A DNA stretch of 64,000 bases from positions 16,928,001 through 16,992,000 of the forward strand of contig CM075990.1 of assembly GCA_038087875.1 (NCBI GenBank). The letters are read 5' to 3'. Every line of letters begins with the position of its first letter. Within the stretch, counting starts at the first letter, position 1. The notes under the pieces were generated by a model. It searched no databases and had not been told where the DNA came from. It saw only the letters and a program-made list of their open reading frames with translations. This DNA is from Malacoraja senta (lineage: Eukaryota). Made by a program: the position numbers and the translations under genes. Shown here piece after piece: positions 1-64,000 of the stretch.

Positions 1-279
1 ATGCACCTGTCCAAATGTTGTTCCTGTACCTGCCTCAACTACCTCCTGTGGCAGCTCGTTCCACATACACACCACCCTCTATGTGAAGAGGCACCACAAG
101 ACATTGGCTCGGCCACATTGCGTACAGTTCTGGTCACCCCGTTACAGGAAGGTTTAGCAGGATTGTGGCCGGATCAGTGGGTCTCAGCGACCAGGCAAGG
201 TTGGACAAACCTGGATTGTTTATCTCTTGAACGCCTGAGGTTGAGGGGAGACCTGACATTAGGTCTACTGCTGCACCAC

Positions 280-536
280 TCTGCCCCCTTCACAACGTCA
301 GAGACCCGGGTTCCACCCTGATCTCGGGTGCTGCCTGTGCGGAGTTTGCACGTTCTCCCCGTGACCGCGTGGGTTTTCTCCGGGTGCTCCGCTTTCCTCC
401 CACCCCCAAAAGACTCGCAGGTTCGTAGGTTAATTGGCTTCTATAAACTGCCCATGGTGTGTAGGATGCGACAGCAGGATAACGTGCAGCTGGTGTGTGG
501 GCCAAAGGGCCTGTTTCCATATCTCTAAACTAAACT
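280..536 (+). mobile_element. HE1-like V-SINE
   Basis: Same family as 16868-17176. Confidence 0.75.
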
Positions 537-1543
537 ATCAAAGCTTGTTGAACCCCACTGGTCCGATTATAATCCAGTCCTGTGTGCTCCATTTAATATT
601 CCACTTGAAATGCCCACATTGTCTCCAGAGTACATCCATTTTGGATCTGCTTATTGCTGTTGCTGTCTGCAATTACCTGGAACAAAATCCACGCTGAAAA
701 TAGATTTGGAGATGTTACCTGGGGGAACACAGCCGGTACCTGGAGTGTCAGGTGTCTGTTATTGAAGCTTTCAGAAGCACAGCTCAGAACTGTCAGATTA
801 TTCATCTCCGTGACAAGGGCCTGAGATGGAGATGGAGATGGGGAAATACCATTAGCTGGGTTGAGAGGAGATATAGGCATGCTGTGCACGTGTACATAAG
901 GATCGCTCGTTGAGTAGGCAGCACTGGGAAACAAAAAGAATGGATTTGAAACCAGGTTTGATTTTGTAGAGGGCCCTTTGGGATTAGCAAGTAAGTAAAG
1001 TGCCTTCCATTGCTGCCTGCCTCTGGCCTAATTGACCCCAGTAATATGATTCTTCCACTGCGCTCAGCAAATCAATGTTTTTACCATTTTTAAGTAACAA
1101 GGGCTGCTGCACTGCTCTGGTTTGGGATGAGATGCAGCTTTGCGGTGCAGAGAGGCCTCTGAAGGTTAGGACAGGGCAGGCACCGCCAAGCAAATGCCCC
1201 CTGAGCTCCTCATTGCCCTTGTCTCCACACATGGCCGACCGTGGGAGGAGATGGTCATGAGTGATAGGAGCAGAATGAGGCCATTCGGCCCATCAAGTCT
1301 ACTCCACCATTCAATCATGGTTAATCTATCTTTCCCTCTCAACCCCATTCTCCTGCCTTCTCCCCATAACCCGTAACATGTTGAAGTGAGATGCCTGAGG
1401 AAAATAGTCATACAGTCTGGAAAGAGGCCCTTCGGCCCAACTCGTCCATGTCGAACAAGATGCTCCATCTAAGATAGTCCCGTTTGCCTGCGTTTATCCC
1501 TCTAAACTTTTCCCTTCCATGTACATGTCTAAGTCTCTTTTAA

Positions 1544-2076
1544 CGACAGAGGTTCACCTGCATCTCCTCCAACCTCATCTATTGCATCCGCTGCTCTAGA
1601 TGCCAGCTGATCTACATCGGTGAGACCAAGCGGAGGCTTGGCGATCATTTCGCCGAACACCTCCGGTCGGTCCGCAGTAACCAACCTGAACTCCCGGTGG
1701 CTCAGCACTTCAACTCCCCCTCCCATTCCGTATCTGACCTCTCTGTCCTGGGTCTCCTCCATGGCCACAGCGAGCAACACCGTAAATTGGAGGAAATGCA
1801 CCTCATATTCCGCTTGGGCAGTCTACATCCTGGTGGCCTGAACGTTGAATTCTCCCAATTCTGCTAGCCCTGGCTGTCCCCTCCCCTTCATCAGCCCTCT
1901 GGTTGTCTCCTCCCTTCCCCCAGCCCTCGGGCTCCTCCTCCGCCTTTTCCTTTTTTCCTTTCTTCTCCCCACCCCCTATCAGTCTGAAGAAGGGTTTCGG
2001 CCCGAAACGTTACCTATTTCCTTCGCTCCATAGATGCTGCTGCACCCGCTGAGTTTCTCCAGCATTTTTGTGTACC
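1544..2076 (+). mobile_element. Penelope-like element fragment (degenerate GIY-YIG C-terminus plus pLTR with hammerhead core)
   Basis: Translates [48 protein letters not shown]...GAAAC at 1984-2008; flanking CTCTTTTAA duplication at 1535-1543 and 2077-2085. Confidence 0.85.
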
Positions 2077-2388
2077 CTCTTTTAATGCATGATCTATCTC
2101 GGCTACCTCCCCAGGGAATTCTAAATACCCACCACCCTCTGAATGAAAAAGTTCATTAACACTATCCTACACCCGCTAGAGGCAATTTTTACATTTACCG
2201 AGCCAATTAATCTACAAACCTGTTCATCTTTGGAGTGTGGGAGGAAACCGAAGATCTCGGAGAAAACCCACGCAGGTCACGGGGAGAACGTACAAACTCC
2301 GTACAGACAGCACCCGTAGTCGGGATCGAACCCGGTCTTCAATGTACAGGTCCATGTACGCTGACTGTGCGTGTACACGAGTCTGTGA

Positions 2389-2439
2389 GTGCGTGTGTGT
2401 GTCCCAGCAGTGAGGTATCAGAGTGCCCTTGTACTCCAT

Positions 2440-2473
<34 letters not shown>

Positions 2474-2995
2474 CCCAGCAGTGAGGTTTCAGTGCCCTTG
2501 TCCTCCATCAGTGTGTGTGTGTGTGTGTGTATCCCAGCAGTGAGGTATCAGAGTGCCCTTGTACTCCATCAGTGTGTGTGTGTGTGTGTGTGTGTGTGTA
2601 TCCCAGCAGTGAGGTATCAGAGTGCCCTTGTCCTCCATCAGTGTGTGTGTGTGTCCCAGCAGTGAGCTATCAGAGTGCCCTTGTCCTCCATCTCTGTGTG
2701 TGTGTGTGTGTGTGTATCCCAGCAGTGAGGTATCAGAGTGCCCTTGTCCTCCATCAGTGTGTGTGTGTGTCCCAGCAGTGAGGTCTCAGAGTGCCCTTGT
2801 CCTCCATCAGTGTGTGTGTGTGTGTCCCAGCAGTGAGGTATCAGAGTGCCCTTGTCCTCCATCAGTGTGTGTGTGTGTGTCCCAGCAATGAGGTATCAGA
2901 ATGCCCTTGTACTCCATCAGTGTGTGTGTGTGTGTGTGTGTATCCCAGCAGTGAGGTATCAGAGTGCCCTTGTCCTCCATCAGTGTGTGTGTGTG
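2389..2995. repeat. Composite minisatellite: ~40-bp core plus variable (GT)n, about 10 units
   Basis: Core TCCCAGCAGTGAGGTATCAGAGTGCCCTTGTCCTCCATCA alternating with GT runs. Confidence 0.95.
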
Positions 2996-3071
2996 CGAGA
3001 GGCAGTACGTTCTTTTTTAAACTATCGATTTATTAGATGATTATTTCCTCGTAGTCAATCTTGATTTTCAG

Positions 3072-3168
3072 AATCCGTGCGATGACAGACGCCACAAGGA
3101 CATTTGGTCGAAAGAAAAGACTTGCGACAGGCTGCCAAAGTTCCTTATCATCGGCCCTCAAAAAACTG
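3072..3168 (+). CDS. NDST2: NDST2 exon: [32 protein letters not shown](G)
   Basis: ttttcag|AATCCG...ACTG|gtaact, 97 nt, contains PAPS-binding Lys. Confidence 0.95.
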
Positions 3169-6100
3169 GTAACTACATTCTCTGATTTAGTCCAGTTGAA
3201 TCATTGGAATCTTTCCCTGGTCCCACCATGATACACATGGGTGTCGATATTTATCAGAAGTGCAAACGTCTGCTGGGAGACTATTTTCATAATTTTTGTC
3301 AACTTAAGAGCAAACCAGTTAGTTCCTCTAGTTTCAGAAGGATCTGGGATGTTGATTAGATTTTTTATTGTCATTTGAACCTCCCCTATGTCCCGTGTAA
3401 TAGGGGAGGTGTCACACTATCAGAGAGTCTTCCTCCAGATTAAATATTCTGCCAAGCTCAGAGCTCCCTGCTGACCTCTGGTGTTTTGGCCTTTAGCGAT
3501 ACAGTATGGAAACAGACCATTCGGCCCACCGGGTCCGTGCCGACCAGTGATCCCCAGACACACTAAACACTATCCTACACACACTAGGGACAATTTACAA
3601 TTTTACCCAAGCCAATTAACCTACAAACCTGCACGTCTTTGGAGTGTGGGAGGAAACCGGAGCCCCTGGGGAAAACCCACGGAGAGAACGTGCAAACTCC
3701 GCACAGACAGCACCCGTAGACAGGGGTGACCCCGGGTCTCTACCCGCTGCGCCACCGTGGAAGATATTTGAGGAAGGTATAACCGTGAAGCTCAATGCAG
3801 AGTGGAAGAAAGCTGGATGTCTGAAAATGTTGTCTGTTGATCATAACCTCTTTTCCTCAGGTACCACAGCGTTGCACTTTTTCCTGTCCTTACACCCTGG
3901 GATCATGAGTAATTTCCCCAGCCCTGTCACCTACGAGGAGATTCAGTTCTTCAACGGCGCCAACTACCACAAAGGAATAGACTGGTGAGCGAACGTCACT
4001 ATTGTCAAGTGGACGATGCGGACAGGGTAGGGAGTGGCGGGGAGTGGGGTGGAGGGGAGGGGGGTTGTTGAGGAAGGGGGAGGGGGTGGGGGAGGGGGAG
4101 GAGGAAGGGGGGAGGGAGGGGAAAGGCAAAGGGAGCGGGGAGAGATAGGGCTCTTAAAAATAGCGGAGTCAGGGGATATGGGGAGAAGGCAGGAACGGGG
4201 TACTGATTGGGGATGATCAGCCATGATCACATTGAATGGCGGTGCTGGCTCGGGGCTGAATGGCCTACTCCTGCACCTGCACCTATAGTCTATTGATTAT
4301 TGAGACTGGGCATGGAGTAGGCAGGAGGGGATGGGGAGGGAGAGGGGGGGAAAGGGAGCATGGAGTGGGGGGGGGGGGAGACAGGTAGGGAGAGTTGGGT
4401 GGGCTGTGAGGGGGGGTGAGCTCTCCACCATTCCACATCCAACAAGCTGCATCGTTTCTCAGGTACATGGAGTTCTTCCCCATCCCGTCAAACGTGAGCA
4501 CAGACTTGACGTTTGAGAAGAGCGCCAATTACTTTGAGTCGGACGTGGTGCCCAAGAGGGCGGCAGCCCTGCTTCCCCGAGCGAAGATCATCGCCATCCT
4601 GATCAACCCGGCAGAGAGGGCATACTCCTGGTACCAGGTACACGCCGGCCTCCAGCCCCCAGGGAGAGAGAGGGGCACACACTCCCTAAATAACCCAACC
4701 CTTATGTCGCATCTTATAGTCGAGGAGCGCAGAAACAGGCCCTGCGGCCAAACTTGCCAACACTGACCAACATGTCATAAGTGATAGGATCAGAATTGGG
4801 CCATTCGGCCCATCAAGTCTACTCCGCCATTCAATCATGGATGATCTATCTATCCCTCCTAACCCCATTCTCCTGCCTTCTCCACATAACCCCTGACACC
4901 CGTACTAATCAAGAAAGCCCCATCTGCGCTAGTCCCACCCATATCCCTCCAAGGCCCATATCCCTTCGAAGCCTTTCCTATCCATGTACCTGTCCCAATG
5001 TCACTTAAGCATTATGATAGTACCTGCCTCAACTATTTCCTCCGGTAGCTCATTCCATACACTCACCATCCTTTCTGTAAACAAAAAGTTGCTTCTCAGG
5101 TTCTTATTAAATCTTTCCCATCCTCACCTTCAACCTGTCCTCTGGTTCTCGATTCCCCAGTTTTAAACCTCCAGTTTAAATTCCAATTTGGAATATTTTG
5201 GAGGACCAAGAAACCAAGAAACCAAGAAACCGACTATGGGTAAAAGGCTCAGCATTCACCCGAAGATAGACACAAAAAGCTGCAGTAACTCAGCAGGATA
5301 GGCAGCATCTCTGGAGAGAAGGGATGGCATTCACTCTATCTGTTCCATCCAGGGTAAGGTGCGTTGAAGGTTTGGTAGACTTCTTGGATTTGGGCACTAG
5401 TTGGATGATTATTTCAAAGAGGCCGTTGTGATCAGAGAGGCTGAATCATCGCTGTGCATCTCCGCCAGTCTCTTATTGAGTTGGTTTCAGCAAAGAATCT
5501 GAAAGTCAAAGCACTGGGTTTTGTATTAGATCGGTCGTTTGTTGAGAGAGTTAAGGCGGGAGCCTCTGGAGATCTAAAATACAAACCAGGTTGTACAGAA
5601 ACTCTGGCATGGTAACACAGCGGTAGAGTTGCTGCCTCACTGCACCAGAGACCCGGGTTCGATCCCGACTACGGGTGCTGTCTGTATGGAGTTTGTACGT
5701 TCTCCCCGTGACCCGCGTGGGGTTTCTCCGAGATCTTCTTTTTCCTCCCACACTCCAAAGACGTGCAGGTTTGTGGATTAATTGGCTTGGTATAAAATGT
5801 ATATTGTCCCTAGTGTGTGTTGGGTAGTGTTAGTGTGTGGGGATCGCTGGTTGTCACGGACTCGGTGGGCCGAAGGGCCTGTTTCCAAACTGTATCTTGA
5901 AAAACTCAACTCAACTCAGCGGGTCACCAGCCTGTTTGGAAAGGAGTTTTGTGTTTTTGATAAAGTTGATGTCGTTGTATCTGTGGCTGGAAGATGACCA
6001 GCTGCTGAAGCTGACAGTATACACATTGAACATTTATCACCAGTGACCTCCCTCAACGTGTTCAATGCAGTCGGACCTGGGTACAACATTGTACCAGAGA

Positions 6101-9100
6101 TCAGACCAGCATTCCTGTTAGAAACAACAGCAGCCTTTGGAAGGAGAGTTGTGTTGCAGAAAGCAAGGTTTTGTTTTGGTTTGCGCTGTTCGCATTCATC
6201 ACCGGCCCCTGATCAGCTCAAAGAGCAGTGAGGACCTTGAACTATGCAGTCCTTCATCCAGTGAAGGTCCTTGTGTCGGGAGTCCTGGGACGTAGACACA
6301 GATGTCCTGGGATGGAATGGTTGGTGTGGTGGCCATATAATACAATGCACCATCTCCTGACTGCAAAACCAGGCTGTGTTCCCTGGCATGTAGACAGTGA
6401 TGTGATTGAAGTTAAAGCCGGTGTTGGGGTGGGTGGTTGGAAGGAATCTATTTCTGCTGGACAGTGAGTCTCGGAATAGATTAGAATCTACCATCCAACA
6501 TAATCCAACTGGTGGCACAGTGGCACAGCCTTAGAACTGCTGCCTTACATCACCAGAGACCTGGGTTCGATTCTGACTACGGGTGCTGTCTGTATGGAGT
6601 TTGCATGTTCTCCCCGTGACCGTGTGGGTTTCCCCAGATGGTCAGGTTTCCTCCCACACTCCAGGTTTGTAGGTTAATCACTAGCGTGCAGGGTAGGAGT
6701 GATCATTGGTCGGCATGGACTCGTTGGGCCAAAGGGCCTGTTTCCATGCTGTATCGGGGCAGTGAGGGTTAGGAATGCTGGGTCAAGCAGCATCTTAAAC
6801 GTGAGATGGAGAAACATACAAGGTCATTCAGCAGAGAGTAGCAATGGCAGGAAATGGTGAAACAGGCTCCAGTAGGTAAATAGCCTCTTCCATTCAGCAC
6901 ATTCTCTCAGCAGAACACTGAGACCATTCAGCCCATCAAGCTCCTTCCACAGTTCAACTGCATCCAAATTCCAAGTTGGTGTTAGTGACCGTTGATGTTG
7001 TTGCTGTAACAGAGTTCTGTTTGTGATTCCCTCCGGGTACTGGCATGTCGACATGCAGTCGTACAGCACGGAAATAGGCCCTTCAGCCCAACTTGTCCAT
7101 GCCAACCCATGCTGCCCCATTTAAGTTCATCTAATTTTACTGAATTTGGCTCGTATCCCACGAAACATTTCCTATCCATGTACTTGTCCCAAGAGGCTTT
7201 TATCAACCAGCTTGATCCATAGTGACTGAACACGTGGCCCCTGGGGTTCCTGCTAAATCTCGCCCCTCTCTCCATAAACCCATGTCCTCTTGTATTTACC
7301 AAAGACAGCCACAAAGTGCCCGGAGTAACTCAGCGGGACACGCAGCATCTCTGGAGAGAAGGAATGCGTGACGTTTCGGTCGTCACCCTTCATTAGGGTC
7401 TGAGTTACTCCAGCATTTTGTGCCTATCTTCGGTATAAACCAGCATCTGCTGTTCCTTCTTACACACTCCTCTTGTTTTTGATGCCCCTACTCTGGGTGA
7501 AAGACTGTGTGCATTCACTCTATCTATTCCCCTCATGATTTTGTACACCTCTATAAGATCAGCCCTCATCCTCCTGCGCTGCAAGGAATAGAGACCCAGC
7601 CTGCTCAGCCTGTCGCCATAGCTCAGGACCGTGAGTCCTTGCAACACCTTCACGAACCCTCCCACTGCCTGCGATACACCTGCTCTAGACGGACACAACA
7701 TGCTGGAGTAACTCAGCGGGTCAGGCATCATCTCTGGAGAAAAGGAATAGGTGACGTTTTGGGTCTCGACCCGAAAAATCACCTAACCATGTTCTCCAGA
7801 GATGCTGCCTGACCCGCGGAGTTAGCCCAACTTTTTGTGTCGATCCAAGGAATTCTAATCTGATCTGATAAAGGAATCCAAGTTCAAGTTCAAGTGAGTT
7901 TATTGTCATGTGTCCCTGATAGGGCAATGAAATTCTTGCTTTGCTTCAGCACAACAGAACATAGTAGGCATTGACTACAAAACAGATCAGTGTGTCCATA
8001 TACCATTATATAAATATATACACACACATGAATAAATAAACGGATAAAGTACAAATAACAGATAATGAGCCCAGGTACATCTGTAAACATAACTATTTTG
8101 TCTAAACCAGCATCTGCACTACCTTGCTATACACCTGCTGTAGTTATGTCTGTGTACTCATGTATGTTGGTTACTCTGCAGCATCAGCGAGCCCACCAGC
8201 TGCCCGCGGCTTTGAACTTCACCTTCCACCAGGTGATCAGCGCCAGCCCGGATGCCCCCAGGGAGGTCCGCCTTCTGCAGAGTCGCTGCCTGCTTCCAGG
8301 CTGGTACGCCACACACATTGAAAGGTGGTTGGCGCACTATCAGCCTTCCCAGGTAGGGTTTGTGTCCGCGTTAACGGTCTCTGCAGTCACACCTCGGGCA
8401 GAGTTTCCTCTCCGCTGTAATCAGGCAACTGAATCATGACTAGAGAGGAACCCTGAGCTACTATCTACCTCATTGGTGATCTTCAGACTATCGTTGGAGA
8501 AACTCAACGAGTGAGGCAGCATCTATAGAGCGAAGGAATAGGTGACGTTTCGGGTCGAGACCTATTCCTTCGCTCCATAGATGCTGCCTCACTCGTTGAG
8601 TTTCTCCAGCATTTTTGTCTACCTTCGATTTTTCCAGCATCTGCAGTTCGTTCTTAAACATTCAGACTATCGTTGATCGGGCTGAACCTTGCACTAAACA
8701 TTATTCACTCTTGATGTGCGATGGGATGTCTTGTTAAAATAATAATTGGCAAACATTGTTATCCCAATGCCTGATATACTGTTATCAGGCAACTGAACCA
8801 TCCTATCAACAACTGGAGAGCAGTCCTGAGCTACCATCTACCTCATCTTATAGGAACATATAAAACTATAAAAGGACTGGACAAGCTAGATGCAGGAAAA
8901 ATGTTCCCAATGTTGGGCGAGTCCAGAACCGGGGGCCACAGTCTTAGAATAAAGGGGAGGCCATTTAAGACTGAGGTGAGAAAAAACTTGTGAAGAGTTG
9001 TGAATTTGTGGAATTCCCTGCCACAGAGGGCAGTGGAGGCCAAGTCACTGGATGGATTTAAGAGAGAGTTAGATAGAGCTCTAGGGGCTAGTGGGGTCAA

Positions 9101-12100
9101 GGTGATATGGGGAGAAGGCAGGCACGGGTTATTGATTGGGGACGATCAGCCATGATCACAATGAATGGCGGTGCTGGCTCGAAGGGCCGAATGGCCTCCC
9201 GCACCTATTTTCTATGTTTCTATGTTTCATCGGTGATCTTCAGACTATCGTTGATCGGACTTTACCTTGCACTAAAAGTTATTCCCTTATCATGGGAATA
9301 TTCCCATATACACTGTACATATACCTATATACATATACCCACATGGGAATATTCCCATATACCCTGTATTTTCCCATATACACTGTACACGGCTCGATTG
9401 TAATCATGTATTGTCCTTCCGCTGACTGGATAGCACGCAACAAAAGCTTTTCACCTCACCTCGGTACAGGTGACAATAAACTAAACTAAACTGATGTTGT
9501 CAGCTCCCTGGGGTCAGGAGAGGATGGGCGTACACATCTCCTTGTACCCCACTCCCCACGTACTCCAAGAGAATCGAGAGTGTTTAACATCAAAGCTTTT
9601 GACTGTACCTCGGTACGCATGACAATGAACTGAATTGTCATATGTATCAACAACAGAGCAATCACATTCTTACTTGCAGCTGGAAAACACAGTGGACTCA
9701 CAGAACATATACAACCAACAACAAATGATTCTGCCCTCGGGTACAGCAACCCTGCTGCCTGCCTGTGTCTGCCACACCGAGGCATCCTGACACATTCTCA
9801 CACATCTCCTGGCTCCTGTTGACTTATCAGTGGAAGTTTGATGTCAGGACACTTCTGCAGACCTGACCTGAAACATCATCACCTGTCCATTCCCTTCCGC
9901 AGATGCTGCCTGACCCCGCTGAGTTCCTCCAGCACTTTGTGTTTTTAGTTCTCTATCAACTGGCCAAATGTCTCCGGTGAGGCAACAGGAGGTATTTCTG
10001 CGGCAGCTCTAGCACAGCGGGTAGTGCTGCTGCCTCACAGCTTCAGGCACCTTGGGGTGCTGCCTGTGCGGAGTTTGCACCTTCTCCCCATGACCGCGTG
10101 GGTTTCCTCCGGGTGCTCCAGTTTCCTCCCACGTCCCAAAGACGTGCGGGTTTGTAGGTTAATTGGCCCACTGTAAATTGCCCCCTAGTGTGTAGAGAGT
10201 GGGTGAGAAAGTGGGATCACGTAGAACTAGTATGAACGGTGTGATCAGGATTGAACCCGGGTCACTGGCGCTGCGAGGCAGCAGCTCTACTCCCTGGTTG
10301 GTTTGCCATGCACCCTACATCACAACAGTGACTGTTCTTCAAACCTGCTTGAATGGTACAGAACAGAAATGGGCCCTGCCTGCCCATCCTGTCACGCCTG
10401 TCTACACTAAACACACTTGCCTCATTAGCACAAGTCCCTGTCTGCCCTTCATTACTCTACTCACTCCGACCTGCGCCCGATAACCACTTATGGAGGTGTT
10501 TGTGCAGTCATCAACCAGAACCGTTACCAGCTACCTGTCCAAATGCCTATCAGTGTTGTAACTGTATCTGCAAACATTACAAAGGCTAAAGCACTTAAGG
10601 TTGTCCTTGAAAACCGCAGTGGAAACTCAAGCCTTGTCTTCCTCTCCTCCATAAGTGCAAAGCCGTATTTGTTTCTCTTTAATTAATTAAGTTAAATAAA
10701 GACAAAATCGAGCTGCCCGACTTCCTGCTGTCAGTGGACCACTGATGGAACTGCCGAACCATCCATTCTCCACTGAATGAGACCTCCTCTATCAGCACGG
10801 GGTGGATGGCACAGAGTCACACAGCTCAGACCCTTGAGAAGCCTTGATGCTCTTCCATATAGATGTTATTTCAGTACAACAGAGATGTCCCCTAGTGAAG
10901 GTAGACAAAAGTGCTGGAGAAACTCAGCGGGTGAGGCAGCATCTATGGAGCGAAGGAAATAGGCAACGTTTCGGGCCTATCCCTAACCCTCCTAGTGAGA
11001 TGTTTCAACTCGACCCTCAGTTCTAATAGGGAAAAAAGACACAAAGTGCTGGAGTAAAGGGCCTGTCCCACTTGGCGATATTTTCGGCGACTGCCGGCGT
11101 CAGTGACTGACGTATCAGGGTCGCCGAAAGATTTTGAACATTTCAAAATCCAGCGGCGACAAAAAAAAATGTTGCGACACTTGAGGAGACACCGCGCGTC
11201 AATGCGTCATCACGCCGTGTCACGCCACGTCACACCGCGACTTTTTCGGTGACCTGATACGTCGGTCAATGATGCCGGACAGGCCCATTACTACGGGTGT
11301 CTGGAGTTGTGGGGAGAAGACGAGAGAATGGGGTTGAGAGGGAAAGATAGATGAACAGTGATTGAATGGCGGAGTAGACTTAATGGGCCAAATTACCCAA
11401 TTCTGCTCCTATAACTTATGAACATGAATAATATTTTGGGAGCTTAATCATAGATAGAGCTGTCCGTAAATCGTGAATTCATGAACCCAGGAATAGCCTG
11501 TTCAGTTCAGTCTAGTTTATTGTCCCGTGTATCGAGGTACAGTGAAAAGCTTTTGTTGCGTGCTAACCAGTCAGCAGAAAGACAATACATGATTACAATC
11601 GAGCCATTTACAGTGTACAGATACATGATAAGGGAATAGCGTTTAGTGCAAGGTAAAACCAGCAAAGTCCGATCAAGGATAGTCCGAGGGTCACCAATGA
11701 GGTAGATAGTAGTATTCTAGATATACTGGATAGCATCCTGTACACTGGAGAACATAGATAGATGGCGGTTGGGATTGGGAGCCTTCTTCGGACTGATCTC
11801 TCTCACAGCAAACCCATCCTTCAATAAGGGACATGTTCCAACAGGGAGATGGTGGGCAGAGGCACATCTAAGCTGGATAAACACGCAATGGGAAAAACAA
11901 ATTCTGTTGACGAAAGATGTTAGAAGCTGGAACTGATATAAACACCTAGAGTTTTATGCAATGTAATATGATTGAGGATTAGTGGGCAGCAGGGTGGTGC
12001 AGCGGTAGAGTTGCTACCTCACAGTTGCCAGAGACCCAGGTTCGATCATGACCACGGGTGCTGTCTGTACGGAGTTTGTATGTTCTCCCTGTGACCGTGT

Positions 12101-15100
12101 GGGTTTTCTCTGGGTGCTCCGGTTTCCTCCCACATCCAAAGACGTGCAGGTTTGTAGATTAATTGGCTTCTGTAAATTGTCCCCAGTGTGTGGGACAAGT
12201 GCGGTGGGCCGAAGGGCCTGTTTCCTCACTGTATCGTTGTATCTCTGGAGACGCAAGACCATGCAGGGGGTTTTGATGACTCTGGCTATCATGATGTAGC
12301 AAAAATGGTATCTCTACAATGCAAACCATGACAGAGTTGCATTACTTTACAAAGCTGCCATGTTGTTTTATTCTAGCTCCTTATCGTCAATGGCTTACAG
12401 CTACGAAACAACCCAGTGGCCGTCATGGAGAGCGTGCAGAAATTCCTCGGTGTCACCCTTCACTTGAACTACACTCAGGCACTGATGTATGTATGTCCAC
12501 CAAAGCTGTTTTCTGTGTCCCTTTTGTGTAGAGCTTGCTGACATTGCCTCTGCTTGTCACAGTGGGTGGCATGTCCTCTTGGTGACGGTCTGATGGGTTC
12601 AGGTCTGGAAACAAAGCTTCACCAGCACTGTCACGGGAGTACGGCTTGACCACTTAGATGGGGCGTTGAAAGGGGGAGACCAGGACCAGAGGACACAGCC
12701 TCACAATATATGGACATACCTTTAGAAAGGAGATGATGAGGAATTCATTTAGTCAGAGGGTGATGAATCTGTGGAATGTATTGCCACAGACGGCTGTAGA
12801 GGCCAAGTCAATGAGTATTGATTATTAAGGGTGTCCAAGGTCAAGGGGAGAAGGTGTTGAGAGGGATAGACCAACCATTATTGAATGATGGAGTAGACAC
12901 GATGGGCTGAATGGCCTAATTCTGCCCCGGTAACTTATTTGCAGCAGAGTTGGAGAACTGTGATGGACGTACATGCAACTTTGGTTCAACTACATCTGGC
13001 AGTATTGGGAGCAGTTCAGGAAACCACACTTTACTGACGACATTGATCTTGGAGATGTAGATTTATCAGAATAATCCCTGGACTCTCAAAGCTTAGATGA
13101 TGAGAAGTTGACATTCCTTGGGGTTTAGAAGGCTCTTTGATTCAAGGGAAGTGTTGGGGGAGGGAGCGTTGGGCAGAGCACGGTATTCATCTTAGGTAGA
13201 TCCGAATCATCAACTTAGGTCTCGACCCGAAATGTCACCTATTCCTTCGCTCCATAGATGCTGCCTCACCCGCTGAGTTTCTCCAGCATTTTTGTCTACC
13301 TTAGATTTTTCCAGCATCTGCAGTTCCTTCTTAAAGAGTATTTATCTTTATTTGTTTTTCCATGATGTGTCGGGTGGGGAGGTTAGATCGCCTCAACAGA
13401 GAGGCATTCTCCGCCATTTCAGAGTCTGCCACATTCCCTAGAGGGGCGCAGCATGGACACCACAAGATGTCCACCTTGCTCACCTGCGTACGCTGGTCCG
13501 TGTTGCCCTGGGCCTGAGTTGTGCAGATGGTGGACAGAATAACATTGGGAGATCTTCTCCTGTGAAGGACACTTGTGAACCAGACGCATTCTTGCAGCAA
13601 TCTTGTCGTTCCAAGGTCACCGATACTGAATGCTGCTCATCCATGGTGGGATCAACCTGTGGAACAACACACGGATGGGGAAATGGAAACCATGGTCCCA
13701 GGGCTACATGTTGAGCTTCACCTTTTGGGAGTGAGGTGGGAAGACACTTGAGTGTAGAGACATTGAGCTGTATGGCACGGAAACAGGCCATTCGGCCCAT
13801 CGTGCCGCCCAAGTTAGCAGGTTGGGCTGATCCTGTTCTTGCCCTTGCTCCTCTAAACCCTTTCTATCCATATGTCAGTCCAATTCTCAGAGTGGGAAAG
13901 GCTTGGCATGCCGTGGTTGATGGATATCTTAATGCTGTCTGTGTGGAGTTTGCAGGTTCTCCCTGCGACCGTTCACCAAATTGCTCCATGTTCCTCCCGT
14001 GCCCCAAGCGCGCGCTGGTCGTGTAACTGGCTGCCGACACTTGTCCCTCAAACTGATAGACGACAGGAGAATCACCGCCTTGTTAATGGGCCCGTGACAG
14101 AGCGCAGGGTGTGGGACAGGACGAGTGGGATACACTTGAGTGCAGAGTCGTGGAGACATAGAGCTGCGTGGCACGGAAACAGGCCATTCGGCCCATCGTG
14201 CCCGTGCCGCCCAAGTTAGCAGGTAGCAAGTGGGGTAGAATCATCTCCCATCCCTCACACTCCGACAAATAACCTCCTCCTAATGGCAAAGAGATCTACG
14301 AGACCAGTCTGAAGAAGGGTCTCGACCTGTAACGTCACCCCTCCACGTCTCTCCCGAGATGCTGCCTGTCCCGCTGAGTTGCTCTATCTTATATTACACA
14401 AAGCTCCTCCCTGGATGCATTCAGTAATAATTCTGGACTTTTAACAAGATAGAGATCAGGGTGTCCAATCAAGGTGATTCTTTGAATAGAATGTGGATTT
14501 GTTGCACATTTTATATAACGTTGAGTTAATTTGCCTCTCTATTTCCTCATACAGCAATGAAAGCTTCTGCTATGAGATGGCAAGTATCATTGATCTGGGA
14601 TAAAATCTACTGTTGCAAGTCCCAGGACAACAAAGGGCCTCTCTGGTAACTCCCAAGTCTGCATGGTGCTCAGCTCAATGCCTCCACGATTCACTTTATC
14701 AGCTGCCACACCAATGGGCGTTTACTCCTAAGAAAGACACACAGTGCTGGAGTAACTCAGCGGGTCAGGCAGCATCTATGGAGAGAAGGAATGGGTGACG
14801 TTTCGAGTCAGACTGAAGAAGGGTTCTGACTTGTAACGTCACCCATCCTTTTTCCTCCAGAAGCTGCCTGACCAGCTGAGATACTCCAGCACTGTGTGTC
14901 TATCTTTGGTACAAACCAGAATCTGTAGTTCTCTGTTTCTCTATTTTTGCTGCTCTGCACATCTCTCTAAACTAGTTGCCCAGTTTGGTTGGCTCCATCA
15001 GTAAGCCTTGTGTTGGGTGTAACATTGAGTGGATGAATTAACTTTCTTCCATGGAGAGTTGGAGGCTGTCTAAAGATGCTTCAGTTGCTTGAACAGTGAT

Positions 15101-18100
15101 TTCCATCCTGACTCCCTGACCGTTCTCTTGCTATATCTGTGTAGGTGTAACGTTATCTCAAGGCAGTCTGGTGGGCCTGACCCTCTGTGTAACAGTCCAT
15201 GCATTGTTGCTCCTGAGATCGGGTGTGAGTGTAACTAATGTCTAGAAGCAAATAATGGATTTGCTGCCATATTGCATGCGACAGATAGTAGCTTTGTTCT
15301 CCTGTGTAAGAAAGAACTGCAGGTGCTGGAAAAATCGAAGGTAGATAAAAATGCTGGAGAAACTCAGCGGGTGAGGCAGCATCTATGGAGCGAAGGAATA
15401 GGTGATGTTTCGGGTCGAGACCCTTCAGACTGATGTCGGGGAGGAAGGGGCGGGAAAAGGAATGGAAGAGGCGGAGACAGTGGGCTGTGGGAGAGGTGGG
15501 AAGGGGAGGGGAAGGAGGGAGAAAGCAGGGACTACCTGAAATTGGAGAAGTCAATGTTCATACCGCTGGGGTGTAAACTGCCCAAGCGAAATATGAGGTG
15601 CTGCTCCTCCAATTTACGGTGAGCCTCACTCTGGCCATGGACGAGGCCCAGGACAGAAAGGTCGGATTCAGAATGGGAGGGGGAGTTGAAGTGCTGAGCC
15701 ACCGGGAGATCAGGTTGGTTAGTGCGAACCGAGCGGAGGTGTTGGGCGAAGCGATCGCCAAGCCTATGCTTGGTCTCACCGATGTAGAGCAGCTGACACT
15801 TAGAGCAGCGGATGCAATAGATGAGGTTGGAGGAGGTGCAGGTGAACCTCTGCCTCACCTGGAAAGACTGCTTGGGTCCTTGGATGGAGTCAGGGGGGTG
15901 GTAAAACAACAAGTGTAGCATCTCCTGCGGTTGTAAGAGAAAGTACCAGGGGAGGGGGGCGGTTTGGGTGGGAAGGGACGAACTGACCAGGGAGAATTTG
16001 TTCTCCTTGTACCTTGACGCATGTCAGGCGGAACAGTGGCGCAATGGTAGAGTTGCTGCCTCACAGCGCCAGAGACCCGGGTTCGATGCTGACTATGGGT
16101 GCTGTCTGTGCGGAGTTTGTACCTTCTCCTTGCAACCGCGTGAGGTTTCTCCGGGTGCTCTGGTTTCCTCCCACATCCCAGAGATGTGGTGGCTTGTAGG
16201 TTAATTGGCTTCTGTAAAAATTGTAAAGTTGTCCCTGGCGTGCAGGATGGTGCTAGTGTACGGGGTGATCGCTGGTCAGCGCGGGACTCGGGGGCTTTTT
16301 CCGTGCTGTATCTCTAAAAATAATCTGTTATTTGCTTTCAACCAGGAGACTGGTAAAGAAGGCAAATGATAGGCTTGCGTTCATTGTTCAGGGAATTGAA
16401 CATAAGAGTCAGTCATGACCCTGATCTACAGGACGGTGGTGAGGCCATGTTTGGTGTCTGGTCTCCCCATTGCAGGAAGGGTGTGGAGGCCTTGGGGAGG
16501 GTGCAGCGGAGGTTTACCAGAATGGTCTACCTAGATTGGGGGTATTGGCCACAAGGAAAGGTCTGGAACACCAAAGGTTGTAGGGAGACCAGATAAAGTC
16601 TATAACATTATGAGAGGCCCAGATAGTGTAGACAGACAGAACCGTTTTCCCAGGATGGAAAAATCAAATAAGCAAATGGCATAGCTTTATATTGGAGGGG
16701 AGTTTAAAGGAACTATTCGGGGTAGGTTTGGCACAGATATTGTGGGCTGAAGGGCCTGTTCCTGTGCTCTATGAAGCTTCACAGCAGCCACACAAGTTCA
16801 AATCTGAAACTTGACTATCTAGCAGATTGCAACCATAAAGAAAGAGATGTAACACTTAAGCCGACCTGTGGCGCAGCGGTAGAGTTGCTGCCTTACAGCG
16901 AATGCAGCACCGGAGACCCGGGTTCCATCCCGACTACGGGTGCTGTCTGTACGGAGTTTGTACATTCTCCCCGTGACCTGCGTGGGTTTACTCCGGGATC
17001 TTCGGTTTCCTCCCACACTCCAAAGACGTACTGGTTTGTAGGTTAATTGGCTTGGTGTAAATGTAAAAATTGTCCCTAGTGAGTGTAGGATAGTGTTGGT
17101 CTGCGGGGATCGCTGGTCGGCGCGGACCCGGTGGGCTGAAGGGCCTGTTTCCGCGCTGTATCTCTAAACTAAACTAAGGTCACCACAGACAGAATGTTAT
17201 CGATACGGTCCCTTGTGGAAGAATTAGGGGGAAGATGGTGGAGGCTTTGAGGAATGCAGGATGGTGGGCTATCCTTGGGCTGATGGGCCGAATGGACTTT
17301 CTTTCCAACAACTGGCTTGTGAAGGCCTTGTTGGAATGTGCTGCCAAGTTTAATGGCAGATATGATAAAGGTGTTGAAAAGGCCTTTGAATATGCTCATG
17401 GTTAGACAGCGTATATATGGATATTTCCATCCTGGGGCAAAGGTTCTGACTGTCTACCATATCTAGGCCCCTCATAACTTTATATACTTCTATACTTTAT
17501 TGCGGAATGGTTTTGCAAGTACTTGGTGTTTGGACGAGCATGTCCCTGTCCAATGGAGTAATTCCACACATGTTTGTTTCAGGTTCGATGATAGCAAGAG
17601 TTTCTGGTGCCAGATCGTAGAAGGAGGCAAGTCCAAGTGTTTGGGCAAAAGTAAAGGCAGGAAATACCCAGAGATGGATTCATTGGTGAGTGCACATCAT
17701 CTTTAAAATGTCTCCCCACCCACCGGCATCTTAGCGGATCTCTTGTGCAGTCATTGTATTATATAAGGTTTGTAACCCTTCAGTAAAACCCCTTATAACT
17801 AAGGACAGGACATGTTGGCACGTTGGGCTTGTTCGGATAGCCCTTAGCTATCTATCCACATTTCTGCCCAAGTGTCTTTTATTGATTGTATCGACTTCTG
17901 CAGCTTCCTCTGGCAGCTCATTCCAGATACTGACCAGGCTCTGAGTGGAAGAAGTTGCCTCTGGGTCCCTCACCAATCTCACCTCAAGCCTCTGCCCTCC
18001 AGCTTTAGACACCTCCATCCTGGGGGGAAAAAGACTCAGAGCGTTTAGTTCATCACCAAAGGGCGGCACATCGGTACAGTTGCTGCCGCACAGCGCCAGA

Positions 18101-20807
18101 AACCCAAGTTCAATCCTGATCCCTGGTGCTGTCTGTGCGGAGTTTGTACGCTCTCTCTGTGACCGCGTGGGTTTTCTCCCAGAGCTCCGGTTTTATCCCA
18201 CACGCCAGACATGCGGGTTTTCTAGGCTTTGGTTAAAAAATTGTAAATTGTCCCTAGTGCATGTTGATGTACGGGGGGGATCGCTGGTCAGCATGGACTC
18301 AGTGGGCCGAAGGGCCTGTTTCTGCGCTGTATTTCTAAAGTTAGCCATGTCCCTTATGATCTTGTACACCATAGCAGGGTCACCTGGAGCTAACTATGGC
18401 AGGTTAGTCTACGACAGGTGCAGGTGTGTATACCTGGATCTAACTATGGCAGGTTAGTCTACGACAGGTGCAGGTGTGTATACCTGGATCTAGTATGGAC
18501 ACAGGACATGGAGTCACACTACAACCCTAATGAATTCCATTTGAGGATTTCTAACAGGAAGATTAAATGGGAAATGGCGATTCCAGCCAGAACTTTCTCA
18601 TTTCACACGACTCCAATGCCTTTCAATAGTTTTTAATCAGAAACAGGTTTTTTTTTAAGGCACAACGGCCTTAGACCAACAGCAAAGCTGCTCTGAGCGA
18701 ACTATAAGTTTGGCTGAGGCCAAGGCACTCCTGGTTGCACTTTACGGACCAATCTGAGATGGTGATTCAAGGCCAGCAGCGTAATCAAGGACCAGTCTCA
18801 CCCCGGTCACTCCCCCTTCTCCCCTCTCCTGAAGTGTGTATACGCACACCTCCAGATTCAGGGACAGTTTCTTCCCGGCTGTTATCAGGCAACTGAACCA
18901 TCCAGGAGAGAGTTAGATATCGCTCTTGGGGCTAACAGAATCAAGGGATATGGGGAGAAAGCAGGAATGGGGTAGTGATTTAGGATGATCAGCCATGGTC
19001 ATATTTTCACCCAGAGAGTTGTGAATCTGTGGAATTCTCTGCCACAGAAGGCAGTGGAGGCCAATTCACTGGATGTTTTCAAGAGTTAGACTTGGCTCTT
19101 AGGGCTAAAGGAATCAAGGGATATGGGGAAAAAGCAGGGACGGGGTACTGATTGTAGATGATCAGCCATGATCATATTGAATGGTGGTGCTGGCTCGAAG
19201 GGCCGAATGGCCTCCTCCTGCACATATTTTCTATGTTTCTATCCTATCGCCAATTAGAGTGCGGTCCTGACCTCTCATCTGCCTCATTGGAGATCATCGG
19301 AACATTATCTTCATCTTGCACTAAACATTATTCCCTTTATCCTGTATCTGTACATTGTGGACGGATTGATTGTAACCATGTATGTCTTACCGCTGATGAA
19401 GAAGGGTCTCGACCCGAAACGTCACCCATCCCTTCTCTCCAGAGATGCTGCCTGTCCCGCTGAGTCACTCCAGCTTTTTGTGTTGAATTTCTTACCGCTG
19501 ACTGGATAGCATGCAACAAAAAGCTGTTCACTGTACCTCGGTACCCGTGACAATAAACTGAACTAAAGCTGGTGCAGGCCTCTGTGTCCGACCCAGCTGC
19601 CTGGATACATCTCAACTTGGTCTAACCATGGACCTCAATGATGCACAGTTTGTGTGATGTTATGCACTGTTCTTCATTCCAACTGCACTCAAAAGTGTTT
19701 CAAAAAACTGGCTTTCTACATTTCTAATATTACAAGATTACTATAGTTTAAAAAACGAATGTATTGAGTTGGGAGGTCAGATCCTTACAGCTATAGGATG
19801 ATGGTCTGATGTACATCACAGTGAATGGCGGTGCTGGGCCGAATGGCCTACTCCTGCACCTATTGAATATTGTCTATTGTCAGTACGGAACGGCACAGAA
19901 AAACCAGTGGTTGGTAGACAAAAATGCTGGAGAAACTCAGCGGGTGAGGCAGCATCTGTGGAGCGAAGGAATAGGTGACGTTTCGGGTCGAGACCCTTCT
20001 TCAGACTGATGTGGGGGTGGGGTTACTCGTTAAGTCTTTTCAGTAGCTTGCTGTTTGACTTCAGTGTCGGTACTCGAGGTGAACTGCATAGGGAAGGGTA
20101 AGCCAGTCTCACATAAACAACATTTGCAGTACAGTCTATCGAACGCGTCAAAAACCAGAGGACATTGGGTTTAAGGTGAGAGGGGAATCTGAGGGGCAAC
20201 GTTTTGACACAGGGGCTGGTGGGTACGTGGACAAGCTGCCAGAGGAGGTTGTTTACAACAACAGGTACCTGGATAGGAAAGGTTTAGAGGGATGAAAGCC
20301 AATGGGACATCTTGGTTGGCATGGATAAGTTGGGCCGAAGGGCCTCTTTCCATGTTGCATGACTTTATTTGGCCAGATACTCTCTACACCATGTGATTAA
20401 CCCGCTAAAGAGTTCAAAGAAACTCAGAAAAAGTTTTCTGAACTCATAAAAACATATGAAAAAAGAGTGTTGTTTTGACCCTATTTGGTTGGATCTAACA
20501 AGTGGGGAAAGATTCTGCACTCTGTCTTCCCCTATGCTCTATCTATTGTACTTGAGTTTGAACGGATTGCATTTATGGTATATCTGATGTTTGAACAGCA
20601 AAGCTTTTCATTGTACCTTGGTACAAGTGACAAGAATGAACGTAACGTTAATCACAAACTCGATGTGTTTTTTCCTCTCAGTCACGGACGTTCCTGACGA
20701 GCTATTACAGAGAGCACAACGCTGAACTCTCCAAGCAGCTGAATCGACTGGGACAGGCGTTGCCCAGCTGGCTGCGTGAGGAGCTGCAACACAACCGCTG
20801 GAGCTGA
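3072..20807 (+). CDS. NDST2: NDST2, 3' part of gene (7 coding exons, N-sulfotransferase domain); 5' exons lie upstream of window
   Basis: Exons 3072-3168, 3861-3984, 4463-4637, 8182-8352, 12377-12486, 17583-17685 and 20682-20807 all have AG/GT ends and join in frame. Motifs GPQKTGTT (5'-PSB), [10 protein letters not shown] (3'-PB), CLGKSKGR. The NDST2 paralog call rests on recalled sequence similarity ([15 protein letters not shown]) and adjacency to ZSWIM8. Confidence 0.9.
3493..3758 (-). mobile_element. HE1-like V-SINE
   Basis: Reverse-complement copy of the family. Confidence 0.75.
3861..3984 (+). CDS. NDST2: NDST2 exon: (G)[40 protein letters not shown](W)
   Basis: cctcag|GTACC...GACTG|gtgagc, 124 nt. 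Confidence 0.95.
4463..4637 (+). CDS. NDST2: NDST2 exon: [24 protein letters not shown]...[11 protein letters not shown]
   Basis: tctcag|GTACATG...TACCAG|gtacac, 175 nt. Confidence 0.95.
5606..5915 (+). mobile_element. HE1-like V-SINE
   Basis: tRNA head with GGTTCGATCCC, V-domain and tail. Confidence 0.8.
8182..8352 (+). CDS. NDST2: NDST2 exon: [15 protein letters not shown]...[19 protein letters not shown]
   Basis: ctgcag|CATCAG...TCCCAG|gtaggg, 171 nt. Confidence 0.95.
8497..8660. mobile_element. Fold-back Penelope pLTR-derived non-autonomous element
   Basis: 49-bp inverted arms at 8495-8543 and 8560-8608; 15-bp TSD TTCAGACTATCGTTG. Confidence 0.8.
8845..9228 (+). mobile_element. CR1/HER1-type LINE 3' fragment
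   Basis: Same 3' end ending ...gaagggccgaatggcct...tttctatgt. Confidence 0.8.
11058..11287. mobile_element. PIF/Harbinger-like MITE (same family as 36672), nested in a pLTR remnant
   Basis: GGGCCTGTCCCACTTG...GGACAGGCCC, right TIR partly deleted; TAA/TTA flanks. Confidence 0.7.
11985..12246 (+). mobile_element. HE1-like V-SINE
   Basis: tRNA head, V-domain and tail. Confidence 0.8.
12377..12486 (+). CDS. NDST2: NDST2 exon: [36 protein letters not shown](M)
   Basis: ttctag|CTCCTT...CTGAT|gtatgt, 110 nt; this frame is not shown in the ORF track. Confidence 0.92.
15304..15996 (-). mobile_element. 5'-truncated Penelope-like retroelement with open GIY-YIG endonuclease ORF (15532-15921) and pLTR
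   Basis: [30 protein letters not shown]...HFNSPSH...[17 protein letters not shown]; 11-bp TSD TTTGTTCTCCT at 15293-15303 and 15997-16007. Confidence 0.9.
16026..16318 (+). mobile_element. HE1-like V-SINE
   Basis: tRNA head, V-domain and tail. Confidence 0.8.
16868..17176 (+). mobile_element. Full-length HE1-like tRNA-derived V-SINE
   Basis: A-box TGGCGCAGCGG, B-box-like GGTTCCATCCC, V-domain (...ggtttcctcccacactccaaagac), LINE-derived tail gggcctgtttcc, (ctaaa)n end. Confidence 0.85.
17583..17685 (+). CDS. NDST2: NDST2 exon: [34 protein letters not shown]
   Basis: tttcag|GTTCGAT...TCATTG|gtgagt, 103 nt. Confidence 0.95.
18061..18340 (+). mobile_element. HE1-like V-SINE
   Basis: tRNA head, V-domain and tail. 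Confidence 0.75.
18382..18492. repeat. 50-bp tandem duplication (2.2 copies)
   Basis: ACCTGGA(G/T)CTAACTATGGCAGG... starting at 18382, 18432 and 18482. Confidence 0.9.
20682..20807 (+). CDS. NDST2: NDST2 last coding exon: [41 protein letters not shown]
   Basis: tctcag|TCACGG...AGCTGA, stop at 20805-20807. Confidence 0.95.
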
Positions 20808-21861
20808 GAGTCCGGCGCACGCTCGCTCGTTCCCTCGCTGCCGATTTGAACAACCACTGACCTCTCCCTTCCGTTCACGAACTTCACGGGCGGAGGTAGT
20901 GGAGATTGTGCGGCGTTCCCATCCACTGGGTTGCTGGGCCAGAGACAGAACAACACTTGACCGGCCGGCCATGGGGTCACCGTGCACGGGACCACTTCCA
21001 GATACTGGAACGTGTAACACAGCACCCCTGAACCCTTGAAGTATATCCTCATCAAACTGTGGAATGATTGTTACATTGGCTGCTTTTACACCAGGAATGT
21101 CCTGTCCACTAAAAGCAGGGACATTGATGCACAGCAGAGAGTGTTAGTGACACTTGCTGGCAACCCGGTACTAACCATGTGGATACCAATTAATTATTAA
21201 ACATGTACATATTTCCTTTTTTTGAGGCAATAATTCTCAGCTGCAGTCCAGGGAAACGACTCTGTCCCATTCCTCGACCATCCCCTCCCTCCCAAACAGT
21301 CCCTGAAGGTATTTGGACATTCACGTTCAACTTCAGTTTGCAAAGACACAAGAATTTCTTCCCAAGAACCCTTTCTGGCTTAAGTTCCCCCTCCGCCATC
21401 TCCAGTTTAAATTCCATTTGGAATATTTTGGAGGAGCAGGAAACCGAGAGTGTTTAACTGTTCCATATCTGTGTCTTGTCTAAGAGACTTACAACATTTT
21501 ATCAAGGCCAGCTTGTCCTTTCTCAAGTTTTAAGGGGTCTCGGGAAAGATGTATCCCCTCCCCCCCCATGTTGGACTCAACTCATCTCACCTATTGTATG
21601 TCATTCACATTGAATGATGTTATTGGAGAATTTTACTCTCAGCCAGCTGATCCTATTGTCTAGTTTGCAGCATTCAGTGGAGACCGAGGATTTTGTTTTT
21701 CACTTTGGGTGTAAATTTTGTGGTTAAATGTGATGTACTTTGTAAGAACTTAAAACATTCTCGACATTGGCTGAGGCAAGACAGATGTGTGTAAATATTA
21801 TAACCGTACAAAACTGGTCCAGCCAAAATGAGCAGATGTGCCTGGCAATCCTCAACTGTGA

Positions 21862-21867
21862 ATTAAA
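21862..21867 (+). terminator. Candidate NDST2 poly(A) signal ATTAAA
   Basis: ATTAAA about 1.05 kb after the stop, followed by GU-rich (tctgttgtt) and G-run elements; another ATTAAA at about 21196. Confidence 0.45.
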
Positions 21868-22015
21868 ACCAAAAATCAATGGTCAGTTAATCGTCTGTTG
21901 TTACCGTCAGTACCTTCAATGTAATCATCTCCGTTCTACAGCTCAGCATTGGGGGGGGGGGGGGGGGAATAATAATATAGGGTCTGCTCGAGAGTTGTGC
22001 AGTTCTGTTTTATAC

Positions 22016-22021
22016 TTTAAT
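22016..22021 (-). terminator. Candidate ZSWIM8 poly(A) signal ATTAAA
   Basis: tttaat on + reads ATTAAA on -, with an adjacent TATAAA variant; about 0.9 kb after the ZSWIM8 stop. Confidence 0.45.
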
Positions 22022-22182
22022 CAAAAATAATCGTATGTATCCAGCACAGCACAGAATGGTAGAAGTGTTTCCTCCCTCTAATCCACACCATCCTGCTGCC
22101 CACTAAACCAGGCACCGTCATGATGATTCCGAGACGTGACAATGTCGGAACCACAGCAGGAACGGACACAAGTGATGTGGAC

Positions 22183-22219
<37 letters not shown>

Positions 22220-22913
22220 CAAAAAGGAAGAGGTTTTTCTTTAAAAAAAAATATTAACGGGTTACAGGAGGAAGACTGATGGTCAGTACTGTGGCTAATG
22301 TTTTACACGTCAGCTGATCCGTAACACTTTAAAATGTGTCAAAGCTTAGAACTATCCCAGCACTCATCGTGGCTGGAATCTGAATATCAAACAATCGAAA
22401 TTCCTTTTTTTTTTTTTAAAGTATGTAAAAACATGAACAGTTGAGAAACAAAGAGGGGGTGGAAGCACGGAACCAAGATAATACAAACAAGAGTGGATAT
22501 GGCCATCTGCTTTTCTGGCCCAAAGCTGCACTTAGACAGGAGAAGCAATGGGTCCACCTGGAATGACCTGTCCATTTGCCAAACTCCAGGACCTCTGTCT
22601 CTAGCCAGTCTGCAGCCTTTTCCAAACACACAGTTAAGGACATTTACATGAAAACTAACTACTTCATACAAAAGTCTTTTTTTTTTGTTAAATGGGGGTG
22701 GGAGGAGAGACTCGTGAAAACTGACGGCGCCAGATTCAATCGAACGTCACAACAGTGATGAAAGGGAGCCTTTGTGTGCCTCGCCGACATCGAAAGCCTT
22801 TGAGGAGGAATGAGGCCGTCCAGACGATCAGATCAGTGGTCAAGGTGGAAGAGGGGCGGGGGGCAGGGGTTAAAAATGTGTACCCTAGAGCCTCACGCAG
22901 CAGCAGACAGACA

Positions 22914-23120
22914 TCAAGGGGAGAAGGTCGCCATTTCCAACGAGATCCTTTGCCACAAGTCCTTGCTCTGGCCTTTTGCTCGTTTTAAATTCTGTAGGAT
23001 TTCGTTGAACTGCATCATTCCAACGGGAGTCAGGCAGAAGGCGCTGCGTGCGCTGCGGATGATGTTGACAAAGTCATCGTAGTCTGTGGGGGTGATGTGG
23101 TACAACCTGTACTGGATACA
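22914..23120 (-). CDS. ZSWIM8: ZSWIM8 last coding exon CIQYRLYHITPTDYDDF...LEMATFSP*
   Basis: ccacag|TGTATC..., 207 nt including TGA. Confidence 0.95.
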   Translation of the reverse strand, partial: CIQYRLYHITPTDYDDFVNIIRSARSAFCLTPVGMMQFNEILQNLKRAKGQSKDLWQRISLEMATFSP

Positions 23121-26100
23121 CTGTGGAGACACAAGAGGTTTAAGGCCATCAACTGCCGTGCAGCAATATTGGGTCTGGCCACATCCAGCAAGTCATAGAG
23201 CATGGAAACGCCCTTCAGCCCAACCTGTCCCACCTACCAGCATTTGGTCCACATCCCTCCATGTGCCTGAAGAAGGGTCTCGACCCAAAATGTCATCCAT
23301 TCCTTCTCTCCAGAGATGCTGCCAGTCCCGCTGAGTTACTCCATTTTATCTTCAGTTTAAACCAGCATCTGCAGTTCCTTCCTACACGTTGGGATAGTCC
23401 CTGCGTCAACTACCTCCTCTGGCAGCTTGTTCCAGACACCACCACCCTTTGTATGGAAATGTCCAGGCTACACAGCCGTCAACCCTCCCCTATTGCCATT
23501 GTCACTTCCCCAACTAAGGTACACTGACATTTGAGTTGCCATACAGCCAAGCAACAAGACACACAGCCACAGTCACACTCTAAAGAATGTTGACTTGAGG
23601 TTCCTCACCTGTATCTATAGAGATAAACAACATGGAGACAATCTGAAGTGTCCCGGCCCGAAACATCACCAATCCTTGTTCTCCAGAGATGCCGCCAACC
23701 ACAAAAATTGGAAACAGGTCCTTCAGCCCTCCCTGCCCACGCTGACCATCAAGGGGCCTGTCTCCACCCTGTATGGCCTCCTCTATGGCCATGAGTCCAT
23801 GCTGACCAACACATTAGTGCTGTTTTATCTCATTTTTCTCATCCACTCCCAGGGGCATTATACAAGGGCCAATTAAAATACAAACCCACACGTCTTTGGG
23901 AACTCACTCACAGGGAGAACGTGCAAACTCCACAGGGACAGAACCCCGCTGTGAGATAGCAGCTCTACAAGCTAGCTGTGCCAGTTAGAGTGTCATGAAC
24001 CTAGAAAAGCACAGAAACAGGCCCTTCGGCCCATCTTGCCAACCAAATTGGCACATTGGGCTAGACTGTCCTTTCTAAGTAAACCATAATAACCACATGT
24101 TGAGGCCCCACGGGGGACACAGTTGCTCAGTCATGTCAGCGTGTCGGAGTCACAGCTTTGCACGAGATACGTTTCAGACTTGACCCCTTCTACATATTGC
24201 CCACCGCTGTAAAGCTTCATAGAACGGTACAGCATAGAAACAGGCCCTTCAGCCCACCTTGCCAATGAGGATGATGCCAGGACTCGAGGGCCCTGAGCTA
24301 CAGGGAGAGGCTGGGCAGGCTGGGATTATACCTTGGAGCGCAGGAGGCTGAGGGGTGATCTTACAGAGGTGTACAAAATCACGAGGGGAATAGATTGGGT
24401 GAATGCGGAGTCTTTCACCCAAACACTGATGTGAACAAGCCTGTACACAGTAAACATCGTCAATGCATCGACACCCAGAGATGATCAGTTGCATAGGTTG
24501 TTTGTTTACCTGCATGTATGCTTGCTGGCATCTCTGAACAAGCTGGTGGAAGGCTGGCGTCCGCAGGTGAGTGTGGATGTGAGCAGGATTTAGACGCTGC
24601 AAGGCCTCCATGATTATCTCCTGCAGAACAAATGGACTCAAGACCCCTTTGGCCGCCCCCATGCAGAACTGGTAGACGTAATTCACACCTGGAGACAGAC
24701 ACAAGAGGCAGAAGGTCACTGCTCAACATTCCCAGACTAGCCACTAAACACCAACAAGTGTGACAAGTCACCCCACCTGGTAATGTTCAAAGTGTGAAAA
24801 CGCACACCTCCACATTCAGGGACAGTTTCTTCCCGGCTGTTACAGGCAACTGAACCGTCCTCTCATCAACTAGAGAGAGGTCCTGACCTCCCATCTACCT
24901 CTTTGGTGACCTCCAAGCGATCTCTAATTGGACTTTACCTTGCACTCAACGTTATTCCCTTATCATGTATCTATACACTGTAAACGGCTCGATTATAATA
25001 TTGACTTTCCGCTGACTGGTTAGAACGCAAAAGATTAAACTTGTCTCTGAGGCAGGAGCGTGTCACCTGTGGCAGGGTCAACACCTGAGTGCAGGTAGAC
25101 TGGCTCACCTGCTCGGTTCGTTTTCACTGTACCTCGGTACACGTGACAATGAACTCAACCAAGCATAGCCTGAAGAAGGGTCTNNNNNNNNNNNNNNNNN
25201 NNNNNNNNNNNNNNNNNNNNNNNNNNNNNNNNNNNNNNNNNNNNNNNNNNNNNNNNNNNNNNNNNNNNNNNNNNNNNNNNNNNNNNNNNNNNNNNNNNNN
25301 NNNNNNNNNNNNNNNNNNNNNNNNNNNNNNNNNNNNNNNNNNNNNNNNNNNNNNNNNNNNNNNNNNNNNNNNNNNNNNNNNNNGCTCTCTCTTGAAAGTA
25401 TCCAGAGAACCGGCCTCCATCCGCCCTCTGTGGCAGAGAATTCCCACAGACTCACCACTCTCTGTGAGAAAAAAGTGTTTCCTCGTCTCCGTTCTAAATG
25501 GCTTACTCCTTATTCTTAAACTGTGGCCCCTGGTTCTGGACTCCCCAACATCGGGAACATGTTTCCTGTCTCTAGCGTGTCCAAACCCTTAACAACCTTA
25601 TATGTTTCAATGAGACTCCCTCTCATCCTTCTAAACTCCAGAGTGTACAAGCCCAGCCGCTCCATTCTCTCAGCATACGACAGTCCCGCCATCCCGGGAA
25701 TTAACCTTGGGGAACCTACGCTGCACTCCCTCAATAGCACCCTTATTGTTAAAGGGTGGCAGGGAGTTAGACCCAGTGAAGATTATGGTCTTCTAGAATA
25801 GAGAGTACAGGCTTTGAGCGATGGTACACAACAATAAGCTTTTCACGGTACCTCGGTACACGTGACAATAAACTAGACTAGAAGGGACATGCACCATATT
25901 GTAACAACAGCCAAAGAGCTACTGAGAATCTGAACTAAATCAATATGAAACATTTTTCCAAATTGATAAATATTTCAATTATTTTTTGCGGTAAATCTTA
26001 GAAGTTTCCCAGAAACAAAATCAAATGATGCAGAAAAATAAATACAGAATAAATGCAGACATAAATGTTGTAATAAAAATGAATTTTCACTGTGTCCCGT

Positions 26101-29100
26101 GTCAATAATAAACGATAATGTATGTTAGTAGAGTAATGGATGGAGGGGTTGGTGTACGTACCGGAGCGGAACCTTCTGGAAAGTTCTCGGAGGCGGTGGT
26201 GTTGTGAGCCGGGGTAGCCACGCCGGCCGTCTGGGCGGTGGATGCGGCGCTGGTCACCTGCTGGACGTTGGCCGCGGTCTGGGAGCCGTGCTTGGACGGG
26301 GACTTCTGGCTGGCGGCAGGGGCTTGCTGGACGAGTAGAAGGAGCTCAGTGTCTGCGGTTTGTGGGTCTGGCTCTCCCGGTCCAACAGCTTGTCCAGAAT
26401 CTACAGGCAGAGTGTTGCACAGGGGACAAAATGTACTCACTGGTGAACAGCTGGGAATGCAACAAGGCTTCAATGGGCTGCGGGAGGGAGTGAGAGTCAT
26501 ATAGGGTCATATAGAGTTGTATAGGGGCGTATAGAGCTGTGTAGATGCGCATAGTCATATGGGATCATATAGCCTCGTATAGCGCTGTATAGGGGTGTAT
26601 AGAGCTGTGTAGATGCGCATAGTCGTATAGAGTCATATGGGATCATATAGCCTCGTATAGCACTGTATAGGGGGCGTATAGAGCTGTGTAGATGCGCATA
26701 GTCATATAGCACCGTATAGAATGTGTAGATGCGCATAGTCGTATAGGGCAATACAGCCATAAGGTGGCTAACCAGCCATATAGAGCCAGTCAAGTCATAT
26801 TGTCCAATAGAGTATTATGGTCCTATCGAACCATACAGCATGGAAACAGGCCCCAGGCCCACGCTGACCAACATGTCCCATCTACACTAGTCCCACCTGC
26901 CTGCATTTACCCTCACATCCCTCTCAACCATCCCAATCCATGCACCTGTCCAAATGTTTTTTGATAGACAATAGACAATAGGTGCAGGAGTAGGCCACTC
27001 GGCACCAACACTAATAAAATGAAAGTACATGTATAAATGTCTCTTAAACGTTGTTTAAAGCATAACATTCAACACATGAACTAGTGGCCAGAGGGTGGTG
27101 AATCTGTGGGATTCTTTGCCACAGAAGGCTGTGGAGGCCAAGTCCAGTGGATATATTTAAGGCAGAGGTAGATAGATTCCTGATTGGTGCGGGTGTCAGG
27201 GGTTATGGGGCGAAGGCAGGAGATTGGGGTTCGGAGGGAGAGATAGATCAGCCATGATTGAATGGCGAAGTAGACTTGATGGGCCGAATGGCCTAATTCT
27301 GCTCCTATCACATGATCACCATGGTACTTACTTTTTTGAGCTTGGCTTGGTCATCTTTGTAAGTGATCATGAGGGCAAGCGCGAGGTCTCCCTTTCTCTC
27401 TCCGGGTCCCTTCACATAACAAGGGGTGCTCGGCCTCACTCACCGTGGTCTTCATGCCTGACGTACACCAAAGGAGATGGAGCAAGTCTTATTACAAACA
27501 AACTTCGCTTTACAGAGCTACCACAAGCAGCGTGCTGGGGATTTAATGTAGAGATACCGCATGGACGCCCGCACATTGGCCTACTTGAGTCCATCCATCC
27601 CATCGCCCGTTCACACTAGTTCTATGTTATCCCACTTTCTCATCCACTCCCTACACGGTCGGGACAATGTACAGATGCCAATTAATCCACAACCCGGCAC
27701 GTCTTTAGGATGCAAGGGGAGTCAAGATCTAGTTTAGTGTAGTTTAGAGATACAGCGCGGACACAGGCCCTTCGGCCCACCGGGTCCATGCCGTCCAGCG
27801 ATCCCCACACACTAACACTATCCCACACACACTAGGGACAATTTACACTTACACCAAGCCAATTAATCTACAAACCTGGACGTCTTTAGAGTGCGGGAGG
27901 AAACCAAAGATCTCGGAGAAAACCCTCGCAGGTCACGGGCAGAACGTGCAAACTCCGTACAGACAGCACCCGTAGTCGGGATCGAACCACAGGATATGGG
28001 GTAAAGATGTAATGGGAATCTGAGGGATAACTTGTTCACACAAAGGGCGTGGGTGTATGGAAAGAGCTGCCGGAGGAGGTAGTTGAGGCTGGGAGTATCA
28101 CAATATTTAACAAGCATTTAGACAGGCATCATAATTTGGTAGTTGGGAGGTCAGGACAACCTGGTGAGAGGATGGTTCAGTTGCCTGACAACAGCTGGGA
28201 AGAACCTATCCCTGAATCTAGAGGTGTGCGTTTTCATTTGGAGGCACTATCTATCATAATGTTAAAGATTCATTTAGACAGGTACATGGATAGGGCAGGA
28301 TTAGAGGGATATGGGCCAAACACAGGCAGGTGGGGCTCGTGTAGATGGGGGCATGTTGGTCAGTGTGGGCAAGTTGGGCTGAAGGGCCTGTTTCCGTGCT
28401 GTACGAGTCTGTGACTCTACAACGTTGATCGCCAACGTTCACTGGGGATGGAGTTCCACTCAACCCAGAGCTGCCACAGCCGCCTCGAAGCCAAGCTCCT
28501 CGTCACCAGGCATCTCGTTGTTACGATTCCGGCTCGGGGTCTCGACCCCGTCGGCGAGACCACTGTGAAAGAGGAGCAGAGGTCAATCACGCGCAGGGTC
28601 ACCCGAGCACGGGGTCACCCACACGCGCACGGGGTCACCCACACGCACACGGGGTCACCCACACGCACACGGGGTCACCCACACGCGCACGGGGTCACCC
28701 ACACACACACGGGGTCACCCACACACACGGGGTCACCCACACGCGCACGGGGTCACCCACACGCACGGGGTCACCCACACACACACGGGGTCACACACAC
28801 ACACGGGGTCACACACACACGCACGGGGTCACCCACACACACACGGGGTCACCCACACACACACGGGGTCACCCACACACACGGTGTCACCCACACACAC
28901 ACGGGGTCACCCACACACACGGGGTCACCCACACACACGGGGTCACCCACACACACGGGTCACCCACACACACGGGGTCACCCACACACACGGGGTCACC
29001 CACACACACGGGGTCACCCACACACACACGGGGTCACCCACACATGGGGTCACTCATCCACTAGAGGTCACCCACTAGAGGTCACCCACTAGAGGTCACC

Positions 29101-32100
29101 CACTAGAGGTCACCCACTAGAGGTCACCCACTAGAGGTCACCCACTAGAGGTCACCCACTAGAGGTCACCCACACAGGCACCTGCGTACACGGGCCAATA
29201 AACTGACGAGGTGGGACTGATTACCTGGCGTACACAGGACGTCGAAGATGAAGCTGGCCAGCATGAGGGGCAGCACGGGCCTGTAGTCGCACAAGTTCCC
29301 CTCTCGCAGCTGCTCCGCCCTTTCACGGATGATGTTCATCTCAACGATCCCCAGAGGAATCTTCTTCAACAACGCACGATTTCTGATTCCTGGTACGCAA
29401 GTTTAACCTGGACGCCGGGGGGACAATGTAATGAGGACATTTACAATCAGATCACACTGTGGCTTTCTCCTCTTCTGCCACAGACGGCCGTGGAGGACAA
29501 GTCCGTGGATATTTTTTAAGGTGGGGATTGACAGATTCTTAGGTAGACAAAATGCTGGAGTAACTCAGCGGGTGAGGCGGCATCTCTGGAGCGAAGGAAT
29601 GAGCGACGTTTCGGGGCGAGACCCTTCTTCAGACTGATCTGGGGGGGGTGGGGGAGAAGAAAATAAGAGGCAGAGACAGTGGCTACTGGGAGAGCTGGGA
29701 AGGGGAGGGGAAGGAGGGAGAAAGCAAGGACTACCTGAAATTGGAGAAGTCAATGTTCATACCCCTGGGGTGTAAACTACCAAGCAAAATATGAGGTGCT
29801 GCTCCTCCAATTTTGCAGTGGGATTGACAGATTCTTGATTAGTACGGGTGTCAGGGGTTTTACGGGGACTAGGCAGGAGATTGGGGTTGAGAGGGAAAGA
29901 TAGATCAGCCATGATTAAATGGCGGAGTAGACTTGATGGGCCGAATGGTTCATATTCTGCTCCTCCCCTCCCCTCCCCCACCAGGCAGCAGGGGAAGGTA
30001 CAGAAGTGTGAAAACGCACACCTCTAGATTCAGGATCAGTTTCTTCCCAGCTGTTGTCAGGCACCTGAACCGTCCTCTCACCAACTTATAGAAACTTACA
30101 AAATTCTTAAGGGGTTGGACAGGCTAGATGCAGGAAGATTGTTCCCGATGTTGGGGAAGTCCAGGACAAGGGGTCACAGTTTAAGGATAAGGGGGAAGTC
30201 TTTTAGGACCGAGATGAGGAAAAACATTTTTCACACATAGAGTGGTGAATCTGGGGATTCTCTGCCACAGAGGGTAGTTGAGGTCAGTTCATTGGCTATA
30301 TTTAAGAGGGAGCTAGATGTGGCCCTTGTGGCTAAAGGGATCAGAGGGTATGGAGAGAAGGCAGGTACGGGATACTGAGTTGGATGATCAGCCATGATCA
30401 TATTGAATGGCAGTGCAGGCTCGAAGGGCCGAATGGCCTACTCCTGCACCTATTGTCTATGTTTCTATGTTTCAACTAGAAAGTGATCCTGACCTCCCAA
30501 CTGTCAAATTGGAGATCATTGGACCATCTTTAATCCAGATTCTGCTGGACTTTATCTTGTACTAAACAGTATACACTTAATCCTGTATCTGTACGACTTG
30601 ATTGTAATCATGTATTGATCCTTTTGCGGCATGGATACCACGCAACAAGAAATGTGTTAACTTCACTGGAATTCTCACGTTCTCCCTGTGACCGCGTGGG
30701 TTTCCTCCGGGTCCACAGGTTCCTCCCGCGGGAGACCCAAAACGTGCAGTTTTGTAGGTTAATTGGTCTCTGTAAATTTCCCCTAGTGTGTAGGGAGTGG
30801 ATGATAAATTGGGATAACATGGGACTAGTGTGCACAGGTGCTCGATGGCTGCCACGGACTCGATGGGCCGAAGGGCCTGTTTCCATGCTGAATCTTTCAA
30901 ATAATTGGTATGTCACGAAGCAAAATAAGGTATAAAGGCGAGAAAAAAGACAAAACGCAGAATCCGGTGTAACTCAGACAATGGATGACATTCTCCGAAT
31001 GTCTGAAGGGTCTCGACCCGAAATGTCATCTATTCCTTTTCTCCAGAGATGCTGTCTGAGTTACTCCAGCTTTTTTTGTCTATCTCTGGAGAACATGGAT
31101 AGGTGACGTCTTGGGTAGGGACACTTCTTGAGGGGGGAGCGGGGGGGGAAACAGGAGGGGGGGGGGGGGTGAGAGAAAGCTGGAAGAGAGGAAGGGGGCA
31201 GGCCAAACCCTGGCAGCTAATAGATGGATATAATGCTGAACAAAGGTTCATGACGAAGCTAGAACGTCTGGGCCTTGCTTACCTCCAGGGCTTTTGTTGA
31301 TGCTGGTGGTCTCTGCAGCTCCAGGGAGAACATGCCAATGCTGTAGGCCAGGTTATGTAGCTCCAGCCTCTCACTCAGGACCACCAACAGGAAGGCTGCT
31401 TTGGCCAGGGTATTGGTTGCAATCAGCGTCTGTTTGTGAGTCGAAACTTTGTTCTTCTTGCCCTAGAAGAGAAACACAACATTGGTTACAATTCAGCATT
31501 TTTCAATCAAATTCTACACCAGGCCTAGTCTAGATCAGGGGTGTCAAACTCGCGGCCTGCGGGCCGGGTGTGGCCCACAAAGGGGTCTGATCCGGCCCGC
31601 GGGATGATTTCCCCGATGCCAACGCAGCGCGATCCGGCGCGCATGAAGTCGCATTTTGCCCGTGACCTAAAATGAGTTTGACCCCTGGAGTAGATAAAGC
31701 CACCAATCATTTTTCACCGGAGTAGCTGCCTGACCTGCTGACCTTCTGCACTTTGTGTCTATCTTTGGTACAGATAAAGCCCTTTGACATACAGCCGGCT
31801 GGAGATATATTGAGCCATATAGCGTGGAAACCAGGCCCCAGGGCCTACGCAGACCAACATGCCCCATGTATTGGAGAGGGTGCTGAAGAGGTTCATCTGT
31901 ATGACGTCAGGAATGGAGATTATTGGAGAGTACCATGTCAAATGTCTTGCTGAGATCCATATAGACAACGTCTACAGATCTGCCCACAACCCTTCTCATT
32001 ACATCTTCAAAAAAACTCAATAAGCTACTCCCTCAATGCAGATCCATTCTAGTTATGCGTGGTTGTTCAAAACTCATAAAGCACATAAAATATTCCATAA

Positions 32101-35100
32101 GTTGGTGATAAAACAGAATAATAGAAAAATACATCATTTTTAGTTTAGTTTAGAGATACAGCACGGAAACAGGCCCTTCGGCCCACTGAGTCCGCGCCGA
32201 CCAGCGATCCCCACACACTGACACTACCCTACACACACTAGGCACAATTTACAATTGTACCAAGCCAATTAGCCTACAAACCTGCGTGGCTAATTAGCCT
32301 ACAAACCTGTACGTCTTAGGTGTGTGGGGAGAAAAACGAAGATCTCAGAGAAAGCCCACACAGTTCACGGGGAGAACTTGCAAACTCCGTACAGACAGCA
32401 CCCGTAGTCGGGATCGAACCGGGATCTCTGGTGCTGTAAGGCAAGTCTAAGCAGCTGTACTAAGCAACTCATTATGAGAATCATTTGACCGTCGCGGTAT
32501 TTTCTCACCTTAGTTTGTGGCTGTTCCACCTTCAGGTCGGGAGGATTGGCCAAGAGGTCCCTGGCCAGGTCGATCGCCAGTCGGCAAGCTTCATTGTTGT
32601 ATCCGTGGGCGTACAGAGCCTCTGCACAGGCAAACAGGACCTGAGGTAGAGAGGGTGACATTACACCGGCAACTGGTCTGGAATTTACACAACGCAGGTT
32701 GACATCACGGCACCACAAGCAAGGACCTTCTCCCTCTTATCCTCCACCAGAGTCTGGGAGATACAGCGTGGAAAACAGGCCCTTCGGCCCACCGAGTCCA
32801 TGCTGACTAGCAGATATGCAAAGGAGGTTTTTGTCCACACAGAGGGTGGCGAGTTCCTGAAACACGGTGTTGGGGGTGTTTCATGAGGCACATACAAAGC
32901 AACATAGAAAATAGGTGCAGGAGGAGGCCATTCAGCCCTTCAAGCCAGCACCGCCATTCATTGTGATCAAGTCAAGTCAAGTTTATTTGTAACATACACA
33001 TACAAGATGTGCAGTGAAAGTGGCAATGCCTGCGGATTGTGCAAAAACTACAGAACAGAATAGAACAGAATCAGTATTTACACGTTAGAAAATATGTTTT
33101 TACAAAGGACACAAACAATAAATTAGTCCCTGGTGAGATTGAGAGTTTCCAGTCCTGATGGCCTGTGGGAAGAAACTCCGTCTCATCCTCTCTGTTTTCA
33201 CAGCGTGACAGCGGAGGCGTTGGCCTGACCGTAGCAGCTGGAACAGTCCGTGGCTGGGGTGGTAAGGGTCCCCCATAATGTTGCTGGCTCTGGATCTGCA
33301 CCTCCTGGTGTATAGGTCCTGCAGGGGGGCGAGTGTAGTTCCCATGGTGCGTTCGGCTGAACGCACTACACTCTGCAGAGCCTTCCTGTCCTGGGCAGAG
33401 CTGTTCCCAAACCAGTTTGTGATGTTGCCAGACAAGATGCTTTCTACAGCCCAGAGAAGAAGCATTGAAGGATCCTCAGAGAGACTCTGAATTTCCTCAG
33501 CTGCCTGAGGTGGTAAAGGCGCTGCCTTGCCTTACTCACCACTGCGGCAGTGTGTGTTGTCCATGTCAGATCCTCTGTGATGTGGTCTCCCAGGTATTTA
33601 AAGCAATAAAAGGCTGATCATCTAAAATCAGTATCCCGTTCCTGCTTTCTCCCCATATCCATTGATTCCTTTAGCCCTAAGAGCTAAATCTAATTCTCTC
33701 TTGAAAACATCCAGTGAATTGGCCTCCACTGCCTTCTGTGGCAGAAAATTCCAGATTCACAACTCTCTGGGTGAAAAAGTTTCTCCACATCTCAGTCCTA
33801 AATGGCCTACCCCTTATTCTTAAACTGTGACCCCTGATTCTGGATTCCCCCAACACGGGGAACATTTTAAAGAATGTTTAAGAGACTTTTGGATAGGCAC
33901 ATGGAGATGCAGGGAATGGAGGGATATGGATGACTTGCCCTGGCATCATGCTCAGCACAGATATTGTGGGCCGAAGGGCCTCATCCTGTGCTGTAAATTC
34001 TACGCAAAATGTTCAATCTTTTATGTCATCTGTTGAATCGTTTAATGTAACACTTTAGGCATTTTTGAGGACACTTTATTGTTGCTGTGTTAGAATTTGA
34101 ACTTGCAATGCATATGTTCTTAATCCCTTAATCTTTCTGTCCAGAGATGCTGCCTGTCCCGCTGAGTTACTCCAGCATTTTCTGTCTATCTTCGATTTAA
34201 ACCAGCATCTGCAGTTCCTTCCTAAACTTATCACTGTCAGTCACAGGCTTGGCGATCGTTTCGCCGAACACCTCCGCTCGGTCAGCACTAACCAACCTGA
34301 GCTCAGCACTTCAACTCCCCCTCCCATTATGTATCCGACCCTTTCTGTCCTGGGCCTCCTCCCCCCCCACCCTACCATCAGTCTGAAGAAGGGTTTCGTT
34401 CCGAAACGTTGCCTATTTCCTTCGCTCCATAGATGCTGCTGCACCCGCTGAGTTTCTCCAGCACTTTTGTCTACCTTCTATTTTTCAGCATCTGCAGTTC
34501 CTTCTTAAACATTGTCAGTCACAGTTTAATTTATTGTCACGTGTACCGAGGTGCAGTGAAAAGCTTTTGTTGCGTGCTAACCAGTCAGCGGAAAGACAAT
34601 ACATGATTACAATCGAGCCATTTACAGTGTACAGATACATGATAAAGGAATAACGTTTAGTGCAAGCAATTCATCAGACGCAAGGAACTCATATTGAAGA
34701 GTAAAGGGGAAATACCTCCATTCGATTCTCCTGATCGAGGGGCTTCAATCCCGCGAAGATGTCTTGTTCCTCTTCATTGCACTCCTCTGGTTTTTCCTCC
34801 CCTTGGGCCACTTCCTGGGGATTGAGGTAATAGACCTGGTAGTCATCGTCCCCGGCGATGGGCCCGTCTGAAGCCTCTGTGTGTAGCCGCTTGGGCAAGA
34901 GTTCGGACGGAGGGAGGGCCGCCTGCTCCCCATTGCTGGCTCCGTCCGCCTGCTTGCCGCTCGGCCTGTTGGTGGGGCCCGCTGCTGGTGTCCTGCTCGT
35001 AGCTCTCGGGGAAGAAGCCCTCGGTCTCATCGGGGTACAGGTCCTTGTAGCTGTTGGCCCCCGGGTCGTCGAAGTCGAAGGTGTTGCAGGCCTCGGCGCC

Positions 35101-38100
35101 CAGGGCCAGGTTGCCATCGTCCAGGCCCAGCTCGGCCAGGTCTGGCTCCAACGAGCTGTCCTCACTGCTGGTCCGCCTCTTCCCCGAGTGTTTGCCGGTG
35201 GCGAACTTGGCCTGGGGCAGTTTGCACTTGTTGGTACTCAGCTTGTAGACGGGTTTGTCAGCGTCCACCGCCGGCCTGCCCGGCCCCGCGCCGCCACGCG
35301 AGGGATCTGAGCCGCCCTTCCTCTTGGCCCCGCTGTCCTTCGGCCTGACGGCCATCTCGTGCGGGCTCCTGCTCTTGTCCGCCTGGCCCCCCTTGCCTCC
35401 CGCCACCTCCTGACCCTTGGGCAGCCGGGCTTCACCGCCCACCTCCTGCGCCTCACCGCCCCGCTTGCCGCCCTTGTGCTGCATGGCCTTGGCCCAGCAG
35501 AATGACGTCTTCTTCTCCGCCCCGTTGTAGGTGATGCCCGGGATGGGGAACGCATCCTCCCAGCTGAAGTAGCACGCCTCGACCGCCGGCTTGAAGCCCT
35601 GGAAGAGCTTGTCCAGTGATTTACGGTGCTGGCCCCTCTTCACAATCTCTATCACCTTCAGGTGCCACTGCCTCAGGTGAGCACACAGCTCTTTCCTCCT
35701 GTAAAGACAGCAGTCAGTCAGCGACACTTAGTTTAGAGATACAGTACGGAAACAGGCCCTTCAGTCCACGCCGACCAGCGATCCCCGCGCACTAACACTA
35801 CCCTACACCCACTAGGAACAATTTACAATTATACCAAGCCAATTAACCGACAAACCTGCACGTCTTTGGAGTGTGGGAGGGAAACCAGGGCTCCCGGAGA
35901 AACCCCACATGGTCACGGGGAGAAGGTGCAAACTCCACACAGACAGCACCTGTAGTCCATGATGGAACCCGGGTCTCTGGCGCTGGGAGGCAGCAGCTCT
36001 ACCCCACTGCATCACCGTGCCACCCACACAAAAGCAAGCCTCATTGGATGGGACAACTCTCCCTGGAATTAGCCTGGTGGATGAACTGCATCCAATTGTA
36101 CTCAGGGACTAAAACTGTGCACGATGTGTATCCTCTCCATCACCCTGCACAACTGGGACAACATCTGCTGCATTCTTCAGCCCTGACTCCTTTGCAATCA
36201 AGGCCACCTGCCTGCTTAACTACAGAGAAGATGCTTGAAAACTATCTGTGGTTCATGCACCACTAGAACACCCAGATCCCTCTGACCTCCATTCACTTGC
36301 ATGCTTATAAGCTGCAAGAAATACTGCAAAAGTCTTCTGTAACTCCCTATCTGCCCGTGACCAAACTTGCATGGAACCATCTACCTGCGCTCCGAGGCCC
36401 CTCTGCTCCCCAGAGCCCAGCCGTTCACCGTGAAGGTCCCGGCCTGGTCTGTCTTCCATTGTGTTAAACCTCACACTTCTCTGTGTAAAATTCCATCGAC
36501 CGTTCCTCAGCCCCCTGGACAACCGATCGTGATCCTGCTGCAACTTTTGACACCAATCTTCACTATCTGCAATCCCACCTACTTCAGTGTCATCAGCAAA
36601 CTTGCTAATCCTGCCCTGTGCGTTCTCATCCTGGTCATGAGATGCGGATGCCAAACATCACTGAACCCTGAAGGGCCTGTCCCACTTGCCGATTTTTTTC
36701 GCCGACTGCCGGCGTCATATCAGTGTCGCCAAAAGATTTTGAACATTTCACAATCCAGCGGCGACAAAAAAAAAATGTTGCGGCATTTGAAAAAAACACC
36801 GCACGTCGATACGTCGTCACGCCGGGAATTATCCGGTGACCTGATGCGTCAGTCAATGATGCCGGCAGTCGCCGAAAAAAAATGGCCAAGTGGGACAGGC
36901 CCCTGAAGGCACACCACGAGTCACGGGGCCTCTGCCGATAACTGTGATAACTGAAGGGTTTTACCTTTGGGGGCTCATGGTGGGATCCAGCACGGCCAGC
37001 CTCCACAGCACGACCATCTCGTCACACATGCTGGCACAGGCGTGCGCTGCCACCTCCGTCTGCCCGTTGCTGCGGCCCGTATGCCCACTGGCACTGCTGT
37101 GGGACGCTGATGTCCGCACACTGTACCACCAGCCGATGATCTGCGGGGAGGAAAATCCCACGTTATTCCCTTTATTATCCTGTATCTGTGGACTGCTCGA
37201 TTGTAAACATGTGCAGAACAATGGAGGAGGACTGACCACAGTGAAGAATGCTGTGGTGGAAGTTTGTGTTACATTTTTATTGTGTATTGTGTTCTTTTTG
37301 ATTGTACCGCTGCTGGCAAATTCATTTCACTGCACCTTATTGTGTCTGTGATGAATAAATCTGATTGATCAAATCTGATTGATCTGATTTCCACCCAAGA
37401 CAGACACAAAATGCTGGAGTAATTCAGCGGGACAGGCAGCATATCTGGAGAGAAGGAATGGGTGACGTTTCGGGTCGAGACCCTTCTTCAGTCTTTCCAC
37501 TGACTGGGTAGCGCCCAACAAAAATGTTTTTCACTGTACCTCGGTACACGTGACAATAAATAAATAAAATAAACACAGCATCGGCCATCTTGCCGGGCAG
37601 CGGGATGGGACCCAGCGATCGTGCGGACCGGCGCCCTGGGGCCACGTTTGTTTCGCACCCACCCTCTGACCCGCTGGTGGCCACGTGGGGGAGAGACAGT
37701 TCAAATCCCCCAGGGTGTGTAGGAAGATAGACACAAAATGCTGGAGTTACTCAGCGGGACAGGCAGCATCTCTGGAGAAAGGGAATGGGTGACGTTTCGG
37801 GTCAAGACCCTTCTTCAGACTGGGAGTTGGGGGAGAGGGAAACTACAGGTATGAAAAGGTTCAGAGCTTTTCCACCCCCCTTACCTGCTGTTGCCTCACC
37901 CCCTCTGAACGTACAGCCCTCCGCACACTCTGCAACGACCCCGACACCATCATCAAACCCGCCGACAAGGGGTGGTCTGGCGAGTTGATCTCTACAGCGC
38001 TGAGGCCAGGGACCAGCTCTAAGGTGCGGTTTCTTCCCAAAACATCACCTATTCCTTTTGTCCACAGATGGACCCGCTGAGTTACTCCAGCACTTTGTGT

Positions 38101-41100
38101 CTATCTCAGGGTCCGTCTCGGAGACCGAAGATAAAGGGAGATGCTTGATGCTGGGAATGTGTTCCTCCCTCTGCAGATGCTGCCTGACCTGCCAGCTATT
38201 CCCATCCTGACTGAAGCGGCAATGGGGCCTGGTCTTGTGCAGTCAGTAGTTCGTAGGATGCAACAAATCGCAGCCAGGCTGCACACAGCCAGGATACCAC
38301 GACAATTGGTGAGAGTTTGGCCAGAAAACACAGAGTTGGAGGAACACACTGGTCAGGCAGCATCTGTGGAGGGCAATGCACAGATGACATCTCTGGTCAT
38401 TTGCTCAGGATTCCATCGTCTCCAATCTCCCGGCTCTCCGACACAAATGGCCAGTTTGCCTGGCACTGACATAAAGATCGAACATGGATACTAATCCATC
38501 CGCCACGTGGTCACGGGGTCTTAAACATACACGGGAACACGGGGAACACGGGAACACTGACACTCGGGAACACTGACACTCGGGAACACTGACACTCGGG
38601 AACACTGACACACTGACACTCGGGAACACTGACCCTCGGGAACACTGACACTCGGGAACACTCACACACTGACACTCGGGAACACTGACACTCGGGAACA
38701 CTGACACACTGACACTCGGGAACACTGACACTCGGGAACACTGACACACTGACACTCGGGAACACTGACCCTCGGGAACACTGACACTCGGGAACACTCA
38801 CACACTGACACTCGGGAACACTGACACTCGGGAACACTGACACACTGACACTCGGGAACACTGACACACGGGAACACTGACACTCGGGAACACTGACACT
38901 CGGGAACACTGACACTCGGGAACACTGACACACTGACACACGGGAACACTGACACTCGGGAACACTGACACACTGACACTCGGGAACACTGACACTCGGG
39001 AACACTGACACTCGGGAACACTGACACACTGACACTCGGGAACACTGACACACTGACACTCGGGAACACTGACACACGGGAACACTGACACTCGGGAACA
39101 CTGACACTCGGGAACACTGACACTCGGGAACACTGGGACTGTTGGCAGATCAATCATCTTCCCACAAAACAGTTTGTGTTTCTACACGCTCTTTCATCTC
39201 TGGTTCGTTACAGCCAACACATTGGTGATCCTCATTTACATATTCCAGCTTATATTAATCATGTTTTCAGTACCGCTGTTACAAGCTCCTTGACCCGAAA
39301 CATCGACTCGGTTTCTCTCCCCACTTGTGCAGCCTGACCTGCCGAGCACATCCAGCCCTCGATGCCAGTCGATCGACGAACACACGTTGGAGATGATCGC
39401 ACAGCCAGTGAGGAGCTGGTACGTTTGGTGATTAAGTGGGCAGAACATGGCAGCCATTACCTGCTCGTAGGTCAAGCACTGGTCAGTGAGGATCTCGAGG
39501 AGGGCGCGGCGTTACTGTCACGCCGTTTAAACATCTCGCGGACAATGGACAGAAGGTTCCAGATGCCCTCCGGTTCTCGGCCACGCAGAGGCCGCAGGAG
39601 GCAAGCCCACTCCGCGGCAGCTGGCGGCTCCGTTGACGACAGGTACAAGGAGTTAACATCACTGCGGCAAGAGCAAGAATGGATTAGAGAAACAAGACAG
39701 CTGGGGGCAGGGGGCAGGGGGCAGGGGGCAGGGGGCAGGGGGCAGGGATAGGGGCAGGGATAGGGGAAGGGATAGGGGGAAGGGAGCAGGGGGCAGGGGG
39801 CAGGGGGCAGGGATAGGGGGCAGGGATAGGGGCAGAGGGCAGAGTTCACAAGTTCGTAAGTTATAGGAGCAGAATCAGGCCATTCGGCCCATTGAGTCTA
39901 CTCCGCCATTCAATCATGTATGATCTATCCCTCCCTCTCAACCCCATTCTCCTGCCTTCTCCCCATAACCCTGACACCCGTACTAGTCAAGACTCAAAAG
40001 GCAAAGGGGTGACCCACCGATGATAATCTAATCCAAACGATGACATTCGAAAGCCAGCATCCCCAAGCCTTCCCACTCGTCACTTTAATTTCATGTTTCA
40101 TGTATTTTATGACAGTGGGCAGATCAATATCCTTCCTGGGATAAATAAAGTCCTATCGTATTGATTATTGTAATTTTAAACAAAGTTCCCCGTTGGCTGG
40201 GGAAGGTGTGATCTCAAGAGGGGTACGTGGTGTTGGCTGTGGAACTGGTTAAACAACGAGGGGGGGGAGGGGGTGAAGGGGGAGAGAGGGGGGGGAAGTG
40301 TTAGGGACGGGGGTTGGGGAGGGAGTGGGGGTGGCAAGGGAGAGGGGGGAGGGCAAGGGGGAGAGAAGGGGGAGGGGAGGAAAGTGTTAGGGATGGGGGG
40401 GTTGGGGAGGGAGTGGGGGGGGTTGAGGGCAAGGGGGAGAGGGGGGGAAGTGTTAGGGATGGGGGGGTTGGGGAGGGAGTGGGGGGGTTGAGGGCAAGGG
40501 GGAGAGAGGGGGGGAAGTGTTATGGATGGGGGGGTTGGGGAGGGAGTGGGGGGTTGAGGGCAAGGGGGAGAGAGGGGGGAGGGGAGGGAAGTGTTAGGGA
40601 TGGGGGGGGGTTGGGGAGGGAGTGGGGGGTTGAGGGCAAGGGGGAGAGAAGGGGGAGGGGAGGGGAAGTGTTAGGATGGGGGGTTGGGGAGGGAGTGGAG
40701 GGTGGAGGGCAAGGGGGAGAGAGGGGGGGAGGGAGGGAAGTGTTAGGGATGGGGGGGGTTGGGGAGGGAGTGGGGGGGGGTTGAGGGCAAGGGGGAGAGA
40801 GGGGGGAAGTGTTAGGGATGGGGGGTTGGGAGGGATGTGGGGGGTTGAGGGCAAGGGGGAGAGGGGGGGAAGTTTATGGATGGGGGGGTTGGGGAGGGAG
40901 TGGGGGGTTGAGGGCAAGGGGGAGAGAAGGGGGAGGGGAGGGAAGTGTTAGGGATGGGGGGTTGGGGAGGGAGTGGAGGGTGGAGGGAAAGGGGGAGAGA
41001 GCGGGGGAGGGGAGGGAAGTGTTAGGGACGGGAAGGGAGCGGAGTGTTATGGAGGGGAGAGGGTGTGGAGTTACCTGAACACAACAGGAGATGGCCCGCA

Positions 41101-44100
41101 GAACTTGTGAAGCGTTTTCTTGATGTTGTCACTGAGAGTAGATTCATCAAGGTACCAGGTGCTCTGGTCTGAGGCAGATGGTCCTGCAGTTGGGTCTGCC
41201 AACACCAATGAAGCAATGCACAATCAGCTTAACGTCCCCTATGGGGCAAGGCTGGAGGCTGGCAGCAGAGCGAGACCATGTTCCCTCCCTGCTGCCTTCT
41301 TCCACAACACCAGAGATTACAGTACACAGAATCATTCATCGCCTCGTACTCGGGAACCAGAGAAAATCTCCCATCTCAACATCCACTGCCCAACAGCATC
41401 CCAGATCTAAACAAAGCACCACACGACTCGTCCACTAAACATTTGATCGATGATAACTAATCCAATCAATATTCCCATTTTTATTTGCTCATTTTTACGG
41501 TAGCCATTGCCATGAATTATCCATCCCCAATTTCACCTAGACCATATAGGTGTGCGACTGCCCTGAATTATCACATCAGACCCAATAACCTACACTACAC
41601 ACTTCTCTCCAGAGATGCTGCCTGTCCCGCTGAGTTACTCCAGCATTTTGTGTCTATCTTTGATTTAAACCAGCATCTGCGGTTCTTTCCTTCTACAAAT
41701 GAATGCTCTATGCGGTTTTAGCAGAGTATGCCGACTTAGAACAATGAACCATACAGTACAGGACAAGGTCTTAAAGATAGACCATAGGTGCAGGAGTAGG
41801 CCATTTGGCCCTCTAGCCAGCACCGCCATTCAATATGATCATGGCTGATCATACAAAATCAGTACCCCGTTCCTGCTTTCTCCCCATATCCCTTGATTCC
41901 GTTAGCCCTAAGAGTTCTATCTAACTCTCTTGAAAAGATCCAGTGAGTAGGCCTCCACTGCCGTCTGTGCCAGAGAATTCCACAGACTCACAACTCTCTG
42001 GGTGAAAAGGTTTTTCCTCATCTCAGTCCTAAATGGCCTACCCCTTATTGTTAAACTGTGACCCCTGGTTCTGGACTCCCCCAACACCGGGAACATTTTT
42101 CTGCATCTAGCGTGTCCAATTCCTTGAGAGTTGTATATGTTTATATAAGATACCCTCTCATCCTTCTAAATTCCAGTGAATACAAGCCCAGTTGCTCCAT
42201 TCTTTAATTGTGACTGTGTATAGTATTGTGACCTTGCTAAACATGCTCCTCTGCCTACACGTGACCCATATTTCTCCACTCCTTGCATATCCATGTTCCT
42301 ATCTAAAAGCCTCTTAACCATTGCTATTGTATCTGCCTCCACCACCACCCCTGGCAGCACATTCAACCCCCCTGCAAAATATAGCTTGCCACGCACATCT
42401 CCATTAACCTTTGCCCCTTTCAACTTAAAGCTATGACCTCTGGTGCTCCAAATGTCCAAGCTGGGGAAAAGGGTTCAGACTGTCTATGCCTCTCATAATT
42501 TTATATATTTCTATCAGGAATTACATTTCTATATTCCTCAACTTCTGATGTTCCAGAGAAAACTATCCAACTTTGTCCAACCAACTTGAAAAACATAATA
42601 AAATACAAATAACATCTGACCAATATTTTGGACACAAACAAACCACTACTTATAATGATAATAATAATAATAGAATAACGTTTAGTGCAAAGTAAAGCCC
42701 AACTTGCCCACACCGGCCAACATGTCCCATCTACACGAGTCCCACCTGCCTGCATTTGGCCCATATCCATCTAAACCTGTCATAGATACATAGATACATA
42801 GACAATAGGTGCAGGAGTAGGCCATTCGGCCCTTCGAGCCAGCACTGCCATTCAATGTGATCATGGCTGATCATCCCCAATCAGTACCCCGTTCCTGCCT
42901 TCTCCCCATATCCCCTGACTCCGCTATCTTTAAGAGCTCTATCTAGCTCTCTCTTGAAAGTATCCAGAGAACCTGCCTCCACCGCCCTCTGAGGCAGAGA
43001 ATTCCACGGACTCACAACTCTCTGTGAGAAAAAGTGTTTCCTCGTCTCCGTTCTAAATGGCTTACTCCTTATTCTTAATCTGTGGCCCCTGGTTATGCAA
43101 GATCCAAAGACAGCACGAGCCCAGGGAATTTGTACTGGACTGCAGTATTGAAATGTTTGGCCACCAACCATCAATCATTTCCTTTTGCATGCGTGGGTTT
43201 GAAACGTAATAGGTTCTGGCAATCCCAATCCCAATCCCAATCCCAATCCCAATCCCAATCCCAATCCCAATTCGGTTTCATTTGCTCAAAATTGCAAACC
43301 ACCACTCATGACTCAGAGGGTCGCGGGGGACTGGGCGTGAAGAGGGTGGAACGGTGGCATTCCGCTCGCAGATACCCACCCCCGCGATGCTCAGAAATCA
43401 GAAGTAACGCAAGCCCACAAAAACAGAAAGAACAAACTTTCCAAAAATACTTCACTCAATGTGAATTTTTGTTGTAGGGTCGAGAAGTCATACAGCACAA
43501 AAACAGGCCCTTCGGCCTGACTAGTCCATGCTGGGACAAGATGCCCAGTTTACACTAGTCCCATTGCCTGTGTTTGGCCCATATCCCTCTAATCCTGTCC
43601 TATCGTTGTACCTGTCCAAATGTCTATTAATTATTGTTACAGTACCTGCCTCAACTACCTCCTCTGGCTGCATGTTCCATACATGTGGAAAAAGTCGCTC
43701 CTCAGTTCTTATTCAATCTTTCCCCTCTCACCTTAAACCTACATCCTCTCATTCTTCATTCCCCTTCCATTGGGGAAAAACTGCAATCATCGCCTCTATT
43801 CCCCATCATAACTTTATACACCTCTAGAAGAATCAATAGCTTTTCTTCCCCAGCTGAAGAGCTAATGAAGGGCACGTGGGCATTGGTCTGTTTATATCTG
43901 ATTATAATTACACCATTTCCCACTCCTGGATGATCTCATTCTTTGTTGGTTACCAAGGTTTCAGTAAACCTCAACCAGTGATGCAGTGCTGAGTTAGCAA
44001 CAAGGCAGTAATGATAAACAAGTTGGTGCAAGTCGTGAATCTTGGCCTCCTGGGCGTCTACTAATCTTCAATTGTGGACCCTGCCTTAATTGGCCCAACT

Positions 44101-47100
44101 TGGAATACCATTTGCAGTTTAGTTTAGAGATACAGCACAGAAACAGGCCCTTCGGCCCATCGGGTCCTCACTGACCAGCGATCCCCGCACACTAACGCTA
44201 CCCTTACACACACTGGGGACAATTTACACTTATACCAAGCCAATTTACCTACAAACATATACGTCTTTGGGGAGAAAACCCACTGCGGTCACGGAGAAAA
44301 CATACAAACTCCGCACAGACAGAACCAGTAGTCGGGATCGAACCCGGGTCTCCGGTGCTGCAAGGCAGCAACTCTACCGCTGCCCCACCGTGCCGAGTTC
44401 TGGTCACTGATGACATGAAGTTGTAGTGGGGCAGAAGAGATTCATCAGGATGTTATCTGGGCTGGAGAACAAAGGAACTTGTTTGCTCATCCCAGACTTG
44501 GCATGGACGGCCTCAATATCAAGGTCATCTTGCACTAACACCATTATGGGCGATGAATTAGACGTTTGTGTGTCAACGGAGCAAAATACGGCGTTGTTAG
44601 TGCAGCATGCAAGCGGACAGGCAGTGCGGCACGGTGACACAGCGGTAGAGTTGCTGCCTCACAGCGCCAGGGACCCGGGTTCGATCCTGACTACGGGTAC
44701 TGTCTATATAAAGTTTGTACGTTCTCCCCGTGACCTGCGTGGGTTTTCTCCGTGTGTGCTCCGCTTTCCTTGGCTTTAGTTCGCTGGTTGGCGCAGACCT
44801 GGTGGGCCGAAGGTAGGAAGGAACTGCAGATGCTGGTTTAAACCAGAGATAGACACAAAAAGCTGGAGCAACTCAGCGGGACAGGCAGCATCTCTGGAGA
44901 GAAGGAATGGGTGACGTTTCAGTCTGAAGAAGGGTCTCGACCCGAAACATCGCCCGTTCCTTCTCTCCAGAGATGCTGCATGTCCCGTTGAGATGCTGCA
45001 GCTTTTTGTGTCTATCTTTGGTGGGCCGAAGGGCCTGTTTCCCCGCTGTCTATCTGAGCACATCAGTCTACTAGACAAAGGCCAGGAGCAGAGGCGAGTT
45101 ACCTGGAGCTCCGCAGACAGTATTGATTGCCGTCGACTGTGACGACAGCAACTCATCCAGGAGCCGCTGGGCCGTGGGGAGGATCTGCAGAGAGAAAGGG
45201 GAGTGAAAGAGAAAGATAAACGCACAGAGAATGAAACTAAATGCTCTAGGTTGCTGCACTGCAACTCAGTACAAGGTATGTGACATTTTAAAGTCAATTT
45301 GATTCACATTAACAATCTGCCACAGGCAATGATGGTCCAATTCTACACGGCCATCGTAGAGTCTGTCCTCACCTTCTCCATCATGGTCTGGTTTGGCTCA
45401 GCTACCAAGCACGACACCCGGAGTCTGCAGCGAATCGTCCGATCAGCCGAGGAGGTTATTGGCTGCAACCTTCCCCCCCATTGACGAACTGCACACTGCA
45501 AGGGCCAGGAAGCGAGCGGGCAAGATCATCTCTGACCCCTCTCACCCTGGCCACAAACTCTTTGAATCACTTCCCTCTGGAAGGCGACTCCGGACTATCA
45601 AAGCTGCCACAGCCAGACAGCTTCTTCCCTCGAGCAGTAGCTCCACTCAACAACCATAAGTCTGTAGCATCTTTTTGCTCTGGTAGTTTAATTTCATGTT
45701 TAAATTATAATGTTTTAATTGTCTGCTGTATATCGTGTTTTTACCACGTGGAAACAAAGCATTAAATCAAATTCCTTGTATGTATACATGCATGGCCAAT
45801 AAAACGTATCTGATTCTGGTTCTGATCTGAACCACTAGATTAACCCAGTGGATGGGAGGGATTGGATTTAATGCTCAATTAGTCAGTTTATACTTTGCAC
45901 TAACTCTCTTGCAACTTCTTGTTTTTTAACCAAAAATGCATTTACTCAATTATTTACAATAATAATACGTACAATACAGAATAATAGCAGCAAACCCACC
46001 ACCACAATACCAAGTAAAACTAATATTCTTCAATACCAAATATACTGAATATTAAATAACTATATTACAATCCTTGTCCAGGATGCATTCCACCCACCCC
46101 CCCCCGCAGTGCCCAGCGGTCACAGAAATCCCCCAGGGTGCCCGTGGACAGTGCATAGTCCCTCTCTAACACCAGCCGGGCGCGGACGCAACCCCGGAAA
46201 AGGGGCAGGCAGCCGACTCAGGCAGAGCCCGCTTCCGCCTGGCGCCGTTTTCTCACTCCCAAATTCGCGGACATAAGGTCAAAATACAGGACAAATTCCC
46301 GACGGCAATTCGTTGACCGACTCGGCCGTGGCTGGGTGAACGATGAGTTGGCCCGGGTGCTGGACTGCACACAAAGCCCAGCCGGCGGGGCCAGCTGAGG
46401 AATTTTGGGCCCGGGCCGCGCGACGTTGCGCGCAAAGTCCAGCACCCCATCCAACTCGTGAACCGACGATCGGCCGTGAGAAGGAGGGGTGGTGGTGGTG
46501 TCGGCGGTAAGCGAAGGTCCGAAGGTCAGACAGCTGGACGGGCTGCCGACCGACCGACGGGGCCACGGGCGAGGCGCTGCTGCTGCTGCTGCTGCTGCAC
46601 TCCATGGGCTGCAATACGTCGGGAAGGGTGAGGCAGGGCCAGACGCGGCGCTCCGACCCGACAGTCCCCTTGACCCGAGTAGCAGCAGTCAAATACGGGA
46701 CAAGGGCGGTCCCGTACGGGACAAACCAATTTAGCCCAAAATATGGGATGTCCCGGCTAATACGGGACTGTTGGCAACCCGAGGTCCCACTCAAGATTCC
46801 AGTATCTGCAGCCCTCATCGACGTTCACTCTTGTAGCTTTAAAACAAGAGAAGTTCGGCCTCCTGTCAAGCAGTGGGCTGCAAAACCCTTGCAATCTTTG
46901 GTGACGTTTTAGCACAGGAACAGGCCCTTCAGCCCACAACATCTGTGCTAAACTTGATGCCAAGATAAATTATTCTATTCTACCTGAATGTAATCCAAAT
47001 CCCTCCATATCCATGTGCCCATCTAAAAGTCTGTAAAACACCACTAACCGAGCCGCCTCCACCACCACCCCAGGCAGTGTGTTCCCAGCCTCCACCACCC

Positions 47101-50100
47101 TCTGTGGAATAAAGACTTTATTCTCACCATAAAACTGTGCCCTCTAGTTTTTGACATTTCCGCTTAATTTTCCCTCAACTCCCTTGCCAACGTTCTACCA
47201 ATTAATTCAAATGGATGCCTTCTGATTATCAATGCTTGCCTGGGAACAAAGCCTATTCTTGCTCACCCTGCCTAATTAAGTTCATCATTTTGTACTCAAT
47301 TAAATCTCTTTGCTTCTTCAGTCTCAAAGAAAACAACTCCAGCATCCTCAGTCTCCTCGTAAAATTCTCCTGCCGCGTACTCTCCTCCAGTGCCAACTCA
47401 TCCTCTCTGTAGATGGACAGCTGGAGTAACTCTGCGGGACAGGCAGCATCTCCAGAGACTCCTTCTCTCCATAGATGCTGCCTGCCCCGCTGAGTTGGCA
47501 CTGGAGGAGAGTACGCGGCAGGAGAATTTTACGAGGAGACTGAGGATGCTGGAGTTGTTTTCTTTGAGACTGAAGAAGCAAAGAGATTTAATTGAGTTCC
47601 TTCCTGCACCATCCTCTCTCTGCAGCCTGGAAGCCAGATCCATACACAGGACCTTTGGCCCAAGCAGCGTTTTATACAGACCCTGCATCACTTCCTTGAC
47701 TTTATATTCCAAACCCCAGCCAATAAAGGCCAGTACACCAGAGCAACTAGTGGTTGAATTCTATTTTTTTCCATTCAGATTATTATTGTCACGTGTACCG
47801 AGGTTTTGTTGCGTGCTATCCAGTCAGCAAATAGAATCTACACAATTACAATCAAGCCGTCCACAGTGTACAGATACAGGTTAAAGGGAATATTATTTGG
47901 TAGAAGATAAAGTCCTATTTTTAGATCGTTCAAAGGCCTCCAGTGAAGTAGATGGGAGGTCAGGACCGCTCACTAGTTGGTGAGAGGAGGGTTCAGTTGC
48001 CTGATAACAGCCGGGAAGAAACTGTCCCTGAATCTGGAGGTGGAGGTGTGCGTTTTCACACTTCTATACCACTTGCCTGATGGGAGAAGGGAGAGGAGGG
48101 AGTGACCAGGGGTGAGACTGGTCCTTGATGATGCTGCTGGCCTTGCAGAGGCATCGTGAAGTGTAGATGGAGTCAATGGAAAGGAGGTTGCTTTGTGTGA
48201 TGGTCTGGGCTGCATCCACAACTCTCTGCAATTTCTTGCGGTCTTGGATGGAGCTGTTCCCAAGCCGTGCATCCTGATAATTTGAACTGCTGTCCAACAG
48301 CTCCAGTGATCCAGGGTCAATCCTGTACGGACTGTGTGGAGATCGAACGTTCTCCTTGTGGCTTTTGTCCATTGCCCCAAAGACATACGGGTCAGCTGGT
48401 CAATCGGCCAGTCATTTACTCCTAGTTTGTAGGTGGGGGTAGAAGCAGGGGGGGGGGGGGTTGATGGAATTGTGGGGAAAGGGAATGGGATTAGTGTTAC
48501 CGATGTTTAATGGTCAACTTACTCGATGTGCCGATGGGCCTGTGTCTGTGTAGGATTCTAAACATTTGTCTGGCTGCTCTCAGGGATGTGTCAGGGTCCA
48601 CTCCAGGAACCCTCTGTTCCTCTACACTTTTTTTAACATTAGTAAATCTGACATTATCTCAATTCAACCACAAAGAGGTCTGAAGAAGGGTCTCGACCCG
48701 AAACGTCACCTATTCCTTCGCTCCATAGATGCTGCCTCGCCCGCTGAGTATCTCCAGCATTTCTGTCTACAAAGAGTTGTACGTTTTGCTTTAGGAACCA
48801 CCGATTTAGATCTGAAAATAACAGCGGAACGGTGTGTGGAACTGAAGGCTACAAGTGCCTACCTGCTGTGGTAACTCACTGATCAGGTACTGAGCGAACT
48901 TCTGAAGCTGGTCCCTCTGTAACCGGGATAGTGACTCAGACACTGGAGCCCGAAGACAAACGGCAGATGCCTACAAAATAATCGAGAGGTCATGGTTCAA
49001 TCAGGAGCTGAAAAGATAACTTGGAGATGTTCTGCAGGCTGGTGCAGGGACAATACTCACGTTGTGTATGCGGAAGAGACAGAGAGCCACCACGTGCGCA
49101 CACCACTTGGCACCCGCCCCGCACGTGCAACTACACGATGTTATCCTGCAGCGGTCAAACATTACGGCCACGTTGAAGGCCCCTTTGGCCTGAGCCGTCT
49201 GCAGTGGAACCACAGTGGCACTCAGGTGGAATCCTGATCCAGGCAGCAGAGGGGGCAAGAGAAGAAGATACATTAGTGGTGGCCCCCTTAGCATCTGGAG
49301 CAAGCAGCATTGAATACTAAAGCATCCTGACCTACTCCAGCACTGTGTGTCTCTGTTTGTAGTTACTTGAGCAAACAACAAGCTGCTGGAAGAACTCAAC
49401 AGATCACCCAGAAAAAGGAATAGTAGAATTAGGCCATTCGGCCCATCAGTCTACTCCGCCATTCAATCATGGCTGACCAATCTCTCCCTACTAACCCCAT
49501 TCTCCTGCCTTCGCCCCATAACCTCTGACACCCGTACTAATCAATAATCTATCTATCTCTGTCTTAAAAATATCCACTGACTTGGCCTGCACAGCCTTCC
49601 GCGGCAAAGAATACCGCAGATTCACCCCCTTCTGACTGAAAGAATTTCCCCTCATCTCCTTCTGCCAACTATTCAGCTCCCAATATTCCTGAGCTACTAT
49701 CTACCTCATTGGAGACCCTCGGGCTATCTTTCATCAGACTTTACCTTGCACTAAACATTATTCATGAATACATGATTATTCCCCTTATCATGTATCTGTA
49801 CACTGTGGATGGTTCAATTGTAATCATGTATTGTCTTTCTGCTGACTGGATACCAGGCAACAAAAGCTTTTCACTGTACCTCGGTACATGTGACAATATA
49901 GATGGACACAGAGGGCTGGAGTAACAGTGCATCAGGCAGCATCTCTGGAGAAAATTGATGTGACATTTCATATCGGGACCCTTGTTCAGAATGATCAGTC
50001 AGAAGAAGGGTCCCGACCCGAAACATCACCTAGCCATGTTTTACAGTGATGCTGCCTGACCCGCTGAGTTACTCCAGCACTCTGTGAAACGTCACCTATC

Positions 50101-53100
50101 CATGTTCTCCACAGATGCTGCCTGACCCGCTGAGTTACTCCAGCACTCTGTGAAACGTCACCTATCCATGTTCTCCACAGATGCTGCCCGACCCGCTGAG
50201 TTACTCCAGCACTCTGTGAAACGTCACCTATCCATGTTCTCCACAGATGCTGCCCGACCCGCTGAGTTACTCCAGCACTCTGTGAAACGTCACCTATCCA
50301 TGTTCTCCACAGATGCTGCCTGACCCGCTGAGTTACTCTGGCATTTTGCGTCCATCTTTGGGTATTTATTTACATGTGCAACCCCCACAGAAATGCAGGG
50401 GTCACAAGTACAGCCCGACTCAAGGACAACTAGTTGAACAATCTTTATACACATAAGCCAGTGTTGAAATCTTGACACGGATATATCGCAGGAACCCTTC
50501 CCCCATTCCCAACTGAAGATTATTCCACAGGTACATCTCAGGAACGGAGGTATTCAGGCCTTGAGTTATCGGAAGGGGTGGGATTGGCCTTGAGCCTCAA
50601 GTAGGAGATCCTTAAGCTACTGCCTTACAGCGCCAGAGACCCGAGTTTGATCCTGACTACGGGTGCTATCTGTACATTCTCCCTGTGATCTGCATAGGAT
50701 TTTTTTCCCCGGGATTTCCGGTTTCCTCCCGCACTCCAAAGACGTACTGGTTTGTAGGTTAATTGGCTTGGTATAAATGTAAAATTGTCCCTATTGCGTA
50801 TCGGATAGGGTTAGTGTGCGGGGATCGCTGGTCGGCGCGGACTCAGTGGGCCGAAGGGCCTGTTTCCGCGCTGTATCTCTAAACTAAAAAGAAAGATAAC
50901 TTTGAGAACATTTACCAAATGAGTCATTAATTATCATCTGATCATCCCGCCATTTCATTACAGATTTAGCAACACAACTAGCAACTTTGTGCCACTTATT
51001 GACATGTTGTGTTTGTACTGGGTCTATATCACGAGATGCTGGAGTTGTCTCGGCAGCTCTTCCAATGCACATAATTCATGAGAAGCTGGCCTGCCTTGGC
51101 AGACCAAAGTGCCACAAACCTCAGGGGTTGCTGACAAGGAATCTCTGGGTTGAATGAATTGATATGTACATGAGGAGAGAATCCTCGCAGGTATCCACAC
51201 TGGTACCTGGAGGTTGCAGGATCAGTTGAAGAGGACAGTAAAAAGGTTCACAAAACTCGTGTCTACATAGAGGCACAGAATATTGCCTTGATCTGTCATT
51301 TTCACACCTCACCCTTCCATATCTCTGTGTCTCCCTCTCCCCTGACTTTCAGTCTGAAGAAGGGTTTCTGAACTATAAACTAATCTCCTCTGCCTGCACG
51401 TGATCCGTGTCCCTCCATTCCCTGAATATCCATGTGCCTATCTACACGCCTTTTAAACTCCACTCTTGTATATGCCTCCACAACCACCCCTGGCAGTGCG
51501 TTCCAGGCACCCAGCACTTGTTTATTTTAAATACATTTGAAGCATCTTATGTTTGCAATCTGGCTGGATCGAAACCAGAAGAATTCTCTGGGAAATTATC
51601 TGGAGTACTTCAAAGATAAGGCTTCCATTTGGAGCAGAGCTCAGCGTGACTCAGCTGTGGAAGAAAGCGTTAAAACCCAACACAGCCAACCCGGATAAAA
51701 AGATATTTCCAACACTGTGACTCAAAACTCATTCCAGATCCTTAGTGGTGAAAGTCTATTGAGCTGTAGATAAGAAGGCACAACTCATGTTGGTGTCATA
51801 TACAAATCCATTATTCATAACTTATCAATACCTTAACATGTTTGGATATTGTGCATGTAAAGATATTAGAAATACTTTTCCGAGTTAGGAATAAAAGCCT
51901 TCCTGTTAGTATTCAAAACAAAATTAAATTAAGAGAAGGACATTATAATTGAAGAGGGTTGTGTATTTTTGAAACATGTAAAGTGAGAACCAACACAAAA
52001 TATAGATGTGTCTCAGTTTTGGGAGTCAGATTATGGAACGGGCTTTGTGATGAGTTGACAATTTGTAGCTCTCTGTCGAGTTTCAAAAAAGCCTTAAAAT
52101 GTAAAATAATTAAGGATTATAATGTAAAATGATTAAAATGTCAAATAAGTAAGGATCACAATTTAGAGTAAATTTTATTTTTTTCCTTTCCTTTGTAATG
52201 CTGATATTCTGGGTTATCTTATCTTATGGATTGTATCGGATAGGCAAAAATAAGCTTTGTGGCTTCAGCCTATTCCTTTTTCGGTCATTGATTATGTGAA
52301 CGTTGTGTGAAATGGATACAGTGTTGGTTCATATTCACACAGATTGTAAGGTTTTGTTCTTTTTAATGTATCACCAAAATAAACTATTCATCATCATATC
52401 TTCTTCCAAGACCACTGCGTCCAAAAACAGAAACAAGATCCAAGGCTGCATCAATAGAAGACCCCGATTTTAAAAAAGGACAAGGAAAATATGACGGTCA
52501 CAAGGAACCGCAGCTGTCGGCTTACAAAAAAAAGCACAAAGTGCTGGAGTAACTCAGCAGGTCAGGCAGCATCTGTGGAGAACATGGATAGGTGACGTTT
52601 CACAGAGTGCTGGAGTAACTCAGCGGGTCAGGCAGCATCTGTGGAGCGAAGGAAATGGGCAACCTTTCGGGCCGAAACCCTGAAGGAAATAGGCAACGTT
52701 TCGGGCCGAAACCCGAAAGGGTTTCGGGCCGAAACGTTGCCTATTTCCTTCGCTCCATAGATGCTGCCGCACCCGCTGAGTTTTTCCAGCATTTTGGTCT
52801 ACCTTATCATTTATAGTGTGGTTCCGTATAGCTTACAAAGCACAGAAGTACACTGTGCCAGAGTAACTCAGCGGGTCAGGCAGCATCTGTGGAGAACATG
52901 GATAGGTGACGTTTCACAGAGTGCTGGAGTAACTCAGCGGGTCAGGCAGCATCTGTGGACAACATGGATAGGTGACGTTTCACAGAGTGCTGGAGTAACT
53001 CAGCGGGTCAGGCAGCATCTCTGGAGAACATGGACAGTTGACGTTTGAGGTCAGGACCCTTCTTCTGATTGTTTGTAGTGGGGGGGAGTGGGGAAAGCTG

Positions 53101-56100
53101 GAGGAGAGAAGGGGATGACAGAGCCTGGCAAGTGAGAGGTGAGGGGGGGGGGGGGGGGCTTTGATGGACAGATGGGTGGACAAAGGCCAGAGATGAACAG
53201 AATACCTAAGGCTGTAAGATAAGCAAAGAAGAGGACTGAAATGTAAAGCCAGTGGAAAGGATACAGAGTGAAATGAAAGGGAAACAAGAGATATGGACAG
53301 TGATGCAGAGAGATATAGAACAAATGAATGGACGATATGCAGGAGTAATGATGATAAAGGAAACAGGCCATTGTTAGCTGTGGGCTCGGTGTAAATGAGT
53401 TAGCGACAAGTTTACATCTTGACGTCACGCTGTCGCTGCCTATTCCCACAAGTCAGTGAAAGTACATTTCTGCAGGCTGCCCTCTCCATTGTTGTGAAGG
53501 AATGCAACAATGTGCAGCCAAGACATGGAGCTGTATATTTCCTCAGGGCACTCTCCAAATGACATCCCCCACTGCACCACAACAATGTACAGTGATGATA
53601 GATGTTTGTGCCCTGCCAGCCTTACAGTGGGCAGCTGTAGGAGTGGAATACCATTGTGTTTAGTAACGAGTTCCATGTGGAGCAGGATAAGACGTGACTC
53701 CCACCGACCGAGGGACTTCACCCTGGCCGCAAGTTCGCAAAGTTCTCAGCTGGGCCGGCGGGTAGAGCTGCTTCCTCACAGCGGCAGAGACCCAGGTTCG
53801 ATCCTGACTACAGGTGCAGCCTGTATGGAGTTTGTACGTTCTCCCTGTGACCTGCGTGGGTTTTCTCCGGGCGCTCCGGTTTCCTCCCACATTCCAACGA
53901 CCGACAGATTCGGTAAGAATTGTAAATTGTCCCTGGTGTCTAGGTTGGACGATCGCTGGTCGGCGCGGAGTCGATGGGCCGAAGGGCCTGCTTCTGTACT
54001 GTATCTCTGAGCTTTTTACCAAGGATGGCAAACTTCCTAACCAACATAGACACAAAATGCTGGAGAAACTCAGCAGGACAGGCAGCAACTCTGGAGAGAA
54101 GGAATGGATGACATTTCCAGTCGAGACCCTTCTTCAGATCAAGGAAACTGTGTGCAGTTTTGGTCTCCAGATTTGAGGAAGGACATTCTTGCTATTGAGG
54201 GAGTGCAGCGTTGGTTCACAAGGTTAAAAGCCGGGATGGCGGGACTGACATATGTTGATAGAATGGAGCGGCTGGGCTTGTATACTCTGGAATTCAGAAG
54301 GATGAGATAGGATCTTATAGAATCATACAATTCTTAAAGGATTGGACAGGCGAGATGCAGGAAAAAAATTCCCGATACTGAGGGAGTCCAGAACCAGGGG
54401 CCACAGTTTAAGAATAAGGGGTGGGCCATTTAGAATGGAGATGAGGAAACACGTCTTCACACAGAGAGTTGTGAATCTGTGGAATTCTCTGCCACAGAAG
54501 GCAGTGGAGGCCGATTCACTGGATGTTTTCAAGAGAGAATTAGATTTAGTTCTTAGGGCTAACGGAATCAAGGGATATGGGAAAAAGCAGGAATGGGGTA
54601 CTGATTTTAGCTAATCAGGCATGATCATATTGAATGGCGGTGCTGGCTCGAATATTTCTGTGATATTAAAGAAAACAACTCATTCATTTGCGTTCTCCAA
54701 GGACACAAATCAGCATCACCTGACCAAGTTCGGTGTGTGGTCATCATGACTCATAGAAACTGGTTAGAGGGAGGGAGAAAGCTGGAGCAGAACTGGAGGT
54801 GGCAGAAAGCTTGGCAAGTGATAGGTGGCTGCAGGTCAGGGGAGGGGGTGATTTGCAGAAGTGATGCCGGCTCGAGGTGAAAAGGAGACAACAGGGTTTC
54901 AGATAAGGAGAGAAGAGGAGAAGAGATTATGTCCAGTATCGCGCGGGAAGGAACAGCAGATGCTGGTTTAAACCGAAGGTAGACACAAAAAGCTGGAGTA
55001 ACTCAGCGGGACAGGCAGCAGCTCTGGAGAGAAGGAATGGGTGATGTTTCGGGTTGAGACCTTTCAATAGACAATAGGTGCAGGAGTAGGCCATTCGGCC
55101 CTTTGAGCCAGCACCATCATTCAATGTGATCATGGCTGATCATCCACATTCAGTACCCGGTTCCTGCCTTCTCCCCATATCCCCTGACTCCACTATCTTT
55201 AAGAGCTCTATCTAACTCTCTCTTGAAAGCATCCAGAGAACCGGCCTCCGCCACCCTCTGAGGCAGAGAATTCCACGGACTCACAACTCTCTGGGTAACT
55301 CTCTTTCTTCAGACTGATGTCAGGGGAGAGGGAGATAAGGATGTGTACGGTGTGAAAACAGGGCAAAGGGAATGGGGATCAAGGAACATGTAGACTAGAT
55401 CATTGTTAGCTGGGAGAAGGTAACAACTAAACAGAGATAATCCACTGAACTGACAGTCAGGCCCAAAGGTCAAGCAACTACAGCGCCACCCACATGCATT
55501 ATGCATTAATCAGTGTAATACTACTCGTTATAAAATATCTTATGACTTATGATCAATAATAGTGCAAGACACTTGCTATTTATAATGAATGAGCTCTTAA
55601 TCAGACTTGGATAAATACTTCTTGACATTGGCCACGTTACTGCTCAATGGTTGGGTAATGGACATGCAGCAAACAAAATGGAAGCTGAAAACCAATTGTT
55701 CATGGTATGAGGCTAAATGGTGCAGTGAAAGACTTGGTTCTGCATGCTGTAGGTCGACATAAAATGCTGGAGTAACTCAGCGGGACAGGCAGCATCTCTG
55801 GAGAGAAGGGATGGGTAACGTTTTGGGTCATGATGCTTCTTCAGACTGAGCTCTGTCCAGAGATGCAGCCTGTGGAGAACCTATCCATGTTCTCCACAGA
55901 TGCTGCCTGACCTGCTGAGTTACTCCAGCACTCTGTGAAACGTCACCTATCCATGTTCTCCACGGATGCTGCCTGACCCGCTGAGTTACTCCAGCACTCT
56001 GTGAAACATCACCTATCCATGTTCTCCACGGATGCTGCCTGACCCGCTGAGTTACTCCAGCACTCTGTGAAACGTCACCTATCCATGTTCTCCACGGATG

Positions 56101-58522
56101 CTGCCTGACCCGCTGAGTTACTCCAGCACTCTCTCTTTTGTTTCCTGAACCCCAAGAACATTTCAAGGGAAGTCACAAAATCAACGGCCCGGAGTTAACT
56201 CTTTACCAGACCCTTTACGTGGTTGGCAGGCAGGGAAAGGGCATTCTTGGCTGAAGTACGATGTCTTTAATCAGCAGCTTACCTATCTGAAGTGGATCTT
56301 TAACCGCTCGCACTCTGAAGAGTTGGTCTCCTCGTTGGAACTCATCGGCACTGCCATTAGCCAGGCATGAGTACAACCTGAGGACAAGATAAGAGCACTT
56401 CATTATGTTAGAAGCAGAACATCTCGCAATGCAAGGTGGTGGACACTGCCCGCTCCATCACAGGTACTGACCTCCCCACCATCGCAGGCATCTACAGGAG
56501 ACACTGCCTCAAGGAGGGCATCAGCATCATCAGAGACCCACACCACCCAGGCCACCCTCTCATCTCACTCCTGCCATTGGGAAGAAGGCACAGGAGCCTG
56601 AAAACTGTATGGTCCAGCTTCAGGAACAGCTTCTTCCCAACAACCATCAGGCTATTGAACACAACAAACACCAACCAAACTCCCAACTACAAATCACCAG
56701 CATTGCACTCTGCACTTGGAGGCATATTATTTGTCTTTGCACTATGTTCTGTTCTAGAGCAGTAACACACAATGTCCGTGCCTGCTCACGCCCCATGTCC
56801 CTGCATATCCATGTGCCTATCTAAAAGTCTCTTGTACTCCACGACGGCATCTGCCTCCATCACCTGGCAGTGTGTTGTAGGCACCCATCACTGTGTCAAT
56901 TACTTGCCCCGTGCATCTTCAGGGCATGGTAAGTAGTGACTGAGGATCAATGGCACCAGCTGTGAGGGCCAATATTCCAACAGGAAGCATCAAACATTGC
57001 AGTCTAAACCTCTCGGCTAATCTTGGAGGCTAGCAGTGTGCGACAGCTCATTAGATCTGGACATGTGCCCAGGAAACAGCACAGAACAGGTGGAACACCC
57101 CTTCATCTCCCCACTAGTCTCTTCCTCCTACACTCATCCAGCTACTTAGCCATTGGATTAGTCAACGATCTGATCTGCTCAGCCTTATGGACGTCACGAG
57201 TAATTCATGTCAAGGTTAGAAAACAAGGAACTGCAGATGCTGTTTCGGGTCCAGCCCTGAAACGTCATCTATCCATGTTCTCCAGAGATGCTGCCTGACC
57301 CGCTGAGTTACTCCAGCACTCTGTGAAACGTCACCTATCCATGTTCTCCACGGATGCTGCCTAACGTGAAGGCTGCCTGATGGTTTTGTGCAAGAGGCGG
57401 GCAACTGGAGGTCCCCAACAAGACTAAAGCCGATGCTCACTGCTGGCTCCTGGAGCTGAAACTAGGCAGTCAGGGAAACCCCCAGCTGGGCTGGCCCAAC
57501 ATACAACATGTTAAACATACAACACATTAAACATACTACCTACAAATAAGCTCTGTACTACATAGACAGCAGCATTGGGATTGCCTTTTTGCACTATTAT
57601 TGTCACTATATACGCTAACATTAGTGTGAGTGTGTGAGCGAGAGTGTGCAAGAGTGTGTGTGTTTATATATAAGCTAACACTATTATATGTGTATATATA
57701 TATATACACATATATATTTTATATATATATAATGTATATATATAATGTATATATATATATATATATAATAGTGTTAGCTTATATAATAACAAATATATAT
57801 ATATGTGTGTGTATGTATATATGTGCGTGTATATACACACACACACGCTCACTTAACTTTCTTTTTCTCTCGTTCATCACATTGTTTACAGTGTACTATG
57901 TTTCCATATTGTGTTGAGCTGCAGCAAGTAAGAATGTCATTGTTCTATCTGGGACACACATGACACTAAAACACTCTTGACTCTGAAGTGGCAAATGCTG
58001 CTTCATGTGTGTGCTGGAGATAGTGGAACAAGCAGAGGTTTAGTTTAGTTTAGAGATACAGCGTAGAAACAGGCCCTTCAGCCCATCTAATCTGCGCCAA
58101 CCAGCGATCTCCATTACACTAGCCCTATCCCACACACACTAGGGACAACTTACCATCTTTACCGCAGCCAATTAACATACAAATCTGTATGTCTTTAGAG
58201 TGTGGGAGGAAACTGGAGCACCTGGGGGAAACCCCACGCAGGTCACGGGGAGAATGTACAAACTCCGTACAGACAGCACCCGTAGTCAGGATCAAACCCA
58301 GTCTAGATCTGGGCTCGGTGGCAACTGGCTTGCCATTGACGGGATGAGGTGCGTTTGAGGTTTATTACCTGATGTCTTCCTCGTTCTCAGGGAAACTCCA
58401 GAAGGCAATGCGTAGTTGCAGCTGCTCAGGAACCGGAGGGTAAACCTTCTCGACCACCTCAAAGGGAATGTGGAGGGCTACCTGCTTGGCAGACAGCTCC
58501 ACCAGAGGGGTCACCTGACCAT
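22914..58522 (-). CDS. ZSWIM8: ZSWIM8 (17 coding exons visible; exon 1 outside window; several exons missing in gap; six 1-bp frameshifts)
   Basis: BC-box PLVELSAKQVA, SWIM finger CSCTCGAGAKWCAH, C-terminus LWQRISLEMATFSP*. All exons are bounded by AG/GT and are collinear with the recalled human ZSWIM8 protein. Confidence 0.96.
24510..24688 (-). CDS. ZSWIM8: ZSWIM8 penultimate exon (G)VNYVYQFCMGAAKGVLSPFVLQ...QAYMQ
   Basis: ctccag|GTGTG...ATGCAG|gtaaac, 179 nt. Confidence 0.95.
25184..25383. other. Assembly gap (200 N)
   Basis: Run of exactly 200 N, a placeholder size. Confidence 0.99.
25384..25739 (-). mobile_element. CR1/HER1-type LINE fragment abutting the gap
   Basis: RLIPGMAGLSYAERMERLGLYTLEFRRMRG. 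Confidence 0.85.
26162..26400 (-). CDS. ZSWIM8: ZSWIM8 exon ~16 ILDKLLDRESQTHKPQTLSSFYSSSKP/AASQKSPSKHG...EGSAP (one base missing at G-run 26319-26322)
   Basis: ctgtag|ATTCTG...CCG|gtacgt; homology switches frame at the C4 run. Confidence 0.88.
26497..26750. repeat. Degenerate minisatellite
   Basis: Recurrent TAGAGCTGTGTAGATGCGCATAGTC. Confidence 0.85.
27332..27457 (-). CDS. ZSWIM8: ZSWIM8 exon ~15 (G)MKTTVSEAEHPLLCEGTRREK/GDLALALMITYKDDQAKLKK (one extra base ~27390-27395)
   Basis: gtcag|GCATG...AAAAAA|gtaagt; 126 nt observed versus 125 needed. Confidence 0.92.
27731..27988 (-). mobile_element. HE1-like V-SINE
   Basis: Reverse-complement copy. Confidence 0.8.
28465..28562 (-). CDS. ZSWIM8: ZSWIM8 exon ~14 (V)VSPTGSRP/PSRNRNNEMPGDEELGFEAAVAAL(G) (one base missing at 28536-28539)
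   Basis: tcacag|TGGTC...CTGG|gttgag; 98 nt observed versus 99 needed. Confidence 0.9.
28597..29172. repeat. Minisatellite (CACACGGGGTCACC-type) grading into 8 perfect copies of CCACTAGAGGTCAC
   Basis: Direct reading; fills almost the whole 662-bp intron. Confidence 0.95.
29225..29407 (-). CDS. ZSWIM8: ZSWIM8 exon ~13 VKLAYQESEIV/ALLKKIPLG...FIFDVLCTP (one base missing at ~29375)
   Basis: ccag|GTTAAA...CCAG|gtaatc; 183 nt observed versus 184 needed. Confidence 0.92.
29541..29819 (-). mobile_element. Penelope-like 3' fragment with pLTR inserted in a CR1 remnant
   Basis: KLEEQHLIF remnant; hammerhead core at 29605-29632; GGGATTGACAGATTCTT duplicated on both sides. Confidence 0.8.
30085..30472 (+). 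mobile_element. CR1/HER1-type LINE 3' fragment
   Basis: Near-identical to 60587-60975. Confidence 0.85.
31283..31462 (-). CDS. ZSWIM8: ZSWIM8 exon ~12 GKKNKVSTHKQT...ELQRPPASTKALE
   Basis: ttctag|GGCAAG...GAG|gtaagc, 180 nt, intact. Confidence 0.95.
31536..31687. mobile_element. hAT-Charlie-like MITE
   Basis: TIR CAGGGGTGTCAAACTC / GAGTTTGACCCCTG; flanks GTCTAGAT and GAGTAGAT fit the NTCTAGAN target preference. Confidence 0.7.
32140..32443 (-). mobile_element. HE1-like V-SINE
   Basis: Reverse-complement copy with a short internal duplication. Confidence 0.8.
32509..32640 (-). CDS. ZSWIM8: ZSWIM8 exon ~11 VLFACAEALYAHG...NPPDLKVEQPQTK
   Basis: cctcag|GTCCTG...AAG|gtgaga, 132 nt, intact. 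Confidence 0.95.
32968..33605 (-). mobile_element. Rex1/Babar-type LINE 3' fragment
   Basis: AVESILSGNITNWFGNSSAQDRKALQSVVRSAE...RSFFPQAIR; (cttga)n tail. Confidence 0.75.
34247..34512 (+). mobile_element. Internally deleted Penelope-like element with pLTR
   Basis: GIY-YIG remnant; hammerhead core at 34383-34410; 12-bp TSD TGTCAGTCACAG at 34235-34246 and 34513-34524. Confidence 0.8.
34716..35698 (-). CDS. ZSWIM8: ZSWIM8 large exon ~10 RKELCAHLRQW...SSEDSSLEPDLAE...DDDYQVYYLN...LKPLDQENRME (one extra base near 34974-34980)
   Basis: ttacag|GAGG...ATGGAG|gtattt; 983 nt; homology is split between ORFs 34843..35727 and 34689..35165. Confidence 0.92.
35728..36022 (-). mobile_element. HE1-like V-SINE
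   Basis: Reverse-complement copy ending about 30 bp from a ZSWIM8 acceptor. Confidence 0.8.
36672..36903. mobile_element. PIF/Harbinger-like MITE
   Basis: TIR GGGCCTGTCCCACTTG...CAAGTGGGACAGGCCC with long internal inverted arms; 3-bp TSD TGA. Confidence 0.75.
36965..37140 (-). CDS. ZSWIM8: ZSWIM8 exon ~9 IIGWWYSVRTSASHSS...LAVLDPTMSPQ(R)
   Basis: ccgcag|ATCATC...CAAAG|gtaaaa, 176 nt, intact. Confidence 0.95.
38531..39136. repeat. Minisatellite, 16-bp unit CTCGGGAACACTGACA with an optional 8-bp sub-unit
   Basis: Direct reading, about 30+ units. Confidence 0.95.
39461..39661 (-). CDS. ZSWIM8: ZSWIM8 exon ~8 DVNSLYLSSTEPPAAAEW...DSNAAP/LLEILTDQCLTYEQ (one base missing at 39502-39504)
   Basis: ccgcag|TGATG...GAGCAG|gtaatg; 201 nt observed versus 202 needed. 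Confidence 0.92.
39702..39842. repeat. G-rich repeat (GGGGCA/GGGATA)n
   Basis: Direct reading. Confidence 0.9.
40260..41065. repeat. G-rich minisatellite, ~55-65-bp unit
   Basis: Unit ...GGAAGTGTTAGGGATGGGGGGGTTGGGGAGGGAGTGGGGGGTTGAGGGCAAGGGGGAGAG... Confidence 0.9.
41075..41195 (-). CDS. ZSWIM8: ZSWIM8 exon ~7 (D)PTAGPSASDQSTWYLDES...GPSPVVF(S)
   Basis: tggcag|ACCCA...TTCAG|gtaact, 121 nt, intact. Confidence 0.95.
41783..43093 (-). mobile_element. Cluster of CR1/HER1-type LINE 3' fragments
   Basis: TRGHRLRI...FFSQRVV..WNSLP frames in several nested pieces. Confidence 0.75.
43220..43270. repeat. (CAATCC)n microsatellite
   Basis: About 8 copies. Confidence 0.9.
44117..44394 (-). mobile_element. 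HE1-like V-SINE
   Basis: Reverse-complement copy; inverted partner at 44627-45055. Confidence 0.8.
44814..45018. mobile_element. Fold-back Penelope pLTR-derived element nested in an HE1-like SINE
   Basis: Inverted arms around the hammerhead core at 44924-44951; 14-bp TSD TGGTGGGCCGAAGG at 44800-44813 and 45019-45032. Confidence 0.8.
45103..45184 (-). CDS. ZSWIM8: ZSWIM8 exon ~6 ILPTAQRLLDELLSSQSTAINTVCGAP
   Basis: ctgcag|ATCCTC...CCAG|gtaact, 82 nt. Confidence 0.95.
45310..45827 (+). mobile_element. Rex1/Babar-type LINE 3' fragment
   Basis: MVQFYTAIVESVLTFSIMVWFGS...DPSHPGHKLFESLPSGRR; AATAAA plus short-repeat tail. Confidence 0.75.
45922..46247 (-). mobile_element. Tx1/L1-type LINE 3' end
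   Basis: Minus frame CLPLFRGCVRARLVLERDYALSTGTLGDFCDRWA, followed by an AT-rich UTR and an A-tail. Confidence 0.6.
46248..46780. mobile_element. GC-rich non-autonomous hAT (Blackjack-like) DNA transposon, left end truncated
   Basis: Ends in TGGCAACCC (reverse complement GGGTTGCCA) with multiple subterminal TACGGGAC motifs. Confidence 0.55.
47778..48275 (-). mobile_element. Rex/L2-type LINE 3' end with 3'UTR (tail family recurs at ~9230, 11510, 24790, 34525, 49690)
   Basis: DRKKLQRVVDAAQTIT...LLPSGK...[15 protein letters not shown]. Confidence 0.7.
48676..48711 (+). ncRNA. Minimal type I hammerhead ribozyme motif in a Penelope pLTR (best-formed copy)
   Basis: aggt-CTGAAGA-A-GGGT(CTCG)ACCC-GAAA-CG-TC-acct: core boxes, stem II, palindromic ACGT at stem III, 4-bp stem I. 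Confidence 0.65.
48863..48970 (-). CDS. ZSWIM8: ZSWIM8 exon ~5 ASAVCLRAPVSESLSRLQRDQLQKFAQYLISELPQQ
   Basis: ttgtag|GCATCT...CAGCAG|gtaggc, 108 nt; not shown in the ORF track. Confidence 0.95.
49061..49233 (-). CDS. ZSWIM8: ZSWIM8 exon ~4, SWIM zinc finger (G)FHLSATVV...CSCTCGAGAKWCAHVVALCLFRIHN
   Basis: gatcag|GATTC...AAC|gtgagt, 173 nt; CxC...CxH motif. Confidence 0.96.
50020..50345 (+). repeat. 66-bp tandem array derived from the Penelope pLTR (about 5 units)
   Basis: GAAAC at 50020, 50086, 50152, 50218 and 50284. Confidence 0.9.
50617..50886 (+). mobile_element. HE1-like V-SINE
   Basis: V-domain and tail. Confidence 0.8.
53752..54008 (+). mobile_element. HE1-like V-SINE
   Basis: tRNA head, V-domain and tail. 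Confidence 0.75.
54145..54652 (+). mobile_element. CR1/HER1-type LINE 3' fragment
   Basis: CVQFWSPDLRKDILAIEGVQR...[10 protein letters not shown]. Confidence 0.85.
55878..56133 (+). repeat. 66-bp pLTR-derived tandem array (about 4 units)
   Basis: Same unit as 50020-50345. Confidence 0.9.
56283..56377 (-). CDS. ZSWIM8: ZSWIM8 exon ~3 LYSCLANGSADEFQRGDQLFRVRAVKDPLQI(G)
   Basis: cctcag|GTTG...ATAG|gtaagc, 95 nt. Confidence 0.95.
56418..56750 (+). mobile_element. Rex1/Babar-type LINE fragment
   Basis: VVDTARSITG...DPHHPGH...LLPLGRR...FRNSFFPTTIRLLN. Confidence 0.7.
57624..57850. repeat. (TA)n/(GT)n/(CA)n quasi-palindromic microsatellite
   Basis: AAGCTAACACTATTATA...TATAATAGTGTTAGCTT inverted around TA runs. 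Confidence 0.85.
58039..58300 (-). mobile_element. HE1-like V-SINE
   Basis: Reverse-complement copy. Confidence 0.75.
58369..58522 (-). CDS. ZSWIM8: ZSWIM8 exon ~2, BC-box/cullin-box region (D)GQVTPLVELSAKQVALHIPFEVVEKVYPPVPEQLQLRIAFWSFPENEEDI(R)
   Basis: atgtag|ATGGT...ATCAG|gtaata, 154 nt; not shown in the ORF track. Confidence 0.95.
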
Positions 58523-59148
58523 CTACATAACAGACAAAGAGATTGCAACCAGGATTATTAAACCATCTTCATACAGCATTAGGAACATTATCACACAACA
58601 ACGAGCCTCATCTTTACCAGAAATGCCATTAAAATGGTAAGGATGGCCCAGACTATTTACAAGGATGTTGTCAGGACTCAAGGACCAGACACAGGAACAG
58701 CTTCTTCCCTGCGGTAATCGGACTAGTGAACGGTCATGTCAGGAGGTCCAGGAATAGTCTCCGTCCTCCAACCTACCCCATAACAGCCCTTGAACTTTTT
58801 TTAAATCTGCACTTACTCCACAGTTGTGACACTTTCATGCTGTAACACTATATTGTGCTCTCTGCTATTTGTCTCCTTGCCCGGTTTGATTGTACTTGTG
58901 TGTGATGTGATCTGACTGGATCGCACGCAAACTACTTTCTCACTGGATCATCAATAAACCAATACTAGTAGCAATAATGCAGCATGAGCAAACACCACGG
59001 CAATATATATATTTTTTTGCTATGGAAATATTTGATGCACAAAATACCCCACAAAGAGCTGGAGTAACTCTGTGGCTTGGACTGGTCTCTGGAGGGAATG
59101 GAGAGGCAACATATTGTGCCGGACACTTCTTCACACTTTGATACAGGG

Positions 59149-59373
59149 ACACACACACACACACAAATAAACAGCTCACTGTAATATATAAACCCTCAAT
59201 CACACACTCACACTCACACTCACACACACACACTCACACACACACGCACTCACAGCTCACTGTAATATATAAACCCTCGATCACACACACTCACACACAC
59301 ACACTCACACACACACACACTCACACTCACAGCTCACTGTAATATATAAACCCTCGATCACACACACACTCAC
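59149..59373. repeat. Composite (CA)n plus CAGCTCACTGTAATATATAAACCCTC x3
   Basis: Direct reading. Confidence 0.85.
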
Positions 59374-60377
59374 GTCTTGGAACCATGTGATGGAACCAGT
59401 CATACTTAGCAGGTTCCAAAAATAACCTCTGCCGTAAAATGCTCGCCACTGTTCCAATGAGTTATTTCTGTGCATGGAGTGGCTTTGTGTAGAATGGAGC
59501 AAGCAATGCTCCAAAGAAATGAACGATGCTTTAACTCTTTACTTCACCTTGAATGGAGATAGATTAAAGCTACCCAGAACTATCAGAGTTTCCCAGTGAC
59601 CTACGCCATGCCACATGTAACCACAAGGACAAATCTCAGCTTGCTGGGAGCACGGGATTAAACAAACCCAGGAAGCAGCACTCGATCCACACAGAGCTGG
59701 CCAATCACTCTGTCCTGCCCCGGCCAAGACCAGGATTACAGCGGCAACAGAGGGCAAGGTCGGGATGAAGCATTAAATTCAGATCCTCAGAAAGCAGATA
59801 CAATAGAACCCGTTGCAATGGAGACACAAGGAACTGAAGATGCTGGAACCTTTAGCAAAACACAAAATGCTGGAGCAACTCAGCGGGTCAGGCAGCATCT
59901 ATGGAGCGAAGGAATAGGTAACGTTTCGGGTCAAGACCCTTCTTCAGACTGTTGAAGGGTCTCGCCTATTCCTTCGCTCCATAGATGCTGCCTGTCCCGC
60001 TGAGTTTCTCCAGCATTTTTGTCTACCTGCGATGTATTGTTACTTTATTGATCGTTTTTTTGCATTTTACTTGTATTTTGCTTCCATTGTTATTTGTGTT
60101 CCTCAGCATGTGCTTTGTCCATTCATTGATCCGAAACCTTGAGTCCATGCATGGATTTCCTCACAGCCCCAAATGATGAAAACGTGAACACAGTTTTAGT
60201 TGGTGAGTTGGATGGTGAATAATTCCCTCCCATGAGAAGCAAGACAAAGCCCTGGGTGTTGTTCACTCAGGTGTGGGCGGGCCAACAGAGGCAGGAGTGT
60301 TTAAGAAGGAACTGCAGATGCTGGAAAATCGAAGGTAGATAAAAATGCTGGAGAAACTCAGCGGGTGAGGCAGCATC

Positions 60378-60975
60378 TACTGCAGTTGTACAGGGTCTTG
60401 GTGAGACAACACCTGGAGTATTGCGTACAGTTTTGGTCTCCAAATCTGAGGAAGGACATTATAGCCATAGAGGGAGTGCAGAGAAGGTTCACCAGACTGA
60501 TTCCTGGGATGTCAGGACTTTCATATGAAGAAAGACTGGATAGACTTGGCTTATACTTGCTAGAATTTAGGAGATTGAGAGGGGATCTTATAGAAACGTA
60601 CAAAATTCTTATGGGGTTGGACAGGCTAGATGCAGGAAGATTGTTCCCAATGTTGGGGAAGTCCAGGACAAGGGGTCACAGCTTAAGGATAAGGGGGAAA
60701 TCCTTTAAGACCGAGATGAGGAAAAACTTTTTCACACAGAGTGGTGAATCTCTGGAACTCTCTGCCACAGAGGGTAGTTGAGGCCAGTTCATTGGCTATA
60801 TTTAAGAGGGAGTTAGATGTGGCCCTTGTGGCTAAGGGGATCAGGGGGTATGGAGAGAAGGCAGGTACGGGATACTGAGTTGGATGATCAGCCATGATCA
60901 TATTGAATGGCGGTGCAGGCTCGAAGGGCCGAATGGCCTCTACTCCTGCACCTATTTTCTATGTATCTATGTATC
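60378..60975 (+). mobile_element. CR1/HER1-type LINE 3' end (ORF2 C-terminus plus 3'UTR)
   Basis: LLQLYRVLVRQHLEYCVQFWSP...EGVQRRFTRLIPGM...RRLRGDLIETYKI...TRGHSL; (tctatgt) tail. Confidence 0.9.
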
Positions 60976-61314
60976 TATGGAGCGAAGGAAATGGCAACGT
61001 TTCAGGCCGAAACCCTTCTTCAGACCGACTCCAAAGAGACAGGAGGCTGTTTAATCCGAAGACAGGCACAAAGGTTGGGCGGCATGGTGGCCTGGGTTCG
61101 ATCCTGACTACGGGTGCTGTCTGTACGGAGTTTGTACTCTCCGTGACCACGTGGGTTTTCTCCAAGATCTCCGGTTTCCTCCCACACTCCAAAGACGTAC
61201 AGGTTTGTGGGTTAATTGGCTTGGTATGAATGTAAAATTGTCCCCAGTGTGGTGTTAATGTGCGGGGATCGCTGGTCGGTGCGGATTCGGTGGGCTAAAC
61301 TAAACTAAACTAAA

Positions 61315-61772
61315 AGCTGGAGTAACTCAGCGGGTCAGGCAGCATCTCCGGAGAAAAGGAATAGGTGATGTTTCGGGTCGAGACCCTTCTTTACACTGAG
61401 AGTCAGGGGAGAGGAAACAGGAGATATAGATGATACTTAGGAGAAATGAACAGAAGATAAGCAACGATAATCACGGAAAGGTGGAGCCCACAATGGTCCA
61501 TTGTTGGCTGTGGGGTACATGATAACGAGTTAGGGTGGGGAAGGGACGGAGAGAGAGAGGGGATACCAGGCTTTACTTGAAGTTAGAGAAGTCAATGTTC
61601 ATAACGCTGGGGTGCAAGCTGCCCAAGCTAAATATGAGGTGCTGTTCCACCAATTTATTTTAGGCCTCACTCAGACAATGGAGGAGGCCCAGGGCAGAAA
61701 GGTCAGTGTGGGAATGGGAATTGTTTGGCAACCGGGAGACCAGGTTGGCCAAGGCCGACTGAGCAAAGGTGT
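61315..61772 (-). mobile_element. Penelope-like 3' fragment (older subfamily)
   Basis: Degenerate GIY-YIG tail ([24 protein letters not shown]) plus pLTR. Confidence 0.7.
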
Positions 61773-62124
61773 CAACAAAATAGTGTTCCAAATCAGAAAC
61801 ATATTTGTAAAAGATGGTGACAGGCTCCTTCAAATTCTCTACAGCTGAACCACTTGGGCAGTGTCCTGTACAGTAAGATTGTGTGGCAATGGATTTTTGT
61901 AAAATTTAAAACAGGTAAAATAAATCTAAATAAATCTGAGCTAAGCAGTGATCCAGATTTCAGCTATGCAAGCATTGACAGCGAGTGTATTATGCAAAGA
62001 ACTTTTCAGTTTGAGTTTGTAAGGTAGATTGCTTCCTTCATGAACCTTGGTGAAGAGATAAGCACCACCTTGGATACAGACAATGTTATCTATACAGTCC
62101 GTTCATGCGATCTTACAGTTTCAA

Positions 62125-62410
62125 TTTAGTTTAGTTTAGAGATACAGTGCGGATACAGGCCCTTCAGCCCACCGAGTCCGTGCCGACCAACGATCCCCGC
62201 ACACTAACACTATCCTACACACATCAGGGACAATTTTACCACGGGATTAACCTACAAACCTGCCCATCTTTGGAGTGTGGGAGGAAACCGGAGCACAACC
62301 CACGCGGTCACGGGGAGAACGCACAAATTCCGTACAGACAGCACCCGTGGTCAGGATCGAACCCGGGCCTCAGGCACCGCTAGGCAGCAACTCTAACGCT
62401 GCGCCACCGT
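62125..62410 (-). mobile_element. HE1-like V-SINE
   Basis: Reverse-complement copy; further family copies near 2157, 6511, 10012, 30675, 61078 and 62997. Confidence 0.8.
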
Positions 62411-62721
62411 TCCTATCCTCTCACCTACATGGTTCAGGCAAAGTCGTGTGTGCCATTGTTTGATGCAAAACCACTTGGAATTAATCAGCAGCAGATGGCA
62501 TTATTACAATTGAATAACTATGCTAATCAGTTTTTGATGGCTTCTTTGATAAACCTGTGGAGATTATACTGAACTAACACTGGTGAAACATGACTACATC
62601 AGGAGACATCCACTGACAGTAGATACAAACATGCTCCCAAACCAAGTTGTTCCATTACAGTGCGGAAATAAGGAACTGCAGATGTACAAAAAATGTTTGA
62701 AGAAGGGTCATGACTCGAAAC

Positions 62722-62878
62722 CTCACCTATCCACCTTCACCTATCCACCTTCACCTATCCACCTTCACCTATTCACCTTCACCTATCCACCTTCACCTAT
62801 TCACCTTCACCTATCCACCTTCACCTATCCACCTTCACCTATCCACCTTCACCTATCCACCTTTCCACCTTCACCTTC
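62722..62878. repeat. 14-bp tandem TCACCTATCCACCT inside a pLTR remnant
   Basis: Starts directly after a degenerate hammerhead core (62697-62722); pLTR sequence resumes after the array. Confidence 0.85.
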
Positions 62879-63616
62879 TCCTAGGATGCTGATTTACTCC
62901 AGAAATTTGTGACTTTAATCATTTATATAAGGCCTTACAGCAAGGATAGCCCCCTGGCAATTCAAACTAAGACGGGAGACACAAGGAACCCAGTTTGGCG
63001 GCAAGGTGGCACAGCGGTAGAGTTGCTGTCTCACAGCGCCAGAGACCCGGGTTCAATCCTGACTACGGGTGCTGTCTGCATGGAGTTTGTACCTTCTCCC
63101 CGTGACCTGCGTGGGTTTTCACCGGGTGCTCTGGTTTCCTCCCACACTCCAAAGACGTACAGGTTTGTAGGCTAATTGGATTCGGTAAAATTGCTTTAAA
63201 ACAGGCGGAAAATTATAGTGCCTTCTGAAATAAGCAAATAAATCAAAGCAAATTAAAATACACTAAACATTTTGAACAGGTCTGGATAGGAAGGGTTCAG
63301 AGAGCTATGGGACAAATGCAGGCAAATGGGACTAGCCCAGTCTGCCCACTTGGTCGCCATGGACAAGGTGGATTATATAGCAAAGATCCTATAGCGAGCA
63401 AGATTGTCCACTCGACGAAAAAGACGTAGTACGGTCATGGGCAGATTCATGGGGAATTTCAGGCCCCATTTCCGTAACCGGCTTCCGTCTCAGCACCAAA
63501 GATCCCATAGCAGAGCAAAAGATAACTAGTGCGGAGACGGAAGTCAGTTGCGGAACATCCTCGTAAAAATAAAAGTTATTTGGTAAAAATCTTCTCCTCA
63601 TTTTCAGAATTTTAAT

Positions 63617-64000
63617 TTATTTGGTGGCAAAAACGGGAAGGCAGACTATTATCTAAATGGTGGCCGATTAGGAAATGGGGAGTGCAGCGAGACCTGGGTG
63701 TCATGGTACACCAGTCATTGAAAGTAGGCATGCAGGTGCAGCAGGCAGTGAAGAAAGCTAATGGTATGTTGCCCTTCATAGCAAGAGGATTTGAGTATAG
63801 GAGCAGGGAGGTTCTACTGCAGTTGTACAGGGTCTTGGTGAGGACCACACCTGGAGTATTGCGTACAGTTTTGGTCTCCAAATCTGAGGAAGGACATTAT
63901 AGCCATAGAGGGAGTGCAGAGAAGGTTCACCAGACTGATTCCTGGGATGTCAGGACTTTCATATGAAGAAAGACTGGATAGACTTGGCTTATACTCGCTA
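63617..64000 (+). mobile_element. CR1/HER1-type LINE ORF2 fragment running off the window
   Basis: QRDLGVMVHQSLKVGMQVQQAVKKANGML...; nearly identical to the copy at 60378. Confidence 0.9.

Follow-up and report, generated by a model that had tools for sequence, protein, structure and literature searches.

What is a small hammerhead-like motif doing at so many places along two genes of the skate Malacoraja senta? A first-pass annotation of the window (the whole stretch of 64,000 nt analysed here) had described minimal hammerheads of Penelope origin, carried mostly by short non-autonomous units resembling retrozymes or MITEs, and had proposed that copies in sense orientation could cut introns. 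Our analysis supports the Penelope origin, the minimal core and the shortness of most copies, but neither the separate family nor the intron cutting. With a probability of roughly 0.8, the motifs are minimal hammerheads in the pseudo-LTR (pLTR) of a Penelope-like element (PLE), likely Neptune, the copies probably being 5'-truncated insertions that were dead on arrival, decay neutrally and are unlikely to cut host pre-mRNA.

Coding exons of the two host genes were mapped by tblastn:

3066..20804, plus strand: NDST2, exons coding for residues 574-876 of a skate homologue
22917..58523, minus strand: ZSWIM8, exons coding for residues 60-1075 and 1697-1824 of a skate homologue

The 42 loci carrying copies fall in the introns of these two genes, as had been claimed; for 1984, 59920 and 60996 the intronic place is a presumption, because no upstream exons turned up in the window.

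The recurring motif itself is real. A structure descriptor built independently of the family (CUGANGA, helix II of at least 3 pairs, GAAA, UH) matched ten times in the window, every match being one of the eleven sites listed before, and these ten carry the full core of a minimal type I hammerhead. They lie at C3 = 1984, 34383, 44924 and 48680 on the plus strand and at H17 = 19977, 29605, 37464, 37791, 59920 and 60996 on the minus strand. Fifty dinucleotide shuffles gave a mean of 0.68 matches with any spacing and 0.1 with the observed spacing. The eleventh site, 19397, lacks C3 in the family register. The ACGT palindrome that had been seen in the stem III segment (vestigial helix III) is present in 9/10 intact cores, with ACAT at 44924. 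Helix II pairs form in 85.6% of cells across the aligned copies, and the family has an extra base after A9 and a helix II opening with G10.1-C11.1. The hammerhead search proposed as a check was thus positive with the descriptor and negative in an Rfam scan of the window, which returned no hammerhead family at E <= 1 and only sub-threshold miRNA matches, on inverted pairs.

Once degenerate cores are included, the copies far outnumber the "about ten" additional ones counted before: a short profile gave 67 matches and a longer profile 68 pieces in 42 loci. A -91 extension at 48610 was judged spurious, the short profile beginning at column 5. The main copies are as follows:

1544..2077, plus strand: 5'-truncated PLE copy with GIY-YIG C-terminal ORF (1544-1867), pyrimidine-rich 3' UTR, hammerhead (core intact, C3 1984, H17 2011, helix I 2 bp) and pLTR body; sense to NDST2, in a presumed intron
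15303..15959, minus strand: longest PLE copy, with degenerate Cys linker, GIY-YIG ORF, UTR, hammerhead with a 3-nt core deletion, pLTR and tail
19397..19483, plus strand: short pLTR copy beginning at U4 (without C3), 12-nt flanking direct repeat
19913..20021, minus strand: pLTR copy close to consensus, with an intact core (H17 19977) and a 2-bp helix I; antisense, lying in the last NDST2 intron
29537..29813, minus strand: endonuclease C-terminal scrap, UTR and core-intact hammerhead (H17 29605), flanked by a direct repeat of 17 nt; sense to ZSWIM8
34127..34511, plus strand: short copy with tail, then endonuclease piece (34241-34362) and a tail-bearing hammerhead whose core is intact (C3 34383); antisense to ZSWIM8
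37384..37841, minus strand: pair of sense copies with intact cores, separated by 327 nt within a single ZSWIM8 intron, one with H17 at 37791 and a helix I of 2 bp, the other with H17 at 37464 and a helix I of 0 bp; no other whole cores form a close pair
44814..45022, both strands: head-to-head inverted pair, the plus copy with core C3 44924 and ACAT replacing the palindrome; 14-nt flanking direct repeat
48678..48770, plus strand: short core-intact copy, C3 48680, H17 48707, helix I 4 bp; antisense to ZSWIM8
49900..50361, plus strand: inverted piece and head with a U4-to-A core change, then four 66-bp tandem units starting at GAAAC
52501..53093, minus strand: cluster of seven pieces, with two arrays of 66-bp units (one head U4-to-A) and an inverted pair
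55748..56132, both strands: inverted copy and 66-bp array of 3.8 units, the first beginning immediately 3' of the predicted cleavage site
57247..57364, plus strand: 5'-truncated copy and partial 66-bp unit
59828..60036, both strands: inverted pair, the minus copy core-intact (H17 59920) with tail
60973..61049, minus strand: copy truncated at its 3' end, with an intact core (H17 60996) and a 3-bp helix I
61293..61773, minus strand: copy whose core is mutated and whose endonuclease piece (61576-61764) is degenerate, absent from the first-pass annotation

The link to a Penelope endonuclease is observed at five of the 42 loci (1544, 15303, 29537, 34241 and 61293), while the other 37 have no GIY-YIG sequence. 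The best-kept endonuclease, at 15535-16023, matches Pfam PF01541 with E 9.8e-05 and 23 bits (cut-off 22.6), and the hammerhead joined to it is the one with the 3-nt deletion; the sequence at 1544-1864 reaches E 0.0011 and 19.6 bits against the same cut-off. What remains at 29734-29829 is a C-terminal scrap and at 34245-34388 a middle piece. The GIY-YIG links named earlier at 1544, 29541, 34247 and 15304 therefore hold, with the amendments that the one at 15304 is the best-kept endonuclease and that the degenerate fifth piece had been missed. Homologues are skate proteins at 77-82% and Penelope RT+EN ORFs from rays, sharks and corals; those at 60-69% carry both RT and EN. In the window, tblastn with 75 homologues, several of them RT-bearing, revealed no RT piece associated with the copies, and no full-length element is present; viral contigs gave 0 matches. 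The CX2-5CxxC linker before GIY-YIG is complete in the skate homologues P0001 and P0002, and in the window copy at about 15930 its first Cys is replaced by Tyr, followed by a frameshift. The family is therefore likely of the Neptune clade, an assignment made from the linker motif and not from a tree. An open frame after the pLTR ATG was considered as an ORF start and dropped, because stops or frameshifts interrupt it in most of the copies that have the tail.

Judged by its sequence, then, the motif sits in the pLTR of a PLE represented by cut-short end pieces, and the family descends from a minimal hammerhead (min-HHR), which makes it a candidate ribozyme. Like the metazoan PLE min-HHRs of Cervera and de la Pena 2014 (PMC4209133), it shows CUGANGA-H, G10.1-C11.1, GAAA-C-G-UH and palindromic 15.2-16.2, placement just 3' of the GIY-YIG ORF, dispersed singles and opposite-strand neighbours; thousands of dispersed single min-HHRs were already ascribed there to truncated PLEs. 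Unlike those motifs, it has a short helix II (4-5 bp) and a 2-bp helix I in which one pair is U-A or U-G, against a published consensus of 3 bp. No cartilaginous fish occurs among the 56 motifs of their Fig. S3, skates are not represented in the published Penelope hammerhead surveys examined, and no account of the family turned up among the mostly non-subscription papers searched for Penelope in skates or sharks and for hammerheads in cartilaginous fish.

The ends of the copies bear on whether they form a family of their own. Relative to C3, 5' ends vary from -617 to +65, whereas 3' ends lie at two sites, +84..+108 and +123..+131, the second of which comes with a tail of about 35 nt and ends 14 of the 68 pieces. 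At 11/42 loci pieces occur on both strands, with arms that differ from locus to locus; the other 31 have no inverted arms. Direct repeats of 8-17 nt flank 9/42 loci, against 4.4% of 2000 random pairs. MITEs are defined by family-wide terminal inverted repeats, fixed ends and a target-site duplication of fixed length. The window copies, in contrast, have locus-specific inverted arms, no terminal inverted repeats common to the family and flanking repeats of variable length.

In non-LTR retrozymes every tandem unit, 150-450 bp long, contains a whole hammerhead; the motifs are canonical and the RNA is circular (Cervera and de la Pena 2020, PMC7229834; Li et al. 2026, bioRxiv 10.64898/2026.07.22.740005, with one chondrichthyan). 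The window copies share with retrozymes the type I hammerhead, the mostly noncoding copies and the pLTR ancestry, but their whole cores are single: intact cores lie at least 327 nt apart, none falls in tandem units, and no whole-hammerhead tandem exists among the window copies. One subfamily has 66-bp tandem units, which start at GAAAC and hold only the cleavage-site half, without CUGANGA and helix II. PLE insertions, for their part, show 5' truncation, an adjacent inverted copy and a 30-40 bp tail (Craig et al. 2021, PMC8557442; Frangieh et al. 2024, PMC11167929). Because variable 5' ends, two 3' sites, inverted pieces and tails are this published signature, we read the copies as truncated PLE insertions and not as retrozymes or MITEs. 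With the EN+ PLE insertions of these two papers they have in common a C-terminal GIY-YIG, the Cys linker (in homologues), 5' truncation, an inverted neighbour and an optional tail of 30-40 nt. They differ in that the window holds neither RT nor a full-length copy, in the subfamily with the 66-bp duplication and in a strong hotspot of 5' ends at the hammerhead.

This hotspot holds 30/54 5' ends within 20 nt (-10..+9), which exceeds plain random truncation and counts in favour of the retrozyme- or MITE-like view taken earlier. It would also fit a short, SINE-like pLTR-only RNA that starts near the hammerhead and borrows PLE protein, so that most copies would be a family of their own. Non-autonomous PLE derivatives are known from the literature, endonuclease sequence is missing at the 37 loci, and contig depth in one sequencing run, a rough measure, falls from a peak of about 27.7M over the pLTR body to 13.8M over the hammerhead and 7.1M over the endonuclease. 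The copies also form at least three sequence subfamilies, among them the one with its own 66-bp duplication. We nevertheless regard this reading as quite improbable: a single 5' boundary is absent, subfamily marks are common to the copies that reach UTR or endonuclease (1544, 15303, 29537, 34241, 61293) and the short ones, and autonomous PLE insertions show the inversion and the tail too. Splicing of the template at the CAG before helix I was rejected as well; the 5' flanks of copies starting there, compared by eye, had no common exon.

For truncated PLE insertions, the anole PLE suggests by analogy how the copies probably arose. An autonomous copy elsewhere would supply the GIY-YIG endonuclease that nicks genomic DNA, and reverse transcription would start about 60-80 or 95-105 nt 3' of the cleavage triplet; copies begun at the first site would lack the tail and those begun at the second would have it. 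An inverted second piece would often be added. Reverse transcription would usually halt or switch template near the 5' side of the hammerhead.

Helix I speaks against cleavage. Among the ten core-intact copies it has 2 bp in six, 0 in one, 3 in two and 4 in one; the family consensus is 2 bp including U-A or U-G, and the three copies with 3-4 bp owe these to private changes or flank. A third pair occurs in 3/21 aligned copies and a fourth in 3/20, and in contigs of 4/4 sequencing runs the base at 1.3 that cannot pair accounts for 91-95% of depth. Control motifs from metagenomes have a median helix I of 4 bp (n=114), with at least 3 pairs in 76/100; the window pLTR profile matched none of 123 metagenome loci, which were therefore used as unrelated controls only. 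A 2-bp helix I is not fatal to a hammerhead, because 6/56 published min-HHRs have one, all with two G-C pairs (counted from Fig. S3, PMC4209133). The 48680 copy, antisense to ZSWIM8, is atypical in that its 4-bp helix I appears borrowed from flanking DNA.

The core was expected to be better conserved than the rest of the pLTR. Against non-diagnostic body columns this is not so, with core mismatches of 20/240 against 98/1128 (p = 1). When subfamily-diagnostic columns are counted, the core is less variable (20/240 against 174/1320 in the body, p = 0.043), an indication that the core was under selection in master elements. Together with the short helix I and an unbiased copy orientation (16 sense, 15 antisense to the host gene), core decay like that of the rest of the element makes it unlikely that the window copies cut host introns, as had been proposed. 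That sense copies cleave NDST2 or ZSWIM8 pre-mRNA and so alter splicing or output is scarcely credible in our view, even with 6/10 intact cores in sense orientation and two of them 327 nt apart in one ZSWIM8 intron: helix I measures 0-3 bp in the sense intact cores, in vitro activity of min-HHRs is low even as dimers, and sense copies have not been lost.

At best, the hammerhead could work as a dimer helped by the element's own protein. The hammerhead of the anole PLE (Poseidon clade) cut only with the element's protein, and no read ends were seen at the site (PMC11167929). Activity of this kind in the element's life cycle, with some insertions copied from cleaved RNA and the 66-bp units giving the cleavage-site half in cis, is unlikely but has several observations on its side. 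In majority columns the core has no subfamily-diagnostic change, against 8/55 in the body, and the subfamily changes at H17 (C to U) and 1.1 (U-A to U-G) leave the motif legal. Five arrays repeat exactly the GAAAC-GUC half, and of 13 5' ends in +10..+50, five lie at +26..+30 beside the cleavage site (post hoc p = 0.015). Against it, both exact +28 junctions are inversions with microhomology, and both array heads that keep the 5' core have U4 changed to A. Covariation in helix I, helix II and a downstream 8-bp hairpin was not above shuffles, and RNAalifold gave a weak consensus (-4.4 kcal/mol) from which the hammerhead helices were absent. In predicted folds the core pairs with the pyrimidine tract downstream of it (median 0.74 for 9 related copies, 0.43 for 109 controls). 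Absolute dimer energies were discarded as uninformative, because 0/114 controls were favourable; folding energies ignore tertiary contacts. A split hammerhead is a long shot: one catalytic head and 66-nt units with the cleavage-site half would fold actively in cis with a 2-bp helix I and protein help, and copies starting at +28 would be genomic records of cleavage in vivo.

Read as truncated PLE insertions, the copies belong to an element of a known kind, and hammerheads in Penelope pLTRs, a known feature, are now extended to a very abundant skate family. The family became widespread although its helix I looks too short to function, in agreement with the in vitro result that PLE insertion does not require cleavage (PMC11167929). 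If the split hammerhead or the cleavage footprint were true, the arrays and +28 ends would be the first genomic evidence on the role of PLE hammerheads in vivo.

A whole minimal type I hammerhead core was found at 10 sites in the window, using a regular-expression search and a family-independent hammerhead descriptor. In 50 dinucleotide shuffles, which served as the null for the descriptor, the mean number of matches was 0.68 at any spacing and 0.1 at the spacing seen here. All 10 sites are among the 11 listed in the first-pass annotation, whose remaining site (19397) has no C3 when aligned to the family register; the ACGT palindrome described there is present in nine of the ten intact cores and missing in one. 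An Rfam search of the window reported no hammerhead family. Scanning the window with a profile of about 100 nt around the core gave 67 matches, and an extended profile recovered 68 pieces that fall into 42 loci, so the family is far denser than listed before and the earlier estimate of about ten degenerate copies was too low.

The proposed Penelope origin and linkage to GIY-YIG fragments are borne out: five of the 42 loci (1544, 15303, 29537, 34241 and 61293) extend 5' via a pyrimidine-rich UTR into GIY-YIG sequence. Of 127 candidates, 75 matched the endonuclease, including skate proteins at 77-82% and ORFs of rays, sharks and corals that join reverse transcriptase (RT) to the endonuclease. 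Since the homologues carry a CX3-4CxxC linker, given as a mark of Neptune and Nematis Penelope-like elements (PLEs; PMC8557442), and only Neptune and Poseidon are described as found in vertebrates (bioRxiv 10.64898/2026.07.22.740005), the element likely belongs to the Neptune clade. No RT piece linked to the pseudo-LTR (pLTR) copies was found within the window. Among the annotated host proteins of rays and sharks, several (P0002, P0015, P0009 and P0063, all homologous to the PLE endonuclease) terminate in PLE endonuclease sequence; these ends are either exonised fragments or annotation errors. Divergent, older pLTR copies (39287-39361, 9863-9944, 38328-38398 and 59050-59143) may belong to other PLE subfamilies.

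Two host genes were mapped with skate homologues:
3066-20804, + strand, exons of NDST2
58523-22917, - strand, exons of ZSWIM8

The top matches come from skates, with ZSWIM8 of Leucoraja matching at 89% over the query exon and NDST2 of Rhinoraja at 98%, which points to a skate as the likely host. For neither gene were the upstream exons recovered within the window, so the sites at 1984, 59920 and 60996 are only presumably intronic. This mapping also gave no match in the window to ZSWIM8 residues 1076-1696, and the assembly is therefore likely missing many exons of this gene near a 200-N gap at 25184-25383. The same introns are filled by two further abundant repeat families, which by their appearance are SINE-like and LINE-3'-end-like:
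290-447, 2151-2335, 16860-17137, 35766-36003, SINE-like examples
8844-9051, 25399-25614, 60587-60800, LINE-3'-end-like examples

Long low-complexity tandem arrays, visible as repetitive ORFs, also lie within the introns (28600-29000, 38500-39150, 40180-40950 and 62730-62850).

Relative to C3 of the core, the 3' ends of the pieces cluster at +84 to +108 and +123 to +131, with a tail present in 14 of 68 pieces, and the 5' ends range from -617 to +65. Pieces on both strands occur at 11 of 42 loci, and direct repeats of 8-17 nt flank 9 of 42 loci versus 4.4% of 2000 random pairs. These insertions show the published PLE signature of heavy 5' truncation combined with an inverted copy alongside and, in some insertions, a tail of 30-40 bp (PMC8557442). 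In the anole PLE, the tail is placed between two RT start sites (PMC11167929), and minimal hammerheads in pLTRs are described as occurring in thousands of copies per genome, most of which stand singly and probably derive from truncated PLEs (Cervera and de la Pena, PMC4209133). The inverted pair 8495-8660 is flanked by a 15-nt direct repeat that itself resembles, in reverse complement, the region around the hammerhead 5' core, as if the target had been an element-like site.

The distribution of 5' starts was analyzed for 54 non-tandem pieces, i.e. the 68 pieces minus tandem units and pieces ending before +30. Five start at +26 to +30, five upstream of -30 and 30 at -10 to +9, a hotspot which favours a short family; the explanation we prefer is that RT would stop or switch template at the helix II hairpin, a short pLTR transcript being the rival reading. 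Of the 13 5' ends in +10 to +50, five adjoin the cleavage site, with a post hoc p of 0.015, and the two exact cleavage-site ends are inversion junctions with microhomology. A pyrimidine tract with CAG, similar to a 3' splice site, ends one base 5' of the core at 1950-1983, 15430-15535 (-) and 29633-29735 (-). For Drosophila virilis Penelope, the intron end is reported to map to helix I (PMC4209133). In two copies the end of the endonuclease is followed by a GT, which is absent from the 1544 copy.

A 66-bp pLTR unit beginning at GAAAC forms five arrays, which all lie within 7.5 kb:
49993-50361, array of 66-bp units
52501-52681, array of 66-bp units
52857-53093, array of 66-bp units
55879-56132, array of 66-bp units
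57247-57364, array of 66-bp units

In non-LTR retrozymes, each tandem unit contains a whole hammerhead (PMC7229834), whereas the units found here lack CUGANGA and helix II, so the arrays do not fit the retrozyme pattern. The 66-bp junction is identical in all five arrays (49.9-57.4 kb), and the recurrence of unit variants at several array loci suggests that a master element carried the duplication. The head of the 52501-52681 array belongs to another subfamily, which suggests a template switch. The features that define MITEs are not present in the family, and the supposed resemblance to retrozymes or MITEs is not supported. In a novel but improbable reading, one head together with 66-bp units would form a split hammerhead folding in cis: each unit is exactly the partner's half in the dimer model, but U4 is changed to A in both array heads that retain the 5' core.

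Six of the ten intact cores have a helix I of 2 bp and two have one of 3 bp; one core has none, and at 48680 it reaches 4 bp, apparently with the help of the flank. In an alignment of 28 copies, the first and second pairs are formed by 16/22 and 18/22 copies with letters, the third and fourth by 3/21 and 3/20. Among the positions listed for 29510-29840, position 1.3 is an unpairable C in 91-95% of the depth in all four public runs. As a control, the identical core pattern yielded a sample of 123 metagenome loci from about 850, 39 of them adjoined by PLE protein sequence; here, helix I has at least 3 pairs in 76 and at least 4 in 58 of 100 distinct motifs of differing sequence. Its median length is 2 bp in nine window copies versus 4 in 114 controls. 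Two base pairs are not unprecedented, since we count six cases among 56 published motifs (PMC4209133 supplement), but these are all double G-C and the pairs in the window copies are weaker. In predicted folds, CUGAAGA pairs with the pyrimidine tract 3' of the cleavage site (medians of 0.74 for 9 window copies and 0.43 for 109 controls), a difference that the p-value overstates because the window copies are related.

Core decay was assessed in the 24 copies covering both core and body, in which 5'-edge truncation inflates the core count by a few mismatches. Non-CpG mismatches amounted to 20/240 in the core versus 98/1128 in the body without subfamily-differing columns (p = 1) and versus 174/1320 with these columns added (p = 0.043). 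In our reading, the core would decay neutrally after insertion, and selection on it in master elements is possible. With a core conserved no better than the body, one of the outcomes named as a refutation in the first-pass annotation applies to inserted copies.

Sense copies had furthermore been proposed to cut introns. Single-orientation loci comprise 16 sense and 15 antisense copies (12 and 14 up to position 58523), and six of ten intact cores are in sense orientation. If introns of a conserved gene like ZSWIM8 were cut, sense copies should be depleted, bearing in mind the small sample; the even orientation and the mostly 2-bp helix I make such cutting appear unlikely. The sole close pair of whole cores (37791/37464, 327 nt apart, sense) includes one without helix I. 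Published minimal hammerheads are reported as inactive as monomers and of low activity as dimers (PMC4209133; review PMC6765202), and eight of nine predicted Xenopus dimers as showing no cleavage (bioRxiv 10.64898/2026.07.22.740005). The anole PLE hammerhead is described as cutting only with the element's protein, being dispensable for insertion and leaving no read ends at its site (PMC11167929).

Four public runs placed 73,243, 70,710, 9,499 and 2,004 contigs on 29510-29840, and the family is therefore very abundant and common to four organisms; the run with the most contigs may be the sample from which the window itself derives. In that run, summed depth, which does not equal copy number, peaks at ~27.7M in the pLTR body, 13.8M in the hammerhead and 7.1M in the endonuclease. 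Among the entries listed from the accessible literature on Penelope in skates and sharks and on hammerheads in cartilaginous fish, none dealt with this family; retrozymes and PLEs are reported in one chondrichthyan (bioRxiv 10.64898/2026.07.22.740005). Minimal hammerheads in PLE pLTRs are already known, and the family in the window is a further case.
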